Virus record (IMG/VR): IMGVR_UViG_3300037067_015211
Location: 64,001-128,000 of that record
Length of the DNA stretch: 64,000 bases
Source of the DNA: a virus
Lineage: Duplodnaviria; Caudoviricetes
Direction: 5' to 3' (one strand)
This document shows positions 1-64,000 of this stretch, in pieces (position 1 is the first letter of the stretch; the number at the start of each line of letters is the position of its first letter). Made by a program: the position numbers and the translations under genes. The notes under the pieces are model-generated. The model was not told the DNA's origin. It searched no databases and worked only from the letters and a program-made list of their open reading frames with translations.

Positions 1-903
1 AACCGCCCATTCTTTTTCCCCCTCACAGAAAGAACAGGGAAAGAATTCCCCCTTCCAGTTAATGTAGGCCGAAAATAGTCCAGATTCACATGGTTCGATC
101 ATAGTGAGAAATTGTTCATATTGACCATGTTTTAATATCCACCGCTCAAACTTAGTTGACGAGCAGGAGTCAAACCCTATCTTGTCGGTAAACACATCGT
201 TCAGGACGGCCTCAAATTTATCCTGTCTGACCACATGATATCCCACTCCCCTACCTTTAGGCTTTAGGCCAAGCAACACAATAGCATTCAGCTTTTCCAA
301 CCTCTTATCTGTCTTGGCGTCTCGAAAGACCTCTCGTACAAATTCCTCTGTTTCTTCAGCCAGAAGTAGATGGATATTTGTCTGCTTTACCCCCAGATCG
401 GTAAAAGTTTTTACCGTATTATATCCAGTATCCTTATCATTCGGATATACGCTAACCGCCAGACCGCCAATATATTTGGCTACCTTCTCGGCCATTTCTG
501 GCTCCAAATCCTTGCCAGTCAAAGTAAAATTAGGCACTATTCCATTATCTCTTGTGTATTGGAGGATTTGGACAAACTGTCTGTTTGTTTTGACCCCAGT
601 AATGCCTAGAGCGACCTGTGTGACAGTCTTGGGCATTTTGTATATAATATCCTTATATACGCCCAAAGTCATTACATCGGCCCTCTTGTAGTCCGCATTG
701 CCCTTGTAGCAGTGGGGGCAATTATTTGGGCAATATCCAGCGGCAATCTCGATATCTAGGATTTCGGGTCCGTATGGGGAATAAACGGGATCTTCGTCTT
801 CCGTTCTGCCCCATCTAGCAAAAGCCCCAGACATTTTGTGGAAAATGTAGTTGTAATCACTTGACCGCAAAATCTTTAGCCCATCTTTTTCGGTAATTTC
901 CAT
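1..903 (-). CDS. Radical SAM protein with SPASM-like Cys-rich C-terminus (runs off the window start)
   Basis: Not in the ORF track; translated by hand from ATG at 903 behind SD GAAGGAG. Contains CPNNCPHC (CxxxCxxC) and later EPCESGLFSAYINWKGEFFPCSFC. Confidence 0.8.
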   Translation of the reverse strand, partial: MEITEKDGLKILRSSDYNYIFHKMSGAFARWGRTEDEDPVYSPYGPEILDIEIAAGYCPNNCPHCYKGNADYKRADVMTLGVYKDIIYKMPKTVTQVALGITGVKTNRQFVQILQYTRDNGIVPNFTLTGKDLEPEMAEKVAKYIGGLAVSVYPNDKDTGYNTVKTFTDLGVKQTNIHLLLAEETEEFVREVFRDAKTDKRLEKLNAIVLLGLKPKGRGVGYHVVRQDKFEAVLNDVFTDKIGFDSCSSTKFERWILKHGQYEQFLTMIEPCESGLFSAYINWKGEFFPCSFCEGEKEWAV

Positions 904-927
904 GATAAACTCTCCTTCTATGCCTAT

Positions 928-955
928 ACTGTATGCATAAACGGAGAAAAAGCAA
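928..955 (-). promoter_or_regulatory. Putative sigma70-like promoter TTGCTT-N16-TACAGT
   Basis: Upstream of the radical SAM gene; same 16-nt spacing and ATGCA pre-10 as other promoters here. Confidence 0.45.
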
Positions 956-980
956 GCGATATTTTTAAAAATTTTTGCTC

Positions 981-1008
981 TTGACAAACGGGAGTTTATG
1001 TATAGACT
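981..1008 (+). promoter_or_regulatory. Promoter TTGACA-N16-TAGACT
   Basis: Consensus -35; followed by ATAGTTTGAAGGGAGA, which is repeated after the next promoter. Confidence 0.6.
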
Positions 1009-1062
1009 ACAAATAGTTTGAAGGGAGATAGACGGAGAAAGCCAATAATTTAAAAAAACATC

Positions 1063-1091
1063 TTGACAAGCATATAAATATGTATATGCTT
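1063..1091 (+). promoter_or_regulatory. Promoter TTGACA-N16-TATGCT overlapped by a 24-bp near-palindrome
   Basis: AAGCATATA-aatatg-TATATGCTT at 1068-1091; directly upstream of SD and ATG 1116. Confidence 0.6.
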
Positions 1092-1115
1092 ATCTATAGT
1101 TGAAGGGAGAAAATA

Positions 1116-1448
1116 ATGAAGCTTATCACAAAAGAAATTGAAAAACAAATTCCTGCCCTGTACTCCCAAGATGGAAAAGAAATGGCAGATGTGATTTGTT
1201 ATGCAAAATTGTTTGACCCCTACGGTCAATCCTTTTGGTTTCTCACCGAATATGATCCTAATGAGCGGCTGGCATTTGGCTGGGCATGTTTGGGCGGAGA
1301 CACTGACAATGCTGAATTTGGATATGTCAGCATTGCCGAACTGGAAAAAATTCAATTCATGGGCAAACCTCGTATTGAGAGAGACAAGTATTTCCGGCCC
1401 TGTCCGCTTGGGAAGGCTGTAAAAGAAAGATTGGATGTGGTAATTTAA
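1116..1448 (+). CDS. DUF2958-like phage/MGE protein
   Basis: KLFDPYGQSFWFLTEYD...AEFGYVSIAEL...IERDKYF pattern; SD GGGAG. Confidence 0.7.
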   Translation: MKLITKEIEKQIPALYSQDGKEMADVICYAKLFDPYGQSFWFLTEYDPNERLAFGWACLGGDTDNAEFGYVSIAELEKIQFMGKPRIERDKYFRPCPLGKAVKERLDVVI

Positions 1449-1517
1449 AAAAATATATTGACTTTTTGGAAAAAATATGATAAAAATAAAACAGAATTTT
1501 TAAAAAGGAGAACAATA

Positions 1518-2150
1518 ATGGGTCTGGGGCGAGAACTTAGCAAGGCGTTTAGTGGGTTGGAAAAGAGAATTTCTTACTTGGAAAAGGAAAATGCCCGATT
1601 GCGCAAGAAGGTGGAGGGCGAGACGGTTCGAAAGCGGTCTTCTAGGGCGGCGAAGAAGGTCGGCAAGCGTGGTCCCGGTCGCCCCCCGAAGGAAGTCGCC
1701 AATGAAGAGGTCAAGCCCAAGCGACGGGGACGGCCTCCGAAGAAGGCTGCGCCCAAGGATAATACTCCAAAGAAGCGTGGGCGACCCCCGATAGATAGGT
1801 CGATCCCTGTTAAGGTGCCCAAGAAGCGTGGGCGTCCACCTCTCCCTGAGCACTTGCTGAAACACAATCCGTTTGCCCATCGGCTTAAGCTTGGCGAGCA
1901 AAAGGTAGAGTATAAGTCTGTACCCGAGCCTATTGTCGAACAGGAAGCCGAAGAGACCAAAGATTTGCGCTTGGCCGCGCAAGGCGAAATCTACGACGAC
2001 AAAGATTTGTTGGAATTGGCTGAGGTTTTGCCCAAAGAAGAGGAAGATGACGACGATGGGGGAGAAGACGAGGATTGGAGCAGTGGGGTAAGCGAAGATA
2101 TTCCCTTTGCGGACGACGACGAGCCGGATGAGGATGCAGACGACGAATAA
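1518..2150 (+). CDS. HMGA-like AT-hook DNA-binding protein with acidic tail
   Basis: Four (R/P)GRPP motifs, N-terminal coiled coil, D/E-rich C-terminus. Start moved to ATG 1518 behind AAGGAG. Confidence 0.75.
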   Translation: MGLGRELSKAFSGLEKRISYLEKENARLRKKVEGETVRKRSSRAAKKVGKRGPGRPPKEVANEEVKPKRRGRPPKKAAPKDNTPKKRGRPPIDRSIPVKVPKKRGRPPLPEHLLKHNPFAHRLKLGEQKVEYKSVPEPIVEQEAEETKDLRLAAQGEIYDDKDLLELAEVLPKEEEDDDDGGEDEDWSSGVSEDIPFADDDEPDEDADDE

Positions 2151-2176
2151 AAACCCCTAATTCCCCCTTTCACAGT

Positions 2177-2207
2177 GGGGCTAGGTGCAATGCCTAGCCC
2201 CTTTTTT
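2177..2207 (+). terminator. Rho-independent terminator
   Basis: GGGGCTAGG-tgcaatg-CCTAGCCCC followed by T-tract. Confidence 0.85.
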
Positions 2208-2238
2208 ATTAGATTGTCTTGGAAGCAATTTGGAAGAA

Positions 2239-2610
2239 CTACACTAAATGATTTATTTGATCTATTGTGTTTTCCAATTTGGTAAATAAATCGCGCATAA
2301 CATCGGGTTCATTCTTGTTGGCCGCAACGAAATCATTTAATATCTTTCCCAACTCCGCCACTTTCATTTGATTCCACTTGTTCATATCTATTTTTTCTTC
2401 AAAGCAAGAAAGAATTTTATCCATATCATTAACGTTTAGGAAAAACAAGATAAACTTTCTTGCTTCATAGTCACATTTATCACATATAGGAAGATAAAAA
2501 TCGCTAATCATATTTACTTTAATTTGAGAATAGCAAGGGGATTTTCCACAACGGAAACATTTGACTTTTCTTACTTGTTTTACAGAATACTTTTTGTTTG
2601 AGAAATCCAT
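2239..2610 (-). CDS. Hypothetical protein with CxxC...CxxC zinc motif
   Basis: CFRC...CDKC. Confidence 0.6.
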   Translation of the reverse strand: MDFSNKKYSVKQVRKVKCFRCGKSPCYSQIKVNMISDFYLPICDKCDYEARKFILFFLNVNDMDKILSCFEEKIDMNKWNQMKVAELGKILNDFVAANKNEPDVMRDLFTKLENTIDQINHLV

Positions 2611-2622
2611 ATTGTTTTTTTT

Positions 2623-5600
2623 CTATTTGTTTTTTGTTAATTCATTGTATTTTTTCATTAGCAATTCTTTGTCCGCGCCTTTAACGTCAAATGTAAACTT
2701 ATAAATCCACTTTGCATTGCCAGACTTAATCACCATATTTTGAAGTACATTTATCTGTTCTGGCAACAAACCTTTAATTGCATCAAAAAAATTACCGCTT
2801 TTAAAAGTCTTAAACAACTTATTATAATCCACATCATAACCTCTTTCAGTGGGTAAAATACCCCTATACTTTTTCATTATTTTCTTAACATCCGGACTTA
2901 ACTCATCATAATAAGAATAAGGAGTTTTAGCAGAATACTTTTTATCTAGCACATCTTTAATCCACCTAGATTCACCCTTTTCAAACTTAGTAAAAATTGA
3001 TCCGGTATTGTGTTCAATATCATTGATTCTATCGATAATATACATTAGCTTTTTATGATCTGTTACAGAAGTATTTTTAAGGTCAATCAAATACTGAGTA
3101 ATAGCTGCCCATCTAGGTCCACCATATTGATAAGCCCAAGGAAGTTCATTAAATACCCTATGTGCCAATTCAAGGGGAATATAATCTCTTTCGCCATTCA
3201 AAATATGATCCGCTTGCTCTTTCGAAATATTTAACTTCTTTGCCAACTCATCTGCATTATTAATACCAGTTCTATTGCCCACATATCCAAAATACATATG
3301 CTCATCATATACCGCCTTGGTAAGATTCTTCACATATTCGTCTTTAACCTCTTCCAAAATCTGATAAGCCACTTGTTTATCTTCATCGTCTAACTGATCC
3401 ATCACAGTAGATAGAGCATAAAAATCATATACTTGTGATGGCTGTAAAGCTAGTCTTTTACGCCATGTATTGTATATCATATTTGCTGACACTTCCCATG
3501 TTTGTGTGGGTTCATAATATTTCTTTGCATCTTCTGGCTTCATGGACTCCGGAAAATCCATTTGTCGCATACCCGGATCCAACTCCAACTCTTCCACATC
3601 GCTAAATTCTTCGTATTCGCTTTTATCCGTTAGACTGTTGCTCTCACGTATTTTTCCCCTAACGAAATCTTCGAATCCTTGGTCATGAATTCCGTATGTC
3701 ATATCGCCCCAGACAAATATAAAATCACCGCAGGCATTCTCGTATCTTCTCAAATCAATCCTACCAAGTGGATGTTCTATTTCTTTATCGCCTTCTCTTA
3801 CCAAATACGCGACCATCCCGCCTCTGGCTATTTTGCTAAACACATATTGTTTCTCGTCCCCATGCATAAATCCAGCCGCTCCGTAGTTTTTTAACTCCTC
3901 GGGCCTCAATGTAAGGCAGGATGTCCATCCCCGGTCCGTGCTCATCCCAGCAATATCTTCCGGTTTATGCGTGAATACGATAAAATGCGGCTGTTGCGAT
4001 TTAATACCACCCTGTAAGCGATCTACAAAAATGGCTAGTAATTCAGGTTGGTCCTTTAGAAGCTTCCCTATGCCTATTTCTCGGCCTGTACGGGCATTTT
4101 GAGCGAGTCCTTGCCGATAATCAACAATTTGGTAACCGTTCCTGAGCAAATGAGATTCCAAGTTCCAAGGCACTTGAATTTTGTCTGCCTTTGGGGTGTA
4201 TGGAAAATATGTCCGCTCTTGCTGGAAGAGCAGCCCCCAAGTAAGTGATTTTGGTCTTTTCTTGGCATATTCTTCCGCCGCTTTTAACTCTTCTTCAGAA
4301 AGTTTGGATTGCTTCTGCCATGTGGTGTAGATAGATGCGAATTTTTTATTTTTTAACTCCTCATATTTTTTCATCAACAATTTTTTATTAGCTCCATTTA
4401 CACCTTCGGCAAAACGGTAAATCCAATGTTCATTGCCAGACCTAATTATTGCATCTTGTAATTTGGATATATTGACTCCCTTAATATCCTTGGCAACCTT
4501 ATAAATTAAAGGCCCATAGAAAAAAAGGTTTCCTTCCTCATCGTCGTTTGCGGTTTTCGCGGTTAGCCTATTTTCTACTATTTTTAGAGCATCTCTTTCG
4601 TCCTTAGTGTATTGACTTACTTCTTTTTTATCACTTTGTCCTTCAATCCTGCCAAAATTATCCAAAAAATATTGTTCACTTGAACGCCATAAATCATTAT
4701 TGCTTACAATCTCCAGCCAAGAATAAGTATTAAGCTTAGTTCCCATAACCTCTAAATTATTATCCTCGATCCACTTCCTTACGAACGGCATATACTCACT
4801 GTTTGGTCTACTATCGGACTTCCCATATACTTGCCAGACTTCATTGCCCCTTACATCAATCGTTACATGAGGCTCATTGGTAGAATCTCTTAAAGAATAT
4901 ATCTCTTTCTCGCCGCTCTCTACGTCCCGCCAATAATTTTCTCCCCCCACACAATGCCCCATCTTGTTGCCTTCTTCAACAAGATCGACATTACTGTGGA
5001 TATTTACCATCTTCATAGACTGGCCATCTACGGTAATTGTTTGGTCTCCTAGATGACCTACGCGGTATTCCTCTACTTTTTCTACGCTGGAACCGCCCGT
5101 ACCAATACGATGCCATTCATAAGAAGAATTAACCGCCTCATCATAAGACATATTTGAAACTTCTGCATATCCAACATCTATATACCAGTCATAAACTTCA
5201 TTTAAAGATTGCCGATTGCTCGAAATGTATCCACCCTTTACCCAGCCAACAAACTTTTCCATTATCGTTTGCATGCCACCTCTATCTGTTGGTGGATATT
5301 GTTTAACTATTCCTTCTATTCTAATCAAATATTTGCTATCATCTGCATTCAACTGTGACTTGTCTTCCTCTATCTCTAACTTTTTGTTGGGAATCAAAAT
5401 TTCCCAAGTCTTCTTGGAATCCTTTTGGGACAGGCCCATTATCTTAGTATAGTTGTTAATAATGAAGTTTGGGTCTTGCTTAATGGCCTTTATGGGTACC
5501 ACGACATTAGCCGGTAGATTAAACTCCTGTCTAACTAGGTCCGCTATCTCCTTACTTTTTACCTGCTCACCCTGCATGGAGTCTTGTAGCCTATCTACTA

Positions 5601-7116
5601 AACCAGCTAATAATTTCTTTGCAAATATTTGCCGTTGCCATGTGGTATGTATCAGCGATCCAGTTCTTTTTTGATATTCATTATCCATCAAAGCAACCGG
5701 TCCCTTATGATATTTTTCCCTACGAGTATTCTCATTCTGTAACTTCTCTTTCCAAAATGAAGTAACAGGATACTCGCCAAAAAATATCGGATCAACAGCC
5801 CCCATATCCCTACCTGACCACGTTGTTCTTACGCGATACGTTCCATCTGGATTAACGGCAAGAATTTGGGCACCCTCTTCAGTGGCATATCCATCACCGA
5901 TAATAATGGCTAAATCAGGGTTATTTTTAGATGTGGCAAATTGTTTGACCTTTTCTTGTCCTTCTCGTTTTTTTTCATAATTGGAATAAATCAATGACGC
6001 TTGTTTTTTGTTTTTCAATTCATTGTATTTTTTCTTTAATAATTTTTTGCCTGCCCCTTTAACATCTTGGGCAAATCTATAAATCCACTCTGTATTACCA
6101 GACTTAATCACAACATCTTGTAATCTGGGTATATCCGCGCCTTTAATATCTTTGGCAAACATATAGATCCACTCTGCTTTGCCAGTTTTAATTATTGCTT
6201 TCTGCAATTTAGATATATCGGCCCCTTTTACATTTTTTGCAAAATAAAAAATAAATTCTTCGTCTTTAGATTTAATTATTTGATCTTGTAATTTAATAAT
6301 TTGTTCTTTAGGTATAAAATCTCCGTATTTAGAAATATAATCAAATGCAAATATTCCTTCTGGGAATATATCATGATATCCCTTTTCGACATCTTCTAAA
6401 GCAAAATCTTGTAAATCCAATATAGTAGCAGTTATTTTATTGCTTTCAGCTAATTTGCTATTAACAAACTCTACAAAATTGTTGTCTTGAATACCGTAGC
6501 ATTCATTACTTCCAACAAAAATAAAATTGCCATTATTATCTCCATATCTCCTAATAGCTACTCTAGCCAATGGGGCTTCAATATTCTTATCGCTCTCTTT
6601 AATCAAATAGGCTACTAACCCACCCCTTTCTATTTTGTTAAATACTTGTTCATGGTGCTCACCGCCCCTTAAATCTACACAAGATTTCCAGTTTCTATCG
6701 GTAGATGATCCAGCTATATCCTCTGGCTTATGGCTAAATACTACCAATAAGTTTTCATTATATTGCTTAGCCTGTCCTTGTAGCCTATCATCAAATAGCT
6801 TTTTAAGGTCTTGTCTATTTTCCCTATTTAAAATCTTGCCTATCCCTATTGGTTGATTTTTGACCTTCTTCTTCGCCAATCCCTGTCGATAATCTACTAC
6901 CTCGAATCCTATAGAATCCAAAAATGCCTGAATCTCTTGAGGCACTTCTAGGGGCTGTTGTGTGGCTGTTTTATAAGGAAAATATGTCCGCTCTTGTTGA
7001 AAAAGCGGTCCCCATGTTAATTTTTTGCTACGCTTCTTGGCCGCTTCTTCAGCCATAGCAAGTTCTTCTTGGGATAGCTTGGCCTTTACTGTTCTTTTCC
7101 AAGTATCGTATATCAT
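2623..7116 (-). CDS. 1497-aa modular (polyvalent) protein: module A, repeats, small module, PcfJ-like domain, repeat, module A, module B, repeat; putative virion-delivered polyprotein
   Basis: Internal duplication of ERTYFPY...PEDIAG.STDR.W.SC. PcfJ-like EEGNKMGHCVG...IYSLRD...PHVTI...QVYGK.D.RP. Five copies of the IY.TW-type motif at junctions. Confidence 0.8.
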   Translation of the reverse strand: MIYDTWKRTVKAKLSQEELAMAEEAAKKRSKKLTWGPLFQQERTYFPYKTATQQPLEVPQEIQAFLDSIGFEVVDYRQGLAKKKVKNQPIGIGKILNRENRQDLKKLFDDRLQGQAKQYNENLLVVFSHKPEDIAGSSTDRNWKSCVDLRGGEHHEQVFNKIERGGLVAYLIKESDKNIEAPLARVAIRRYGDNNGNFIFVGSNECYGIQDNNFVEFVNSKLAESNKITATILDLQDFALEDVEKGYHDIFPEGIFAFDYISKYGDFIPKEQIIKLQDQIIKSKDEEFIFYFAKNVKGADISKLQKAIIKTGKAEWIYMFAKDIKGADIPRLQDVVIKSGNTEWIYRFAQDVKGAGKKLLKKKYNELKNKKQASLIYSNYEKKREGQEKVKQFATSKNNPDLAIIIGDGYATEEGAQILAVNPDGTYRVRTTWSGRDMGAVDPIFFGEYPVTSFWKEKLQNENTRREKYHKGPVALMDNEYQKRTGSLIHTTWQRQIFAKKLLAGLVDRLQDSMQGEQVKSKEIADLVRQEFNLPANVVVPIKAIKQDPNFIINNYTKIMGLSQKDSKKTWEILIPNKKLEIEEDKSQLNADDSKYLIRIEGIVKQYPPTDRGGMQTIMEKFVGWVKGGYISSNRQSLNEVYDWYIDVGYAEVSNMSYDEAVNSSYEWHRIGTGGSSVEKVEEYRVGHLGDQTITVDGQSMKMVNIHSNVDLVEEGNKMGHCVGGENYWRDVESGEKEIYSLRDSTNEPHVTIDVRGNEVWQVYGKSDSRPNSEYMPFVRKWIEDNNLEVMGTKLNTYSWLEIVSNNDLWRSSEQYFLDNFGRIEGQSDKKEVSQYTKDERDALKIVENRLTAKTANDDEEGNLFFYGPLIYKVAKDIKGVNISKLQDAIIRSGNEHWIYRFAEGVNGANKKLLMKKYEELKNKKFASIYTTWQKQSKLSEEELKAAEEYAKKRPKSLTWGLLFQQERTYFPYTPKADKIQVPWNLESHLLRNGYQIVDYRQGLAQNARTGREIGIGKLLKDQPELLAIFVDRLQGGIKSQQPHFIVFTHKPEDIAGMSTDRGWTSCLTLRPEELKNYGAAGFMHGDEKQYVFSKIARGGMVAYLVREGDKEIEHPLGRIDLRRYENACGDFIFVWGDMTYGIHDQGFEDFVRGKIRESNSLTDKSEYEEFSDVEELELDPGMRQMDFPESMKPEDAKKYYEPTQTWEVSANMIYNTWRKRLALQPSQVYDFYALSTVMDQLDDEDKQVAYQILEEVKDEYVKNLTKAVYDEHMYFGYVGNRTGINNADELAKKLNISKEQADHILNGERDYIPLELAHRVFNELPWAYQYGGPRWAAITQYLIDLKNTSVTDHKKLMYIIDRINDIEHNTGSIFTKFEKGESRWIKDVLDKKYSAKTPYSYYDELSPDVKKIMKKYRGILPTERGYDVDYNKLFKTFKSGNFFDAIKGLLPEQINVLQNMVIKSGNAKWIYKFTFDVKGADKELLMKKYNELTKNK
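2815..3480 (-). repeat. Module B copy 1; near-identical DNA to 37140-37808 and a more diverged copy at ~48180-48811
   Basis: MIYNTWRKRLALQPSQVYDFYALST...YGGPRW...DRINDIEHNTGSIFTKF...YDVDYNKLF. Confidence 0.9.
6010..6300 (-). repeat. 28-aa (84-nt) coding tandem repeat x3
   Basis: xxIIKSGxxxWIYxFAxD(I/V)KGADIxxLQ; further copies at ~4345-4510, ~2626-2745 and ~36705-37075. Confidence 0.85.
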
Positions 7117-7451
7117 GATTTTCGCACCTTCTTCTCTACCGCATTACAAATCTCGTGCGCCTCGTCGTATGACAAACCCATGTGTTTCATAAGCGTTCTC
7201 TCTATCATCTCGTGCAGGATAATCGGAAAATGCTGAGACGAATCAATGTTACCATCTATCCAAATTTCTTTGTCGGGAATAAAGGAGTATCTCTCTCCGT
7301 TACCACCCTCTACGAAATCCATTTCGTACTTTGTCTTTACGGCATCCCCGTCAACAATTTTTATCACAACATCAGTGTCTACGGGAAGGCGATTTTCTTT
7401 CGCTATTTCCTTGATTTTATTTATCATCCAAGTCTTGAAAATCTTGTCCAT
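7113..7451 (-). CDS. Small zincin-like protein (HExxE...YxxAH)
   Basis: EIWID...IILHEMIERTLM...SYDEAHE; N-terminus KIFKTW resembles the shared leader. Confidence 0.6.
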   Translation of the reverse strand: MDKIFKTWMINKIKEIAKENRLPVDTDVVIKIVDGDAVKTKYEMDFVEGGNGERYSFIPDKEIWIDGNIDSSQHFPIILHEMIERTLMKHMGLSYDEAHEICNAVEKKVRKS

Positions 7452-7595
7452 ATTGATATAATAGTCTATAGAAAAACTATTATATTTTTATGAGATTAAA
7501 AGATATTGGGAAAGATAAAGTACCAGCAAGAGAAGATGACGATCCATTCTTATGGTTCGTCCAAAATTTTAGACGAGAATTTCCAGTAAAGGACA

Positions 7596-7742
7596 ATGAT
7601 GACAAATCAAGAATGCCAAAAGCTAATAAAAGAACTTAGACGGCTAAAGAAATCACTAGATACGCCAGAAAAATCACTGAAATTCTTGGTAGATGCAGGG
7701 ATTTGCGCTAAAACAGGTAAGCTGTCTAAGAATTACCGCTAA
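7596..7742 (+). CDS. Small hypothetical protein (48 aa)
   Basis: Hand-translated MMTNQECQKLIKELRRLKKSLDTPEKSLKFLVDAGICAKTGKLSKNYR; SD AAGGA. Confidence 0.5.
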   Translation: MMTNQECQKLIKELRRLKKSLDTPEKSLKFLVDAGICAKTGKLSKNYR

Positions 7743-8364
7743 ATCTAAACAAAACCATATTTACATTATGTGTCTCGGGCAACACGCCTACCAACTCTAC
7801 TCCAAATTTTTGTAGCCTATCCAGATTGGGCTGTCCACCGCGCATAAGCAAATTATATGAATCTGGCGTCATGGAAGCCGCTAAATACTTGTATCCTTTA
7901 CCCTTTAACTGTTGCAAATAATTGATAAGCAACTTGGTTACAACGATTCCCCTCTTTACATCCGCCATACTCTTAAGCACATTAAAATTGGCCACGTAAT
8001 GCACTTTACCCTTTCTGGCAGACTTTAGGACATCCTTGTACAATGATTTGATGTTATCGGTCGTATAAAGCTGTATGTCCTTAAATTCGTCATAATCGGG
8101 TGCATTGTCCGTATTGATGAAATCATAGCCGCCTAGATAGCCCACGGGCTTGTTCTCGTCCTTGGCTATGTTAAACACAGCACCCGGCTGTTCCGTGTCG
8201 TCTATAAGGTCGTCCGCTGGCTGGGGACCATAATAGGTAAGGCCATCGCCAAATCCTTGCTCTTCTAACTCGGCTAGTTGATTGGCGGTCTGCTCGTCCA
8301 GTTTGTCTTTAACTTCCTGAACAATGATTTTCGCCAGCCGTCTGAGGTACGTTTGGTAAATCAT
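7726..8364 (-). CDS. GNAT-fold acetyltransferase-like protein with leader MIYQTYLRRLA
   Basis: PVGYLGG...HYVANFNVL...KRGIVVTKLL...GYKYLAA...SYNLL resembles GNAT topology. Confidence 0.55.
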   Translation of the reverse strand: MIYQTYLRRLAKIIVQEVKDKLDEQTANQLAELEEQGFGDGLTYYGPQPADDLIDDTEQPGAVFNIAKDENKPVGYLGGYDFINTDNAPDYDEFKDIQLYTTDNIKSLYKDVLKSARKGKVHYVANFNVLKSMADVKRGIVVTKLLINYLQQLKGKGYKYLAASMTPDSYNLLMRGGQPNLDRLQKFGVELVGVLPETHNVNMVLFRFSGNS

Positions 8365-8753
8365 TTACCATCTTCTTTTATTTTTATCGATTTATCAATA
8401 AAATATTTTTTATTAGTAATGTGTGTGCCCCCAAAACTAATTCCCAATAAAATTCCCATTCTTGTTTTCCACTCAGTTAGATACCCAACAAAATCATCAT
8501 ATTTATCGCCAATTGGAGTTGGAATTACATCCATACTTCCAACCGTAGAATAAAAGACTTTCTCTGTAACCTCTTGCATAGTATCGCTAAACCTATTAAT
8601 ATAGGCATCCCACTTACATCTAGCGGGGCTTGATGGGTCACACTTATCCATCGACCTAAACTTTTCTTTTATATCTCTAGCGTTCCAGTCTTCAAAGTTA
8701 AAATATTTTTTTTGTGCTTGTTTTTTTTCTTTCCAATTTTTAAATATTTCCAT
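8361..8753 (-). CDS. Hypothetical protein with leader MEIFKNWKEKKQAQ
   Basis: ORF with SD GAGG; ATGA overlap with the next gene. Confidence 0.65.
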   Translation of the reverse strand: MEIFKNWKEKKQAQKKYFNFEDWNARDIKEKFRSMDKCDPSSPARCKWDAYINRFSDTMQEVTEKVFYSTVGSMDVIPTPIGDKYDDFVGYLTEWKTRMGILLGISFGGTHITNKKYFIDKSIKIKEDGK

Positions 8754-8765
8754 GTTACCTCACTC

Positions 8766-8933
8766 CTAAGGTACGTTTGGTAGATCATCTTTACTCTTCT
8801 TAGTAGTGGCCAAATAACGCTTGCTCTTCATTTGGTCAGCAAATTTATTCGCCTGTCGCTCTTCCTTAGTTCTAGTCTTCCACTTACCATGTTCGAATTT
8901 TTGGCTTCCATTCCGCTGAGTCCTATTAGCCAT
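8766..8933 (-). CDS. Small basic hypothetical protein (55 aa)
   Basis: Hand-translated MANRTQRNGSQKFEHGKWK...; SD AGGAG. Confidence 0.5.
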   Translation of the reverse strand: MANRTQRNGSQKFEHGKWKTRTKEERQANKFADQMKSKRYLATTKKSKDDLPNVP

Positions 8934-8958
8934 TACATCTCTCCTATAATAGTTGTTT

Positions 8959-9174
8959 TCAGCCTTTTATTCTAATTGATATTTCTACTTCTTTTTTGCA
9001 CTTAGGACAATCAATCAGTTCCTTATCTGTAATCGTCTTGCCATGTAGACCAATCTTTTGAGCACAAAATGGACATCTTATAATGATCTGCCACTTTTCC
9101 TTCTCATTAGATTTAGGCATCGGAGGACACATGTTTTTAAATACATCACTAAAATCAAATGGATTTGACATCAT
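8959..9174 (-). CDS. Zinc-ribbon protein
   Basis: CPFC...CPKC. Confidence 0.6.
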   Translation of the reverse strand: MMSNPFDFSDVFKNMCPPMPKSNEKEKWQIIIRCPFCAQKIGLHGKTITDKELIDCPKCKKEVEISIRIKG

Positions 9175-9545
9175 TCGACTTTCAAAATAGTTTTTACTTT
9201 ATCGTAGTCAATGACTGTAAATGTTACTCCGGCAAATAAATTTGTATGCTCATTCCAATGGTCTTCATCATCGTCAGAACAATTAACAATGTATGGACAA
9301 AAGATTCTGTACAACTCTCGTCCATAAACATAATCTATCGCATTATCAAAATGGCCTTGAAATATATCTACAAACTCTCTATATTTCCGATCAAGAAGTT
9401 TTTCTAAAAAACAAATTATTTTCTTTTTTATTTCATCTTTTTTCTTTGTAGTTATGTCTTTGTAATTTTCTAAAAAAGAAAAATCGATATTGCTTATCTT
9501 AAAGTCGTCCGGGAACAACAATATGATTTGTTCGCAGTCACTCAT
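9171..9545 (-). CDS. Hypothetical protein
   Basis: Tightly packed in the minus-strand run. Confidence 0.6.
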   Translation of the reverse strand: MSDCEQIILLFPDDFKISNIDFSFLENYKDITTKKKDEIKKKIICFLEKLLDRKYREFVDIFQGHFDNAIDYVYGRELYRIFCPYIVNCSDDDEDHWNEHTNLFAGVTFTVIDYDKVKTILKVE

Positions 9546-9546
9546 C

Positions 9547-9828
9547 CTAAAATCTCTCTATCCTGTTCCCGCTCTCAATATCAAGGGCAACTCCATATCT
9601 ACCACCTTCAAATTCTTGCTCTTCTACGGGCCATACATAGTAGGCAAAGCAGAAGTGGCAATACAAATCATAATCATGAATTTCGAATAATTGATGCAAA
9701 TGTCCTGTTTTCATATCAACTACAAGTTTTTTGTCTGTGCCCTCTTTTGCCTTTTCTTTCCATTGACTCCACTTCTTATAGTGCCATTGAGACATCACAT
9801 CGAGAAGTTCAATTGTGGCGTTAGTCAT
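9547..9828 (-). CDS. Hypothetical protein
   Basis: SD AAGGA; tightly packed. Confidence 0.6.
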   Translation of the reverse strand: MTNATIELLDVMSQWHYKKWSQWKEKAKEGTDKKLVVDMKTGHLHQLFEIHDYDLYCHFCFAYYVWPVEEQEFEGGRYGVALDIESGNRIERF

Positions 9829-9906
9829 TGGTGTTGTCCTTTAATTATGTTCATATGTTCCGTTCCGTCAACAAATATTTGCAAGTGCCTACGTTTAGCA
9901 ACAAAA

Positions 9907-9979
9907 TTGCCCGACCAAGACTCGAACTTGGAACACAAGATTCAAAATCTTGCATGTTAGCCAATTACACCATCGGGCA
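9907..9979 (-). tRNA. tRNA-Gln(TTG)
   Basis: Acceptor TGCCCGA/TCGGGCA; anticodon arm CAAGA-TT TTG AA-TCTTG; T-loop TTCGAGT. Confidence 0.92.
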
Positions 9980-9983
9980 AAAA

Positions 9984-10055
9984 AGCCCCGAGTGGGAATC
10001 GAACCCACAGTCTCCGATTTACAAAACCGGTGCTTCACCGTTAAGCTATCGAGGC
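9984..10055 (-). tRNA. tRNA-Thr(TGT)
   Basis: CCGGT-TT TGT AA-ATCGG; T-arm GTGGG-TTCGATT-CCCAC. Confidence 0.92.
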
Positions 10056-10219
10056 GTATTCTTCATCTTCTCGAAACACACTGCACAAAACATATTGTGC
10101 ATGCGCAAATCAATTTCACTCGCCTTAAATGATTTACCACATTCCTGACAGGTGACATAGATTTTCTTCTTGGTCGCCTTGTCCCCGTATACAAGTTTCA
10201 GTTCCGTGTTGTTGTCCAT
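10046..10219 (-). CDS. Small Cys4 zinc-finger protein (57 aa)
   Basis: Hand-translated ...VTCQECGKSF...MFCAVC...; SD GAGGA; stop overlaps the 5' end of tRNA-Thr. Confidence 0.5.
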   Translation of the reverse strand: MDNNTELKLVYGDKATKKKIYVTCQECGKSFKASEIDLRMHNMFCAVCFEKMKNTPR

Positions 10220-10259
10220 TTCTGTTCCTCATCATTATGTTGTTGTCACCAATATGATC

Positions 10260-10505
10260 CTACTTCTCTATAAATATTTTAGTCAAATCAATTTGCATGT
10301 CAAGCGCAATTGCTATTTTTAAAAGTTGTTTAATAGTGATTTTGTTGGGGAAGTCACCTAATAGGCGGCAAATGAATTTGTGGCTAACGTTAGCTTTCTT
10401 TGCCAGCTTTCTTTTGGACAAATGTAGTTCATCCATTCTGTCTGATATAGGTTCAGAAATATCAAGGATAAGGTCATAGTATTTTTTGAGAAAGTCTTCT
10501 TTCAT
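10260..10505 (-). CDS. XRE-family helix-turn-helix protein
   Basis: LSKRKLAKKANVSHKFICRLL...ITIKQLLKIAIALD. Confidence 0.75.
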   Translation of the reverse strand: MKEDFLKKYYDLILDISEPISDRMDELHLSKRKLAKKANVSHKFICRLLGDFPNKITIKQLLKIAIALDMQIDLTKIFIEK

Positions 10506-10536
10506 TTTTATATCCTCGCTTTTAGCGTTTGTTTTT

Positions 10537-10609
10537 CTCCGAGGGGAGAATTCGAATCTCCAGTCTACTGATTAACAGTCAGTTGCATAACCAATTATGC
10601 TACCTCGGA
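10537..10609 (-). tRNA. tRNA-Asn(GTT)
   Basis: ACTGA-CT GTT AA-TCAGT; T-arm GGAGA-TTCGAAT-TCTCC. Confidence 0.92.
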
Positions 10610-10618
10610 TCTTCAAAA

Positions 10619-10700
10619 TGGATGGTGGTGGATTTGAACCACCGAAGACGGAGCCACCAGATTTACAGTCTGGCCCCTTTGACCACTCGGGCAACCATCC
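10619..10700 (-). tRNA. tRNA-Tyr(GTA)
   Basis: CCAGA-CT GTA AA-TCTGG; long variable arm; T-loop TTCAAAT. Confidence 0.93.
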
Positions 10701-10710
10701 AAACAAATTT

Positions 10711-10788
10711 TGGTAGGACGAGAAGGATTCTAACCTTCGATCCCCGGATTAAAAATCCGGTGCTTTGAAACAACTAAGCTATCGTCCT
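10711..10788 (-). tRNA. tRNA-Lys(TTT), CCA encoded, atypical elbow
   Basis: CCGGA-TT TTT AA-TCCGG; T-loop TTAGAAT; D-loop has GT instead of GG. Confidence 0.88.
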
Positions 10789-10795
10789 ATAAAAA

Positions 10796-10900
10796 CGGAT
10801 AGCAAACCAACAATCTCATTTAATCGTGTCCGCAACGAGCCTTGTCCATACACCTATGGGCACTTTCAAGAGCCGAAATGTCAGCTTGCCATCAAGCGGA
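10796..10900 (-). ncRNA. Unassigned structured RNA at the head of the tRNA operon
   Basis: GAUGGCAAGCUGACA pairs with UGUUGGUUUGCUAUC (15 bp, 4 G-U) and encloses small hairpins; lies just downstream of a promoter. Confidence 0.55.
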
Positions 10901-10909
10901 CTAACATCT

Positions 10910-10937
10910 AGTATATGCGTGATTTTCAGTTTGTCAA
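10910..10937 (-). promoter_or_regulatory. Promoter TTGACA-N16-TATACT for the tRNA cluster
   Basis: Near-consensus elements between the terminator and the RNA genes. Confidence 0.7.
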
Positions 10938-10938
10938 A

Positions 10939-10968
10939 TAAAAAAGCCCGACTTTTTAAGCCGGGCTA
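10939..10968 (-). terminator. Rho-independent terminator
   Basis: AGCCCGGC-TTAAAAA-GTCGGGCT then T-tract on the minus strand. Confidence 0.75.
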
Positions 10969-10993
10969 ATATATTTTTTATGATTATTCTACG

Positions 10994-11473
10994 TTATTTC
11001 TTAGCCGCCCCACGCCATACTTGGTCAACATTGGTATTTACCATGCCAGCTTCTTTTTCCTCGTCTTCCTTGCCCTCTATGGCCTCTTCTGGGGCATTTT
11101 CACCACCCTTGGCCTTCCCATCGCCCACAAGGGCCATAATGCTGTCCTGTAGCTCTGTAATCTCATCTGCGGACATTTCTTCGGTCTTTTTCATAAGCTG
11201 TTCAGCAAACGGCAACCATTTATAATAGTTTTTGTTCTCATCGATATGAACATTGGCAATCTTTTCGGCTTCCTTGGGGTCATCCGTATGCTCCATTTCG
11301 ATTTCTATGCCAACTTCAAGGTCTGAGTCGGCTTCAACTTCAGGAATCTCTTCCTTTACTTCTTCGGCCTTTTCTTCTTCGCTATCTTCGGGCTTGCCAC
11401 TATCCTTGTCGCCCTGCCATTGATTCTTTTCCTGCGCGACTCTATTTCTCTTCCAGTTTTCGAATGTTTGCAT
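10994..11473 (-). CDS. DUF5661-like acidic protein with leader MQTFENWKRNRVAQ
   Basis: GIEIEMEHTDD...IANVHIDE..NYY..L pattern. Confidence 0.65.
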   Translation of the reverse strand: MQTFENWKRNRVAQEKNQWQGDKDSGKPEDSEEEKAEEVKEEIPEVEADSDLEVGIEIEMEHTDDPKEAEKIANVHIDENKNYYKWLPFAEQLMKKTEEMSADEITELQDSIMALVGDGKAKGGENAPEEAIEGKEDEEKEAGMVNTNVDQVWRGAAKK

Positions 11474-11500
11474 GATACATTTCCTTTTTAAAGTTGTTTA

Positions 11501-11944
11501 TTACTCTCCACCAAAATATCCCGGGTCTTCCACAACATCACCAATATGATCGTCCAAATATTGACGCGCACTTTCAATGAACTCTCCGACCGTAACACCA
11601 CATACTTTACAATCAGTTGTACCATCTGTGTAAGGATGTCTGCATGGAGTAAAATTGGCCTGTGCATCAGCCAATGCTTTGTTTTCCTGTTCCGCAGTCC
11701 AATCTTCATCGAAAGCTTTTTTCTCAATCTCTTTAGTAAAATCCTTCTGCACCATTGCCGGACTCCAACCAAATGTTGAAGCGGTGCCCGGGAAGTCAAG
11801 ATCAGTTTGCACCAACATATCTTGCCCTGTGTCCAAATCAGTTACAGTATATGTTCCAAAATTGCTATAGCCAAGTTCTATCTGTCCAGCCTTAGTCTTT
11901 TTAGATGCAAGTTTCTTTTGCCGCCAATTTTCGTATGTACCCAT
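11501..11944 (-). CDS. Hypothetical protein with leader MGTYENWRQKKLAS
   Basis: SD AAGGA; C-x-H...CxxC near the C-terminus. Confidence 0.7.
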   Translation of the reverse strand: MGTYENWRQKKLASKKTKAGQIELGYSNFGTYTVTDLDTGQDMLVQTDLDFPGTASTFGWSPAMVQKDFTKEIEKKAFDEDWTAEQENKALADAQANFTPCRHPYTDGTTDCKVCGVTVGEFIESARQYLDDHIGDVVEDPGYFGGE

Positions 11945-11998
11945 TGAATAATCCTTTAAAATTAATGCTATCTCAATTATAGCAAATCATTGCACTTT

Positions 11999-12325
11999 TT
12001 ATCTTTTTTTTTCCGCATCCACACATCTAACCAATTCTTCATAATAATGTTGCATGATATCCATTCTCTCGTCCAAAACTACGTCATCCAAATCATCTAT
12101 GTCCACCATCTTACCAGACAGCATTATCTTCCCGTCCTTCTCTTCCTTTATCATCTCGTTGTAGACATATTCCACCGCAGTCTTGTAGACCTTAAATAAC
12201 CGCTCTATACCAACCGACAAAATAATTTGTTCCCGACTCATCCCCTCATGTGGATTAAAGAACTCATAGGCCAATAGGAATAGATCGTCATCTTTCAATC
12301 GGGAGATAATCTCATATTTTGTCAT
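11999..12325 (-). CDS. Hypothetical protein
   Basis: ATGA-type overlap with the upstream gene. Confidence 0.6.
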   Translation of the reverse strand: MTKYEIISRLKDDDLFLLAYEFFNPHEGMSREQIILSVGIERLFKVYKTAVEYVYNEMIKEEKDGKIMLSGKMVDIDDLDDVVLDERMDIMQHYYEELVRCVDAEKKR

Positions 12326-12621
12326 TTCTTAAACTTCTTAAAACACTTTTCACAAAGGAAAATGGGTATGCCAAACCCATTGACTTCACAATATGTTTCA
12401 TCAAAGCCTATTATATTATAACACTTATCGCACTGACTGGAAGCAGAATAATGGATTACGAGTGGGGTCAGAGCCTCCATGATTTTCAAATAAAATTTGT
12501 ATTGTTCGGCCACACTAGCTTTTTCCTTAGGTTCAAAATCGCACGACAACCCTGCCTTTTCCAGTGCAATGGTTAAGTTTTGTAAAACTAGATTAAAGTC
12601 CTCGTCTTTTAGTTTTTCCAC
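12322..12621 (-). CDS. Hypothetical protein with C-terminal Cys4 zinc motif
   Basis: CDKC...CEKC. Confidence 0.6.
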   Translation of the reverse strand: MEKLKDEDFNLVLQNLTIALEKAGLSCDFEPKEKASVAEQYKFYLKIMEALTPLVIHYSASSQCDKCYNIIGFDETYCEVNGFGIPIFLCEKCFKKFKK

Positions 12622-15600
12622 TATCCCCGCCCCTTTATGCTAAGTTTTATTTCATTTCCGGAAGAACTAAGTTTAATATTTCTGTTGGGCATAACATTCC
12701 AAATCTTTACAATTTGTGCATCTTCAAATAAATGCTCTCCAATATCATCTCCAGAACCAGCCTTTAATCCTTCTATTAAAGCAATTTGTTTTCCAAAATA
12801 ATTGCTTTTCATAAACGTTGCCATATCAGAAGCGACTGTTTTATTATTTCTAATGCCTGTAGCAGACGTTGCTCCAATTTCTTCCCCCGTACATTCACCA
12901 TCATCCCAATGATAAGATGATGGTAAAACATCGCCAATTTTGTTTGTTGTACTTGATGGCAACATTCTAAGCCCATATTGAAGGTTTGGATTTTGGGAAA
13001 CAATGGCAGATGTTTCACTTATTATTTGATTTTTCAAATCTTCTGAAATGTGGCTTGAACCAATTTGTGCTAACCTAACAGTCTTTTTGGCATCCGTGGA
13101 ATAATCTGCGTCTGAATATCCATCACCATCATATTTGTTCTCTTGAGTAACCGGCAAGCCCTTAATATCGAAATCCGTGTAGCCTGTGCCCATACTGACC
13201 ATCTTAGTCTTATATATCTCTTTCAAATCTTTTGCAAACGCTTTCCAAGCCTGTTCTATTTCGGCCTTTTGTTTCTTCATAGCATCCATAGATGTGGTGC
13301 CCATTATTTTCATATCGGGAACATTATAATGATCTTGATACAGCTTTAACCAAGCGTTTAGCAATTGATTGTTGCCGACAATGGCGGTCGATTTTACAAA
13401 CATATCGTGGAACTCGATTGAGTCAAATAACAAATATCTGTCTTCGGCCTTAGATAAAGAGATTGTTCCACCTTCATTTTTAATGGAATACCAGCCAAAC
13501 AATTTGTTCTTACCAGCCGTTTCATTCTCAAAATAATATTCCTTGTCTGGATCTAAGTTGAGCAATGATTTGTATATTTTCATTCTATTCGTAACCGGCA
13601 CTACTACTGGGCTTTCTTGTATGTGGTAGTAAAGTATACCCTGCGATACGGGAATATCGTCTATCTCCCTATACAGGACAGAAAATGCATGATCTGGTCT
13701 TAGATATCCCCTTTCCATAGCCGCTTGTCCAGCCCCGCCAAATTTTTGGCAACAACCGGTTAAGAGTCGTTCTCCTAATACCATGCCAAGAGGATCATCC
13801 TTGCGCAGTATCTCTATACGATATTTGTTGCCATTAACCTCGTATACCTTTTGTAAGGGCTTAATAATGGCCGCTTCTAAATCTGCGAATCCTTCTTGTC
13901 TGGATAATCTATCCACATAATCGTCTATTCTATCAGCATCTTTACCTTCAGAATATTTGTACATCATGTTCTTAAACTTGGACAAATTATTATTTGATGG
14001 CACAAACTCTACACCTTCTTGTATTTTTAATAATTCGGGTATGGTAGGTGTTTCCACTTTCTTTAACTCTTCGTCTATTTTTCTCTTTAATTCCTTGTAG
14101 TCGTGGATAACTATTGTGCCGTCTGCCATTTGCTTGCGAATATCGGCATCGATTTGTTGGCGTTTTTGTGAATAAAATATGGGTAGTTTAGAAGCCGCTA
14201 CAATCAAATCGGGGAAGTTGGAGTAATCGGCCCTGCGTATTACGTAGGACAACACCAGACTGCCAAATTGTTTGTCCCTAGTGGCTTTTTGGAATTGGTC
14301 ATTTTGTAGGTTGACTACGATATCGTGTAGGCTCGTCCCCCGGTTTAGTTGAGCATTATACAGAATCTTTATCTTCTTCTCACCCCCCGTATTTTTGCCC
14401 CCCATAAGGTCTGCCAAGACGCCCATTGCGTCTTGTTGTTTATTGCCGACAATAAACTCTTTTGTCTCTTCCAGTTCTTTTTGGAATAGCTGGTTCTTGG
14501 TAGACTCTTTATTTAGGTTGTTTTCCGGCGCGGCCATATTATTGCTCTTTAGGATTTTTGCCACGCTGTTGTATAGGTTGTTTTTGTGTTGCCAAGATTT
14601 TCTGTCATCTGATAGTGGTAAATAGTTTATCGCCCCATTGAGGACTAATGGTTCTTCCTCTATGGATGGTTTATATTTAAAAATTTGTTCCGGATTAGTA
14701 AGAATTGCTGCGCTTGCGGCCTCAATCATGTTCTTTTTTACATCTTCATCTTTAAACTTTTTTGTTCTTGTCAAGAAATAATTTGCATTTCCTATATGTG
14801 AATAGTAAATGGATAAAACTTTTTGGGTGTCGAAAGTCATGGTAAACTTGCCAACCGGGAGAGTAAAGTTACTTTCTAGTTTGGCATCAGTGGCTTCTTT
14901 GAAATAATTGTTCATAAAAAAATTTTCCGAAAATGCTTTGTATCCATCGTCGTCAATTATTTTTTGTAGTTGGTCTTGAGTAAGCAACTCACTATATACT
15001 GCGGTAGATAAATTAATGTCACGCCTAATTAGCCCATGAAGCGTTAATACAAATTTATCGCCAATATTATATTTTTGTGCAATCTTATAGAGTCTGTAAA
15101 AATCAACGCCATCTAATTCCTTATAATAACTGTTAATGGTAGAAAATATTGCATCAATATCTATAGAGCCTTTAACGGCAACTTCAATGATCTTGTAAAA
15201 GAAATCCAAGCTTGTCATTTGATTGGTTACAAACTCATTTATTACTATACTAAAAAAATCTGGGTCGTAACTGGAAACATAATTTAATAAATTGTCGTCA
15301 ATTATTTTTAGCACTTGTTTGTGATAATCATCACCAAATTCATGTATTTGCGTTTCCGTATTTTTTAGCTGTATTAATAGACTAACAACATTCTTAAAAT
15401 ATACACCCTTTTTCGCCAAAGTCTCTAAAATCTTTTGCTTTAGTAGTGGTACATTAACCTTAACATCATCTTCGTACAATAAAAGTAATATTTTTGTTAG
15501 TCCGCGTATAGAAAGATATCGTGATGTTTCAAGCATTTCATTAATATTGCTCTCCGCGTCCTCCGTTCTTGCCATAGTCTCAACAGATTGCCCATCTGTA

Positions 15601-16913
15601 TAATATTCCGCCCAGCCCGTTTTCTTCAGTAGTTGCCAAATTTTGTTTGCCGTCTCTCGTGGGAATTTCGACAAATCCATTTGCGGTACAATATGAGATG
15701 CAAAATATTCCAGAGATTCCTCTTGCCCGGGCTTTTCCAACAATTCCAATATTCTAGGCATCACCTCTATAACACCTATGTCAATGGCAATGTAGTCTTC
15801 CCACTTTTTAAGTACATCAGGAAGAATGGGCAATATTTCTTCGTCTGGCAGTTCAAACAAGAAGCCAGCATACCTCATGGATAAAATATTTTTATCGTCA
15901 GTGGTCAATAGATATTTAATAATCTGCGAGTAATCTCCGCCATTTTCCTTTATCTCGTTAAATAGGGATAATAAATACCGATATGCATATGCGGTTGCTT
16001 CTAAATTAATTGTTGATATATCGTCTGTTGTAATAGGTGTTTGAGAAAAGTGTTTTACCAATGCTTTAAAAACAGTTTTGTTGGGGTCAAATTTTGACTC
16101 CCCGGGGGCAAAAAATAAACTCAACAAAACACGAACCCCCTTTTCTTGCAAAATTTTTACCCATAGATCGGCATATCTATCATCATCATCAGCGTCTATT
16201 ATATTCTGAAACATTCTACTAATGGCAGAAGTACGCCCAAAAGTAATAATAATATCCGTCCCCGCATAGAATTTCCAAAGATTATTAATCAAATCAAATG
16301 CATTGTTCACATACTTTTGATACACAAAAAGTAACTTCAAGAAAAACAAATAATTAGCTTCTGATAATATTTTTTTCATTTCTTGTTGCGCTTCTGTAAC
16401 AACCTCGGCGGGGTTGCCGATAATGCTTAAAACTTGTGGCTCGTTCAATTTTTCCGCGCTATTCACCTGCACCAGAATATAATGTGCCAACTCCTTTTTA
16501 GACTGAGGGGAAATCTGAATTTGATGCTGATCTATTGCCTTGGCAAGAGCAAGCAAATTTGTTGGAACATGTCTATTATATTCCATAAACCTAATACAAT
16601 ATTCAACAAACTGCCCTTGATATTCTTGTGGGATTTGGGTAATTCTAGCCGCCATAAGCATAGTATCAAAAAACCAATCTGCATCTCTATCAACAAACTT
16701 TTCTTTTAAAATCTCTGCACAATGTTCATCAAAATATTTTTTAATCGCCTTTTTATATTCTGGATCCGTGTTCCCACCCCCAAATGATGGATACATTTTT
16801 GTTGCATATTCAGCAATCATTTTTTGCGCCTCTGGCGTATTGATAAGACTCGCACCTTCTTCTTGCGCATGCCTACTAAGCTGAATCTCTCTATTGTTGT
16901 TGCTAAGTTCCAT
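12621..16913 (-). CDS. 1430-aa protein: helical N-terminal region, KDDP...LGE...CCQ (PcfJ/GNAT-like) domain, extra C-terminal domain; paralog of the next gene
   Basis: EILRKDDPLGMVLGERLLTGCCQKFGGAG...SQGILYY...LLFDSIEFH shared with 16926-20939. Confidence 0.8.
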   Translation of the reverse strand: MELSNNNREIQLSRHAQEEGASLINTPEAQKMIAEYATKMYPSFGGGNTDPEYKKAIKKYFDEHCAEILKEKFVDRDADWFFDTMLMAARITQIPQEYQGQFVEYCIRFMEYNRHVPTNLLALAKAIDQHQIQISPQSKKELAHYILVQVNSAEKLNEPQVLSIIGNPAEVVTEAQQEMKKILSEANYLFFLKLLFVYQKYVNNAFDLINNLWKFYAGTDIIITFGRTSAISRMFQNIIDADDDDRYADLWVKILQEKGVRVLLSLFFAPGESKFDPNKTVFKALVKHFSQTPITTDDISTINLEATAYAYRYLLSLFNEIKENGGDYSQIIKYLLTTDDKNILSMRYAGFLFELPDEEILPILPDVLKKWEDYIAIDIGVIEVMPRILELLEKPGQEESLEYFASHIVPQMDLSKFPRETANKIWQLLKKTGWAEYYTDGQSVETMARTEDAESNINEMLETSRYLSIRGLTKILLLLYEDDVKVNVPLLKQKILETLAKKGVYFKNVVSLLIQLKNTETQIHEFGDDYHKQVLKIIDDNLLNYVSSYDPDFFSIVINEFVTNQMTSLDFFYKIIEVAVKGSIDIDAIFSTINSYYKELDGVDFYRLYKIAQKYNIGDKFVLTLHGLIRRDINLSTAVYSELLTQDQLQKIIDDDGYKAFSENFFMNNYFKEATDAKLESNFTLPVGKFTMTFDTQKVLSIYYSHIGNANYFLTRTKKFKDEDVKKNMIEAASAAILTNPEQIFKYKPSIEEEPLVLNGAINYLPLSDDRKSWQHKNNLYNSVAKILKSNNMAAPENNLNKESTKNQLFQKELEETKEFIVGNKQQDAMGVLADLMGGKNTGGEKKIKILYNAQLNRGTSLHDIVVNLQNDQFQKATRDKQFGSLVLSYVIRRADYSNFPDLIVAASKLPIFYSQKRQQIDADIRKQMADGTIVIHDYKELKRKIDEELKKVETPTIPELLKIQEGVEFVPSNNNLSKFKNMMYKYSEGKDADRIDDYVDRLSRQEGFADLEAAIIKPLQKVYEVNGNKYRIEILRKDDPLGMVLGERLLTGCCQKFGGAGQAAMERGYLRPDHAFSVLYREIDDIPVSQGILYYHIQESPVVVPVTNRMKIYKSLLNLDPDKEYYFENETAGKNKLFGWYSIKNEGGTISLSKAEDRYLLFDSIEFHDMFVKSTAIVGNNQLLNAWLKLYQDHYNVPDMKIMGTTSMDAMKKQKAEIEQAWKAFAKDLKEIYKTKMVSMGTGYTDFDIKGLPVTQENKYDGDGYSDADYSTDAKKTVRLAQIGSSHISEDLKNQIISETSAIVSQNPNLQYGLRMLPSSTTNKIGDVLPSSYHWDDGECTGEEIGATSATGIRNNKTVASDMATFMKSNYFGKQIALIEGLKAGSGDDIGEHLFEDAQIVKIWNVMPNRNIKLSSSGNEIKLSIKGRG

Positions 16914-16925
16914 ATAAGCTTCCCT

Positions 16926-19900
16926 TTAGTTTTTACTCAGCTCTATTTTTTTCTTCTTTTTCTTCTCGCCAATGAAAAATTTTTGCACTTCAGGAGCGGC
17001 CACTTCTTTGGCAATACTAAGAACTATATCTTTCTTGGCCAACCTCACCGTATGTTTAGAGTCCAAACTATAATCGGCATCTGAATACTGATATTTGCCA
17101 GTCGTGTTTACATACCTATTCTCCGGCGTTTCAGGCAACCCGTCAATGTTAAAATCAGTATATCCAGTGCCCATGCTGACCATACGACACTTATACATAT
17201 CACGCAAATCTTTTGCAAATAATTTCCATGCCGTCTCAATCTGCTCTTTTGTCTTGTCCAGAGAAATATCCTGCCACTTTAAATCGCCCGTATTTATTGT
17301 CTTACCCGATTTATAGTACAAATAGTTTGCCGCCAAACTTTGGCCTTCTTGTACATCATCTTCATCATCGTCGTCTTTGACGAACATATCGTGGAATTCA
17401 ATGGAATCGAATAGTAAATAGTTGTCTGCCGGTTTAACCAACAAAATAGCCTTTTTGTCTTCATTCCACATTAAACCGTACCAGCCTATAACACTCTCGC
17501 CGTCTATATTTTCGTCAAAGTAGTATTCTTTTGTGCTAAATGCCCTGTAGGGAGATATTTCCAGCTTAGACAATTCTTGATATTTTTCAGTATCCTTGTC
17601 AACTATAACCAATTTGTTAGTCGGGTTCTCTGTGTGATAATAAAGTATCCCCTGTGATACTGGTATTTCGTCGCCCTCTCTATAGAGTACGGAGAATGCA
17701 TGGTTGGGGCTTAGATAACCACGCTCCATAGCAGTCTGCCCCGCACCACCTAGCTTTTGGCAACACGATGTCAATAGCCTTTCGCCCAATACCAACCCAA
17801 GCGGATCGTCCTTGCGTAAAATTTCAAGCCTATATTTGTGGCCATCTACAGTGTACACCTTTTGCAAGGGTTTAATACTCGCCATCTCTACATCGCCAAA
17901 AGCAGTGTCCCGAGAAAGCCTTTCCACAAACTCGTCAATAGATTCCTTGGAACTTTCAGAGTATTTATACATCGTATTTTTGTGTATCGATAATGGCGTA
18001 TCGGCTGTATCTACGGCAACATTTGTGTCCACCTTCAGTAGTTCCACCACTGACGGCAATTTAACCTTTTTCATTTCCTCGTCTACTAGCTTTTTTAGCT
18101 CCTTGGGGCCACTGATTTGTATTAGGGCATCTTTGTCCTGTTGCTTCAAATCCGCTTCAATAGAAGCCCGTTTCTGGCCCATATAGACAGGAATCTTAGC
18201 CGCCGCGCTAACTAGATCGGCAAATATTTGATAATCCGCCCGTCTAACCAAATAAGACAACACCAGATTGCCAAATTGTTTGTCCTTTGTAGCGTTTTGA
18301 AAGTTTTCACCCTGTAATGCTACGGCTATATCGTGCAAGCTTGTGTTTCGCTTTAACTGGGCATTGTAGACAATTTTTATTTTCTTCAACCCACCCGTAT
18401 TTTTGCCGCCCATAAGATCCGCCAGTGCATCTATTGGGTTTTCGCCGACGATATCCTTAATCGAATTCGCCTCATCGTTAAATAGTTTGTTCTTTACATC
18501 TTCGGAATAGAGATTAGACTCTGGTTTAGGCACATTTAAATTATTGATTTTAGTCGCCAAATTTATTGTATCGACGACCTTAGATTTTTCAAACCATGCC
18601 TCTCTGTCGTCATATTCATTGAAGTTTACAGAGTAGTTTGCAAGATTCGCCAATAATTTTTCCCTTTCTGGCTCATCCAAATTCCAACTATCAAGTACAT
18701 ATATAGGATCATGATTTCTAATGCCTGCTTTTAATATGAGATTTTTTTCCTCGAAAGAAAGCGTGGCAACCCCAGATGATTTTCGATAATAATTACCCCA
18801 TAAAGGTGAATGAAAGAAATTCTTGTCAAACAGCGCAGATTTTAATAGATTAGTTTTGTTTATATTTATGGAAAATTCACCATCTTTACTTCTTATTTCA
18901 TTGCCATTGCCTTCTGGGCCAGTCAATATAACATATGCAAACTTTTTGTCGAAAGAATATTTATCGTATTGTTCCTGAAGAAGATCATTATTCAAATCTT
19001 TGTATACCGGTTGTCTGCCGCATCTTAGCGCAGAATTAATAATCGTGGCTATAATGCCTTTTTCATATTTTTCATATATGTCAAATATTCTTGACCAATC
19101 TAGTTTGATAATGGGTTCTTCTTTATGCGTTGTTAATTTAATAAAATATATCGTACCATAACTTTGTCCTGCGTAATCGTCTAATAGTTTGTAAAACTGA
19201 TCTTCGGTCGGGACAAAATTATTGGCTTGCAAAAAATCGATAAAATCATTCATGTTACTATTTGGCGATACGGATATATTGTCAATTATAGTTAAAATCA
19301 TTTTTTTGTTAAATTCGGCACCATAAATACCTTTAAATTGTGACGACATACTTATTTTATCTTCGGCATCGTCTCTTGACAAATATGTTATCACCGCATC
19401 CTTCAAATCAATGTTACTTTCTCCCGCCCTTATTTTATTGAACATTAGCGCAAGAAAATTCGACAAACTATCTGTATTTATCCTATTGATGTTTTCCAAG
19501 ACGGGAGAATACATATCTTTTTCATTCTCTTTTGATACGCCCATAACAAGGGCAACATTTCTTCTGGTAATTAAAGTGGCATATGCGCTCAAATCATTGT
19601 CTTTACAATATTGCATGAATGATTTTGTTGTATTTTCATCAGAAAAAATATCGCGAGACTTTAATGTTTCTCTAATTACTTTGTAAAAATAATTTTCTTT
19701 TTCTGCTATCTGGGCAGACTCTAATATCTTTTTATATTCCTCGTCCGTAAGCATAATGTTTGTATGGCGCATTATCTGATCTAATATAGCATTAATGTAA
19801 TCAGACAACTCGCTGGTAGAAAATTTATCTATTGCATAGTAAAAAGAATACAGGATACTACTCCACAATGCTTTTACTAACGTCAAATCAAGCTTTAATG

Positions 19901-20939
19901 CATCCAAAATCTTTTGTATCTTATCTTTGTCAGAAGAAAACCTTTCCAACATATCCTTTACTACCAATATATCCGGAGTGAAATTTAGTTTAGCCAACTC
20001 TTCTAACAAGGCGTTAAAAAATAGAGTAGAAAATTTTTCATTCTCTATCGAGACAAAAGTATGAAACAATGCTAAATTTATAACCCCGTCTTTCGTTAAA
20101 AAATTACTCTTAAAAAATGTAATGTAATCAAGATTATCATAAGTTACAATAAATCTATATCCGGCCATTTGAGTACATCTATTTAAAGCAAACAATATTT
20201 TTTCCGGATGCATCACCTTATTGGCAATAGCAAAGTTTAAGAGCAAAGTATTTGTTTCCACACCCCCTAACGACTCTTTATATTTTACCAACAAATCATC
20301 TAACACTCTATCGTTGGTGTATTCTTCTCCAAGAACTTCTCTGTCTTTAGATAAATCCCATGCTTCACTATATGTAGAAATGTCTGTTAAATTGTTGAAC
20401 AACAACTCTTTTGCCTTTGTGTATTGCGCGTCAGAAAATATAGTCCTATACTCTTTCATAAGAAATTTGACTCTATTCAAATCACTGGGCAAAAACTGCC
20501 CGCTATAATGAAACAATATATTTATTACAAACATTGGAATGTGCTGTTTTGGTATAAGAAACGATCTTTCACTACGTAACATTACATCAAAAAACCATCC
20601 CTTATTATCTTCATTAACATAAAATTCCATAATGGACAAAAAATTAGAGCTAAATTTTTCACTAATTTTATCTGCTATGTATTTCGGAGTGCCAGTGACA
20701 ATACATCTGGGATAATTGTATGCGGCCACTGTAGTCAAATAATCTATTTCATTGACTGGCAATTGTGACAATAAGTTTGGCTCCCCAAAAACTATTTGGG
20801 TAAAATAACTTGTTTCTAGCGCATTGATGTTGTCAAATAATTCATCATTAGGATGTTCCTCACGAAGTATTCGCGCTAGTGTAGGAATTTTACTCTCATC
20901 CGTATTCAACACTGCTTGTCGTTTATTGCTTAGTTTCAT
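16926..20939 (-). CDS. ~1337-aa paralog of 12621-16913
   Basis: C-terminal ~500 aa clearly homologous (ADLMGGKNTGG...KDDPLG...CCQ...GTGYTDF...YSDADYS); start moved to MKLSNKRQA. Confidence 0.8.
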   Translation of the reverse strand: MKLSNKRQAVLNTDESKIPTLARILREEHPNDELFDNINALETSYFTQIVFGEPNLLSQLPVNEIDYLTTVAAYNYPRCIVTGTPKYIADKISEKFSSNFLSIMEFYVNEDNKGWFFDVMLRSERSFLIPKQHIPMFVINILFHYSGQFLPSDLNRVKFLMKEYRTIFSDAQYTKAKELLFNNLTDISTYSEAWDLSKDREVLGEEYTNDRVLDDLLVKYKESLGGVETNTLLLNFAIANKVMHPEKILFALNRCTQMAGYRFIVTYDNLDYITFFKSNFLTKDGVINLALFHTFVSIENEKFSTLFFNALLEELAKLNFTPDILVVKDMLERFSSDKDKIQKILDALKLDLTLVKALWSSILYSFYYAIDKFSTSELSDYINAILDQIMRHTNIMLTDEEYKKILESAQIAEKENYFYKVIRETLKSRDIFSDENTTKSFMQYCKDNDLSAYATLITRRNVALVMGVSKENEKDMYSPVLENINRINTDSLSNFLALMFNKIRAGESNIDLKDAVITYLSRDDAEDKISMSSQFKGIYGAEFNKKMILTIIDNISVSPNSNMNDFIDFLQANNFVPTEDQFYKLLDDYAGQSYGTIYFIKLTTHKEEPIIKLDWSRIFDIYEKYEKGIIATIINSALRCGRQPVYKDLNNDLLQEQYDKYSFDKKFAYVILTGPEGNGNEIRSKDGEFSININKTNLLKSALFDKNFFHSPLWGNYYRKSSGVATLSFEEKNLILKAGIRNHDPIYVLDSWNLDEPEREKLLANLANYSVNFNEYDDREAWFEKSKVVDTINLATKINNLNVPKPESNLYSEDVKNKLFNDEANSIKDIVGENPIDALADLMGGKNTGGLKKIKIVYNAQLKRNTSLHDIAVALQGENFQNATKDKQFGNLVLSYLVRRADYQIFADLVSAAAKIPVYMGQKRASIEADLKQQDKDALIQISGPKELKKLVDEEMKKVKLPSVVELLKVDTNVAVDTADTPLSIHKNTMYKYSESSKESIDEFVERLSRDTAFGDVEMASIKPLQKVYTVDGHKYRLEILRKDDPLGLVLGERLLTSCCQKLGGAGQTAMERGYLSPNHAFSVLYREGDEIPVSQGILYYHTENPTNKLVIVDKDTEKYQELSKLEISPYRAFSTKEYYFDENIDGESVIGWYGLMWNEDKKAILLVKPADNYLLFDSIEFHDMFVKDDDDEDDVQEGQSLAANYLYYKSGKTINTGDLKWQDISLDKTKEQIETAWKLFAKDLRDMYKCRMVSMGTGYTDFNIDGLPETPENRYVNTTGKYQYSDADYSLDSKHTVRLAKKDIVLSIAKEVAAPEVQKFFIGEKKKKKKIELSKN

Positions 20940-21360
20940 TTTTTTTGATCCTATCAATTGCCTTGACCAAATCCAATATCGAAAACCATCGTATATCGTT
21001 CTTCTTCTCGTCGAACCACCACGTACTCAAATTACTTTGCTTCATATCCACCCACGCCAAATAGTGCAAACTAACCTCACACAAAAGAGCGTCCCAGTTG
21101 TCATTTTTTCCGGGCAACATGAATACATCTTCTTTTGTTCTAGGTGGCTCCATGTTCCCGCTTAAAAGAAAATGATTAAGCGCAATCCACACACTCCCCT
21201 GTATCGTCACAGGATCGCCCAAATCACTAGATATCCCATCATAGAATATTTGCATATCGTAATACAAATCGACACATTTTTCAACATACTCCATAAACTT
21301 ATTAAAGTCTTTGTAGCAAATAAGTTCCGTGATCTTCATGGGGATACTATCCGTGGACAT
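20923..21360 (-). CDS. Hypothetical protein
   Basis: SD AAGGA; packed in the run. Confidence 0.6.
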   Translation of the reverse strand: MSTDSIPMKITELICYKDFNKFMEYVEKCVDLYYDMQIFYDGISSDLGDPVTIQGSVWIALNHFLLSGNMEPPRTKEDVFMLPGKNDNWDALLCEVSLHYLAWVDMKQSNLSTWWFDEKKNDIRWFSILDLVKAIDRIKKNETKQ

Positions 21361-21415
21361 AGCACATCCTTAAAAATGGTGTCTTAAGGATAATAGTATA
21401 ATGGAAGGAGATTAT

Positions 21416-21673
21416 TTAATCTAGTGAGTTTTGAGTGAGAATATTTTCATCAAACTTGAAGGAATCCCAAACATCTTTGTCCAATATCTCAATCCCACAT
21501 ATCTGATTGCCCTCGCCCATATCGGCGTAAATTTCGTCCGCGACCACTTCTGCCGTTCTGGTAACATCCTTTTTGAGCAACCTGATATACCCAGCCATAA
21601 ACTCCCCATCGTCATCACGCTGTACGCTTATGATAAGACTGGCATTTTCTCGACAAATTATTTTGCTTTGCAT
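21416..21673 (-). CDS. DUF2283-like protein
   Basis: AGYIRL...TAEV..EIYADM..GNQICGIEILD. Confidence 0.6.
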   Translation of the reverse strand: MQSKIICRENASLIISVQRDDDGEFMAGYIRLLKKDVTRTAEVVADEIYADMGEGNQICGIEILDKDVWDSFKFDENILTQNSLD

Positions 21674-21686
21674 AAGAGTATAATAG

Positions 21687-22370
21687 CTAAATTTTCATTA
21701 AATATTTATTTGCAAAATATTCATTGGCCTTGCTGGACCCATGATAGGCATTGCTCTCGTCTATTACCAGCATGGGATCGTTGGTGTTGTAGCCTAAACC
21801 ACCTACCATAGTGTCCAAGTTAGCCGCTGACCTGTTCCGCTTCCACTCGGCCAAGACGATATCCCTGTATTCGTCGTCCAAAAAGAATTGGGCATGCTTA
21901 AACTCGTGCTTAAATAGTCCGTCTATTTTGCCACCATTCTCAATGGCTTTTTTAATGGAATCGCCCATAGTTACTATGAGATAATATTTGGGAAGATCAT
22001 AATTGGCTTGAAACCAAAGTAGGACATCCCGCAGAAGCATTTCTACTGTGTTCAAAAAGCGTCCGCTCTTCCCGTCATCAAACAATTTGTAAAATTTATC
22101 AATCGTATCTGAAGATACATTCCACCCACACCAATCAGTCGCGTAGGTGAATTCCTCATTGCCAGATTGTTTTGTATACCAATCTTTGTATTCGTCTAGT
22201 GTAAAATATTTGCCTGCAAATTCAGGGGATTCTTGAAACTCAGAGAGTCTAGTAATTAGTGGGCCAATTATGACGGGATCATCGACGGCAATATAAATTA
22301 CGTTCCTATCGACTAGGTAAATCTCGCCCATTTCTCGAAAAGACGTAATGTATTCCCATTCAAACTTCAT
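21687..22370 (-). CDS. HExxH metallopeptidase-like protein
   Basis: FKHEFKHAQF...DE motif. Start moved to ATG 22370 because the longer ORF overlaps tRNA-Leu. Confidence 0.65.
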   Translation of the reverse strand: MKFEWEYITSFREMGEIYLVDRNVIYIAVDDPVIIGPLITRLSEFQESPEFAGKYFTLDEYKDWYTKQSGNEEFTYATDWCGWNVSSDTIDKFYKLFDDGKSGRFLNTVEMLLRDVLLWFQANYDLPKYYLIVTMGDSIKKAIENGGKIDGLFKHEFKHAQFFLDDEYRDIVLAEWKRNRSAANLDTMVGGLGYNTNDPMLVIDESNAYHGSSKANEYFANKYLMKI

Positions 22371-22420
22371 ATTCGCTCTCCCAACCGTCAAATATTGTTT
22401 GACAGTTGCGTTAAATTCAG

Positions 22421-22505
22421 TGTCCGAGGTGGGATTTGAACCCACAATGGGCTGACGCCCGACGGGGCTTAAACCCGTTGCCTTTGCCAGTTTGGCCACT
22501 CGGAC
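22421..22505 (-). tRNA. tRNA-Leu(TAA)
   Basis: ACGGG-TT TAA GC-CCCGT; long variable arm; T-loop TTCAAAT. Confidence 0.9.
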
Positions 22506-22507
22506 GG

Positions 22508-22582
22508 CACCGCCGGTAGGGTATGATCCTACAAACTTTCGGGTTAGAAACCCGATACTCTATCCATTTGAGTTACGGCGGT
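22508..22582 (-). tRNA. tRNA-Arg(TCT), atypical T-loop
   Basis: Acceptor ACCGCCG/CGGCGGT; TCGGG-TT TCT AA-CCCGA; T-arm GTAGG-ATCATAC-CCTAC. Confidence 0.85.
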
Positions 22583-22605
22583 ATTTTTTCAATGAACCAA
22601 ATAGA

Positions 22606-23496
22606 TTATATGTACAATTTGCCCGTTGTCAAGCGTCTTTTTGTGTATTTTTTCTTGCACTTAACACATAAATCCCCGTCTGGGCCACGATATCTTCGAT
22701 GTAGCCACTCCCCACACTTTACGCACTGATATCGGAATATACCCTTAGCTTCCATCTTAGGCCCAGCAAACTTCGTGCTCCCATTAAAAAGGAGTGCATC
22801 ATCTGGAATTAGCCCATGATTTGCAAACAAATGTTTTGTCAAATCGGAAAGTTGCTTATATTTTTTTTCACACAATGGACAATGATAATTTTTTATCCTC
22901 TCTCTTGGAACACCCTCATGCATTGTGTGAAGATGTCTCTTATACAATCTCTTTTGAATCTTCGCCCCGCACACTTCACATGTTACGTACACCCCCTTTT
23001 TCTCATGTACATATTTCACATGTTCATCTCGTGTCCATTTTTTATTAAACACCCTTCCACATATTTTACATGTATAAAAAACTTTATGCAATTTTTCATG
23101 ATTGTTTTTTGCGCCCCTTGATCCTAATTCTTTCCCACATATAGAGCATTTATATTTTCTATCTAAAAAATGCTCCTTGCGCATATGCGTTTCAAGTCTT
23201 CCTCTTGATGCAAATATTTGTTGACACAAATAACATTTGTAATTTTTTTGATGCCGTTTAATATGTTCTTTTATTTTGACAATAAATTTACCACATATAG
23301 GGCACTTCTTCTTTTTCTTCGGTCCATGAACATATTTTTTATGACTCCAAAGACCATCATAATCGGCAAATCTTTTTCTGCATATATTACATTCATATTT
23401 CAGTTTATCATAATGTTTTTCCATATAATGATTTGACAAATGAGCCGGGCAATAAAATTTTTCTCCACAAAATTTACAAACATATTCATACTTCAT
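22606..23496 (-). CDS. Tandem C2H2 zinc-finger protein (8 fingers plus C-terminal Cys4)
   Basis: Eight CxxC...HxxxH/HxxxxH units, then CVKC...CVKC. Confidence 0.88.
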   Translation of the reverse strand: MKYEYVCKFCGEKFYCPAHLSNHYMEKHYDKLKYECNICRKRFADYDGLWSHKKYVHGPKKKKKCPICGKFIVKIKEHIKRHQKNYKCYLCQQIFASRGRLETHMRKEHFLDRKYKCSICGKELGSRGAKNNHEKLHKVFYTCKICGRVFNKKWTRDEHVKYVHEKKGVYVTCEVCGAKIQKRLYKRHLHTMHEGVPRERIKNYHCPLCEKKYKQLSDLTKHLFANHGLIPDDALLFNGSTKFAGPKMEAKGIFRYQCVKCGEWLHRRYRGPDGDLCVKCKKKYTKRRLTTGKLYI

Positions 23497-24370
23497 TGAT
23501 TCGGACTTCCTTGATATCTACGATCTTTCCATCTCTTCGGACAATCATTTCCAGCCAGCCACACGGAGACGGTTTCATGCCCTTGGAAATAGCATAGTTC
23601 CAACGATTATAGAGAGTAGCATCTAACATATCGCCTGTGATGCAAAGCCATGCGGTATGATCGTCCATTACTTCCGTGTCGTAATTCGGAATGAAGTCGT
23701 CCTTTTTAACAGCCTTTAGGTCGTGCATATGCCCAGAAAAAGCGGCCTGAATTTTGTGGAACTTGCCATTGTCCACAATGAAGCCGCCCCTATCTTGTAA
23801 GAATTCTCTTACTACTTTGATTTTACTATCTGCTCTAACCGCATTGGAACTACCATGTTTGCCGATAAAATATACGTCTTTGTATTTTTTGTTGTTCAAG
23901 GATAGCGTAAGCTTCACATCGGCCTCGACGCCCATGTATTTGCCACGCCAGCCATTGCATGTATTCATATCATCCAAAAACTCATGGACTACCCTATGGC
24001 CCTTGGCATGCATCTTGGCCTCATGGTTGCCGATAAAAAATCCAAGCACATGCTTTGCAATCGGCTTAAATAATTTTTTAAGCAACCTTTTTTGGTCAGT
24101 AACATCCATTTGGGCTTCAGTTGTTGCATCTTCTGCAATATCTACTGTGCAGAGATTAAATCTCTTATCATCGGGCAAAATGCACTCCATCATATCCCCG
24201 TAGGAGTAAATTCCTTTTACGCCCTTTACTGATTTTACTCTATCAGTAAATGCTTCCATCCCGTCAATTCTAGCACAACAATTGCCAATGTGCCAGTCCC
24301 CAGTATGAAAAATCGTTGCATACTCGGCTGTTCCCATGTAGATCGTGTTTTCAATAAGTTTTCTTGACAT
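23486..24370 (-). CDS. Calcineurin-like metallophosphoesterase
   Basis: GDWH, GDMME, GNHE, KHG, GHMH motifs. Confidence 0.85.
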   Translation of the reverse strand: MSRKLIENTIYMGTAEYATIFHTGDWHIGNCCARIDGMEAFTDRVKSVKGVKGIYSYGDMMECILPDDKRFNLCTVDIAEDATTEAQMDVTDQKRLLKKLFKPIAKHVLGFFIGNHEAKMHAKGHRVVHEFLDDMNTCNGWRGKYMGVEADVKLTLSLNNKKYKDVYFIGKHGSSNAVRADSKIKVVREFLQDRGGFIVDNGKFHKIQAAFSGHMHDLKAVKKDDFIPNYDTEVMDDHTAWLCITGDMLDATLYNRWNYAISKGMKPSPCGWLEMIVRRDGKIVDIKEVRINEV

Positions 24371-24379
24371 TTTTTTCTC

Positions 24380-26356
24380 CTAAATGATTCCCATACCGCC
24401 GCCGCTTCTTGGTCTGATATTTCCTCTACCAGCCCTTTGCGGCTTAGATGATTCTCCACGATTCGCCAACTCGTTAAATCCCCCCACCCCTATAATACCC
24501 TTGGCAACTCTCGGCCTTGGCGGTGCCTCTGGAGCGTCTCCTGCTAAAATTTCTTCCACCACCCTAGCCACACATTCAATTTCGTCGTCAGTGGCCCCAA
24601 TCGATTTTTCAATTACAGTTCCCTTGTCTTCCAATCTTTCCGCTTCCCAAAGCAATTGATTGTCGTAAAAAATATCTAACCTTTGCCCATACCATAATTC
24701 CTTCAAACAGTTGAATGAGACAACGGTGGGCCGCTTCTTTTCACAAAGCATCCCCAACGAATTAAAATCCTGAATTGTTTCTGTCGATTGATATTGGTCT
24801 AAAGTTATCTTGTTAAAACGAAACTGAAAGCCCCGCTTTTGCAATAGGTTGATGAAAAACTTCTTGACATCCTTTATCCTAATTTCTTTGACTCCATTTG
24901 ACACAAATGATGCCGACAAATCAATAATTGCCGTTTTAAAACCAACTCCATCTATCGTTACATCCGGCCCCCTATGGCCTACACACAGCCCAACATGGTC
25001 GTTTATGGTAGCTAGGTCGATGTGAGCATAGTACCTAACGCTAGGATCATCATCGGCAAAAAAACTACCGTCTAACATCTGCCATGCGTCATTCGGATAA
25101 AACGGCAATAATTTGCCTTCAGGAGAAATAGGATTAGGCAATGGATCCACCCTAGCCCTGTTAATGTTTTCTTTAATCCTGTCCAGTTCCTTGAAAAATC
25201 TGCTAATAGCCATAGCGGGAATTGAAGCATTATTTCTCAAAAACCGCTCTGGATTATCTCGATATTCCGCTTCCAATGATTTGGGGACATCTAGTTCATA
25301 TACAATCTTTTCCCCCTTACGGTCTTCCCTCATTATGGAAATGTGAAATGTATGCCCGGCGTCAATATCAGGCTGATATTTGGGGTTTACTTCCCACGAT
25401 GGGTGTCGGCGTATCATGACCTTGCCATGAGGAACGCTAATAGGCGTATCTTTAATCCGATCCTTGGCAAACTCTTTGTATTCATTCTTATATCTACACT
25501 CTGCTTCAAACATGAATTCTTCAAAATACCTTGCTTCTGTCCCAGCCGTAGAAGTGCAGATTACCAGCCCTTTACACGCCGCATATTCGAAACGAGATTT
25601 TCTACGGTTGTTTACCATATAAAAAATATCTTGAAACAAATCTTCTGTTTTTGTGATAAAACAATCGTCAGCCGCGCATTCATCTACCCCGCAGAATAAA
25701 AGGTTAAAACCAGTAGGGGCAGATTTAAGAGAAGATTCGGCTGGCATAATTTCAAGTTCAGGGTAGCCCTTGAATTTAATTCTGCTCGTAACTTGTGGGT
25801 CAATTACAAATCCATTGCGTTCAAACCATTTGCATTTATTCACATTAGTATACAAGCCGGAGAATACAATGTCCTTGGCCTTATTGGCAGTCGGCCCTAC
25901 GTTCATAAAGGCAAATTTGCTTCCCTGCATCTGACCATAAAAGGTACACATTGATTTGAGATGTAGATTCCATAGCAAGAAATAGTATTCAGCTAGATAG
26001 GCAAATGTTGATTTACCGGCACCGAAGCCAGCATTGAAGAAAAATATTTCAGATATAGGCGCGTAATCTTCGCCTGAAAAAAGTATCTTTAAGTTTTCTA
26101 TGATCTTGGGGAATATTTCTTTTTCGTTACAGTTAAGGTAATTTTTCCCAAATATGGCCTCTTCAGGGGATGGTGGTCTTTCTTTCCATGTGGCGTTCTT
26201 AGAATTTTTAATGACAATATTGTTTGATAGATCGGCCACTTCGGATTTTTTGCTACTAATAAGCGCATCCAAATTAATTTTGCCCTTGATACCCAAAGCC
26301 TTTGTAATATCGGGCTTGTTGATGTTTGGGAGCGATTTCGGAGCGCGACGACCCAT
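24380..26356 (-). CDS. terL: Terminase large subunit
   Basis: Walker A GFGAGKST, Walker B CGVDE, C-motif CTST, RNase H-like HIDLA / ITLDQYQS / DDEIECVA. Confidence 0.85.
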   Translation of the reverse strand: MGRRAPKSLPNINKPDITKALGIKGKINLDALISSKKSEVADLSNNIVIKNSKNATWKERPPSPEEAIFGKNYLNCNEKEIFPKIIENLKILFSGEDYAPISEIFFFNAGFGAGKSTFAYLAEYYFLLWNLHLKSMCTFYGQMQGSKFAFMNVGPTANKAKDIVFSGLYTNVNKCKWFERNGFVIDPQVTSRIKFKGYPELEIMPAESSLKSAPTGFNLLFCGVDECAADDCFITKTEDLFQDIFYMVNNRRKSRFEYAACKGLVICTSTAGTEARYFEEFMFEAECRYKNEYKEFAKDRIKDTPISVPHGKVMIRRHPSWEVNPKYQPDIDAGHTFHISIMREDRKGEKIVYELDVPKSLEAEYRDNPERFLRNNASIPAMAISRFFKELDRIKENINRARVDPLPNPISPEGKLLPFYPNDAWQMLDGSFFADDDPSVRYYAHIDLATINDHVGLCVGHRGPDVTIDGVGFKTAIIDLSASFVSNGVKEIRIKDVKKFFINLLQKRGFQFRFNKITLDQYQSTETIQDFNSLGMLCEKKRPTVVSFNCLKELWYGQRLDIFYDNQLLWEAERLEDKGTVIEKSIGATDDEIECVARVVEEILAGDAPEAPPRPRVAKGIIGVGGFNELANRGESSKPQRAGRGNIRPRSGGGMGII

Positions 26357-26553
26357 TATTTAATGCTCCGCTTTAAATCGTCTATTGAGGTTTCTAGGCT
26401 ATCGATTTTCATCTTAAGATCATTAATTTGTTGCGCCACGGCAACCAAACCGCTCATGCTAGACAGAATAGTTTCGAAGTTTGCATTTAACTTTTTTATT
26501 TCATCTCTTACGGCATTAAATGCATTTATCACTTGTTTGTTGTCAACTGTCAT
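26356..26553 (-). CDS. Small coiled-coil protein
   Basis: Heptad pattern; coupled to terL. Confidence 0.6.
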   Translation of the reverse strand: MTVDNKQVINAFNAVRDEIKKLNANFETILSSMSGLVAVAQQINDLKMKIDSLETSIDDLKRSIK

Positions 26554-26595
26554 ACATACACCTTAAAACATCATAGGGGATTTTTGCGTCTTTAT

Positions 26596-27132
26596 CTAAA
26601 CCGAGTCAATTCGGCATACCTTGATCTTCGCCGCCTTCAGCATCTTCTTGGCAAACTCAAAGTTGTACAAACTTTCTCTTTCAGACTTTAGAGTTTCTTT
26701 ATCGCCTGAGCAATAAATTGTTTTGATGCCAGCATTGATAATTGCCTTGCAACATTCAATACAAGGAACGCCACATGTTAAATAAAGTGTTGCTCCATTC
26801 GTTTTTCTCCCATATCTAGCCGCGTAGACAATTGCATTCTGCTCTGCATGATGGGCCAAACAATATTGCATTGCCTCACCAGATCGTTTAATGCCCAATC
26901 GTTTTCTAATACAGCCGTTTTCAACCGTATCGTTTTTGTTGGTATTAAAATCTAGCCATCCGTCTATAACACCATGATTTGAACAGTCTCCAATTTCAGA
27001 AGGAGGGCCATTATGTCCTATGCCGATAATCTCCCCATCATTTACCAGCACGGCACCAATTTTCCTAGAATAACAATTGCTTTCTTGAGCAAAATATTTT
27101 GCCCACATAATATACCATCTTGCAGTATTCAT
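26596..27132 (-). CDS. dCMP deaminase
   Basis: SNC..RKIGAVLV...GHNG, HAEQNAI, PCIEC. Start moved to ATG 27132, at the edge of the IS. Confidence 0.9.
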   Translation of the reverse strand: MNTARWYIMWAKYFAQESNCYSRKIGAVLVNDGEIIGIGHNGPPSEIGDCSNHGVIDGWLDFNTNKNDTVENGCIRKRLGIKRSGEAMQYCLAHHAEQNAIVYAARYGRKTNGATLYLTCGVPCIECCKAIINAGIKTIYCSGDKETLKSERESLYNFEFAKKMLKAAKIKVCRIDSV

Positions 27133-27189
27133 AAATTTTTGAGGCAAGGAAACCGCCACCCTTGTGGTGGCGGAGGAATTGCCTCCCTC

Positions 27190-28182
27190 CTATCTAAAAC
27201 TACTATATGTCAAAAACCGAGTACATTCAACTCTGGCGTTTTGTGTCAACCGTTTTCCTGTCTTCAAATCGTGCAAACTCAACCTGTTTTTTAAACTACC
27301 TCCAACATAACATAAACCAAATTTCTCATTCTTAACCAGACTACCTTTCTTGAAACCCAAACTCATTGTGCCACCATATCGTTTTCTTTCGCTGCCAGTG
27401 TCGGGTTGAAAACGATGCAATTGTCTTCTGTGAAATCGTATCGGAACCATCCTTTTGATTTTTGTATTGTCGGGTTTTGTATGACCTCCGATTAACCAAT
27501 TTGCCAACACCCAAGAATCAACATTATGAGCGTCAAAAGATTCCAACATCTTATTTTTTGTTTTCTTCAACCCAAGATTATTTCTCATTTCAAACGTTTC
27601 GTATCCTTGTCTTGTTTCGAGATTGCCGAGTTTCTTCAATTCCGAGTAAAACCATTCTTTCCCAACCTCCAATGGGCTGAATGATTTGTTCCACTTCTTT
27701 TGACCCGTTTTTGTCTTCGCCTTGATGTTCTCAACAACATAATCGGTGATGGGAAAAACTCTTTTAAGACGATTCACGATTCTTAATTTCAATTGCCATC
27801 TCGCTTTTGTCGATGGTGCAAGATAACATCTTGCTCTATTTTTTCTGTTTTGACGACATGGTGTCTTCCGTTGTCGTCTACTTCTTCGAGCGTTTCGTTT
27901 GCTTTCAATAGCATCCTTAACCCAAGTCACAGCATCAGAAAGCACGTTCAGATAAGTATGACTTTCTGACTTGACTGTAAATGCTTCTCGTTTACTACCG
28001 GGGTCAATGCCAACCACGATATCCTGTTTCTTAGTGTCGCTTGGTTCTTGGTTCAATCGAACACAAAATATTCCGTTACTCCAAAACGGCGTTGCTTTGT
28101 TTTTCTTAATCCATTGTGCCACTCGCCAATTTGTGGTTGGCATAAGTTGTTGATTTTTAAAATCGACAACCGGAACAAACAT
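27190..28182 (-). CDS. isrB: IsrB RNA-guided nickase (RRXRR family, no HNH)
   Basis: PLMP-like QLMPT, RuvC-I GIDPG, Arg-rich bridge helix RRSRRQRK, RuvC-II VVEN, RuvC-III HNVDS; 330 aa with no HNH. Confidence 0.85.
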   Translation of the reverse strand: MFVPVVDFKNQQLMPTTNWRVAQWIKKNKATPFWSNGIFCVRLNQEPSDTKKQDIVVGIDPGSKREAFTVKSESHTYLNVLSDAVTWVKDAIESKRNARRSRRQRKTPCRQNRKNRARCYLAPSTKARWQLKLRIVNRLKRVFPITDYVVENIKAKTKTGQKKWNKSFSPLEVGKEWFYSELKKLGNLETRQGYETFEMRNNLGLKKTKNKMLESFDAHNVDSWVLANWLIGGHTKPDNTKIKRMVPIRFHRRQLHRFQPDTGSERKRYGGTMSLGFKKGSLVKNEKFGLCYVGGSLKNRLSLHDLKTGKRLTQNARVECTRFLTYSSFR

Positions 28183-28189
28183 CTATACA

Positions 28190-28386
28190 TTCCTTAAAAA
28201 TGGCGTTTATTTTCTATAAGACGGAAAACGCCGTCAAAACCTTGTTGTATACATCCCTTCGACACTGACTCACAGAGGGAAAGAGAACTAGGGAAGCATC
28301 CTCAATGTCTTTTGGACTACCACGTCCAGTGAGTTCAGTTACAAACTGTCTAGTCAATCAGTCGCCCTTAAAAATCGGTGGTTGGT
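28190..28386 (-). ncRNA. Putative omega-RNA scaffold of IsrB
   Basis: ~200-nt non-coding leader with GACTAG...CTGGACGTGGTAGTCCAAAAGAC...GGATGCTTCCCTAGT...GTCGAAGGG elements typical of OMEGA leaders. Confidence 0.65.
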
Positions 28387-28932
28387 TAAACTCCTTTCTT
28401 CAAGCCTCTGGCCTTGTACCAGAGGTGATTGACAGATTTCCACTTCTGGAATATCTTCTTCTTTCTTTTCCTCCTCTTGTTTTTCCGCCTCGTTCCGTTT
28501 CATTTCCAAAAATCCCTGTAGACAGATATTTCTCTGGTATACGGTTTTCCCATACTTCTCGCTCTTTGGGTTACCGCACTGACCCGATTGACTGCCAGCG
28601 GCGTCTTGGAAAAAATGCTTAGTACAGGTTTCGCAACAGAATTTTTTGATGTTTTCCATTTTGTGATGATAGTTGTAATAAATGGGGCTTAGCTTTACCT
28701 CACACCTAACCAGAGGTGTTTCGTACTTCTTTCGCTTCTCTTCGTCCAAATCATATGTATTGCCCCGCAGTTCATAGGTAGCGTATTCGTAGGCGTCTAC
28801 ACGATAAATATTCATTATCTTTCTATCTACTCGCCGTTTGATTTTGAGCCTAGACCCTATCTTGGGCAACTCATGTACCATTACCTCGAAACTAAAATCC
28901 GTTTCACGACACATTAGAATAACTCGTTCCAT
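28354..28932 (-). CDS. Hypothetical protein with Cys motifs; last ~10 codons lie inside the IS end
   Basis: SD AAGGA; CCETC...C...C. Confidence 0.6.
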   Translation of the reverse strand: MERVILMCRETDFSFEVMVHELPKIGSRLKIKRRVDRKIMNIYRVDAYEYATYELRGNTYDLDEEKRKKYETPLVRCEVKLSPIYYNYHHKMENIKKFCCETCTKHFFQDAAGSQSGQCGNPKSEKYGKTVYQRNICLQGFLEMKRNEAEKQEEEKKEEDIPEVEICQSPLVQGQRLEERSLTNHRFLRATD

Positions 28933-29046
28933 AGCATCCTTTCTCTATAACTATAAAAAACTACATTAACTTAAATGATAAACGAAATTATTGCAGTTGG
29001 CAAGTAAAAAATGCAAAAAATTTGTAGGTGTGAATTACAGAGATAA

Positions 29047-31002
29047 TTACTTCGCGGCTTGCAAAACTTTATTATAGATTTCTTCTCCAATCGCCTTAAT
29101 GGCAACTGTTTTGTTATCGCGGAAATCTTTTACCGATCTAATTCCGTATTCATACAATTTTTTGGCCCTAACGCCTCCGATATGCGGCAATGAACAAAGA
29201 AGTGCGGCTTCTCTCTGAACTCCATATTTCACGCGATATTTCAAAATCTCCAAATCACTGCCCCTATCCCATCGAGCACACATTTTGTCGATCATCCCAA
29301 TTGTGGTAAAAACTCTCTCGATATCGTAAACAAAATTTCTGAAATCCAGCTTGAAAGAATCCATATCCCTATTTTTAAGCTGCAAATAAATTGCAGTCGC
29401 TTTTACCTTCCCTTGACAAATATTTGTTCCAAGCGTATTTCGCATTTCCGACTCGAATATACTAACCAGTTTTTGATGATAACTGGCCACATAGGGGTCT
29501 GCAAAATTAGATACATTAGCCAATGCCCATGCAATGGCAATCTCGTTGTTATGCAAATTTTGTTCAAATATATTTGCAAAGTTTCTCTTCCATTGGTAGA
29601 CCGTCCAAGGATCATAATACATAGCCGTGCAGATAATGCCCAATTTTTTGATTACAAACTTATCGTCTTTTTTGTCAATAATTCCCATTTCTACAAATTT
29701 TTCCAACATAATGGAGATTTGTTCTCGGTCAAACTCTTTGTAGTGGAAATATCTAAATGTTCTTTGATACCATTTGAGTGCGGATTCCAAATCATTGATT
29801 TCACCATTCTTGATCTCGGCCACAATATGAGCACCCATTTTTCTCACACCACCATCACTGTCGATCATGGCAGATTCAATGGGCGGCAGATCCTTTAGGA
29901 TTTTTTTCCACTCATACATTTCTTCCATATTGCAAACGTAATAGACTTCTCCGGTCTTGCTATATCCAATGCGCCCTGCTCTACCAGCCATTTGAACGAC
30001 ATCGTAAGGGTTGATAAGGCTTTGACCCCGCTTGAACCCGCACAGAATAACTACTGCGGCGGTTGTATTGACCCCCCATGCAATAACAGAAGTAGCTACA
30101 ATACACCTAATAGAGTCCTCGGTGTTTTTGTTGAAGTCGTCAATTATTTTCAACTTTTCTGACTTTTCTAGGTCAGCGGATAGAAAAACAACTTGTTTGC
30201 CAAATATTTGCTCTAGTTTTTCCGTAGCTACTGCGCCCTCTTTTTTGGAATGGACAAAGAAGATGATTTTCTTGTTTTTTAATTGTCGGGCCACGTCTAC
30301 AGCAGTTTGAATGCGCATTTTAACTTCATCATTATATCCCCTTTGTCTTGAATACGCAATCCACTCTTGACTGGTTTCGATAGGCCGATAATCGGATATA
30401 ATGGTTTTATATGGTTTGCCGTTCAGGAGAGCAAACCATTTGCCGATATCCTCTACGTTGGGCAGGGTGCCCGAGATAGCCAGTAGTCTAGCGTCCTTGT
30501 TGTAGTTGGTAAAGCGCATTAACCCCGCTTCTAGGGCGTCTCCGCGCCCGTCTATGGCAAGCAAATGCACCTCATCGACAATTATACACCCCACATCTAA
30601 AAGCCATGAATGCTTCTCGGCAACCATCATTCTGGTCTTAGAGTCAAGAGATTCCGATGTCATGATGATAATTTCCGCCTCGGCAAATTTATTTGCCGGG
30701 ATATTCATGTAATCTCCCGTACAAATCAGTATTTTTTTGCTGGAAAAACCATGATTTGTATTGGTCCATTCAGCGGCTTTTTGTTCGGAGATGGCCTTCA
30801 AGGGGCTTAAGTAGATTGCCTTCTTTTTATGCACTGCCAGAGTATGGGCTATGAGCATCTCGGCCAAGGTGGTTTTACCGGCCGATGTACGGGCGGCTAT
30901 GATGAAATTAGCATCCTGATCGTATTGATTTAGGAATTCAGCCTGAACTGGGTTGAATTCAGGATACGGGAATTGCAAGTATTTGAAATCTGATGTTGGC
31001 AT
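29047..31002 (-). CDS. Ski2/Hel308-like SF2 helicase
   Basis: FNPVQ, TSAGKT, DEVH, SGT, ATSVIAWGVN, QMAGRAGR, C-terminal HhH LPHIGGVRA. Confidence 0.92.
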   Translation of the reverse strand: MPTSDFKYLQFPYPEFNPVQAEFLNQYDQDANFIIAARTSAGKTTLAEMLIAHTLAVHKKKAIYLSPLKAISEQKAAEWTNTNHGFSSKKILICTGDYMNIPANKFAEAEIIIMTSESLDSKTRMMVAEKHSWLLDVGCIIVDEVHLLAIDGRGDALEAGLMRFTNYNKDARLLAISGTLPNVEDIGKWFALLNGKPYKTIISDYRPIETSQEWIAYSRQRGYNDEVKMRIQTAVDVARQLKNKKIIFFVHSKKEGAVATEKLEQIFGKQVVFLSADLEKSEKLKIIDDFNKNTEDSIRCIVATSVIAWGVNTTAAVVILCGFKRGQSLINPYDVVQMAGRAGRIGYSKTGEVYYVCNMEEMYEWKKILKDLPPIESAMIDSDGGVRKMGAHIVAEIKNGEINDLESALKWYQRTFRYFHYKEFDREQISIMLEKFVEMGIIDKKDDKFVIKKLGIICTAMYYDPWTVYQWKRNFANIFEQNLHNNEIAIAWALANVSNFADPYVASYHQKLVSIFESEMRNTLGTNICQGKVKATAIYLQLKNRDMDSFKLDFRNFVYDIERVFTTIGMIDKMCARWDRGSDLEILKYRVKYGVQREAALLCSLPHIGGVRAKKLYEYGIRSVKDFRDNKTVAIKAIGEEIYNKVLQAAK

Positions 31003-31028
31003 TCTTTGCCTTTTTTATTTTTTCTTTT

Positions 31029-31241
31029 TTATTCATCCTTGCCATAAACCAAAATAACGGCATCTTCACAAATACTCACGGTTTTATGGAAAAGCTTAGC
31101 TTTGACAATTGTATTTTGACACTGTTCATGAAAATTCATGGCAGCATTTCTTTTTTTGTCTATATGGGCCGCCTCTCTTTTAATTTTTTCTAACTCTTTT
31201 TCAAGCACTTCCAACTTTGCAAGTTTTTCCTGTTTATTCAT
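31029..31241 (-). CDS. Small coiled-coil protein, paralog 4
   Basis: MNKQEKLAKLEVLEKEL...DAVILV. Confidence 0.6.
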   Translation of the reverse strand: MNKQEKLAKLEVLEKELEKIKREAAHIDKKRNAAMNFHEQCQNTIVKAKLFHKTVSICEDAVILVYGKDE

Positions 31242-31249
31242 ATTTAACA

Positions 31250-31432
31250 TCATACCCTCAATAACAATATTTCTGACCAAATTTTCATTGATTCATCAAA
31301 AAGCCTACCCATTGGAGCAACTTTGTCACATGTTGCATTTCGAACAGTCGATAATTTTTTCATTTTTTCTCTATTTTCGATAAGTTTTTTTTCTAATTCT
31401 GCAAACTTTCTTGTTTTTTCTTTTTTATTCAT
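31250..31432 (-). CDS. Small coiled-coil protein, paralog 3
   Basis: MNKKEKTRKFAELEKKLI... Confidence 0.6.
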   Translation of the reverse strand: MNKKEKTRKFAELEKKLIENREKMKKLSTVRNATCDKVAPMGRLFDESMKIWSEILLLRV

Positions 31433-31640
31433 ATATGTCTTTTTTAATAAGAATTACGACGGCATCAGAAAATAATTGAATGGATTCATTTAACACTTTT
31501 GACATTGCCACTATATTTTTACACTTATCTATAGTGGTTGTATTTGCAATCTTTTTTTTACTCAAATTACTCATTTTTTTATCATTTGCAATAATTTTGT
31601 TTTCAAGTCTTTCAAAGTCAAGTTTTGCTTGTTTGTTCAT
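31425..31640 (-). CDS. Small coiled-coil protein, paralog 2
   Basis: MNKQAKLDFERLENKII...ILIKKDIYE. Confidence 0.6.
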   Translation of the reverse strand: MNKQAKLDFERLENKIIANDKKMSNLSKKKIANTTTIDKCKNIVAMSKVLNESIQLFSDAVVILIKKDIYE

Positions 31641-31643
31641 GTT

Positions 31644-31850
31644 TTAATTTATTTCCATGCCATCTTCATACATATCTTTTTTAATAAGAATTGCCAAGGC
31701 CATCACCTTGAATTTGAATTCACTCAATTCTGCCTCTTCTTTTTCCACAGATAAAGATGCAATTCTTTTATTATTAATGGCACTTTGCCTTTTTTCTAAT
31801 TCTTTTTCAAGGCTTTTGAGTTTTTTATTTTTTTCTTCCTGTGTCAGCAT
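31644..31850 (-). CDS. Small coiled-coil protein, paralog 1
   Basis: MLTQEEKNKKLKSLEKEL...ILIKKDMYE. Confidence 0.6.
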   Translation of the reverse strand: MLTQEEKNKKLKSLEKELEKRQSAINNKRIASLSVEKEEAELSEFKFKVMALAILIKKDMYEDGMEIN

Positions 31851-31852
31851 AT

Positions 31853-32023
31853 TTATATAGACGATTTTAATTCAATTGCCCTCACCGCCCTTTGAAACGC
31901 CCTGTCCACCATTGCCCGTCTATCCGCCCTACTCATATTTTTTGCATTTCTTTTTTTAAGCCCTTCATCTTCTTCATATTCCTTGTCCATCTTTTCAAAT
32001 TCCACTTTAATTTTGTTTTCCAT
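31853..32023 (-). CDS. Small hypothetical protein (56 aa)
   Basis: Hand-translated MENKIKVEFEKMDKEY...; SD AAGGGAG directly behind a promoter. Confidence 0.6.
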   Translation of the reverse strand: MENKIKVEFEKMDKEYEEDEGLKKRNAKNMSRADRRAMVDRAFQRAVRAIELKSSI

Positions 32024-32050
32024 GTTTTTTCTCCCTTAAGCTTCAAATAT

Positions 32051-32078
32051 ATTATATATATATTTTTCCATTTGTCAA
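32051..32078 (-). promoter_or_regulatory. Promoter TTGACA-N16-TATAAT
   Basis: Perfect -35 and -10. Confidence 0.75.
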
Positions 32079-33964
32079 ATACTTTTATATTTTTTATACA
32101 CAAAATTTGCAATTTCTTTAAACTGGGGCGAAAAGTCATTTTCATAAAAATTATCGAATTTAATAATATCTTCCATAAATCGTTCAATTTCATCGAGTTG
32201 TGCCGCATTTATTGTTAAAATATTGTTATTAAATTCATTAAATTTATTATCAATATTTGTCATTTTATTGTCAAAATTAGATAAAATTGGTGCATATTTT
32301 TCATTTTCATAAATATAATCAGATGTTTTTGTGTGTTTGGCCGCATAATCACCATATACATAATCAAAAGGATCATCTCCCGCTATTTTTATTGTACGAT
32401 ATTTTGAAAAAATTTGATTTAATTTAAAAATTTTATCTCCATCTTTTTTATCATCATTTTTCAACAATTGTATTGATTCCTTAATTTCTAAAATTTGCTT
32501 ATCAACAATAGCAATAAATTCATCTACTCCAATTACGGGTTTTTTTGTTTTAAGCAATCGGTCAAATACCCTCTTTTTTTTACCATCCTGTACAGCATCT
32601 AAAAGTTCAATGGCTCTATGTTCGTCCCACTTGGCAATTTTACCATATGTTATCATCAAATTGCCAACAATACGTCTCAAATTATTTAATAATATCTGTT
32701 TTTGTTCCTCATAATCCAAGCCTTTTGCCCTTATTTTATTAGAAAAAATAAAAGCCTTACTAGCCGCCACCTTCTTTTCTTCAAAATCTAAGTCTACAAA
32801 CAAATCGTCCAGTTCCTCTCCCATAAACAACAACTCATAGTAAAGGGCATCCACGGCCTCATACAACTCATCGGCGGATTGCAAATATTTGTTGTTCTCC
32901 TGACCGTACCGGGTTAGCTGAAACTGTGTTTCGGGTGTATAGCCCAAATTAAGATCCTTTATGTCCCCGCTATATACCACGCCCCATACTTGAATGAACT
33001 TCCTAAATGCTTGTTTTAATCTTTCCTCGTTCTTTTTCATCAACTGATGTCTCTGTTGCATCTTGTCCTGATTGCCCATGAACTGCTTCCAGAACAAAAC
33101 GTCTTTAGCTTCCACTCCTTCAGGACTTCCCGCTTGTTCTTGCGTAAATGGGCTATAAATCAACTTAGACGGCAGTTCTTCCAGCCTATATAGTTTATTC
33201 CTTACCTCAATAGCCAATAAGCCACAGTCATGCATACGTGCAGCAATTTGTACGACTCGCCTATGGATTTGATCCACCAAACTAATTTGATCCCCTTTAT
33301 AGTCCACCAAAATTTTGCTCATATCGGACAACTGCAATACTTTTCTTACCTTTTGCTCACCATCATTGAGAATATCTATCATTTCGTCTAGGTCGCCCTG
33401 CGCGTTCTTTATGTATCTCTTTAAGATTTCCTTACCAACTTCCACATCCTGCTTGTGGGTTCTCCAATTACTGGGAATATTCGGCTTTCTCCGCATGTCT
33501 AGTCTTTCGGCCTCGTATTGTTCTGGCTTTTTCTCGACCAACTTAAGAGTCTGGGGAGATAGAATAGGAGTCTTGACAGGCATACTGTGATATAACTCTT
33601 GTAATTCGGCTTGATCTTGGGCCGTTACTGGCAACCATTCCCTATTTTTAAAAATAGGTGTAATGATATTTTGCTTGAGTATGCCATTTAATTTGGCGTA
33701 CTTTTCTTCCTTAGGAATATCCTGTTTGTAGAGGTTCAATAGCTTTGCCAATTCTATCTGTAGGTTAAGGTCGGCTATTTCGGGCGATTCCTTTTCTATC
33801 TGTTGCAAAGCATTTTTTGTCTTTAGCAAGTCTTCTTGGAAATAATCTGATTTACCCGACAATAGAATATCCGCCAAATCACTGTTGAGATTGATTAGGC
33901 TTGTGGTAAACACCCTTGAACTGGAAATTTGGGCAATTCTATTGTTGTCAAATATTTGTCCCAT
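32075..33964 (-). CDS. 629-aa helical hypothetical protein; leader-like MGQIFDNNRIAQ and internal KKVAASKAFIFSNKIRAK / TIKIAG junctions
   Basis: Long ORF with SD GGAG; compositional shift after the internal motif. Confidence 0.7.
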   Translation of the reverse strand: MGQIFDNNRIAQISSSRVFTTSLINLNSDLADILLSGKSDYFQEDLLKTKNALQQIEKESPEIADLNLQIELAKLLNLYKQDIPKEEKYAKLNGILKQNIITPIFKNREWLPVTAQDQAELQELYHSMPVKTPILSPQTLKLVEKKPEQYEAERLDMRRKPNIPSNWRTHKQDVEVGKEILKRYIKNAQGDLDEMIDILNDGEQKVRKVLQLSDMSKILVDYKGDQISLVDQIHRRVVQIAARMHDCGLLAIEVRNKLYRLEELPSKLIYSPFTQEQAGSPEGVEAKDVLFWKQFMGNQDKMQQRHQLMKKNEERLKQAFRKFIQVWGVVYSGDIKDLNLGYTPETQFQLTRYGQENNKYLQSADELYEAVDALYYELLFMGEELDDLFVDLDFEEKKVAASKAFIFSNKIRAKGLDYEEQKQILLNNLRRIVGNLMITYGKIAKWDEHRAIELLDAVQDGKKKRVFDRLLKTKKPVIGVDEFIAIVDKQILEIKESIQLLKNDDKKDGDKIFKLNQIFSKYRTIKIAGDDPFDYVYGDYAAKHTKTSDYIYENEKYAPILSNFDNKMTNIDNKFNEFNNNILTINAAQLDEIERFMEDIIKFDNFYENDFSPQFKEIANFVYKKYKSI

Positions 33965-33965
33965 T

Positions 33966-35381
33966 TTAATACTCCATAAATTTATGCCACCATTTTATAA
34001 TATATTGTTTGACGTCTTCATTTTGCACCCAATTAATTATTTTTTTTGCGTCAGTTGTTCCAGTAAACCACTTTGTCATAGCCTTTAAATATTGAGGCTT
34101 ATTAACATCTAAATATTGAATTAATAATTTATCTACCCGCTCGTCATAGTCATTAAATAAAAATCTTGAAAAATCATAGGCATTTTCAGGAGACCCCGCT
34201 TCAACTATCCAATTAATTGTTTTGTTTATTTGATCTATATCTTCCCCACGACGCCAATAATTTTTATGCAAATAAAATATATCATTAAAATTTCCGTTTT
34301 CATATGCCTTATCAAACAATGCTTTTATATATTTATTGCTTCTTTCAAAAAAATAACCGCCAAAAATATCAGACGCAAATATATTATCAAAAACAATTTT
34401 TATTGGCATCCATTCAATAATGTTTTTAAACAAAATATCAAAGTCTATTATTTTCCTTAGATAATCTGTATAATAATTTTCCGATAAATTTTTTAGTATC
34501 AAAACTGTTTTGCCAATATTCCTTTTTTCTAAAACACTATTTAACATATTTTGTATTATTCTAGCATTAACTATTTGCTTTTCATCCTTTGAAAAATCTT
34601 GAATAGAAAATTGTGTTGGAAAAACGTCTGGATACCCCCCTTCAATATCTTTATATTTTTCTCCCCATTCATCGACTGTTTTTTCATTACTTTCATCAAT
34701 TTTATTTTGTACAAACTCTACAAAATTTTTATCTTTAACCCCATAGCATACATCGCTTGCCAAAAAAATAAAATCGCCCTTTTTATCTACATACCTCCTA
34801 ATAGAAACTCTTGCCAATGGATTTTCAATATTCTTGTCGCCCTCTTTAATCAAATAAGCCACCAATCCCCCCCTTTTTATTTTGTTAAAAACTTGCCTAT
34901 AATATTGATAAGAAAAATTTTCTCCCTCATCCCTTAAATTCATGCATGAAGTCCAATTTCGATCCGTACTCATTCCAGCAATATCTTCTGGTCTATAAGA
35001 AAAACAAACATATAGGTCTTCATTAGCACCCTTCATTTCTCCCTTTAATCTCTCGTCAAATACTTTCTTTAATCCAAATTCATTTGCCCTATTCAAAACC
35101 TTACCAATTCCTATCTTTTGCCCACTATCTTTTTTGACCGCAATACCATTTCTATAATCAATAATTTCATATCCTAGCTTACCCAACACATCAATAATTC
35201 TCTTATTAGGCTTTAATGCCTGTTCTTCAGCACCAGCCTTCTTGTACAAAAAATAAGTTCTTTCCTGTGGGAATAGTGGCCCCCAACTTAACTCTTTATT
35301 GCGCTTTTCAGCCGCCTTTTCCGCCATAGCCAATTCTTTTTCGGATAGCTTGGCATTTCTTAGCCATGTCTTGTATATCAT
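33966..35381 (-). CDS. Module A protein (third copy) with leader MIYKTWLRNAK
   Basis: LSEKELAMAEKAA...ERTYF...PEDIAGMSTDRNWTSCM...PLARVSIRRY; SD GAGGA before ATG 35381. Confidence 0.8.
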   Translation of the reverse strand: MIYKTWLRNAKLSEKELAMAEKAAEKRNKELSWGPLFPQERTYFLYKKAGAEEQALKPNKRIIDVLGKLGYEIIDYRNGIAVKKDSGQKIGIGKVLNRANEFGLKKVFDERLKGEMKGANEDLYVCFSYRPEDIAGMSTDRNWTSCMNLRDEGENFSYQYYRQVFNKIKRGGLVAYLIKEGDKNIENPLARVSIRRYVDKKGDFIFLASDVCYGVKDKNFVEFVQNKIDESNEKTVDEWGEKYKDIEGGYPDVFPTQFSIQDFSKDEKQIVNARIIQNMLNSVLEKRNIGKTVLILKNLSENYYTDYLRKIIDFDILFKNIIEWMPIKIVFDNIFASDIFGGYFFERSNKYIKALFDKAYENGNFNDIFYLHKNYWRRGEDIDQINKTINWIVEAGSPENAYDFSRFLFNDYDERVDKLLIQYLDVNKPQYLKAMTKWFTGTTDAKKIINWVQNEDVKQYIIKWWHKFMEY

Positions 35382-35385
35382 GTTA

Positions 35386-35799
35386 TTATGTCCTCTCATA
35401 TATCCATTCCTCATGAGAACCATTATAAATAGCCTCATCTATGATAGCCTGCGCCCACTGCCACATCTTCTGCGAACCATTATTTCCAAATGCGTCAAAG
35501 AACTTCTCCGCCACATCCTGATCCACCTTTACCGTAGCCTTGGTACAAAATGTTTTGTAGTTGTTCTTTTCCCTATATTCTTTTTCAGTATCAAGCTTTT
35601 TCTTTAATGCCAGCACATCTTGTTTATCGAAATACAGACGTTCATGGGTGCCGGTGGTAAAGAATTCAGATTTATTTTTGTTGGTATATTTGGCCTGTAG
35701 AAAGCCTCTCTCAACATACTTGGCTACATGCCAAGTATCTGTGTCTAGCATTAGGGCCGCTTCTCTGCTGGATATGATGTCTACGTTTTTTTTGAACAT
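35386..35799 (-). CDS. MerR/excisionase-like HTH protein
   Basis: ISSREAALMLD.....VAKYVERGFLQA...LYFDKQDV. Confidence 0.6.
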   Translation of the reverse strand: MFKKNVDIISSREAALMLDTDTWHVAKYVERGFLQAKYTNKNKSEFFTTGTHERLYFDKQDVLALKKKLDTEKEYREKNNYKTFCTKATVKVDQDVAEKFFDAFGNNGSQKMWQWAQAIIDEAIYNGSHEEWIYERT

Positions 35800-37808
35800 T
35801 ATATTGCGCTTAATCTATTAAATTCATTGATGCCATTTTGCCTATTGCCAAATATTTTGTTTGTAATTTCTTCGTTAGAAATGCCAGCCTTTAAGGCAAT
35901 ATGAATTAAATTTTTTAATCCATTATGAGAAAGTAAAGCATTACCTACTTCGTTAAAATCATTTGTTGCCGACCCATGTTGTATTGCTTGCCATATTTTC
36001 ATAAGATCGTCATGTGATATTAATTTGCCATTTACCCAGATCATATCTTTTAAAAAAATATTGCCAAATTCAGATTCAATTTCACGCAATGTCTGGTCAA
36101 TTTGCTTATCTCTCATAAGCCCAACCACAAACTCATTGTATTTATTGGCCGCATTTTCTAAAAATGAAAGTAATTCTTGCCCAACGGCACCAGTGATTGC
36201 AGTTTTAGGAGTATTGCCAATCTTTTGAGAAACCTCTTTTACAAATTTATCCATAGGCAATTGAATGTCTTTATAATGCACAATTATTTTTTCCGCATTT
36301 ACACCATATTGTATCGCCCTTGTAAATGCCTGAACATATTCTGGAATGTCCTCTTCATGGTAAATATAATCATTGCCATCTCTACACCATACAGAAATAT
36401 AATTATTTGAATTTATTTTTCCACTATTTTCAAGATGTTCTAACAACTCATATCCTATATGATGTTCGTCGCTTCTAGCAACCGGAACAATGTAATTATT
36501 GTCAAGCGAGATTAACACATAGCCAACATCATCCCATTTGCCTTCTTCGCCCCCAGAGTTAGCCAGCAATACCTTTGCTTTCCAATTTTTTATATTGGAT
36601 AAATCTCCTGAAATCTTATAATTTCTTCGTATTTTTGTTGGAATAGAAAATGATTGTTGTGCTTTTCTTTTCCAAGTATCGTATATTAATGATCCTTGTT
36701 TTTTGTTTGTTAATTCATTGTATTTTTTCATTAGCAATTCTTTGTCCGCGCCTTTAACATTTAGGGCAAACTCATAAATCCACCCTGCATTACCAGACTC
36801 AGACTTAATCACAGCCTCTTGCAATCTAGGTATATCCGCACCTTTAATATCTTGGGCAAACGTATAAATCCAATATGCACCACCAGACTTAATCACTTCT
36901 TCTTGTAATCTAGGTATGTCCGCGCCTTTAACATCTTTGGTAAACAGATAAATCACCCGTGCATTACCAGACTTAATCAATGCCTCTTGCAATCTAGGTA
37001 TATCCGCACCTTTAATATCTCTAGCAAACGTATAAATCCAATATGCATCACCAGACTTAATCACTATATTTTGAAGATTATTTATCTGCTCTGGCGATAA
37101 ATTATTAATCGTATCATAATCATAATTTTTAAATTCTTCAAACAACTTATTATAATCCACATCATAACCTCTTTCAGTGGGCAAAATACCTCTGTATTTT
37201 TTCATTATTTTCTTAACATCAGGGCTTAATTCATCATAATAAGAATAAGGAGTTTTAGCAGAATACTTTTTATCTAGCACATCTTTAATCCACGCAGATT
37301 CACCCTTTTCAAACTTGGTAAAAATTGATCCCGTATTGTGCTCGATATCATTGATTCTATCAATAATATACATTAGCTTTTTATGATCCGTCACAGGAGT
37401 ATTTTTAAGGTCAATCAAATATTGGGTAATGGCCGCCCATCTAGGTCCACCATATTGATGTGCCCAAGGAAGTTCATTAAATACCCTATATACCAGTTCA
37501 AGAGGAACATATTCTCTCTCACCATTCAAAATATGATCCGCTTGTTCTTTCGAAATATTTAATCTTAAAGCTAATTGATAAGGATCTTCAATGCCAGTTC
37601 TATTGCCTACATATCCGGAATACATGTGCTCATCATATACCGCCTTGGTAAGATTCTTCACATATTCATCTTTAACTTCTTGAAGAATCTGATAAGCCAC
37701 TTGTTTATCTTCATCATCTAACTGATCCATCACAGTAGATAGAGCATAAAAATCGTATACTTGTGATGGTTGTAAAGCTAGTCTTTTGCGCCACGTATTG
37801 AATATCAT
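35799..37808 (-). CDS. Modular protein: leader, module B, 28-aa repeat x4, internal leader, unrelated C-terminal module
   Basis: MIFNTWRKRLA start with ATGA overlap; internal GSLIYDTWKRKAQ. Confidence 0.8.
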   Translation of the reverse strand: MIFNTWRKRLALQPSQVYDFYALSTVMDQLDDEDKQVAYQILQEVKDEYVKNLTKAVYDEHMYSGYVGNRTGIEDPYQLALRLNISKEQADHILNGEREYVPLELVYRVFNELPWAHQYGGPRWAAITQYLIDLKNTPVTDHKKLMYIIDRINDIEHNTGSIFTKFEKGESAWIKDVLDKKYSAKTPYSYYDELSPDVKKIMKKYRGILPTERGYDVDYNKLFEEFKNYDYDTINNLSPEQINNLQNIVIKSGDAYWIYTFARDIKGADIPRLQEALIKSGNARVIYLFTKDVKGADIPRLQEEVIKSGGAYWIYTFAQDIKGADIPRLQEAVIKSESGNAGWIYEFALNVKGADKELLMKKYNELTNKKQGSLIYDTWKRKAQQSFSIPTKIRRNYKISGDLSNIKNWKAKVLLANSGGEEGKWDDVGYVLISLDNNYIVPVARSDEHHIGYELLEHLENSGKINSNNYISVWCRDGNDYIYHEEDIPEYVQAFTRAIQYGVNAEKIIVHYKDIQLPMDKFVKEVSQKIGNTPKTAITGAVGQELLSFLENAANKYNEFVVGLMRDKQIDQTLREIESEFGNIFLKDMIWVNGKLISHDDLMKIWQAIQHGSATNDFNEVGNALLSHNGLKNLIHIALKAGISNEEITNKIFGNRQNGINEFNRLSAI
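36705..37075 (-). repeat. 84-nt coding tandem repeat x4
   Basis: AATCTAGGTAT recurs at ~36823, 36907 and 36991. Confidence 0.9.
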
Positions 37809-38716
37809 ACCACTCTCCCACGCCACTTTATTTCTACAGGCCATACCGAGTCCTTCCCACTCGTATACTTCTCGGGAATGATCTGTACAGCCTTTATGTT
37901 TGCCACAGCAAAAGACTTTATTGTATCGTCAAGATCGTCAAAAGCAAACAAATATTTCCTTCTAGTGCCCATCCTCTTAACCAGCTTTACACGATACGAG
38001 AATGGCTCTACCACATATATCTTTATCATGCCCTGTTCAATATCTCCCGTATCTGGCAATCTCTGGTATTGGAATTTGACCTTCAACCTATTTTCAGCCG
38101 CAAACGCAATCGCCTGAGCAGGAGATAGCTTCCCACCCTTGACGCGCCAAATCTCTTGCCACTCTTCATCTGTAAGGGGCAAAAAGTCTTCTGATATAGG
38201 CAATTTTTCTTTAGGCTGTACTTGTTTTACAGGCACTTCCATCGTAACGGGCGCAGTAGGCGGCTTAGGCACATCAACATCTTCCAGCTTTTCAGCCGGT
38301 CCACGAGGTCTGATCTGGGCCACACGTAACCCATTAATGATTTTGTCGGCATTGTTTACATGACACTCAATTACCTTCCGAGTCCCTGTGGGAAGCGCAA
38401 TACTCTTTCTCTCCCTATCCACTACCTTTACCGCAATATGTTTACCATGACCATCGAAACAAATCATTGCAAACGGCAATGGACAATTCATAGAATGAAA
38501 TGTAGCCCCATCGCCTAAATCATCGAATATAAGAGCAACATCCTCCGGAACATCAGAATATTTGGTTAATCCAGCGGATCGCTCTTGAGGGGTTTCTAAA
38601 TATAGGTACTGCATACTATCTCCGATAATATTTCTAGTATCATAGGGAAAATTATTGCCTTTATAGAATTTTTCCTGTTCAGATTTTTCTTGTCTTTTCT
38701 GCCAAATATGGTACAA
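37805..38716 (-). CDS. DUF192-like domain fused to a WYL domain; leader-like YHIWQKR
   Basis: ERSAGL...ALIFD...FHSMNCPLP..MICFD...KVIE (DUF192-like); KFQY...VEPFSY...YLFAFD...IKSFAVANI (WYL). Confidence 0.65.
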   Translation of the reverse strand: MYHIWQKRQEKSEQEKFYKGNNFPYDTRNIIGDSMQYLYLETPQERSAGLTKYSDVPEDVALIFDDLGDGATFHSMNCPLPFAMICFDGHGKHIAVKVVDRERKSIALPTGTRKVIECHVNNADKIINGLRVAQIRPRGPAEKLEDVDVPKPPTAPVTMEVPVKQVQPKEKLPISEDFLPLTDEEWQEIWRVKGGKLSPAQAIAFAAENRLKVKFQYQRLPDTGDIEQGMIKIYVVEPFSYRVKLVKRMGTRRKYLFAFDDLDDTIKSFAVANIKAVQIIPEKYTSGKDSVWPVEIKWRGRVV

Positions 38717-38723
38717 TTCAATT

Positions 38724-39095
38724 ATGGAAAAACGATTACACCATGTAGGCTATAAGTGTTCCAAAAATATAGACAGTGTATTGGAATTTCTCAAACACGG
38801 ATATACAATAGCAAAGATGGGATACGAACCTGAGTTTAGAACAAAAAATGTGGTGTTTGAAGTGCCTGAACAACACATTTATTTAGAATTGGTAGATTTT
38901 CAGGAAGAGAACTCGCTAAAGGAAGGCCACTATCACAACTGTTACGAGGTAGAAAACATCGAAAAAGCGTTGCCACATTTCTATGAACTGGGCTATAAAA
39001 AAATCTCGAATATTGTTGACTCTATGGTGTGGGGTGCTAGAATAATATATATGTTCTCTAAGGAAAATGGTTTTTTAGAACTCATAGAAAGGTAA
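38724..39095 (+). CDS. VOC/glyoxalase-family protein
   Basis: LHHVGY, YLELV, HYHNCYEVENIE, FLELIE. Confidence 0.85.
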   Translation: MEKRLHHVGYKCSKNIDSVLEFLKHGYTIAKMGYEPEFRTKNVVFEVPEQHIYLELVDFQEENSLKEGHYHNCYEVENIEKALPHFYELGYKKISNIVDSMVWGARIIYMFSKENGFLELIER

Positions 39096-39099
39096 AACT

Positions 39100-39534
39100 A
39101 TGAACAAAGAAGAAAAGAACAAGGAATTAATTAAAAAAATCAAAAAATTTCAAAAAAGATACATGGTTAAAAATAAAAAAGAGAAAATGCCTGCATCTAT
39201 ATACTCTCTTTTGGACTGCATCAAAAAACACAAAGCATTTTTTCCAGAAATATACAACAAAGCTAAATTAACTTCAGGTATAGGAAAAATGCTTTGCAAA
39301 GATGCAGGATATATCGATGAACAATTTAAGATCATTAAGTATGCATACAATTTAGGCGAAATTGATTTGACAGAACTCATCGACAATATTCAAAATTCGC
39401 TGGAAGATAAAATAGAAAACGAACAAGAAAAAATTAATGCGGCTGTAAATACAGATATGGTGTTAAACAATAAACCACTTGTGTGCCCAAGAGCAGATCC
39501 AAAAATTGAAAAAGAAATCAAATCATTGCAATGA
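39100..39534 (+). CDS. Hypothetical protein
   Basis: Packed in the plus-strand operon. Confidence 0.6.
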   Translation: MNKEEKNKELIKKIKKFQKRYMVKNKKEKMPASIYSLLDCIKKHKAFFPEIYNKAKLTSGIGKMLCKDAGYIDEQFKIIKYAYNLGEIDLTELIDNIQNSLEDKIENEQEKINAAVNTDMVLNNKPLVCPRADPKIEKEIKSLQ

Positions 39535-40859
39535 TATTTGTCTCTAACTACAACAGTTCCACAATGGCCTCGAACCCCATCATGTATGAGGCTATTTTCT
39601 CGCTAAATAAAATAGATGATTCCGAGTGCGTAATCTCCATATACAACCCCACCGAGCACACAAATCATTTGTACTACGCCAGCACACTAGATTTCATAAC
39701 TAAATTAGTAACGAATAACACAAACACCCATTTTTACATCACAAACTACATTTTAGACACAAACAATTCTTTGCTCTCCAACAACGATGAAATACAACGA
39801 TACAATGAAGCCCTAAGAGAAATTGGTACTCAAAACTATACCATTGTAGATATTAACAAAATTGCCTTAAAATATGGCAGAGAAAACATAGTTTCCAATA
39901 AATTCTGGTATTCCTACTCGTGTCCGTTCACCAAGAAGGGCCAGAAACGCGCCATAGAGGCCATAGAAACCGCTAGGACGGTCAACAATGGGGGCGGCAT
40001 CAAATGTATTGCACTAGACGGCGACAACACGCTCTGGAGGGGAATTATCCTAGAAGGCACAGCCGAACTTACCGCCGAATACGAACATGTGCAAAATATT
40101 TTGCTCCAATATCGCAATAATGGTATTTTTCTAGCCCTTTGTTCTAAAAATAGAGAGCAAGATGTTTGGCGTTTTTTAGAAGAATGTCCGCTAAAACAGA
40201 AGCATTTCAGTGCCAGTAAAATCAACTTTATGCCCAAGGCCGACAATGTAATAGCGGTCGCCAAAGAACTGAACATATCACCCAAACATATCCTATTTAT
40301 CGACGACGACGATTACAATCTGATTTCCGTCAAAGAAACTTGTGGTGCTTATACACTATCTTCTTTACCGGCAGAAAATTTGGCAGAAAATATACTGTCT
40401 TATCCTTTACTCGATTACAAATTTTTGACCCTAGAGGATGAAAGACGAATAGAATCTTTCGACTATGTGGCTAAAAACAATATTGCCCCTACATTTACCA
40501 TAACAACCGATCCAAATAGTCACCGCATTGCCCAGATGAGCGTCAAAACAAATCAGTTTAATCTCAATAAATATCCCCTAACCGCAGAGCAAGTAAAAAT
40601 TCTTACCGAAAAAAACAAATTGTTTGCATGTGAAATGTTTTATGATATAATATCCTATGGTGTTGTAGCATACGCTATACTTGAGGAAGATACAATACAA
40701 CAATTTGTGGTGTCGTGCAGAGTGTTTGGAATGGGCGTAGAAAATATATTGTTGAACGAACTAAAAAAGAATGGTGCAACCAAGGGCAAAATAAACAAGA
40801 CAGAAAAGAACAAAATGTTTCATGACTTTTATCTTAATAATAGGATCGAAGAATGTTAG
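39531..40859 (+). CDS. FkbH-like HAD-IIIC glyceryl transferase/phosphatase
   Basis: KCIALDGDNTLWRG, LALCSKN, FIDD, KTNQFNL, SCRVFGMGVE. Confidence 0.9.
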   Translation: MIFVSNYNSSTMASNPIMYEAIFSLNKIDDSECVISIYNPTEHTNHLYYASTLDFITKLVTNNTNTHFYITNYILDTNNSLLSNNDEIQRYNEALREIGTQNYTIVDINKIALKYGRENIVSNKFWYSYSCPFTKKGQKRAIEAIETARTVNNGGGIKCIALDGDNTLWRGIILEGTAELTAEYEHVQNILLQYRNNGIFLALCSKNREQDVWRFLEECPLKQKHFSASKINFMPKADNVIAVAKELNISPKHILFIDDDDYNLISVKETCGAYTLSSLPAENLAENILSYPLLDYKFLTLEDERRIESFDYVAKNNIAPTFTITTDPNSHRIAQMSVKTNQFNLNKYPLTAEQVKILTEKNKLFACEMFYDIISYGVVAYAILEEDTIQQFVVSCRVFGMGVENILLNELKKNGATKGKINKTEKNKMFHDFYLNNRIEEC

Positions 40860-41074
40860 ATAGAGTGATTGCCATATTGACATCTATTCTTAAAATAAAA
40901 ATAGATGAAAAATCGGAAAGAAAAAACATACTCCAATAGGACTCGATGCAAAACCTAAATATTATCATGACGCTAGAAGAAGAGTTTAAAATTGACATCC
41001 CTATGGATTGTTTTAAAGAATTATCGTCCGTAAAAACAATTGTAAAATATTTGGAAAATCAAAAATGTACTTGA
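40853..41074 (+). pseudogene. Acyl carrier protein with in-frame TAG at 40937-40939
   Basis: ...NILQ*DSMQNLNIIMTLEEEFKIDI...SSVKTIVKYL; the TAG falls where W of WDS is expected. Confidence 0.8.
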
Positions 41075-41580
41075 TAAACGCAAATCCATCTGATGCTGAC
41101 GATGTTCAATTTTGCATGTCTATCCGCAATAATCCGGATAACCACAAATTTTTTCACCAGAATATGCATATCACGGAAGAAATGCAAACTGCATTTATGG
41201 CAAGAGAAAAATATTTTTACATCATCATCGATAATGAAAAACGTGTGGGCACCATAAGCTTATACAATATAAATGGCGATACTGGCGTACTCGGAAGATT
41301 CTTTGTCGTCCCAGAACAACGATTTTCTGTAGTTGCAACACTATCGGAAGTGTTGATTGTAACAAAGGGATTTGAAGACCTTGGGCTGAACACACTGCTT
41401 TGTGATATCGTACAAAACAACATGACCATTATCAATATGCACGATAACTTTGGATTCAAAACATACGAAGAAAAAGATGGAATAGTCTATATGAGGCTAA
41501 ATAAAAATGGCATTACTCCATTTTACCACAAAATGCATAAACGATTTATTGGCAACAAATATCATGACTTTTGGAGATAG
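41065..41580 (+). CDS. PseH-like GNAT N-acyltransferase
   Basis: IRNNP...VGTISL...N..IINMHDNFGF. Confidence 0.75.
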   Translation: MYLINANPSDADDVQFCMSIRNNPDNHKFFHQNMHITEEMQTAFMAREKYFYIIIDNEKRVGTISLYNINGDTGVLGRFFVVPEQRFSVVATLSEVLIVTKGFEDLGLNTLLCDIVQNNMTIINMHDNFGFKTYEEKDGIVYMRLNKNGITPFYHKMHKRFIGNKYHDFWR

Positions 41581-41582
41581 AC

Positions 41583-42296
41583 ATGAATGAACTAGATGAA
41601 ATTGCACCAAACTACAACACCGTCCTCAACAACAAGATTAACAGGAAAATTAATGAATGTACATATAGAACTCTGAAAAGATACTTGGATGAATTCGATT
41701 CTGGAAATGTTTTGGAAATTGGTTGCGCCGATGGTAGAGTAACCCAACATTTAATCACACACAATATCAATCTAACATGTGTGGATGGGAGCGAAAAACT
41801 CCTACAGCTAACAAAAGAAAAGTTTCCATCAATCACTGCGGTTAATTCCATGCTTGAAGATTGGGAAACAGAGCAAAAATTTGATTTTATCATATGCTCA
41901 TTTGTATTAGAACATGTGGATAATGTTGGAAAGTTTCTCGGAAAAATAAAATCGCTTTGCCATGAAAAAACGCAAATATTTGTTGCCGTGCCCAATGCAT
42001 GGTCATTTCACAGAAAGGCCGCACTTGCCGCTGGCATGATAACAAAAATAGATGAATTCAGTGAACTAGATAAAAAAATGGGACATAAAAGATATTACAA
42101 TCCCATGACATTTAGGACTGACATGCTTCTAGCAGGATTTTATTTACTCGCTGGAGGTGGAATACTTTTTAAGCCACTCCCAGAATCCGATATGGCTAAT
42201 TTACGAGATGAAACCCTAGAAGCTTTTTATCTGCTAGGAAAAGACTATCCAGAACATTGCAATATTACATATGTCGTGGCAAAAGCAGGAGACTAA
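41583..42296 (+). CDS. Class I SAM-dependent methyltransferase
   Basis: VLEIGCADG, FDFII...VLEHV, VPNA; start at ATG behind GGAG. Confidence 0.88.
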   Translation: MNELDEIAPNYNTVLNNKINRKINECTYRTLKRYLDEFDSGNVLEIGCADGRVTQHLITHNINLTCVDGSEKLLQLTKEKFPSITAVNSMLEDWETEQKFDFIICSFVLEHVDNVGKFLGKIKSLCHEKTQIFVAVPNAWSFHRKAALAAGMITKIDEFSELDKKMGHKRYYNPMTFRTDMLLAGFYLLAGGGILFKPLPESDMANLRDETLEAFYLLGKDYPEHCNITYVVAKAGD

Positions 42297-42298
42297 CC

Positions 42299-43426
42299 AT
42301 GTATCAAGTATTCAGACCATACATGACAGAAGCGGAAGAAAAAGCCGTAATCGAAGTGCTTCGTTCTCGATGGATCGGGCTGGGGCCAAAGACAAAAGAA
42401 TTAGAAGATAAATTTGCCGAATATACGGAATCAAAATACTGCGTTACTCTAAACTCGTGTACAGCCGCGCTAGACATGGCACTACGACTATGTAATGTTA
42501 GACAACATGATAAAGTGCTGGTGCCGACAATGACATTCGTATCCACAGCACATGCAGTTTGTTACAATGATGCAATGCCAATATTTGTAGACTGTGACGA
42601 AACCCTTCAGATGGATATTATAGACCTTGAAAGAAAAATAGATAAATTTGTAAAGGCAATCATTGTCGTTCACTATGGAGGAAGAATTAATTCTCATATC
42701 AAACAAATTGCAGAAATTTGCAAAGAAAAAGGAATTTACTTAATCGAAGATTGCGCTCATGCGGCTGGCTCTTGGCTAAACGATAAGCATGCTGGTACAT
42801 TCGGGGATATTGGGTGTTTTTCCTTCCATGCGGTAAAAAATCTTGCTATGGGCGACGGCGGGGCAATTATTACGGCCAATGAAGAGATGGCGACTAGGGC
42901 AAAGAAGGTGCGCTGGCTTGGAATCGATAGGGGCACTTGGGATAGAACGGCCAACAACAAGGAATATTGGTGGGAATACATTGTCGATGAAATCGGATAT
43001 AAGAATCATCCATGCGATATTCTATCCGCCATTGGCGTAGAACAGCTAAAAAAACTGGAAGCAATGAACAACATGAGATATTTTATCTACAACACATATA
43101 GAGAAAACCTTAAGACACTGATAGAACAAGGTCTAATAGAAATTATGCCAGACGATACCACATCAAGCCTTTCCTCATGGCATTTGATGGTAATAAAGGT
43201 AAGCGAATTGGACAGAAATGATTTGTCTTTATGCCTAAAAGAAAAGGGAGTAAATACTGGCGTACACTACAGGCCAATTCATATGTATCCGTGCTATGGC
43301 AATACCCCGCATCTTCCAATAGCAGAGGAAATATTTAAAAAGATTCTTTCACTCCCAATGTATTACGATTTAACGGCGGAAGATGTCAAAATAATTTGCA
43401 ATCATATTAAAGAATTTTATGAATGA
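42299..43426 (+). CDS. DegT/DnrJ/EryC1/StrS sugar aminotransferase
   Basis: NSCTAAL, IEDCAHA, FSFHAVKNLAMGDGG, LSLPMY. Confidence 0.93.
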   Translation: MYQVFRPYMTEAEEKAVIEVLRSRWIGLGPKTKELEDKFAEYTESKYCVTLNSCTAALDMALRLCNVRQHDKVLVPTMTFVSTAHAVCYNDAMPIFVDCDETLQMDIIDLERKIDKFVKAIIVVHYGGRINSHIKQIAEICKEKGIYLIEDCAHAAGSWLNDKHAGTFGDIGCFSFHAVKNLAMGDGGAIITANEEMATRAKKVRWLGIDRGTWDRTANNKEYWWEYIVDEIGYKNHPCDILSAIGVEQLKKLEAMNNMRYFIYNTYRENLKTLIEQGLIEIMPDDTTSSLSSWHLMVIKVSELDRNDLSLCLKEKGVNTGVHYRPIHMYPCYGNTPHLPIAEEIFKKILSLPMYYDLTAEDVKIICNHIKEFYE

Positions 43427-44820
43427 CAACAAAGTTTTTTATGCGAGAACAATTATGCTTCGCCGAACTATCGGGCGACCATAATCCGATTCATACAGAC
43501 CCAATAGCCGCTAGACGCTTAATTTTTGGCAATCCCATAGTACACGGCGTCCATCTATTATTGTGGGCAATGGCACAGTGGGGTGGCGATAAAAAAAATA
43601 TATGGATCAATTCCCTAACAGTTACATTTAATACTCCATGTTATCTTGAAAAAGAAGTAACATATTTACTAAAAAAGGATGATGGCCAACACGTTATAAT
43701 AGAATTGTTTTCAGAAAACAAACCTATTGTCTCAATAGAATTTTTTTGGTCTATTCGTGTACAAGAAGAAACCACGCTGGCCGAAAAACCATTAACTAGC
43801 CAAAAATGCAATGATTTGTCAATCGATGACATAGACAATGCAAAGGGTAAAATACCGCTCTACCTCGATATGCAAAGATTTGAAGCATTCTTTCCAAATC
43901 TATTTGCATTTTCCAAACTACAAATTGCACAAATCATTGCCACAACAAGGCTCGTTGGCATGGAATGTCCCGGCCTAAACTCAATTTTTTCGTCATTAAA
44001 CATCAAGTTTTCACAGCACATAAACAATGACGACATTGCATATGAAACAACAAAAATAGACAAACGATTTGGGCTGGCAACAATTAAAATATCTTCCGAT
44101 GGGATGAGCGGAATTATACACTCTATCATTAGGCAGAAACCACAAAAGCAAATTTCATTTTGTCAAGCAAAAGAAATGGTTGGAGCAAATGAATTTGCAT
44201 CTCAAAGAGCACTCATTATAGGCGGTTCTCGTGGCCTCGGAGAAATAACCACAAAGCTTTTAGCCGCCGGTGAGGCCAGTGTAAGGTTTACATACAACCA
44301 AGGCAAGGACGATGCCAATTTAATACTAGATGAAATACAACTCGATACCATTAATGCACTTCAATACAATATTTTTGACGATAACCTTCCCCTTCCGCTA
44401 GAAATATATGGCTGGAGGCCGACTCACTTATATTATTTTCCAACACCATTTATCTTGACGGGAGAAAACGGAAGATTTTCAAATGAATTGTTCAAAAAAT
44501 TCTATGACTATTATGTGCTTGGAATCAACAAAATATTTTATACCCTTGTAGATAGCGGGTTAAAGTCAGTCTTTTATCCATCATCTATTTTTGTGCAAGA
44601 GATACCGTGCAATATGTCTGAATATGCCATAGCCAAATCTGCTGGGGAACAACTATGTAATTTTTGGCAACAAACATGGCCCAACATCACAATATATACT
44701 CCCAGACTTCCAAGAATAAATACTGACCAAACGGCAAATATTTTTGCGCCCGACAAACAAAGTGGAGAACACGTTCTCTTAAAACACATTAGAATATTAA
44801 ATAGTTTAGTGTTGCATTAA
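43423..44820 (+). CDS. MaoC-like dehydratase fused to an SDR/ketoreductase-like domain
   Basis: FAELSGDHNPIH...IVHG; LIIGGSRGLG; YAIAK (YxxxK). Confidence 0.85.
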   Translation: MTTKFFMREQLCFAELSGDHNPIHTDPIAARRLIFGNPIVHGVHLLLWAMAQWGGDKKNIWINSLTVTFNTPCYLEKEVTYLLKKDDGQHVIIELFSENKPIVSIEFFWSIRVQEETTLAEKPLTSQKCNDLSIDDIDNAKGKIPLYLDMQRFEAFFPNLFAFSKLQIAQIIATTRLVGMECPGLNSIFSSLNIKFSQHINNDDIAYETTKIDKRFGLATIKISSDGMSGIIHSIIRQKPQKQISFCQAKEMVGANEFASQRALIIGGSRGLGEITTKLLAAGEASVRFTYNQGKDDANLILDEIQLDTINALQYNIFDDNLPLPLEIYGWRPTHLYYFPTPFILTGENGRFSNELFKKFYDYYVLGINKIFYTLVDSGLKSVFYPSSIFVQEIPCNMSEYAIAKSAGEQLCNFWQQTWPNITIYTPRLPRINTDQTANIFAPDKQSGEHVLLKHIRILNSLVLH

Positions 44821-44839
44821 CAAACAATTTTGCTATACT
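44812..44839 (+). promoter_or_regulatory. Promoter TTGCAT-N16-TATACT (TGn-extended)
   Basis: Upstream of SD AAGGAG and ATG 44860. Confidence 0.5.
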
Positions 44840-44859
44840 AGAAGAAAAGGAGAAAAGAA

Positions 44860-45315
44860 ATGAAAAAGCTACTCGCATCAATCTTGTTGGTCTTCGCCTC
44901 GTGTCAGTACATTCAACCCCAGCCTACAACACAGGAACAAACACAACAAGCCAAAACGCCCCCATTCGACGAAGCAGAAGGATATCAAACAAACTTTGTT
45001 ACTGACACTATGGCCAGCACGATCCAACAATGGATTGACTGGACAAAGCAAGAGCTAGAAAAAGTCGGACAACTAGACAATGACGCCAGAGAAAAGATTC
45101 TCAACAATCTCAAGGAACGTCTCGTAGCACACGGCAATATATCCGATACGGAAGCAAATGAATTTGTAGAAAAAATCAGCCCACGAGTAGAGAGACTTAT
45201 CAGGGCATTTGTTTCTGGCAATAAGATTGAAATCGGTCTGGCCACTATTAGTGTTCTGACAGTGCTCATTCCGTTCATCATTGTGATTATCCGTCGTCGT
45301 AGGAACAAAAAATGA
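44860..45315 (+). CDS. Putative lipoprotein with a C-terminal transmembrane helix
   Basis: MKKLLASILLVFASC lipobox-like; hydrophobic C-terminal segment followed by RRRRNKK. Confidence 0.7.
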   Translation: MKKLLASILLVFASCQYIQPQPTTQEQTQQAKTPPFDEAEGYQTNFVTDTMASTIQQWIDWTKQELEKVGQLDNDAREKILNNLKERLVAHGNISDTEANEFVEKISPRVERLIRAFVSGNKIEIGLATISVLTVLIPFIIVIIRRRRNKK

Positions 45316-45959
45316 CAAAGTTTGACAAACAGTATTATGAAGAACAGGCCAAACAAATACCCAAAGAGGTTACACTTTACAAGCTAGGTATATCTCGATA
45401 TCGATGGCTTATTGAACACCTATTACGCATATACAAGAACCCTACTGCCGTTAATATCTTAGATATAGGCATACAGGATGGACAGTTTGCAACCGGCACA
45501 GCGGCATTTGACTTCAACGTAATAGGAGTCGATATAGCCGATGAATATGTAAGAATAGCAAAATTGCTAAGAAAAAACGTTCTCCCAGAGGACAAAAACA
45601 TAAGCTTTCAACAAGCAGATATTTGTGACTGCGAAGAGTTTGTGGCTGGCAAAAAAGACTTCTTCGACTGCGCATATTCATTTGAAGTCTTGGAACATGT
45701 ACCCGACTTGCCAAAAGCGTTGCAAAATATCCATACAATGCTAAAAGAAAATGGATTGCTGTTTATCTGTGTACCCAACGAAAATAGCTGGGCACATGAT
45801 GAATCTCATATTAGAAAGTTTTCGGCGTACAATAAAGAGGGGCATATTCATCTGTATCGTGGACTTGAGATTGAACGGTTTGAAGTCTGTAAAATTGAGG
45901 TTGCACAGTACGATGAAGCAAATAGCTGGTTATACGCGAGCCTACAAAAGTTAAAATAA
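45312..45959 (+). CDS. Class I SAM-dependent methyltransferase
   Basis: ILDIGIQDG, GVDI, FEVLEHV, VPN. Confidence 0.85.
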   Translation: MTKFDKQYYEEQAKQIPKEVTLYKLGISRYRWLIEHLLRIYKNPTAVNILDIGIQDGQFATGTAAFDFNVIGVDIADEYVRIAKLLRKNVLPEDKNISFQQADICDCEEFVAGKKDFFDCAYSFEVLEHVPDLPKALQNIHTMLKENGLLFICVPNENSWAHDESHIRKFSAYNKEGHIHLYRGLEIERFEVCKIEVAQYDEANSWLYASLQKLK

Positions 45960-46671
45960 AAAATAAGACAATAATTTTAGCCCAATTGATAAATGGAGCA
46001 AGCCATTCCGTTTCTCCATGAGTAGCCATTGAGGGTATTGGTGAAACCAATGTCTTGCCCTTTCTACCAACTACAGTAAAATAAGCCTTGCTATTTGTGT
46101 GCGTATCATTATTGTTTCGTATAATAGCGTCAAACATATCTGCATCGTCTATTAGCGTTTTTACCTTGGCGGCAAATGTCATTGGCGTACTGGGCACGAA
46201 CACCCAGTGGCTATTGTCTGTCGTATAGCACTTGGTGGGCCAAGAGTCTCTATTTTCTTTCATGTATTTATCTGGATGATCGTATAGCGTAACATAATCT
46301 GCTATTGCAATGCCTTCCATTAGTATCTGGGCAGAACCAGCGCAATGTATGTAATCGTTTTCAACAAAATAAATGACATCTTCTGGATTGTTGTTTTTAA
46401 CCGCGTGATCGTAGGCAAATATAAAACTTTTTCTATTGGCCACTGAAGTTCTGAATATTTCCGTTATTTTATCGCCATGCCTATCTTTTAGTATGTTGTA
46501 GGTTTCGTCAGTTACGTTGTCTGCCACAACATATAGTTTGTCATATTTGAAATTTTTTAAAAAATTGTTGAAACAATTTTTATTACATATGTATTCTGGC
46601 TTTACTTTGCAAAACCCTTTATCACTTAGGCGATAATAAACAATTATTTGTCCAGACAAACTTTTGCCCAA
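45811..46671 (-). CDS. GT-A fold glycosyltransferase (phage type); start and 3' end uncertain
   Basis: IYFVENDYIH, DYVTLYDHPDKY, STPMTFA, THGE. Confidence 0.75.
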   Translation of the reverse strand: MGKSLSGQIIVYYRLSDKGFCKVKPEYICNKNCFNNFLKNFKYDKLYVVADNVTDETYNILKDRHGDKITEIFRTSVANRKSFIFAYDHAVKNNNPEDVIYFVENDYIHCAGSAQILMEGIAIADYVTLYDHPDKYMKENRDSWPTKCYTTDNSHWVFVPSTPMTFAAKVKTLIDDADMFDAIIRNNNDTHTNSKAYFTVVGRKGKTLVSPIPSMATHGETEWLAPFINWAKIIVLFFILTFVGSRITSYLLHRTVQPQFYRLQTVQSQVHDTDEYAPLYCTPKTF

Positions 46672-47339
46672 TCAATACGAGTGGCTAACCAATCGACCTC
46701 TCCATGTGTTGAATAAGAATGAATCGGAGTAATCAGCCTTCTATTGTTACATCGTGAGCCAGTCAACACACTAAATATTCCGGCATCGTTAGGGTGATTA
46801 TATGGTGATTCGTCAATAATGGCATCAAATACCCATTTGTCCTGCTTCAGCGTCGATACCTTAGCCGCAAATGTCATTGTAGTTGAACCCACTTTTGCCC
46901 AATGCGTAGACTTTGTGTGATAAAGATATGTGGGAACTTTATCTTTATGCTCGGGCAAATATTTGTCAGGATGGTCATACAGGCTTACATAATCTGCTAT
47001 TTCTATCCCCTCTTCCAATATCTCTCTTGAATGGGGAAGGTGGATGTAATCGTTTTCCACAAAATAAGCAATCGTATCGTCTGGCAATACAACTGACAAA
47101 TTCAGTGCATGCTTAAAGCTAGTCTTGTTCCCAAGCTTTGTTCTTCGTAATGTTTTGTATGGAAAATACGCCAACCACTCATACGTCGAATCACACACAT
47201 TGTCCGCCATGATATGAAGTTCATCATATCTGAAATTTTTAACAAAATTGTGCAAACAATTTTGTGGTGTTACAAAATATGGTTTTCTCTTGTCAGCACT
47301 TACATCGCTAGTACGGTAAAATACAACTACATTGGCCAT
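46644..47339 (-). CDS. GT-A fold glycosyltransferase, paralog of the previous gene
   Basis: AYFVENDYIH, DYVSLYDHPDKY, STTMTFA, THGE. Confidence 0.8.
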   Translation of the reverse strand: MANVVVFYRTSDVSADKRKPYFVTPQNCLHNFVKNFRYDELHIMADNVCDSTYEWLAYFPYKTLRRTKLGNKTSFKHALNLSVVLPDDTIAYFVENDYIHLPHSREILEEGIEIADYVSLYDHPDKYLPEHKDKVPTYLYHTKSTHWAKVGSTTMTFAAKVSTLKQDKWVFDAIIDESPYNHPNDAGIFSVLTGSRCNNRRLITPIHSYSTHGEVDWLATRIDWAKVCLDK

Positions 47340-47376
47340 ATAATTCCTTATCTAAATTGTAAAAATAAGTATACCG

Positions 47377-47760
47377 TTAAAATTCAAAGAATGCAAGTGG
47401 TTTCCGATATAATTCTTTAGGCTTATTGTCCGGTGCTTTAGGCTTATTCTTTACCTTCTGCAAATACCAATTAGAGTCTTCTACCACATTCTCATTCCAA
47501 CTATGATAATCGGTTAAATGGCCGAAAACAAGATGGTGGGTTTTGCAAAGAGACACTAAATTTGTGGGTTCTAGTTCTAGCTCTGGATGAATCTGATATG
47601 GCTTGACATGGTGCACTTCGATATTTCTTGTCGTCCCACAGGCTATGCAAAATGGATGTTTTTTGACATGCTCTTTTCTGATCGTAGGCCAATCTGAAGA
47701 ACGAAGCTTATAGCCAAATATGGAGTTTATGCCGACTGATTTTAAAAAGTTAAACACCAT
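47377..47760 (-). CDS. HNH endonuclease
   Basis: CIACG...EVHHVKP...NLVSLCKTHH...H. Confidence 0.85.
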   Translation of the reverse strand: MVFNFLKSVGINSIFGYKLRSSDWPTIRKEHVKKHPFCIACGTTRNIEVHHVKPYQIHPELELEPTNLVSLCKTHHLVFGHLTDYHSWNENVVEDSNWYLQKVKNKPKAPDNKPKELYRKPLAFFEF

Positions 47761-48811
47761 ATGTCTTTTCCAAATAGCCTAAAGAATCTTCTGCCTGTTT
47801 GCCGTATTCTCGTAATTTTTTTATAATATATCGCAATGAAGATTTAGACAAATAATTTATCATATTGTATAGCCCTTTACCAAACTGCAAAAAATCAACA
47901 ATTTGTTTACCACTTTTGTCTTCTAGCAAAAGATCAATGATTTGTTTTTGTTGGGCAGTCGATGCAAAAAAATAAACCGCCGCTAACCAATCAATTTTTT
48001 TTGAGTTAATCACAAATTCATAAAATTTAGCAAAAATTGGTTGTGGCAAACGTCTAATATAATCGAAATATTCATTTTCAAGATCATTTTCAAGATCATT
48101 GTCAACAATATTAGAAATAATTGATAATGGAGTATTTGCAATTTTGTCCAGTACATCACTCCACTTTTTTGTATCTTCAATGTATCCATGCTCTTTCGTG
48201 GTCAACCCACGATACTTGGACATGATTCTTTTTACTTCAGGGCTTAGCATGTTGTAATATGTGTATGGGGAGCGAGCCGCGTACTTCAAATCAAGAACTT
48301 GTTCAATCCATTTGTATTCCTGATGCTTTTTGAATTTAGTAAATATTGAACCAGTATTGTGCTCTATGTCATTAATTCTATCTACAATAACCATAAAATT
48401 CTTGTAATCCTCTACCGGCGTATTGGCAAGATCAATCAATAATTTGGTAATCTCTGCCCATTTAGGACCACCATATTCATCTTCCCAGTCCAGTTCATTA
48501 AATGCTCTATACATAGTCTCCAAGTCAAGCGGTTGGCCCAAACTTATTTGCTTTGCTATATTATCCGAAACATTCAAAGTTTTTTGTATGTATCTCCACT
48601 CACCCTCTACATAATCTTTCGCATGTCTAAATTCATCGTTTACGGCCTTTGTCAAGGATTCTATATAATCTTTTTTCACTTCCTGTAACACTTGAAATGC
48701 AATTGTCTTGTCCTGTTCATCTAACAAATCAAGCACAGTAGAAAGTGCATAGAAGTCATATATTTGGCTTTGTGTAAGAGCCAATCTTTTACGCCATGTA
48801 TTGTATATCAT
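47750..48811 (-). CDS. Module B protein (third copy) with leader MIYNTWRKRLA
   Basis: YDFYALST...YGGPKW...DRINDIEHNTGSIFTKF. Confidence 0.8.
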   Translation of the reverse strand: MIYNTWRKRLALTQSQIYDFYALSTVLDLLDEQDKTIAFQVLQEVKKDYIESLTKAVNDEFRHAKDYVEGEWRYIQKTLNVSDNIAKQISLGQPLDLETMYRAFNELDWEDEYGGPKWAEITKLLIDLANTPVEDYKNFMVIVDRINDIEHNTGSIFTKFKKHQEYKWIEQVLDLKYAARSPYTYYNMLSPEVKRIMSKYRGLTTKEHGYIEDTKKWSDVLDKIANTPLSIISNIVDNDLENDLENEYFDYIRRLPQPIFAKFYEFVINSKKIDWLAAVYFFASTAQQKQIIDLLLEDKSGKQIVDFLQFGKGLYNMINYLSKSSLRYIIKKLREYGKQAEDSLGYLEKTYGV

Positions 48812-49056
48812 TTTATTATCTCCAGCATCTTCTCATGTAAACACCATATCCCTAACTGCCCAAAATCCACATAAACCTCTTTCCCATAAATAGCTTTTAT
48901 GATTCCAGCCTTCCCGATTATCTTTAATGACATCCAAACATCTTGCACATCCACCCTCTTCATGTCACAATCACACCATAACTGCTTCACAACAGCCATA
49001 GGGTTGTTTTTCTGATGCAACAAAACAGTTTGCCCAACTTGCATCAACACCCTCAC
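48808..49056 (-). CDS. Small SH3-like hypothetical protein
   Basis: VGQTV...IGKAGII...VYVDFG pattern. Confidence 0.5.
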   Translation of the reverse strand: MRVLMQVGQTVLLHQKNNPMAVVKQLWCDCDMKRVDVQDVWMSLKIIGKAGIIKAIYGKEVYVDFGQLGIWCLHEKMLEIIK

Positions 49057-49478
49057 TTAGTCAAAAGCCCTGTCGTGGCGTATATCCAGCCACCCAATAT
49101 CGCCAGCCATGCCCGTCCATAACGATCTACAAGGATTTCATCGCCATGATAACACACAGCGTCCTCACAGCCTCCATTATAACAGGGCAGGGCAATTGAC
49201 GTATCAAAAATTTGGAAGCCGCCTTGGGCATCCCTGACGTATCTACGCAAAATTACGGTGGACTTCGCGTCATCCTTTAGTCCACCAGCGATAGAAATCA
49301 TCTGCGCTACGGTCGTCCCCTCGTCCACGGTATATCTGCCGGGTTTATCAACCTCTCCATGCAGCCAAATCACCGTCTTTCCCGGCACTTCTCGCTCTGT
49401 AACGGGCGGTATGGCGGCAAATGGTTTGTTACTTAATACACAAGAAGTTAAGATGAGTATAAACAAAAGCTTTTTCAT
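49053..49478 (-). CDS. SLBB-domain lipoprotein-like protein
   Basis: Signal ...ILTSC; GEVDKPGRY...TVAQMISIAGGL...GDEILV. Confidence 0.75.
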   Translation of the reverse strand: MKKLLFILILTSCVLSNKPFAAIPPVTEREVPGKTVIWLHGEVDKPGRYTVDEGTTVAQMISIAGGLKDDAKSTVILRRYVRDAQGGFQIFDTSIALPCYNGGCEDAVCYHGDEILVDRYGRAWLAILGGWIYATTGLLTK

Positions 49479-49521
49479 GCCATTTTCCTACACTATTAAA
49501 TCATAGGAAAATAGATGGATA

Positions 49522-49818
49522 TTAAATAATTTCAATTTTCCAATCGTTTCTGGGCTGATAATCAACATCAGAAACTTCAGTGTACAATATTCCGTCCATC
49601 GTATTCTCGGGAGACAAATAAAAGCACTTAATCTTCCCCGTATTAACATCAAATGCATACAAGGCTTTCCCACCCTTCGTTTCCTTCAAGGAATATGGCT
49701 CTACGGTATATTGCTTTACCTGCCCGTTTCTCTTGCGATAAGAAAAATTTAGAAGCTTTTTCTTACGCGCAGATGCAACAATGTCAACAAATGTTTTGTC
49801 GGCAACATTTTCACTCAT
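49522..49818 (-). CDS. Stand-alone WYL-domain protein
   Basis: LNFSYRKRNG...YTVEPYSL...LYAFD...IKCF. Confidence 0.7.
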   Translation of the reverse strand: MSENVADKTFVDIVASARKKKLLNFSYRKRNGQVKQYTVEPYSLKETKGGKALYAFDVNTGKIKCFYLSPENTMDGILYTEVSDVDYQPRNDWKIEII

Positions 49819-50302
49819 AAATTTTAACCTTTCCTGAACTAGATATTTTAATGTCCTTTACGGAACTGTCTGACAAAATATTCATTATCTTCGTGTTGTC
49901 CTTCGCCCAATCCAAAAAATTAACCGTCAAACTCATGATCTGAGAAAATTCCTCGATATCATGATCCGCTATCGACAAATAATTTGCACTCTTGGGGTCA
50001 GTCCCACCCTTTGGGATGTGCATCAACTCATGCAGAAGGAGTACAAATATTTGATCCCTGTTGAACTTCTTGGAATTTGGCAAACATATTTCCAAGATAT
50101 AATCAATGTCTTCTTTCATAAAGACCTTGACCGCTGGATGAAAGTATCTCACAATTGCATAAAATTCATATTGTTTGGAGTAAACGGCGGTAACGATTCG
50201 TATTTTACTCAAATCAATATGGCCAATGTATTTCCTGTATTTCTTTTTTAAACCTAACATTACTGGAAACAACTCTTGCGTAACATCAGTGTATTTTACC
50301 AT
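49811..50302 (-). CDS. Putative phage metallopeptidase
   Basis: HIDL..I...LLHELMHI...DHDIEEF. Confidence 0.8.
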   Translation of the reverse strand: MVKYTDVTQELFPVMLGLKKKYRKYIGHIDLSKIRIVTAVYSKQYEFYAIVRYFHPAVKVFMKEDIDYILEICLPNSKKFNRDQIFVLLLHELMHIPKGGTDPKSANYLSIADHDIEEFSQIMSLTVNFLDWAKDNTKIMNILSDSSVKDIKISSSGKVKIYE

Positions 50303-50305
50303 TTT

Positions 50306-50728
50306 TTACTCTTCTAGGATTTTTCCAGCCATATTCCAGTCCAGCCCGTATTTTCTTAATATGAAAATAAAGTCTTCTCTATCGTGTTTACGCATCTTCA
50401 TAAACGCCTTATCGTCTGGGTCCGTCCCGCCCTCGGCTATGTGCATTAACTCATGAAACGTAATAATCTCCATCTGTTTTGGAGTCATCTCTTCGCAATT
50501 AGGCCATATATATTCTAACACATAATAACAATTGGTAAAATAACAAAGTGGAACGCCAACCATATGACATCGAGCATCGTATTTTCTTCTATAGTCGGCA
50601 ATCGTATTTACAAACCTAACCCTCTCCAAATCAATGTGCCCCAAATACAAATCAAATTGTTGCACTAATTTTCGTGCAATTGGTTTGTATTGTTCAGTAA
50701 CTTCAATAATTTCTGGCAATAACGGCAT
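50306..50728 (-). CDS. Putative phage metallopeptidase (tandem paralog)
   Basis: HIDL...FHELMHI...KHDREDF...KYG. Confidence 0.8.
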   Translation of the reverse strand: MPLLPEIIEVTEQYKPIARKLVQQFDLYLGHIDLERVRFVNTIADYRRKYDARCHMVGVPLCYFTNCYYVLEYIWPNCEEMTPKQMEIITFHELMHIAEGGTDPDDKAFMKMRKHDREDFIFILRKYGLDWNMAGKILEE

Positions 50729-51153
50729 TATAGATATTTTCGTTTCAATGATTTTTTGATTGTTTCTCTCTGTTCTTCCGCCTTCTTCTTTAGCGTTTCT
50801 TTTGTGTTTTTATCCTTGGGTGCCGTATGGTCTACATCGCCAGCACCTAATTTTGCCTTACGTTCTTTTTCCCGCTCTTGTACTAATTCACCAGCGGCCT
50901 TCATTTCTTCCTTGTCCTTAAACCCCTCGTTGTAGATAGCCATCTGCTCATTATAAACTCTCTTGGCCTTTACATCTTTACTGGGAGACGGCCCCTTGAT
51001 ATCGAAAGATATGTTGTCATAGCATGGCCCCATCTCGTTACCACATTCCTGACAAAAATATGGCGTCAAACAATCGTGCTTTTCGTCCCACTCAATATAT
51101 ACTCTCTCTTCGTCGTGCCCACATTTGGTGCAAAGCATATGATGAAACGGCAT
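50728..51153 (-). CDS. FmdB-like zinc-ribbon protein
   Basis: MPFHHMLCTKCGH...CQECG...FDIKG. Confidence 0.65.
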   Translation of the reverse strand: MPFHHMLCTKCGHDEERVYIEWDEKHDCLTPYFCQECGNEMGPCYDNISFDIKGPSPSKDVKAKRVYNEQMAIYNEGFKDKEEMKAAGELVQEREKERKAKLGAGDVDHTAPKDKNTKETLKKKAEEQRETIKKSLKRKYL

Positions 51154-51156
51154 CTC

Positions 51157-51738
51157 TTACCTTTCTGAAAAATACTCTTTTATTTTGCCAGCTATATATG
51201 CCACTTTTATGTTAACCGGACATTGTGTCATGCCAAATATCGTGCTCATTTGATCCTGCGTATAACAAAGCACGTAATAGCACACGAACATGTCCAGTTC
51301 TTCCGCATTCAAATAACTGTGTAGATAATCTATAATATCCACTATGTTTGGATGTGTAAAAAAATCCCCACCTTTATTTTTGTAAATATTCTCGTCACAA
51401 TATTCCACGGAACAATTTTCCATATTCCTATGCATCAACCCAGTTTGTTCATAATCGAATATCAAAAACTCTTTTACTCTAAAATATAACTTGCCTACAA
51501 TGTAGTTTGTGAAGTTATCATTAACCTTTGGGTCGTACTCAAAAACAAGCTGTAAAAAAAAGACTTCTACATTTTCCTTTATTTCCTCGTATTGCATAAA
51601 CCGAAATGTTCTACGAAGTTTCAGAACAATCTTATGAATAAGTCGAGCATATAAATCCATAAGGGCTTTTATGGACTCCTGTTTTTCCTGCTTAACGCCC
51701 TCGATGTGAGTGTAAATTTCTTCGTATTGTACGCTCAT
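51157..51738 (-). CDS. Phage sigma70-family factor
   Basis: ALMDLYARLI...YDP....FTNYI (region 2); YTQDQMSTIFGMTQ..V (region 4). Confidence 0.7.
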   Translation of the reverse strand: MSVQYEEIYTHIEGVKQEKQESIKALMDLYARLIHKIVLKLRRTFRFMQYEEIKENVEVFFLQLVFEYDPKVNDNFTNYIVGKLYFRVKEFLIFDYEQTGLMHRNMENCSVEYCDENIYKNKGGDFFTHPNIVDIIDYLHSYLNAEELDMFVCYYVLCYTQDQMSTIFGMTQCPVNIKVAYIAGKIKEYFSER

Positions 51739-52088
51739 ATGATTTCCGCCACTTCTTTATCGGTATCGTGTAATACCATGCTGTATTCTCCGACCAAATT
51801 TTCGTAAATAGATTCTATGATAAACTGTCTTCTTGCATGTTTATCTTCTTCTTCTTTGCCATAAACATTAATGTAAAGAAAATCCTTGTTGTTCTCTTCC
51901 ACCAAGCCCATTATTTCCTTATCAAACGTAACCTTCAAATACTGACCAGCCTTACTGTTGTCACAAAATACGACACAACTCGCCGTCTTATCGTTCAGCA
52001 ATCTTTTCAAATGAGCAAAATCATTTGCATTAAAATCATCTCTTGAATGAAGCAGGATAAGTGCAATTTTATTTTCCTTATCAATCAT
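51735..52088 (-). CDS. Hypothetical protein
   Basis: Packed in the run. Confidence 0.6.
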   Translation of the reverse strand: MIDKENKIALILLHSRDDFNANDFAHLKRLLNDKTASCVVFCDNSKAGQYLKVTFDKEIMGLVEENNKDFLYINVYGKEEEDKHARRQFIIESIYENLVGEYSMVLHDTDKEVAEII

Positions 52089-52093
52089 GGCAA

Positions 52094-52705
52094 TCAGGAC
52101 TCCTTGAAATATGTTTTTACCATGTCTTCAGTCATTTGCTCCACGCTGACTTTAAAATCTTCTAAAGTGCCAGAGTTAAAAATAACTCTCTTAAAATCAT
52201 AATCGTCTAAAGAAACTTCCGAAGAGTGCAAATCATTTGCATCCTCGATAGCCCTGTTGATCCTAATTGCCTCAATTACAGGACAGACAATTTCTGCGCT
52301 TAATGGAGAATAGCATTTAAACCCATCCCAGTCCATTTCGTTGGGATATCGGCAGTCCGTAATCATAGCCACATCGAATTGTTGCTTGTACATCAAGCGA
52401 GTAAGTTTTTCTTTCAGAATGTTGACCCAATAATTTGGCTCTACAGTTCTATAAAACTCGCCTACGAATTGCATTACTTCCCTACAAGTCTTTTTATATT
52501 CTGGAATGAGCACTTCTTTCTTATCGCCGTAAAGATGTTCGTAGGTGAAATATCTAAAATCTCTGGCCACCACATCCTTGACAGAGTCCGCAAATGCAAA
52601 CTGTTCTGCCGTTATGTTATGTTTTTTAAATGCTTCTTTGAAAAAAATTGCCGCTTGATTTTTGCCGTGTCGTTTTTTTCCGCTTATCAGTAAAACCATT
52701 TTCAT
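52094..52705 (-). CDS. Deoxynucleoside monophosphate kinase (T4 gp1-like)
   Basis: ISGKKRHGKN, FADSVK, REVMQFVG, TDCRYPNE, HSSE. Confidence 0.88.
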   Translation of the reverse strand: MKMVLLISGKKRHGKNQAAIFFKEAFKKHNITAEQFAFADSVKDVVARDFRYFTYEHLYGDKKEVLIPEYKKTCREVMQFVGEFYRTVEPNYWVNILKEKLTRLMYKQQFDVAMITDCRYPNEMDWDGFKCYSPLSAEIVCPVIEAIRINRAIEDANDLHSSEVSLDDYDFKRVIFNSGTLEDFKVSVEQMTEDMVKTYFKES

Positions 52706-52717
52706 TAACGAATATCC

Positions 52718-53398
52718 TTAATATAAAACATTGTCTTTCCACTTCTCGTGATATTTTGTGGCGTTTTTGCAATCTTGTAGATGTGTATCGTATCGACTTC
52801 TATTGCCGCCTCTTTTGTGCCACACCTTGCTGTCAGCACATGTCCATACCTCAAATCCATGCTTCAAAAGCCTACGATTCATATCGATATCCGCCCATAG
52901 CCCAACGCCAATAAATTCTTCATCCCAAAAATAGCCGTCTTTTTCCATCAGTGTATCATATACCTTTGCGCTGAACATATCCGGAGAAAACCCAGACCCC
53001 TTTACATTTTCCGTTAAATCCTTATGATTCCAATTACAGGCAGATGCCCTGCCAATTTTCTGATTTTGTTCCATAAAACAATGTAGTTTGTCTAACCAAT
53101 CTGGATATTTGTCAAATCTCATATCGCCATGTAAGAGTAAAAAATATTCGCAGCCATTCTCAAATATCTTTTTTGCCGCCCAATTACATGTCGGTATTGC
53201 ATGCTCTCCGTTAACATGCTGGCAAAATACTGCATTATCATAACACCATTTTTTTAAAGACAAATCCTCTTGCTCGTTTTTGTCGATACACAAAACAAAA
53301 TGTTCTTCGAAATTAATGCACATTTTCAATGTGCCAAACATTTCACAAACATCTTCTGTATCGTTAAATGCCAAAGAAACAATGCCTATCTTTTTCAA
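52718..53398 (-). CDS. GT2-family glycosyltransferase
   Basis: LLHGD, WDEEF...WADID, VWH. Confidence 0.75.
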   Translation of the reverse strand: MKKIGIVSLAFNDTEDVCEMFGTLKMCINFEEHFVLCIDKNEQEDLSLKKWCYDNAVFCQHVNGEHAIPTCNWAAKKIFENGCEYFLLLHGDMRFDKYPDWLDKLHCFMEQNQKIGRASACNWNHKDLTENVKGSGFSPDMFSAKVYDTLMEKDGYFWDEEFIGVGLWADIDMNRRLLKHGFEVWTCADSKVWHKRGGNRSRYDTHLQDCKNATKYHEKWKDNVLY

Positions 53399-54231
53399 AC
53401 CGCGATTCCTCTATAAAATTGTTCGTACTTAAGGGCATGCCATTCCTTCATCTTGGCTCTCCAGCTTTCGGCCTCGTCCCAAGAACAATTCCATTTTTCC
53501 ATAAACTTCTTGCGATTATTCTCATTATACTGCATACCAGTATTACTGTAGTCTGTCATCATGCCAATAATTTGAGGATTGTTACGTGTAACGGCCCCAT
53601 AGTGCATAATGCAACTGCGGCCTGTAACGAGGCATTTCTTGCCACTATCGTAAACACGCTTGTAAAAATCCACATCTTCCCAACAAGCTGGATAGAAACG
53701 TTCATCAAAACCGCCGGTAGATGCAAGGTAATTTCTGTCTATTAAAAAACATGTTCCGTGGAAGCCATCTACGGTTTTATCGTAAAACAGCTTTTCCTTT
53801 TCATACACATTTTTCCATTCTTTTATTCCAATCTCAGGCAAACACATTGCAACACATCCATCTTTTTGATTCTCAAGGTACGCATCTCTCATAATAACAT
53901 CGTAATCTTCTGTAACCAGCGTATCTGAATTCAAATAAATAAGATATTTTTCATCAAATGAATTGTAGTTAATAATACGGTTTGCAAATTCAGAGCAACT
54001 TAATGGCCGCTTTTTATTCGTGTCAAACATATATTCATATACAAGCTTTCGGTCCATTCTACTAACCATCTCTCCAATATCGTCCTTTATAATTTCTGCT
54101 ATTGGAGGGGTGCCGTTGTCTACAAATACAATTGTTCTTGCTTGTCCATATTTTAAACAAGACAAAACACAATTTTTTGTCATTTCGTAGTTCGTAACAT
54201 GCGCTATAATAATTGCAGTATCCGTAATCAT
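53395..54231 (-). CDS. GT2-family glycosyltransferase
   Basis: VDNG, LNSD, GGFDERFYPACWEDVD. Confidence 0.85.
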   Translation of the reverse strand: MITDTAIIIAHVTNYEMTKNCVLSCLKYGQARTIVFVDNGTPPIAEIIKDDIGEMVSRMDRKLVYEYMFDTNKKRPLSCSEFANRIINYNSFDEKYLIYLNSDTLVTEDYDVIMRDAYLENQKDGCVAMCLPEIGIKEWKNVYEKEKLFYDKTVDGFHGTCFLIDRNYLASTGGFDERFYPACWEDVDFYKRVYDSGKKCLVTGRSCIMHYGAVTRNNPQIIGMMTDYSNTGMQYNENNRKKFMEKWNCSWDEAESWRAKMKEWHALKYEQFYRGIAV

Positions 54232-54243
54232 TTTTTTCTCCCG

Positions 54244-54927
54244 TTAAACTATCATTCCTCTAGTTTTCCATTTATTTTGATGATAGGCCGTATTTTTAAA
54301 CTCCCATTCCTTTCTTGGAATCCGTCCCCGCGTTCCCATTCCCTTATGCCAAACCGTGCTTCTAGGCGTTACAATAATGTCGTAGCCAAGGGCAACGATT
54401 TTCCTATTGATATCGTCGTCATCCCAACAACAAGCCCCAAGGTAATTTTCGTCGTAAAATTCGCCATATTTTTCTACCACCTTATCCACCACTTCCTTGC
54501 GGATAATCGTAGGACATCCATTGCCCGGTCGATCCTTTGTACAATTATCCAAATTCCAATTTCTGGGAGTTGCCTTTCCGGTCTTTGGAGTCTCATCCAT
54601 ATACTGAACAAGTTGTTCTATCCAAAGAGGATTGTCGAAAATCATATCGGTATGCACCCAAAGTACATATGTACAATCCAATTCGTTGCATAGCTTAAAT
54701 GTCCCCATGTTTAACGCCGTAGTCAAATTACCAGCAGTTCCCAAATATGTGATGCCATTATTTTTGCAAAACACTTCAAGATTAAATGGTCTTATGCCCT
54801 CAAGAATCCCATCAATCAATACTATGGGGCACTCCTGAATATTTTTGCAACCCCTTAAGGTGGCAAACATTTTTACAAGTTCTTCGTAATCATTCAAGGT
54901 AGTTAAAATGATGCCTGTCTTAGTCAC
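54244..54927 (-). CDS. GT2-family glycosyltransferase
   Basis: WVHTD, YDENY...WDDDD, VWH; GTG start behind GGAG. Confidence 0.78.
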   Translation of the reverse strand: MTKTGIILTTLNDYEELVKMFATLRGCKNIQECPIVLIDGILEGIRPFNLEVFCKNNGITYLGTAGNLTTALNMGTFKLCNELDCTYVLWVHTDMIFDNPLWIEQLVQYMDETPKTGKATPRNWNLDNCTKDRPGNGCPTIIRKEVVDKVVEKYGEFYDENYLGACCWDDDDINRKIVALGYDIIVTPRSTVWHKGMGTRGRIPRKEWEFKNTAYHQNKWKTRGMIV

Positions 54928-55877
54928 TTGCCTTCTCCTACAAATCGTTGAACCGCCCAATCATACGTATCGTACCAGTTTCCACACTCTTCTTTTTTCG
55001 CCTGCCATTCTATCCAAAGTGGATCATTATTTGTTTCTATGATCCACTTTTGAAACTCTCGAACATTGTCAACCACATTGTTCTGTATCATTTTACCATC
55101 TTTAAAATATTCATCAAATATAATCCGACATGCTTCTGGATATACTCCAATAAATGGAATTACCACATTGTCCTTGACTCTGCTTTCAATAACCCCAGCA
55201 GGATTTCCATGATCCAAATTCCACTCTACGCCCTCTTTGGCCTCCTTATATCGCTTCAAATTACCGTCTGAAATCATGTCATACTTCAGCCAGCGCAAAA
55301 ACACTTCATAAGACGCCTTTAGCCCATAACCAAAATGAAAGTATGCCATGTCCTTGGATAAGAAATTTTTGCCCTTGGGGATGCCCACCACAGCCTCATG
55401 CACTCCGCCACCCCATTTTGTATCTTTCGTGATTCTAAAAATATTATTTTTTATGTGATAAGACCGCTCAATCTGAATACAAAACGGAGACCCCATAAAG
55501 TGATAAAATCTTTGCGTTATCCTAGCGTATTCCTTATCCGTCATTATGTATTTCTTCAGATGCTCATAATCGTTACGATTAATCACATCGTCACAATCAT
55601 GCCACACCACCCAGTCTATTCCACTGTTTACACTGTGCTCTAACGCCTTGTTTCTAAGCGCATCAAACCCCTGATTGCCATAAAACTCAATATACTTCCA
55701 GTCAGAATTTCCTCTATTCTTGTACTTTTCAACAATAGCCCTAACATTATCGCTACAACCATTATCGACAAATACAATTTGGTCAAACACATTGTCGATG
55801 GAATTCATAAACATTTCCACCATCAATTCTTCAACTTTTCCAGATTCCTTAGCTATGATATTTAATGCTACAGACAT
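54924..55877 (-). CDS. GT2-family glycosyltransferase
   Basis: VDNGCSD, FDALRN, DCDD, VHE, HFGY. Confidence 0.82.
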   Translation of the reverse strand: MSVALNIIAKESGKVEELMVEMFMNSIDNVFDQIVFVDNGCSDNVRAIVEKYKNRGNSDWKYIEFYGNQGFDALRNKALEHSVNSGIDWVVWHDCDDVINRNDYEHLKKYIMTDKEYARITQRFYHFMGSPFCIQIERSYHIKNNIFRITKDTKWGGGVHEAVVGIPKGKNFLSKDMAYFHFGYGLKASYEVFLRWLKYDMISDGNLKRYKEAKEGVEWNLDHGNPAGVIESRVKDNVVIPFIGVYPEACRIIFDEYFKDGKMIQNNVVDNVREFQKWIIETNNDPLWIEWQAKKEECGNWYDTYDWAVQRFVGEGK

Positions 55878-55878
55878 A

Positions 55879-58080
55879 TTATAAACTCCTGCAAAGATCA
55901 AGCACTTGTTGAGTAAAATTATCGATGTGGTATTTATTTATTAGCTCTTTTCTCATCTCCGTACAATCAAAAAACACGCCTCCAGTAAACCAATTTAGCA
56001 ATTCATTGATGTCATCGTAAAACTCAATACCTATTTCATTGCCCATTTCTTCTTTTATTACCTTTACATCATCAAAAAACGGGCTGTCATTTCTAAGAAA
56101 GATGGGCGGCTTTTTAGTATTTAAAAGTGTGCGTAAAGCCGCAGATGCACCCATACCACCATAATTATAATAATTCAAAACAATGGCACTTGCCTTTCTA
56201 AGAGTTGCAATAACTTTTTCTTCCGGAGTATGTTCTTTAATCCAAGTAACATTATTTTGCAAATCGCAAGACACTATCAACTGTTCAATCTGCTCCTTAT
56301 ACTTTGCATTATCTCTCTCAGTCGTCGTACAGGCCATAAGCAGATGTGTCGGCAAACCCATTGAATTTAGTTTCTTAGTCAAAATAATTAATTCGTTCAA
56401 CCCCTTGTGAAAAAAGGTAAAACCAAACGTGCCGATTACAAATTTATAGTCATTAGGAATTTCTTCTGCAATACACTCTTGCGGATTATATTCTAATTCA
56501 CGACATGGATAATGCATGAACTTTACCTTCTTGCCATCATGCCCAAGTCGTTTAAACTCATCCACAACTTTAGGATTATGCGTTATAATGGCATCTGAAT
56601 ATTCATAGATGAGGTCGTTCATCAAAAAGCAATCACGCACAAATGTATGCATTATGTTTATAATCTTAATATTTCTTGCCTTTAACCCCTTAAAAAATAT
56701 TTTCAACCTCTCGCTATGATAAAAGAAATCATATTGCATCTGATTAATAACATATTTAACGTCGTATCGTTCAGCCACCTTTAAAAGAGAAAATGGTGGG
56801 CCTCCAACAGACACCAAGTTAGCACCATTTTTCATCAATGACTGCGCCATATGCGTATTATAGTCGGCTATTCCACAAACTTGTCTGGCCGAATTACAAT
56901 ACAGCATTATATTTTCTTTATCTGTTTTGGGAGAATAAATAACCGGCTTTTTTATGTCCAATGCATCTATCAATTTATCCGTCGTAACTGTTACATTAAA
57001 ATTCTTTACCACATAATCTGATACCTTTGGCTTCAATTCATCAATCTTAGTCAAGACATCAGCAACTTGGCTTTCATCAGGAGAATACCAAACTGAATTG
57101 CGGTAAATACGAGCCGTAGGCCCAGTAACCCCAATATCCTTTATCAAATTACAATCTATAAGGTGAGCATTGTCATCATTCAAATATTGAACATATGATG
57201 TAGACCGGGGGGCAATGATTTGCTTGTTCATACACGCCATCTTAGCACACGTAATATCCCAGCCTTCCCCATACGATGTTGTGAGATAGTGGGTAAAATT
57301 AGCCAAATAAAATTGTAGATCGCCCTCTGCCCAAAACTGTGTATAAATACAAACATTGGGAGAAATGCCATATTCCTTTTTTAGTTTCTTGTACTCATCC
57401 ATAAACCCTTCAAACTTATTGCCGCTATTGCTATTCACCTTCAAAAACAAACATGTCTCGTTACGAGTCTTTTCGCTCCAATTCATCCACGCCTTGAAGT
57501 AAGAGCGTATCGCGCACCAAATATTTTTTCTCGTTATCAATTCCTGAAGAATAAGAATCCTGTTCCTATAAATAGTCCGTATATCCGCCAGTTGCCCATT
57601 TTTTCTCGCAAACAACGGCTTACACGGTATCTCTGGATTAAACAATTTTGTATTCGTTCCAATAGGAACAATATCAATAAAATTACCGCCTATTCCAGAA
57701 TCCATCCAAACTTTTTTGCAGTGTTCGGAAGGCACAAGCGTCAGGTCCATATTGTCTGAAGCGGTAAGCCACTCCGCTGGCAGAATGCCACCACATTCAA
57801 TCATGGTGTAATTTATATTTCTTGTATTCGTATGTAAGTTTTGTTCCACTTGTTCGGGGAGGCAAAAATTCAAACTACAAATTGGTTTGAATGTGCTGTT
57901 TTTAATAGCACTTTCAAATATTTTGTCCCTTAATTTCGGTGTCCCCGCCCAATGCTCAAAATTCTTTAGTGCAATATTCCAACCCTTAATGAAAAGCCCA
58001 TAACAAAAATTTCTTACCACTTCGGAATATCCCGTAAGCGTATCGTAAGGCCCGTAGATTTCAATCTCTTTCCAATGCAT
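55879..58080 (-). CDS. Two-domain GT-B (GT4-like) glycosyltransferase
   Basis: TGYS...VPS...RKN...GEGWD; second unit CGIADY...FGF...KG. Confidence 0.82.
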   Translation of the reverse strand: MHWKEIEIYGPYDTLTGYSEVVRNFCYGLFIKGWNIALKNFEHWAGTPKLRDKIFESAIKNSTFKPICSLNFCLPEQVEQNLHTNTRNINYTMIECGGILPAEWLTASDNMDLTLVPSEHCKKVWMDSGIGGNFIDIVPIGTNTKLFNPEIPCKPLFARKNGQLADIRTIYRNRILILQELITRKNIWCAIRSYFKAWMNWSEKTRNETCLFLKVNSNSGNKFEGFMDEYKKLKKEYGISPNVCIYTQFWAEGDLQFYLANFTHYLTTSYGEGWDITCAKMACMNKQIIAPRSTSYVQYLNDDNAHLIDCNLIKDIGVTGPTARIYRNSVWYSPDESQVADVLTKIDELKPKVSDYVVKNFNVTVTTDKLIDALDIKKPVIYSPKTDKENIMLYCNSARQVCGIADYNTHMAQSLMKNGANLVSVGGPPFSLLKVAERYDVKYVINQMQYDFFYHSERLKIFFKGLKARNIKIINIMHTFVRDCFLMNDLIYEYSDAIITHNPKVVDEFKRLGHDGKKVKFMHYPCRELEYNPQECIAEEIPNDYKFVIGTFGFTFFHKGLNELIILTKKLNSMGLPTHLLMACTTTERDNAKYKEQIEQLIVSCDLQNNVTWIKEHTPEEKVIATLRKASAIVLNYYNYGGMGASAALRTLLNTKKPPIFLRNDSPFFDDVKVIKEEMGNEIGIEFYDDINELLNWFTGGVFFDCTEMRKELINKYHIDNFTQQVLDLCRSL

Positions 58081-58095
58081 TTAACCTCTCCCAAA

Positions 58096-59349
58096 TTAAA
58101 TTGATGAGAAACAACAAATATTTGCATTTTTTATTTCATGGGCCGAAAACAATCCCCTTTGCATTGCCATAGCAGCATTATCCCATGTGTATTTTTGTGC
58201 TACTTGCAAACCATTTGCCTTTAATTCAGGCAAATACTCTTTGCCCGTCGCCTTACAAAGTTTCCACTCTTGATAAAGGTTTTCAAGTTTTTCGGTAATT
58301 TCTTGCGCACTAGGAAATGCATGATAACAATAATTTAGCACCCTATCGTAACTATTGTTAGTTAGCATAATAGAGTTATTGTCGTTACAAAAATCTGTTT
58401 GGCTACTCCAATTAGTTACAATGGGAGTACACTCGGTTGCGAGTGCTTCCAAACATGTAAGAGCAAATCCGTCACCATGAGTTGGATAAAGCAAGTGGTC
58501 TGCACAATGGTAAAAGGCAACTAAGTCTTCGTCGCTGAATACAATATTAAAGCACATAATTGACGGATGCTCAAACAATTCGAGTGGCATGGCATGAGTC
58601 GGAGACTTCTTGTCGCCAACTGTATGCATTATCATAATAAATCGGGCATCATTCTTGCCCTTGGCGAATTCTATCCATCCGTCTCTCGCCGCACTAACTC
58701 CTTTTCTCGTTTGATTGTGCCCAACATAGAGACAAATAAATTTGTTGTCCACGTCAATTCGAACCGGTGATTTTTCTGTTCGTTGTGTAATTAATGTTTT
58801 AATTTCTTCTCTTTTGCCAGTAGGGGGGACAAAATTTTCAGAAATGCCGTAGGGAACAACTTCAACCGTATAGCCGGGGTTATAGTTTAAAAACACATCT
58901 TTTGCCCAAATAGATGGCGTAAAGATAATATCACAGGTTTCCAAAACAGAACGCCATGCCTCATGGACTGGTTTTGTATCGAGGGTAAAATATCCTGCAT
59001 TCAAAATATGCGGGTATGCCGCCTTTAGCTTAGGCATAAAATCAAACAAAAAGCAATCATGCGAATATACAATAATGTCAGGCCGAATTGTTTCAATAAA
59101 ATTTTTAATACATTCTTCATCATTTCTGACGGCATTGTAGTGTTTAATGCCATCCCATTCATCTACAGTGCCTTTTTTACTATCTTCGTAGAAACCTATA
59201 ATATGCATATCAAATACTTTTTCTACACTTCCGTCATCTTTTCTAGCCGCCATATTATTAAATCGCCGACACATTTCCCGAGTAACCCTAGACTGACCCA
59301 CAAAATGAAGCTTTGGACTATCGGATATCCACGCCAATTTCAATGTCAT
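58096..59349 (-). CDS. GT4-family glycosyltransferase
   Basis: SDSP, TPS, VPYGI, NQTRKG, GDGFAL..LEALA, YTWD. Confidence 0.87.
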   Translation of the reverse strand: MTLKLAWISDSPKLHFVGQSRVTREMCRRFNNMAARKDDGSVEKVFDMHIIGFYEDSKKGTVDEWDGIKHYNAVRNDEECIKNFIETIRPDIIVYSHDCFLFDFMPKLKAAYPHILNAGYFTLDTKPVHEAWRSVLETCDIIFTPSIWAKDVFLNYNPGYTVEVVPYGISENFVPPTGKREEIKTLITQRTEKSPVRIDVDNKFICLYVGHNQTRKGVSAARDGWIEFAKGKNDARFIMIMHTVGDKKSPTHAMPLELFEHPSIMCFNIVFSDEDLVAFYHCADHLLYPTHGDGFALTCLEALATECTPIVTNWSSQTDFCNDNNSIMLTNNSYDRVLNYCYHAFPSAQEITEKLENLYQEWKLCKATGKEYLPELKANGLQVAQKYTWDNAAMAMQRGLFSAHEIKNANICCFSSI

Positions 59350-59741
59350 TTTTTTACCGTCCTTAATGTTTGATAATTCTTCAAAAAATATTTAATCATA
59401 TTGAATAGTCTTAATGCGGCCTTCTGAGCAGATTTTTCTTCTATTGCCGTTCCCTTTACGTGACTATTTTGATATTCCTTGTTATATTTTCTAAATATAA
59501 TCCAAAAGCCATTCTTTTTTGCCTCATCGTATGAAAGATATGGACACAAAATACGCATCCAATCAAACACATACTCTACAATGAATGATCCGACACGAAT
59601 AGCATAAATATTTCTAGCCGTGTAATATCGTATACTACCGTTTTGTTTCTTGCCCTTTATCATTATGAACTCTTCCCCCAAAATTCTAGGGTAAGTTCCA
59701 AAGGGAGATTTGTATCTAATTTCTTTAGTGATTTCTAACAT
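59346..59741 (-). CDS. Hypothetical protein
   Basis: Packed in the run. Confidence 0.55.
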   Translation of the reverse strand: MLEITKEIRYKSPFGTYPRILGEEFIMIKGKKQNGSIRYYTARNIYAIRVGSFIVEYVFDWMRILCPYLSYDEAKKNGFWIIFRKYNKEYQNSHVKGTAIEEKSAQKAALRLFNMIKYFLKNYQTLRTVKK

Positions 59742-60297
59742 AGTTGTAAAACTCTTTTTCTTCTTTTAAGATTGCCTTTACGACTTCCAAATCTTTTGCA
59801 GTCATTTTTATTTTAACATCTTTGTCGTAGTTGTAAACATATTTCGCCATTTGTGCCATTGCAAATGCATCTGCCACGTTGTTATCATTGGAATCAAACC
59901 CCCACTTTTTGTACACTTCTTTAAGGATGATTGCCTTCTCCCCGCTCTTTCCGCTCCCCGTAGCCAACTTTTTGATCTGGGATGGTACGGCGGTAAAAAA
60001 GGGAATATTATTGGAATAAAAATTTCTTCGTATCGAAAACCCCAGTTCAATCAGACTGATTGATGTTTTGGCATTCTTCCCAAAGTGATAGTCTTCGATA
60101 CATGCAAGTGTGATTTGGGGCAGGCCGATTTCATTTAGAATGTGCGTAATGCGCTCAAACTTATTGCTGAAATGGGCCGGATCAGTCTTGATGGCCCTCT
60201 GGATGAGCACATTATCGTCTTGGTCGATAATCACCATACCCGTATCCGTATAGCTAGGATCTAAGCCCAAGAATTTATGTGTTTCTTTTTTAAACAA
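59725..60297 (-). CDS. RuvC-like Holliday junction resolvase
   Basis: LGLDPS..TG, CIED, PSQIKK.ATG.G...K, NVADA. Confidence 0.88.
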   Translation of the reverse strand: MFKKETHKFLGLDPSYTDTGMVIIDQDDNVLIQRAIKTDPAHFSNKFERITHILNEIGLPQITLACIEDYHFGKNAKTSISLIELGFSIRRNFYSNNIPFFTAVPSQIKKLATGSGKSGEKAIILKEVYKKWGFDSNDNNVADAFAMAQMAKYVYNYDKDVKIKMTAKDLEVVKAILKEEKEFYNYVRNH

Positions 60298-60379
60298 ATT
60301 TGTTCCACCACAATATATAGTGTTATTATGCCATCTATGCCCCTACCTGTCAACAAAAAATATTATTTTTTTTTCTCAC

Positions 60380-60407
60380 TTGACTTGGGGTGAAATATGC
60401 ATATAGT
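60380..60407 (+). promoter_or_regulatory. Promoter TTGACT-N16-TATAGT
   Basis: Upstream of SD GGAGG and ATG 60440; a divergent TTGACA-N17-CATAAT lies at ~60325-60353. Confidence 0.6.
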
Positions 60408-60439
60408 TTTAATGTAATAGGAAAGTATGGAGGTTTTAA

Positions 60440-60670
60440 ATGAAAAAAGAATTAACTGACGATGAAATTAAAGAAAAGGCAACCAAATATGTTGTTCAAA
60501 TGTATCGTGCCTTGTCCAGAATTCACGATGCCCTTAATAGCGAAACGGCAGAATACACCACATATGAAAGACCGATTGAACAAGAAACGAGATCAGCGGT
60601 CAAACAAATTGAACGAGAATATGACGGAAACTTTTGGACGCTAGGGGGACAAAATGTTTGTAACGAGTAA
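60440..60670 (+). CDS. Hypothetical protein
   Basis: SD GGAGG. Confidence 0.7.
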   Translation: MKKELTDDEIKEKATKYVVQMYRALSRIHDALNSETAEYTTYERPIEQETRSAVKQIEREYDGNFWTLGGQNVCNE

Positions 60671-61067
60671 AGAAGAAATTATTGACAATCTTTTTGTTCT
60701 GTATGGCAAGGCCATCATAGATGCATTTAATTTGCCGGAAGACCAAATTTTTGTTGCCGCAGATGCAATTGAAATCGTTGGGGTAGAACCAATTTTCCAA
60801 TTTATTTTTGACAGAACAAAAAAAGAATATGAAGAAGCACAAAATTATATTTACAAGGCAAATAAAATAGAAGGTCTTGACAGGCTTTCTGTGGCTAAAA
60901 AGAAGTTGCAATTACGCCAAGGGCAATTACTTACTGAACTATATTGGCCGCGCCTTATGGCCTGTTATCGTATAATGCATAATGACAATGGCATAAATTA
61001 CAATCTTGTTGAAGAGGCAAATAAAGACATTAGACTTTCGGGCGCAAAACTTGGCAATATTGAATAG
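60654..61067 (+). CDS. Hypothetical protein
   Basis: SD-like GGGG; overlapping pair. Confidence 0.65.
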   Translation: MFVTSKEEIIDNLFVLYGKAIIDAFNLPEDQIFVAADAIEIVGVEPIFQFIFDRTKKEYEEAQNYIYKANKIEGLDRLSVAKKKLQLRQGQLLTELYWPRLMACYRIMHNDNGINYNLVEEANKDIRLSGAKLGNIE

Positions 61068-61119
61068 ATAATATAAAGGTCAAACCCTATTATTATTAAA
61101 AGATTTTAAAGGGTTTGCC

Positions 61120-62061
61120 ATGCTTTCTACGCTGAAAAAAAGAAAAATTGATGCCGCTTATCTAAAAATTATAACCGCAACAAAAAAAATCCTTTCGGTT
61201 AAAAGAATTATCCTAGCATGGCATACGGGCACTGGTGAAAAAACCAGAGCAGAACTAGAACAGGTTGCAAAACTCATCGAGAGTCTGTATGATGAGGAAG
61301 TGCAGAAGGTTTTATTTGACCGTGACAAAGTGACAGATCCCGAAGAAAAAGAATATCTCCAAATGAGATACAATGATTTGATTAGTCAATATGGCGTTTG
61401 GGGCGAGATGTACAAAATTGTTTCTGCTCTAGGCTCAAAAGGAATGACACTCCCGCAGATTAAAGACAACATTGATGCATGGCTGACCATTGGCCTTACA
61501 CACGACTACGGCAATACGCCTTTAGCTACAATGCTAGGCACAAAACCCCCGCAAGATTTACCCTTACAACAAAAGGGGACGGGCGGGAAAACAAAGGACG
61601 AACGAGATGTGGCCTTTAGAAAACATCAAAAAGAACTGGAAAACATACAAAGAATCAAACGAGAAAAAGGCGTTACTGGTATTCTCCTGTCCATAAACCC
61701 CAAAACCCCAAGAAGAAAAGCAGTTGACCTGAATACCATAGATAGTCAATTACAAGCTTATACTGAAGGGGTAAACGATATCGTTAGATTTTATACCGAT
61801 ATATTCAAACAATTTGAAGACAAACGCGCCGCCGCACTAGCTACGCCCGACACAGCCGAAGTGTTTAAACCTAAATATATCAAAACATTTAGGGGAGATG
61901 TAGTGCCTGAAATGAACTGGGACGCCATGAGCAATGAGCAAAAACAGTTTGAAATCAACCAAAAATACAACAATGATTATGAAAATCTCGTGGAGCACAT
62001 GCAACAAGAATTAACCAATGAAGTTGAAACATTGGGCAATTTAATATCTCGGACGAAGTAG
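61120..62061 (+). CDS. Hypothetical helical protein with a basic N-terminal leader
   Basis: 313-aa ORF; MLSTLKKRKIDA...KKILSVKRIILA. Confidence 0.7.
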   Translation: MLSTLKKRKIDAAYLKIITATKKILSVKRIILAWHTGTGEKTRAELEQVAKLIESLYDEEVQKVLFDRDKVTDPEEKEYLQMRYNDLISQYGVWGEMYKIVSALGSKGMTLPQIKDNIDAWLTIGLTHDYGNTPLATMLGTKPPQDLPLQQKGTGGKTKDERDVAFRKHQKELENIQRIKREKGVTGILLSINPKTPRRKAVDLNTIDSQLQAYTEGVNDIVRFYTDIFKQFEDKRAAALATPDTAEVFKPKYIKTFRGDVVPEMNWDAMSNEQKQFEINQKYNNDYENLVEHMQQELTNEVETLGNLISRTK

Positions 62062-62206
62062 AGAAACAATAAACTTAACAAACATCATTGCACCTATAAG
62101 CACAATGGCATAACATCCCCATATTGTGAGCATGGTATACCCGTACAACTTTTCCAATATCCGCAATGCATTTTCTCCCGCTTCTCCACAATAATAGCAA
62201 TTTTAT

Positions 62207-64000
62207 TTATAATTCTCTAATAACAGAATAATCTTCATGCCGCACAATCTTGATTTCGTTAGAGCCAATGTTCTTCAAATCATCTGTATGCGATATCATA
62301 AATATCTGACTAAAGCCCATTTCCTTCTGCAAAAAATTCATGATGAGCGATATAACAAGATTTCTGTTCACACTATCTAGTTGGCCAAATATCTCATCGA
62401 GTATCAAAAATTCACATCCACTTCCCAAATTTCTTCTCAACATTCTGGCTATGGCGATACGGAAACAAATCGCTATCAATGCCTTTCCACCGCCACTATC
62501 GGCATCAAAATCCTCTACGATACCAGCGGTATGTATTTTAATCGCCAGTTCATCCTTAGTGGCCCTCTGCCTCTTCTCCCCGCACACCTTACATACATGT
62601 GTTTTGGTACCCTTGTCAAATGGAGTATCACACACCAAGCACTTGTCTTCCCACTTTTGCAATTCTTTAAGGCACGAAAACTCGATATAACTGTTTAGAT
62701 TCAGCTTATCCGCCAAATAATTGATCTCGTTTTCAATATCCTTGAATGAATTTTCCATCTGATACGATACAATTCCGTTAGGGGAAAACATGTATCGTAA
62801 ATATCTCCATCTATCCAGCGATAACGTACATTCCGATTCCTGCTTTTCCAATACCATCAACAAACTTAATGTCTCTTCGTTTTTCTTCAAATTGTTTGCA
62901 ATTACCGCCAGTTCTCCGCCTACCCTTCGAAGTTCCGAGTTAGCATCCTCTATTGACCGCTCGTCTTCGGCAATCAATTTCATATATTTCTGGTGTTCAC
63001 TATCGTCAAATTCAGCTATTTTCTGACTAAATTCCTTTATTTTGCCCTCTGTTTCTTCCCTTTCTTCCACTATCTCTCTGACTTCAGCATTAACTGCCTC
63101 CAATTGGCCCAGAGAAGCCTCTGCTGACGCGATTTCCCGCTCATCCCCATTTATACTGGTAACCAATTCATCTCTCGCCTTACAGCCCCTCTTCAAGTCC
63201 TGTAGGTTTATAGATTCCTTATCAAATTCTTGCTTTAATTTATCAAGTTCTTCCTTCTTTTTCTTGCCAGATGCAATAATTTCCTGTGATTTCTTCTCTT
63301 TGTCTACCTTATCGCACTGTTCATTGGTGAATGGACATGTCCCGCCAAACTTTTTGACATTATTAAGGTCTTCTCTAAGCCTAGCAATCTCATTATCAAG
63401 CACAGCAATTTGTTTATTTAGCTCTTCCCTCTTAACTTCTACCTTTTCCACCAAATCAGATACATCTGGCATACCATTTAGGGTTTTTTTCTTCTGCTCG
63501 ATAGTCTTAACCATAGCATCGTATCGTTCTTTTAGCTTCCAGAGATGCTCTTGTTTAGTGGTAGCCGTCCGCCTACGTGTATCCAACTTAATGGAAGAAG
63601 TTTTTGCCTCATCTAATTTTTCTTTTAGTGTATCCACTTTAGGCAAATTATTGTAAGCGGTTTCATTTCTCTTTTTTCTCTCCGTACAATTAGCCAATGC
63701 ACCATTTATGTTTTTAATGGCCATTTTGCATTGTTTTTCTTTTTCCTTCAGTTCTTCCACATCATACAAATTATTGTTGTTGCTCTCTATTTTTGTAGCA
63801 AGAGAAGCCGCTTGTATTTCCAATGCCTTTACTTTTTCCTTGCAAATAGCTTCATATTGTTTGTACTGGGCTTTCTCTATCCAACGAGCGATATATTCTT
63901 TCTTTTTGGATTGTGTGGCGTCAAGGAAACCAAAAATATCACCCTGCTGGAAATGGCAAGTGTTTAGATAATCATCTGAGCAAAGGCCCAGTTGTTCATT
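62207..64000 (-). CDS. SbcC/Rad50/gp46-like recombination ATPase (5' part outside the window)
   Basis: Frame stays open to 64000 (Q-loop HFQQG); long coiled coil, hook-like CPFTNEQC, signature SGGG, Walker B FLILDE, ISH. Confidence 0.9.
   Translation of the reverse strand, partial: NEQLGLCSDDYLNTCHFQQGDIFGFLDATQSKKKEYIARWIEKAQYKQYEAICKEKVKALEIQAASLATKIESNNNNLYDVEELKEKEKQCKMAIKNINGALANCTERKKRNETAYNNLPKVDTLKEKLDEAKTSSIKLDTRRRTATTKQEHLWKLKERYDAMVKTIEQKKKTLNGMPDVSDLVEKVEVKREELNKQIAVLDNEIARLREDLNNVKKFGGTCPFTNEQCDKVDKEKKSQEIIASGKKKKEELDKLKQEFDKESINLQDLKRGCKARDELVTSINGDEREIASAEASLGQLEAVNAEVREIVEEREETEGKIKEFSQKIAEFDDSEHQKYMKLIAEDERSIEDANSELRRVGGELAVIANNLKKNEETLSLLMVLEKQESECTLSLDRWRYLRYMFSPNGIVSYQMENSFKDIENEINYLADKLNLNSYIEFSCLKELQKWEDKCLVCDTPFDKGTKTHVCKVCGEKRQRATKDELAIKIHTAGIVEDFDADSGGGKALIAICFRIAIARMLRRNLGSGCEFLILDEIFGQLDSVNRNLVISLIMNFLQKEMGFSQIFMISHTDDLKNIGSNEIKIVRHEDYSVIREL

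Follow-up and report, generated by a model that had tools for sequence, protein, structure and literature searches.

[quoted passage not shown] It has been demonstrated to load proteins into the capsid, with residues 4 and 7 responsible for targeting and residues 8 and 10 directing processing (PMC9026906). The phage analyzed here, which is uncultured and has a genome of 212 kb, encodes a comparable short N-terminal leader, hereafter the tag, on non-essential-looking and otherwise unrelated proteins, this unrelatedness being partial as the carriers include paralogue families. As in T4, a putative processing motif stands at the leader end, the leader-bearing genes are scattered, and their set varies between relatives; one class of the tag (M-x-[IT]-[YF]-x-x-W) carries aromatics at the fourth and seventh leader positions, as does the T4 CTS (Tyr, Phe), which is a parallel in sequence only. 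Unlike the T4 CTS, the tag combines I-Y-x-T-W with a basic run ending in [KR]-x-Ala, in place of L/I-x-Glu; the candidate protease belongs to a different sequence family (phrog_18299, without PF03420, versus phrog_207 for T4 gp21) and forms one polypeptide with the scaffold; the tag is carried by about 19 genes rather than a handful, with tandem and internal copies; and the system is known from sequence alone.

In phiKZ, 201phi2-1 and SPN3US, the prohead protease removes N-terminal propeptides from many of the internal head proteins, from some of them by several cuts; these propeptides are mostly long (111 to 254 residues) and share no short tag, and 42 head proteins of SPN3US are not cleaved (PMC10052503, PMC7411985). 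The present phage resembles these in being a jumbo phage with paralogous cargo families. Head proteases of the phiKZ/SPN3US type cut after Glu, whereas an x-Glu consensus is missing from the tags and junctions described here where one would be expected (S/A/G-x-Glu for the gp175/gp245-type protease). In phage P1, an N-terminal signal suffices to load the large anti-defence protein DarB, and also a reporter, into the capsid (PMC9024508); DarB is a single protein rather than a family of carriers, has no sequence likeness to the tag, and comes without a described protease-site logic. Phages and conjugative elements encode long multi-module polypeptides known as polyvalent proteins, for which packaging, injection together with the DNA and possibly dissection into parts have been proposed; each unites two to 15 biochemically disparate domains, often including its own peptidase (Iyer et al. 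2017, PMC5512222). A 1497-aa open reading frame (ORF) of the present phage is similar in comprising five modules, of which the third, PcfJ-like, provides a link to conjugative plasmids; it differs in having no recognisable enzymatic domain, and in that the head protease, acting at joints flanked by tags, would do the proposed cutting.

A further comparison is offered by a eukaryotic virus. The herpesvirus assemblin-scaffold system cuts at (V/L/I)-x-Ala↓Ser (the arrow here and below marks a cut or candidate cut). It shares with the present phage the protease-scaffold fusion, the cut after Ala and often before Ser, which is here proposed, and a site at the end of the protease domain, K-V-A↓S, common to the present phage and to gp19 of phage G, which is reminiscent of the assemblin release site. 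The differences are that the system described here belongs to a bacteriophage, that P3 is basic rather than aliphatic, and that cargo leaders are no herpesvirus feature.

The tag and its carriers

One short peptide of 10 to 15 residues with the consensus M(x)-I-[YF]-x-[TSN]-[WY]-[KR]-[RK]…A-[QSK], its closing motif ending in Ala, recurs on roughly 20 otherwise unrelated proteins and where the parts of two long fusion proteins meet. A strict pattern matched 21 times in the called genes, compared with 4.2 ± 1.9 times in residue shuffles; 11 of the matches lie at most five residues from the start codon (0.11 expected, shuffle maximum 2), and a chance origin is thereby ruled out. Besides the class with aromatics at positions 4 and 7, an M-I-Y-x-T-W class has them at positions 3 and 6. 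The codons for isoleucine, tyrosine, threonine and arginine/lysine vary synonymously among the copies, and the conservation thus acts on the peptide. As the internal copies, with the exception of that of module A5, which has kept its Met, are also devoid of a usable start codon or ribosome-binding site, a signal acting at the start codon through RNA or translation was likewise rejected.

All 15 sites that an earlier sequence-only reading had listed in the window (the stretch of 64,000 nucleotides analyzed here) were found where it had placed them, on the minus strand (Table 1). Two of these entries are weak: MDKIFKTW at 7451 is a tag from which the basic half is missing, and YHIWQKR at 38716 is doubtful, since a TATAAT box and two stop codons occupy this place in the syntenic relative. 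Overall, the list was too short. A scan of the whole genome with the motif yielded about 19 tagged genes plus five internal copies in two long ORFs; beyond the window, carriers lie at genome positions 1893 (plus strand), 5340, 7212, 50858, 183599, 185212 and 208687, at 8603 (a second PcfJ-like protein) and at 204577 (adjoining the portal gene). Degenerate forms are found on a 659-aa protein of the head module and on a 629-aa ORF. The tag is absent from the N-terminus of every recognisable replication, packaging or glycan enzyme, as the same reading had it.

Its description of the carriers as unrelated proteins holds in part. The tagged proteins range from acidic low-complexity to globular, but several are paralogues. 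According to a paralogy map, an alpha family comprises modules 1 and 4 of the 1497-aa ORF and a 471-aa protein, a beta family comprises module 5 of the same ORF, the start of a 669-aa protein and a 353-aa protein, and the domain upstream of the tag is homologous at three of the five junctions; the independent tag contexts therefore number about 12 to 14. Relatives used for comparison came from protein-cluster searches, while close relatives sought in viral_contigs (with the beta protein and the portal) and in metagenome_contigs (with the portal) were not found. A 71%-identical relative of the 353-aa beta protein retains MIYRTWFRKRMA↓L after GGAGG.

Table 1. Tagged genes, fused ORFs and tag-bearing junctions in the window (window coordinates)
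Feature	Start	End	Strand	Sequence and remarks
1497-aa fused ORF	2623	7116	-	five tagged modules (paralogy map)
N-terminal tag of 1497-aa ORF	7078	7116	-	MIYDTWKRTVKA↓K
Junction 1	5953	5997	-	..NKKQA↓S-LIYSNYEKKREG↓Q; cut-like sites flank the internal tag
Junction 2	5617	5658	-	..QKRTG↓S-LIHTTWQRQIFA↓K
Junction 3	4300	4338	-	..NKKFA↓S-IYTTWQKQSK; second alpha module begins
Junction 4	3445	3480	-	..VSAN-MIYNTWRKRLA↓L; beta module begins, Met retained
112-aa gene	7113	7451	-	weak tag MDKIFKTW, no basic half
212-aa tagged gene	7726	8364	-	MIYQTYLRRLA↓K
130-aa tagged gene	8361	8753	-	MEIFKNWKEKKQA↓Q; residues 4 and 7 aromatic
159-aa acidic tagged gene	10994	11473	-	MQTFENWKRNRVA↓Q
147-aa tagged gene	11501	11944	-	MGTYENWRQKKLA↓S
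629-aa gene	32075	33964	-	degenerate leader MGQIFDNNRIA↓Q, kept in relatives L015 and L017
471-aa alpha-family gene	33966	35381	-	MIYKTWLRNA↓K
669-aa fused ORF	35799	37808	-	tag-beta-gamma, internal tag, H2 domain
Junction of 669-aa ORF	36621	36656	-	..NKKQG↓S-LIYDTWKRKA↓QQ; H2 domain (F-x-IP-x-KI) directly after
303-aa gene	37805	38716	-	start YHIWQKR, probably no true tag
353-aa beta-family gene	47750	48811	-	MIYNTWRKRLA↓L

Fused reading frames and exchangeable leaders

The 1497-aa ORF consists of an alpha module (residues 1-375), A2 (375-488), the PcfJ-like A3 (488-928), a second alpha module (928-1213) and a beta module (1213-1497). Comparison with other phages supports the view that both long ORFs consist of tagged modules fused together: in the relative P0043, in which modules are reshuffled at tag boundaries, the module following junction 2 (module 3) opens a gene as a true N-terminus (MIFKTWQRQIFAK), and the H2 family occurs elsewhere as stand-alone proteins of about 300 aa, in which a T4-CTS-like leader directly precedes the conserved F-x-IP-x-KI in the alignment. 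A second cut-like site, overlooked in the earlier reading, lies directly upstream of each internal tag. Four of the five [KR].[AG][QS] sites of the 1497-aa ORF coincide with tags or junctions, as do six of the seven cut-motif sites counted over the two fused ORFs.

The leaders of homologous cargo differ between phages. Alpha-family homologues in T4-like contigs begin with M.KF..LYNLILEE, a leader shared by neighbouring genes, and distant relatives of the 471-aa alpha protein bear T4-CTS-like leaders; such leaders on homologous cargo end in L-x-E. Alpha-family homologues of phage Lu11 begin with MKIQLAVA, as do at least five consecutive genes, and those of close relatives have tandem copies of the tag. 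In an AlphaFold (AF2) model, the internal tag preceding H2 is a linker with a pLDDT below 50, next to a domain with values above 90, and thus lies outside the confidently predicted fold. Because homologous cargo domains carry other leaders elsewhere and the internal tag has low pLDDT, sequence comparison and modelling together support the tag as a portable leader outside the cargo folds.

For the carriers themselves, Pfam and PHROGs gave no recognisable domain apart from the PcfJ-like one of A3 (Pfam, 5e-10; also phrog_3169), and we therefore do not retain the label of effectors that they had been given. Searches of the ESM Atlas with the alpha family returned unnamed viral clusters only. Among solved structures, the H2 model lacked a clear counterpart in Foldseek (best E-value 0.14) and gave only generic helical-bundle alignments in VIA-align (Z up to 8.1), and cultured phages searched by tblastn with H2 and gamma sequences returned no match.

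Head module, protease and candidate cut motif

Three tagged genes lie directly upstream of the portal gene, an arrangement also present in a relative whose portal is 59% identical. The head module is of the phage G type: it matches phrog_2522 and phrog_18299, and the major capsid protein is gp27-like (E 1.1e-22 against PDB 6WKK). The prohead protease, which the earlier reading had proposed to look for, is phage-G-like and not of the T4 family; it forms part of a 1162-aa protein, a protease-scaffold fusion of the phage G type. It was identified by its PHROG profile alone (phrog_18299, 6.7e-15), and its domain matches phage G gp19 in tblastn with an E-value of 5e-16 across 92% of its length. A T4 gp21 or HK97-type protease was rejected, with PF03420 and PF04586 yielding no match anywhere in the genome. 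Searches with the protease domain against Pfam, NCBIfam and PDB sequences returned nothing, including no S77 or S78 match in Pfam, and its hhalign alignment to T4 gp21 was not significant (E 0.37). An AlphaFold prediction of the domain from a two-sequence alignment gave no usable fold (pLDDT 31).

The pattern [KR]-x-A-[QS] occurs 17 times in the head module of this phage (3.7 expected, p<5e-4), 15 times in that of the relative (2.6 expected, p<5e-4) and 15 times in the head block of the cultured phage G (4.6 expected), where a non-head block is not enriched. This corresponds to an enrichment of about 4.5- to 6-fold here and in the relative, and of about 3-fold in phage G; permuted motifs, with 1 to 8 occurrences, are not enriched. 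Four of the six scaffold sites are conserved in position, while those of the 659-aa head protein are not, and a stricter pattern of the K-K-x-A type ([KR][KRQ]x[AG][QKS]) is not enriched in the scaffold. A stretch R-Q-R-I-A-Q in the capsid protein is conserved into the N-arm of phage G and may for this reason be structural instead of a cut site. Several tags finish with A↓L or A↓K, or without Ala (A4: KQS↓K), so that the definition of the site is loose. With this qualification, the enrichment in three head modules and the conserved scaffold sites make K/R-x-A, the cut site put forward in the earlier reading, a plausible site of the head protease.

Proposed mechanism and alternatives

Judged by these sequences, the system may be classed as a variant of the T4 capsid-targeting principle, with a protease resembling that of phage G and not T4 gp21. 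From the sequence features and the analogy to T4, we consider it probable that the tag recruits accessory proteins into the prohead and that its end is where the head protease of the phage cuts. It would act as a portable N-terminal leader to the assembling prohead, with approximately [KR]-x-A before Q, S or K as the site of the maturation protease. Its front half, I-[YF]-x-[TSN]-W with the aromatics three apart, would dock on the scaffold core, which would be built from the 1162-aa protease-scaffold fusion; the basic half ending in Ala would then be cut and the cargo released inside the head. In the fused ORFs, the internal tags would be cut on both sides (..KKQA↓S-LIY....KRKA↓QQ..); given the cut-like site on either side of each internal tag, the chain would fall into its modules, with the tags excised. 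Docking, cleavage, presence in the virion and delivery into the host are the steps that we infer. More tentatively, and with rather less confidence than we place in recruitment, the protease of a phage-G-like lineage might cut after Lys/Arg-x-Ala, the tag serving as both a head-loading address and a two-sided excisable linker by which cassettes are fused, split, duplicated in tandem and reshuffled between relatives while still being loaded and released.

Alternatively, the tag might dock on another partner, such as a chaperone, a phage hub, the inner membrane or, if it serves as a timed degron, a host protease, with the K/R-x-A enrichment of the head module unrelated to it. The distribution of aromatic and basic residues on opposite faces of a short helix, an amphipathic arrangement that could equally well bind a membrane or another hub, would fit this, as would the location of the majority of tagged genes outside the structural block. 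We nevertheless regard it as unlikely: two related phages have three tagged genes immediately upstream of the portal, the tag end agrees with a motif specifically enriched in three head modules, and the same cargo families bear T4-type CTS-like leaders in other lineages, the T4 CTS being a sequence that loads capsids.

A somewhat smaller chance is given to the reading that the tag targets the head and stays uncut, the fused ORFs being packaged whole like the N4 virion RNA polymerase and P1 DarB. It would be at odds with the enrichment, seen in three head modules, of the correctly oriented motif, with the scaffold sites, which are conserved islands, and with the cut-like sites on either side of each internal tag, although the N-terminal signal of DarB does act as a targeting sequence, the 42 uncleaved SPN3US head proteins set a precedent, and both the loose site definition and the variable site positions in the 659-aa protein would be in keeping with it.

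Least probable is that the tag has no signal role, as the conserved N-terminal helix of an old, fast-diverging superfamily or a recombination-promoting linker with internal copies as fusion relics: many carriers are indeed paralogous (alpha, beta and gamma families), one gamma-tag junction recurs as copies at three of the five joints, the Met of the A5 copy is still in place, as a recent fusion would predict, and modules are reshuffled between relatives, but H2 and alpha homologues keep their domains and swap the leader for unrelated ones, the tag is unpacked in the modelled fold, is duplicated in tandem on its own in relatives and sits on compositionally very different proteins, and its codon-level divergence speaks against any function tied to identical DNA.

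Should the tag indeed recruit cargo into the head, about 7% of the genes (roughly one in fifteen) would encode head cargo, most of it without recognisable function, with some families recurring as tagged cargo in very different phages, and candidate virion cargo of uncultured jumbo phages could be listed from sequence. The T4 capsid-targeting principle would extend to another protease-scaffold system, with a cut after Ala and a basic P3, and the building of long phage 'polyproteins' from shuffled cassettes, as well as their disassembly, would be accounted for by the tag-flanked joints. A defined loading tag would also be useful for packaging foreign proteins into large capsids. As phage G is cultured, shares the K-x-A enrichment and has a head-module leader of its own, the idea is directly testable there; a DNA-level pattern count of that leader is uninformative in its AT-rich genome.

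Occurrence and form of the tag

All tag sites listed in the sequence-only reading were found to be present. In called genes the strict pattern was matched 21 times (4.2 in shuffles), with 11 matches within five residues of the start codon (0.11 expected); looser scans added carriers at genome positions 1893 (plus strand), 5340, 7212, 8603, 50858, 183599, 185212, 204577 and 208687, and two more proteins with degenerate forms. The consensus of 23 copies consists of I (17/23), Y/F (22/23), T/S/N (21/23) and W/Y (23/23), followed by K/R, R/K and then Ala before Q, S or K. As codons vary freely from copy to copy, the peptide is the conserved level. Four of the five internal copies are without start codon or ribosome-binding site.

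The description of the carriers as unrelated holds only in part, as many are paralogues: the alpha family comprises modules 1 and 4 of the 1497-aa ORF and a 471-aa protein, the beta family comprises module 5 of the same ORF, the start of the 669-aa ORF and a 353-aa protein, and a shared gamma domain lies upstream of three of the five internal junctions. MDKIFKTW is present but makes a weak case. YHIWQKR is doubtful as a tag: in a syntenic relative the place is occupied by two stop codons and a TATAAT box, and the stretch is probably untranslated leader DNA. Read as 'LYHIWQKRQEKS', it is homologous to promoter-like TATAAT DNA with stop codons in relative L015, which leaves the start of the 303-aa gene uncertain. 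FIYNTYRENL, which fits the loose pattern inside a conserved DegT aminotransferase (residue 276), is most likely a chance match.

Features and their coordinates, in window numbering (bases 64001-128000 of the record) unless marked; ↓, proposed cut
Feature	Coordinates	Strand	Remarks
1497-aa ORF	2623-7116	-	five tagged modules; three gamma copies
669-aa ORF	35799-37808	-	tag-beta-gamma, internal tag, H2
H2 domain	35799-36620		invariant D-E-H and G-x-K-N...H motifs (alignment A1)
Gamma domain	36651-37103		helical unit of ~120 aa, ending ..KYNEL.NKK
YHIWQKR stretch	38680-38720		TATAAT homology
FIYNTYRENL	43085		internal, loose pattern
Capsid protein		-	294 aa; HK97-fold, like phage G gp27 (PDB 6WKK, E 1.1e-22)
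149-aa protein		-	same place as phage G capsid-decoration gene
1162-aa protease-scaffold fusion	genome 198982-202470 (L004:5982-9470)	-	residues 68-212 match head-maturation protease profile phrog_18299 (6.7e-15)
Position-conserved scaffold sites			TQK[IM]A↓Q, KK[KM]A↓Q, KR[IV]A↓S, R[VI]A↓Q
Portal		-	head module
TnpB-like ORFs, own genome	genome 10535-11797, 154638-155852		two ORFs
TnpB-like genes, relatives	L015:12006-13247; L021:11418-12611		inserted
Bacillus phage G head block (L014)	JN638751: 903-33544		M-K-R-L-I-K-K type leader
Pseudomonas phage Lu11 run (L002, L009-L012)	JQ768459: ~158-163 kb		at least five consecutive M[KR]IQLAVA genes (Lu11_0202, 0204-0207)

The head module and the candidate cut motif

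The head module of this uncultured phage (record length 212,568 bp) is encoded on the minus strand, beyond the limits of the window. Among cultured phages, the protease of its 1162-aa protein has its closest match in gp19 of phage G (tblastn E 5e-16). The rest of the 1162-aa protein, acidic and coiled, resembles a scaffold and contains a zinc ribbon. The protease profiles of T4 gp21 (PF03420) and HK97 (PF04586) gave no match in the genome, and T4 gp21 falls into a different PHROG. The CxxC...CxxC zinc ribbon (Pfam Zn_Ribbon_1, 2.9e-05) is kept in the relative L021. IS605 OrfB/TnpB-like genes with a Cas12f-like TNB domain are inserted in relatives, adjoining cargo genes in L015 and directly after the capsid gene in L021; two similar ORFs of the phage's own genome have the stretches NFFRNCK.KKKGKKGFPRFK and RLQKKHSKKQKGSK in common.

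Just before the portal gene lies a run of three genes that bear the tag or something very similar (MGVFDRYKKNQRKKA, MNIFKKFAGSK, MYEETIYQTWMRRKAQQ); it has been retained by the homologous genes of a relative whose portal is 59% identical (MGVFEEYKKQQ, MGIFDDFRAGKK, MSLIYEAWKKRSQ). At 183-186 kb, two further tagged genes have genes of virion type around them, and one of the two encodes a highly acidic 264-aa protein. The phage G head block has its own leader, R-[LI]-[KIL]-[KS] within the first 11 residues, in 8 of 43 genes (0.06 expected). Leaders of the M-K-R-L-I-K-K type were noted in gp5, gp9, gp10, gp12, gp13, gp17, gp20 and gp38.

K/R-x-A was the cleavage site proposed in the sequence-only reading. 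Per-protein shuffles predict 3.7 copies of [KR]-x-A-[QS] in the eight head-module proteins, where 17 are observed (p<5e-4); for the relative's head module, 2.6 are expected and 15 observed. Eight permutations of the motif, equal to it in composition, occur 1 to 8 times. In the scaffold part (36% identity between phage and relative), four of six sites are position-conserved. For a stricter cut pattern the scaffold showed no enrichment, the sites of the 659-aa protein do not keep their positions, and the P1' residue is variable. The gene downstream of the tagged portal neighbour encodes a protein beginning MKKKA↓QQ here and MKKNA↓SD in the relative, and the protease domain ends in K-x-V-A here and in K-V-A↓S in gp19. 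The phage G block gp4-gp27 contains 15 [KR]-x-A-[QS] (4.6 expected, p about 0.003) and 75 K/R-x-A (44.7 expected), with the reversed motif at expectation; gp28-gp46 showed no enrichment.

The two fused ORFs (1497 and 669 aa) contain seven [KR]-x-[AG]-[QS] sites between them, six of which are located at tags or junctions; each of the three small tagged proteins has its first such site at residue 11. Cut-like sites flank every internal tag (..NKKQA↓S-LIY....; ....KRKA↓QQ), and the upstream cut would yield the same S-L-I-Y end as Met removal from native tagged genes (MSLIY.., MSIFY..).

Proposed loading and cutting

Targeting by the T4 capsid targeting sequence depends on its residues 4 and 7, and its processing on residues 8 and 10 (PMC9026906). 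Aromatic residues stand at exactly positions 4 and 7 in one of the classes of the present tag. Cargo would dock on the scaffold core through the aromatic half of its tag, the protease would then cut after Ala and free the cargo, and fused ORFs would be disassembled at their tag-flanked joints. We consider loading plus cutting moderately likely; subsequent injection of the cargo, which had also been proposed, is less so. Rival readings are targeting without cutting, a docking partner other than the scaffold, and a conserved helix or recombination linker.

The proposed principle is that of the T4 sequence, with further precedents in P1 DarB and the processed head proteins of phiKZ and SPN3US; for the fused ORFs the closest concept is that of polyvalent proteins. 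Unlike these precedents, this phage has a different protease-scaffold family, a basic candidate cut motif ending in Ala, a different number of carriers, and tandem and internal tag copies with cut-like sites on both sides.

Portability of the tag and cargo families

The tag is portable and not part of the folds. In a full-database search with the 669-aa query, H2 (residues 385-669, its second half) fell into a large family whose members are stand-alone proteins of ~300 aa and whose conserved domain starts at F-x-IP-x-KI, the same point as here after ..KRKAQQ. Ahead of this start, the stand-alone homologues carry unrelated leaders of 10 to 20 residues. Many of these resemble the T4 capsid targeting sequence, ending L/Y-x-E (MNFQELYFKE, MKRFKTYLTE, MSVLKYLQEA). 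Distant alpha members begin M.KF..LYNLILEE, a leader common to the neighbours of alpha genes in a T4-like contig and a 403-kb TAG-recoded phage. M[KR]IQLAVA is the start of the alpha homologue in phage Lu11 and of at least four genes next to it. The recoded huge phage (L018, ENA ERZ28436055, 403,703-bp contig, TAG=Q) has a gene run starting M-N-K-F-[DN]-K-[LI]-Y; the leader of its alpha homologue ends in I-L-Q-Q, as against I-L-E-E in others.

Close relatives retain the present tag, duplicated in tandem in two of their alpha proteins (MIFNTWRKKTSA↓SIYNSWLSRREIKA↓KLS; MIYKTWNKS-KIYDVWLKSA↓KLS). Module 3 of the 1497-aa ORF forms a true N-terminus in one of the relatives (MIFKTWQRQIFAK...), where gamma, tag and alpha follow it; modules have therefore been shuffled at tag boundaries. 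Such shuffling fits the rival of a recombination linker, or conserved helix, as well. The refuting condition set by the sequence-only reading, a tag integral to the fold, was answered for the H2 module: AlphaFold2 (residues 329-669 of the 669-aa protein, 23 homologues) predicted the H2 domain at pLDDT >90 and placed the tag segment outside it at <50.

Among the cargo, a PcfJ-like domain was recognised in two carriers; the confident H2 model gave no convincing match to a solved structure or known fold. The alpha family is widespread among jumbo phages. The gamma domain, a widespread repeated unit, has more than 700 relatives in the database (E<1e-10); a single protein often carries multiple copies, as many as nine, and in some cases the domain adjoins AAA_5 ATPase domains.

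What the first reader, a model, noticed from the sequence alone, without database searches (positions are those of the whole stretch)
22606..23496. Eight tandem C2H2 zinc fingers in a bacteriophage gene
Seen: eight consecutive fingers (CKFC, CNIC, CPIC, CYLC, CSIC, CKIC, CEVC, CPLC). Several have the classical Y-x-C-x2-C-x3-F-x5-L-x2-H-x3/4-H spacing, with short linkers that are not TGEKP, followed by a Cys4 unit. The gene overlaps the phosphoesterase gene downstream of terL and ends just before two tRNAs. Known: poly-C2H2 arrays are typical of eukaryotes, while bacterial Ros/MucR proteins have a single finger. Inference: a long-site DNA- or RNA-binding regulator or packaging-site recogniser of unusual origin.
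Basis: partly seen in the sequence, partly recalled or inferred. Interest (0 to 1): 0.75.

Follow-up and report, generated by a model that had tools for sequence, protein, structure and literature searches.

The report
Eight-finger C2H2 protein in jumbo phage
An uncultured 212-kb bacterial virus really does carry a conserved gene for eight classical "eukaryote-style" zinc fingers in a row, sited in its DNA-packaging operon; this is rare for a phage, and the protein probably grips nucleic acid, but its job is unproven.

Summary
Window 22606-23496 (-) encodes a 296-aa, very basic protein (pI 9.7) with eight tandem C2H2 fingers and a C-terminal CxxC-x15-CxxC unit. Pfam scores are well above threshold, and AlphaFold predicts eight beta-beta-alpha units.

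It is not an assembly chimera. Two orthologues (57% and 47% identity) sit in the same gene order in independent assemblies, and codon usage fits the phage.

All zinc ligands and the finger number are invariant, but the surfaces evolve 2-4 times faster than the flanking TerL and phosphoesterase genes. The start codon overlaps the phosphoesterase stop by the same 11 nt in all three phages. The last nine codons double as a perfect sigma70 promoter for two conserved tRNAs.

An IMG/VR scan shows tandem C2H2 fingers are common in giant viruses and virophages, often fused to nuclease-like modules. In tailed prokaryotic viruses I found only two-finger modules, for example C2H2-HNH directly after TerL. 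I found no other eight-finger, nuclease-free array in a phage.

Best reading: a DNA-binding partner of the phosphoesterase/terminase module (inferred). This scan earlier noted C2H2-nuclease fusions on other DNA, and this same stretch in an overlapping window.

The parts
22606..23496 (-). Gene for a 296-aa protein with eight C2H2 fingers and a Cys4 unit (P0001)
   Evidence: ORF; Pfam zf-C2H2_4 and zf-C2H2 above cut-off; orthologues P0002 and P0003
22816..23484 (-). Array of eight C2H2 fingers (residues 5-227)
   Evidence: Regex parse with identical finger order and near-identical linker lengths in three orthologues; eight beta-beta-alpha units in the AlphaFold model; all Cys and His ligands invariant
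22633..22740 (-). C-terminal CxxC-x15-CxxC unit plus basic KKKYTKRR tail (residues 253-288); with finger 3, the best-conserved part
   Evidence: Mean pairwise identity 0.74; only sub-threshold hits to DUF7573 and Zn_ribbon_8; pLDDT below 50, so the fold is not established
22605..22632 (-). Perfect sigma70-type promoter (TTGACA-N16-TATAAT) embedded in the last nine codons and the stop codon, aimed at the tRNA pair
   Evidence: 12 of 12 consensus match; conserved in L005, and free-standing downstream of the shorter ORF in L008; member of a class of 34 near-consensus promoters in the genome
22420..22582 (-). tRNA-Arg(tct) and tRNA-Leu(taa), conserved directly downstream in all three phages
   Evidence: ARAGORN; Rfam tRNA
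23486..23496 (-). 11-nt overlap (ATGAARTATRA) between the phosphoesterase stop and the zinc-finger start; a translational-coupling signature
   Evidence: Same geometry in the window, L005 and L008; AAGGAAG Shine-Dalgarno-like sequence upstream
23486..24370 (-). Calcineurin-like metallophosphoesterase (294 aa) with intact DxH, GD, GNHE and GHxH motifs
   Evidence: PHROG 7339 'DNA repair exonuclease' at E=2.2e-9; Pfam Metallophos at E=0.016, below cut-off; motif residues invariant in three orthologues; found only in the same three lineages
24380..26356 (-). Large terminase subunit (TerL, 658 aa)
   Evidence: tblastn matches to 281 phage records annotated as terminase large subunit, about 24% identity over 85-89% of the query; 84% identical to the L005 orthologue
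27153..27173 (-). Terminator-like hairpin that probably marks the upstream edge of the transcription unit from the deaminase gene to the zinc-finger gene
   Evidence: 8-bp stem with 7 GC pairs, followed by a T-rich tail; pattern match only

Best explanation
This is a resident, selected gene of a small clade of uncultured jumbo tailed phages with a bacterial host. It encodes a strongly basic protein with no nuclease domain, made of eight classical C2H2 (beta-beta-alpha) zinc fingers followed by a small Cys4 unit and a Lys/Arg tail.

Shown:
- The fingers, their invariance and the fixed finger number.
- The conserved position TerL > metallophosphoesterase > zinc-finger gene.
- The conserved 11-nt stop/start overlap with the phosphoesterase gene.
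- Rapid divergence of all non-scaffold residues.

Inferred:
- The protein binds double-stranded DNA through several of its fingers.
- It is made in a fixed ratio with the phosphoesterase, as its DNA-recognition or anchoring partner.
- The pair assists DNA processing linked to genome packaging. This would parallel the accessory nucleases with zinc-binding modules that sit beside terminase genes in other phages.
- The fast-evolving finger surfaces would then track phage-specific DNA sites or partners, as small terminases do.
For: Reality and residency:
- Pfam scores are well above cut-off, and AlphaFold predicts eight beta-beta-alpha units.
- Orthologues at 57% and 47% identity have identical synteny.
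- The identical protein occurs in four independent sources.
- GC3 lies at the 18th percentile and codon adaptation at the 87th percentile of phage genes.

Selection:
- All ligands are invariant. Scaffold positions have identity 0.89 against 0.31-0.33 elsewhere.
- pN of 0.27-0.40 is far below the saturated pS of about 0.75.

DNA binding:
- pI is 9.7 with a net charge of about +44.
- The top PDB fold matches are CTCF, ZFP568 and TFIIIA in complex with DNA, at E=1e-10 to 1e-13.

Coupling to the phosphoesterase and terminase:
- The 11-nt overlap is the same in all three phages.
- The phosphoesterase has exactly the same three-lineage distribution, and its catalytic motifs are invariant.
- TerL lies directly upstream.

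Precedents:
- In L022, TerL is followed, with overlap, by a protein of two C2H2 fingers plus HNH.
- HNH endonucleases with adjacent zinc-ribbon proteins lie next to terminase genes (PMC3592412).
- HK97 gp74 promotes cos cleavage (PMC9410871).
- No recognisable small terminase was found with two Pfam families (weak evidence).
Against: - No binding, interaction or timing data exist.
- Canonical base-contact positions (-1, +2, +3, +6) are no more conserved than other surface residues (0.33 against 0.31).
- Linkers are not TGEKP, and two have only 5 residues, so canonical groove-tracking by all eight fingers is doubtful.
- It is unresolved whether the phosphoesterase is a nuclease or a phosphatase. 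Pfam is below cut-off, the best PDB sequence hit is lambda phosphatase at E=0.08, and the AlphaFold model failed at pLDDT 34.
- The TerL nuclease-domain motifs look intact by eye, so no helper nuclease is obviously required.
- Gene adjacency in a densely packed jumbo-phage genome is weak functional evidence.
- No long repeated candidate site was found in the genome.
Confidence: 0.4

Rival explanations
1. It is a phage transcription factor: a sequence-specific repressor or activator of phage or host promoters, unrelated in function to its neighbours.
For: - Most characterised C2H2 arrays are transcription factors, and the PDB neighbours are CTCF, ZFP568 and TFIIIA.
- The archaeal-virus finger protein AFV1p06 binds DNA (PMC3541406).
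- An actinophage-like contig fuses the WhiB transcription factor to two C2H2 fingers (L045).
- The gene's own 3' end carries a strong conserved promoter with a conserved leader, a conceivable operator.
Against: - The gene sits in the terL operon, translationally coupled to an enzyme.
- Base-contact residues are not conserved, although the promoter block next to the gene is nearly identical between the window and L005.
- No repeated long operator-like motif was found.
Confidence: 0.22
2. It is the DNA-reading half of a selfish, homing-type 'split zinc-finger nuclease' (phosphoesterase plus finger array), or a domesticated remnant of one.
For: - Long C2H2 arrays in IMG/VR are typically fused to nuclease-like modules. 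L058, L078, L060 and L061 share a C-terminal EFDGxQHF module, L061 hits the RAP domain, and L077 hits T5orf172.
- Two-finger modules are fused to HNH or endonuclease VII in tailed viruses.
- Fast evolution of finger surfaces is typical of such elements.
- Earlier scan notes describe similar fusions on other DNA.
Against: - The pair is present at the same locus in all three known lineages, between conserved core genes, with no presence/absence polymorphism.
- The protein has no nuclease domain.
- Metallophosphoesterases are not a known class of homing nuclease.
- The phosphoesterase is well conserved (74-75% identity).
Confidence: 0.1
3. It is an RNA-binding protein of the TFIIIA or JAZ kind, for instance acting on the adjacent tRNA precursors or on other phage RNAs.
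For: - The tRNA-Arg/tRNA-Leu pair and its promoter are conserved immediately downstream in all three phages.
- H-x4-H spacing and irregular linkers resemble mixed DNA/RNA binders.
- TFIIIA is among the best fold matches.
Against: - Adjacency to tRNAs may be incidental, since phage tRNAs cluster in gaps.
- There is only a weak zf-met hit (E=9.9e-6) and no zf-C2H2_jaz hit for this protein.
- No direct evidence exists.
Confidence: 0.08
4. It is a protein-interaction scaffold or a counter-defence or host-takeover factor, and the fingers contact proteins rather than nucleic acid.
For: - It is the fastest-evolving gene in a conserved block (dN 0.33-0.56 against 0.12-0.23), as expected in an arms race.
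- Many C2H2 fingers mediate protein contacts (general knowledge).
- The surfaces are not conserved.
Against: - The extreme positive charge points to nucleic acid.
- No PADLOC hit.
- The operon context is packaging and DNA metabolism, not an early host-takeover region.
Confidence: 0.12
5. It is an artefact: a chimeric assembly with eukaryotic or giant-virus DNA, or a non-coding stretch that only resembles a gene.
For: The nearest non-orthologous sequence and fold matches are eukaryotic or giant-virus proteins.
Against: - Three diverged orthologues have the same flanks in JGI, ENA and Logan assemblies.
- The 11-nt overlap with the upstream phage gene is conserved.
- A phage promoter lies inside the gene's 3' end.
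- Codon usage is typical of the phage.
- The ligands are invariant.
Confidence: 0.01

Closest known systems
Eukaryotic poly-C2H2 DNA-binding arrays (CTCF ZnF3-11, PDB 8ssq; ZFP568, PDB 5wjq; TFIIIA, PDB 8ffz)
   Same: - Tandem beta-beta-alpha fingers with C-x2-C-x12-H-x3/4-H ligands and the F/L hydrophobic core.
- Eight or more units in a row.
- Best Foldseek matches, at E=1e-10 to 1e-13.
   Different: - No TGEKP linkers; linker lengths are 5-12 residues.
- Mostly H-x4-H spacing.
- Two truncated fingers (x9 and x11).
- A C-terminal Cys4 unit, and no KRAB, BTB or ZAD effector domain.
- Encoded by a virus of bacteria.
- Sequence identity is only generic, at 20-34%.
C2H2-array proteins of giant viruses and virophages in IMG/VR (L058, L078, L060, L061 and L077, and the 157-aa four-finger family)
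   Same: - Viral, with tandem H-x4-H fingers, 7-residue linkers and no TGEKP.
- Up to eight fingers.
- Best BLASTP match is L060, at 34% identity over 168 aa.
   Different: - The long arrays there carry a C-terminal EFDGxQHF (RAP/PD-(D/E)xK-like) module or an N-terminal T5orf172 module. This protein has neither.
- Their carriers encode an NCLDV or Sputnik-type capsid, or ankyrin-repeat genes, so they are viruses of eukaryotes.
Terminase-adjacent accessory nucleases with zinc modules in tailed viruses (L022 C2H2x2-HNH after TerL; HK97 gp74; zinc-ribbon HNH endonucleases, PMC3592412)
   Same: - Position immediately downstream of or beside terL, with gene overlap.
- A zinc-binding DNA-recognition module combined with a metal-dependent hydrolase.
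   Different: - Here the hydrolase is a separate calcineurin-like phosphoesterase, not HNH.
- The zinc module is an eight-finger protein of its own.
- No activity is known.
AFV1p06 and other single-finger C2H2 proteins of archaeal viruses (PDB 2LVH; PMC3541406)
   Same: A classical zinc-finger fold in a virus of prokaryotes, with DNA binding shown for AFV1p06.
   Different: Those are 59-aa proteins with a single finger and an incomplete ligand set, in viruses of archaea. This is an eight-finger array in a phage that uses bacterial sigma70-type promoters.
Ros/MucR prokaryotic zinc-finger proteins
   Same: C2H2-type zinc coordination in a prokaryotic setting (general knowledge; PMC7710501 is listed).
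   Different: Ros/MucR proteins have one finger inside a larger globular domain. This protein has no Pfam ROS_MUCR hit, and its fingers are classical and tandem.

Membership tests
Classical C2H2 zinc finger (Pfam PF00096 / PF13894) | C-x2-4-C-x12-H-x3-5-H ligand spacing | tested here: met
   Six of eight fingers have x12; fingers 3 and 7 have x9 and x11; the His pairs are H-x3-H or H-x4-H
Classical C2H2 zinc finger (Pfam PF00096 / PF13894) | Profile score above the curated gathering threshold | tested here: met
   zf-C2H2_4 scores 71.8 bits against 27; zf-C2H2 scores 60.3 bits against 25.2
Classical C2H2 zinc finger (Pfam PF00096 / PF13894) | Beta-hairpin plus alpha-helix fold with a conserved aromatic (X4) and Leu (+4) core | tested here: met
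   AlphaFold shows eight EE..EE..H(10-13) units with pLDDT of 62-88 over fingers 1-7; X4 is F or Y with identity 0.78 and +4 Leu has identity 0.67. This is a prediction, not a solved structure
Classical C2H2 zinc finger (Pfam PF00096 / PF13894) | One zinc ion bound per finger | not testable with these tools
   Needs metal analysis of purified protein
Krueppel-type eukaryotic poly-zinc-finger array | Conserved TGEKP (H/C link) between fingers | tested here: not met
   None of the seven linkers matches in any of the three orthologues
Krueppel-type eukaryotic poly-zinc-finger array | Uniform 28-residue period with H-x3-H | tested here: not met
   Six of eight fingers are H-x4-H; linkers are 5-12 residues
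Ros/MucR prokaryotic zinc finger | A single finger within the ROS_MUCR domain | tested here: not met
   No ROS_MUCR hit among 16 Pfam families at E<=0.1; eight tandem fingers are present
Zinc-finger-array homing-type nucleases (C2H2 plus PD-(D/E)xK/RAP, HNH, EndoVII or T5orf172) | A nuclease domain in the same polypeptide | tested here: not met
   No nuclease family in Pfam, NCBIfam, PHROGs or PADLOC. Only 69 residues follow finger 8: a variable spacer and the Cys4 unit
Zinc-finger-array homing-type nucleases (C2H2 plus PD-(D/E)xK/RAP, HNH, EndoVII or T5orf172) | Sporadic, mobile distribution among related genomes | tested here: not met
   Present at the same locus in all three known lineages, but only three genomes are available
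Small terminase (TerS) | Membership of a TerS sequence family | tested here: not met
   No TerS family hit for this protein; no Terminase_2 or T4 gp16-type TerS anywhere in the genome
Small terminase (TerS) | Gene adjacent to terL, and oligomeric pac/cos-site binding | tested here: inconclusive
   The gene lies two genes downstream of terL in one operon. Oligomerisation and site binding cannot be tested here
Terminase-associated accessory nuclease (HK97 gp74 type) | HNH catalytic motif | tested here: not met
   No HNH hit in the zinc-finger protein or in the phosphoesterase

The most novel reading that the evidence does not exclude
The finger protein is the DNA-reading subunit of a two-gene, translationally coupled 'zinc-finger plus metallophosphoesterase' module. 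The module works with TerL to recognise or process the phage genome for packaging. This would be a C2H2-based functional replacement for a small terminase or an HNH helper, and a natural, bacterially active, modular long-site DNA reader.
Probability: 0.25. Interest if true: 0.8.

Novelty: new variant of a known kind. Interest (0 to 1): 0.6.

Why it matters
Long tandem C2H2 arrays are treated as a hallmark of eukaryotes. This one is stably maintained and evidently folds and functions in a virus of bacteria.

If it binds DNA, it would show that multi-finger recognition works natively in bacterial cytoplasm. It would also offer a compact natural scaffold without TGEKP linkers for engineering.

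Together with the short C2H2-nuclease modules found beside terminases, it would point to an unrecognised class of packaging or DNA-processing accessory factors in jumbo phages, where small terminases are often not identifiable.

It also adds a data point on how finger arrays spread among viruses of all three domains.

Tried and rejected
- tblastn of the protein against 50,697 GenBank phages found nothing, even at E<=5.
- IMG/VR and JGI metagenome scans with peptide patterns from the zinc-finger protein, the phosphoesterase and TerL found no further relatives. The tool may hide near-identical records.
- The exhaustive HMM search of 1.84 billion representatives was swamped by giant eukaryotic finger proteins (115,982 hits) and was useless for finding orthologues.
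- The phosphoesterase AlphaFold model failed (pLDDT 34) and was not used. Its PDB sequence search gave only non-significant hits.
- dN/dS could not be computed because dS is saturated.
- No long multi-copy motif emerged as a candidate binding site.
- I first read the recurrent 157-aa four-finger family as belonging to tailed phages, because of Ig-domain and helicase PHROG hits. Pfam then showed NCLDV major capsid genes next door, so I dropped that reading.
- The three 'Caudovirales' BFVD hits (A0A8S5SE92, A0A6J7XBM0, A0A6J7X9K6) could not be retrieved, so I could not check their finger count or their true carrier.

Full report
**1. The observation**

The ORF at window 22606..23496 on the minus strand is intact and encodes 296 residues. 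A regex parse finds eight units of the form C-x2-C-x9-12-H-x3-4-H at residues 7-28, 36-57, 65-82, 88-109, 117-137, 143-164, 173-193 and 206-227. A C258-x2-C261-x15-C277-x2-C280 unit follows.
- Six fingers have the classical x12 spacer with the aromatic residue at X4 and Leu at +4. Fingers 3 and 7 are shorter (x9 and x11).
- Six fingers are H-x4-H.
- Linkers are 7, 7, 5, 7, 5, 8 and 12 residues, and none is TGEKP.
- Pfam scores are far above threshold: zf-C2H2_4 at E=2.2e-20 (71.8 bits against 27) and zf-C2H2 at E=1.4e-16.
- AlphaFold, with only a three-sequence alignment, predicts eight successive hairpin-helix units. Mean pLDDT is 64, reaching 75-88 over fingers 1-3; the C-terminus is below 50.
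- The protein has pI 9.7, with 71 Lys+Arg against 27 Asp+Glu.

**2. The carrier is a tailed phage of bacteria, and the gene is not a chimera**

The window is bases 64001-128000 of a 212,568-bp IMG/VR virus record that CheckV rates 95% complete.
- The gene two places upstream is a large terminase. It gives 281 phage tblastn hits annotated as TerL, at about 24% identity.
- The genome has 34 near-consensus sigma70 promoters followed by GGAG-type ribosome sites, and seven tRNAs lie in the window.
- Two orthologues exist: P0002 (293 aa, 57% identity) and P0003 (302 aa, 47% identity).
- Both sit in the same gene order: dCMP deaminase, a 65-aa ORF, TerL, the phosphoesterase, the zinc-finger gene, tRNA-Arg(tct), tRNA-Leu(taa), then ORFs of 224, 85, 140 and about 1,330 aa. 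This holds on a 104-kb JGI contig, an ENA contig and Logan contigs.
- The identical protein is recorded from four independent sources.
- The gene's GC3 lies at the 18th percentile of the phage's genes, and its codon adaptation lies at the 87th.

Chimeric assembly is excluded.

**3. Evolutionary pattern**

All 32 finger ligands and the four Cys of the terminal unit are invariant. The finger number and order are the same in all three orthologues, and linker lengths differ by at most one residue.

Yet this is the fastest-evolving gene in the block. Its dN is 0.33-0.56, against 0.12 for TerL, 0.19 for the phosphoesterase and 0.14-0.30 for the small ORFs. Synonymous sites are saturated, with pS about 0.75, and pN is 0.27-0.40.

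Scaffold positions have a mean pairwise identity of 0.89. The canonical base-contact positions (-1, +2, +3, +6) have 0.33, the same as other surface positions at 0.31. The two best-kept modules are the atypical finger 3 with its poly-Lys lead-in (0.72) and the Cys4 unit (0.74). The fold is under strong constraint, while most surfaces drift or diversify.

**4. Anatomy of the locus**

The zinc-finger start codon lies inside the last codons of the phosphoesterase gene. The 11-nt overlap, ATGAARTATRA, is the same in all three phages, which is a translational-coupling signature.

At the other end, the last nine codons (...LTTGKLYI, stop) are a perfect TTGACA-N16-TATAAT promoter.
- In L005 this block is nearly identical at the DNA level.
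- In L008 the ORF ends about 60 nt earlier, and the same promoter stands free before tRNA-Arg.

The 'KLYI' tail is therefore conserved as DNA, not as protein, and the functional protein ends near KKKYTKRR. A terminator-like hairpin at 27173-27153 probably opens the transcription unit that runs from the deaminase gene to the zinc-finger gene.

**5. The partner**

The 294-aa upstream protein keeps the metallophosphoesterase motifs (GD-x-H, GD, GNHE, GH-x-H) invariant. It matches PHROG 7339 'DNA repair exonuclease' at E=2.2e-9.

Its Pfam Metallophos hit is below threshold. Its best PDB sequence hit, lambda phosphatase, is not significant, and its AlphaFold model failed. Whether it acts as a nuclease or a phosphatase is open.

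In 5.8 billion proteins it occurs only in the same three lineages as the finger protein.

**6. How unusual is the array?**
- Outside the three orthologues (513-552 bits), the next hits in the 5.8-billion-protein collection score 159 bits or less. All named ones are eukaryotic: animal or protist. One unnamed hit I checked, P0196, lies on a protist-like contig.
- PHROGs has only weak hits, to short finger families. GenBank phages gave nothing.
- The top-ranked jumbo-phage papers in the literature search showed no occurrence of 'C2H2', and I found no paper describing such an array in a bacteriophage.
- A degenerate two-finger DNA pattern nevertheless hit at least 120 stretches in IMG/VR.

Of the 80 loci fetched from that scan:
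- 37 carry a 157-aa protein with three C2H2 fingers plus one C2HC finger. In the two carriers examined, an NCLDV major capsid gene lies nearby.
- The 5-8-finger ORFs of L058, L078, L060 and L061 share a C-terminal EFDGxQHF module, and L061 hits the RAP domain. L077 has a T5orf172 domain.
- L078 lies beside a Sputnik-type virophage capsid gene, and L058 lies beside ankyrin-repeat genes.
- Contigs from prokaryotic viruses do carry C2H2 fingers, but as two-finger modules. L022 has TerL followed, with overlap, by C2H2x2-HNH. L036 has C2H2x2-HNH. L086 has C2H2x2-endonuclease VII next to a minor tail protein. L045 has WhiB-C2H2x2. L027 has C2H2x2-DUF3268 near RecT.
- BFVD lists three weakly similar 'Caudovirales' proteins of 265-304 aa that I could not retrieve.

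I found no other eight-finger, nuclease-free array in a tailed phage.

**7. Mechanism**

The most economical reading is a DNA-binding protein, made together with the phosphoesterase, that acts with the packaging machinery. It rests on four points:
- the charge and fold;
- the conserved coupling to the phosphoesterase;
- co-distribution of the two genes;
- the terL context.

There are also precedents for zinc-module nucleases beside terminases: L022, PMC3592412 and HK97 gp74.

This reading is inference. The irregular linkers and the unconserved contact residues argue against a simple 24-bp canonical readout. The rivals are a transcription factor, a domesticated or selfish split nuclease, an RNA binder and a protein scaffold or counter-defence factor. 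I put the packaging-partner reading at about 0.4, and the bare statement that this is a real, selected, nucleic-acid-binding phage C2H2 array at about 0.85.

**8. Relation to earlier notes of this scan**

Earlier notes describe C2H2 arrays fused to nucleases in an Asgard archaeon and in a T4-like phage intein, and nuclease-free Cys4 arrays in a giant phage. They prompted my test for nuclease association. I confirmed the general pattern independently on IMG/VR loci, but found that this protein does not share it.

**9. Verdict**

This is a genuine and rare feature: a new variant of a known domain architecture in an unexpected host class. It is well supported as a gene and unresolved in function.

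Noticed in passing
window 22605-22632 (-); L005 about 10880-10910; L008 about 3440-3470: A perfect sigma70 promoter for the tRNA-Arg/tRNA-Leu pair is encoded by the last nine codons of the zinc-finger gene in two phages and stands free in the third. The downstream leader GTTCATTGAA is invariant in all three, although synonymous sites are saturated.
   Followed up: yes
whole genome G000; in the window, e.g. 5326, 18221, 23211, 29417: Inverted repeats of the form CAAA-N2-4-TTTG are strongly over-represented. CAAATATTTG occurs 13 times in the window against 0.44 expected. There are about 290 sites genome-wide, 5-12 times more than composition-matched controls. The motif is also enriched in the related phage L005 and lies mostly inside genes. 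It is unexplained.
   Followed up: partly
window 21687-22361 (-): The conserved 224-aa ORF just downstream of the tRNAs contains an HEFKH (HExxH) motif, suggesting a zinc metalloprotease-like protein. It has no Pfam, PHROG or NCBIfam hit.
   Followed up: partly
window 22606-23424 (IMG gene call, P0256, 272 aa): The IMG gene call and the ESM Atlas entry start at Met25 and so delete finger 1. Orthologue conservation and the coupled start support the 296-aa form.
   Followed up: yes
L019:2816-4102, L025:3100-4383 and 37 loci: A widespread 157-aa protein family (three C2H2 fingers plus one C2HC finger, 33-62% identity to L051 within the family) lies near NCLDV major capsid genes in IMG/VR contigs. 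PHROG Ig-domain and helicase hits alone would have misclassified the carriers as tailed phages.
   Followed up: yes
L058:1776-2948, L078:1134-2255, L060:5567-6487, L061:2755-3783, L077:5208-6557: These look like natural C2H2-array nucleases. Arrays of 5-8 fingers are fused to a shared C-terminal EFDGxQHF (RAP/PD-(D/E)xK-like) module or to an N-terminal T5orf172 domain. L078 is on a Sputnik-type virophage contig; the other carriers look giant-virus-like but were not all classified.
   Followed up: partly
L022:766-2792; L045:580-1050; L086:3289-3924: Prokaryotic-virus contigs carry two-finger C2H2 modules: TerL followed, with overlap, by C2H2x2-HNH (L022); a WhiB-C2H2x2 fusion (L045); and C2H2x2-endonuclease VII beside a minor tail protein (L086).
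   Followed up: partly
L005:181-1422: A TnpB / IS605 OrfB-type gene (Cas12f1-like TNB domain) lies upstream of the helicase gene in the related 104-kb phage contig. I did not check whether the window has one at the same place.
   Followed up: no
window 16926-20957 (-): The 1343-aa ORFan downstream is 79% identical to its L005 orthologue but only 43% identical to its L008 orthologue. This divergence pattern is much more uneven than that of its neighbours.
   Followed up: no
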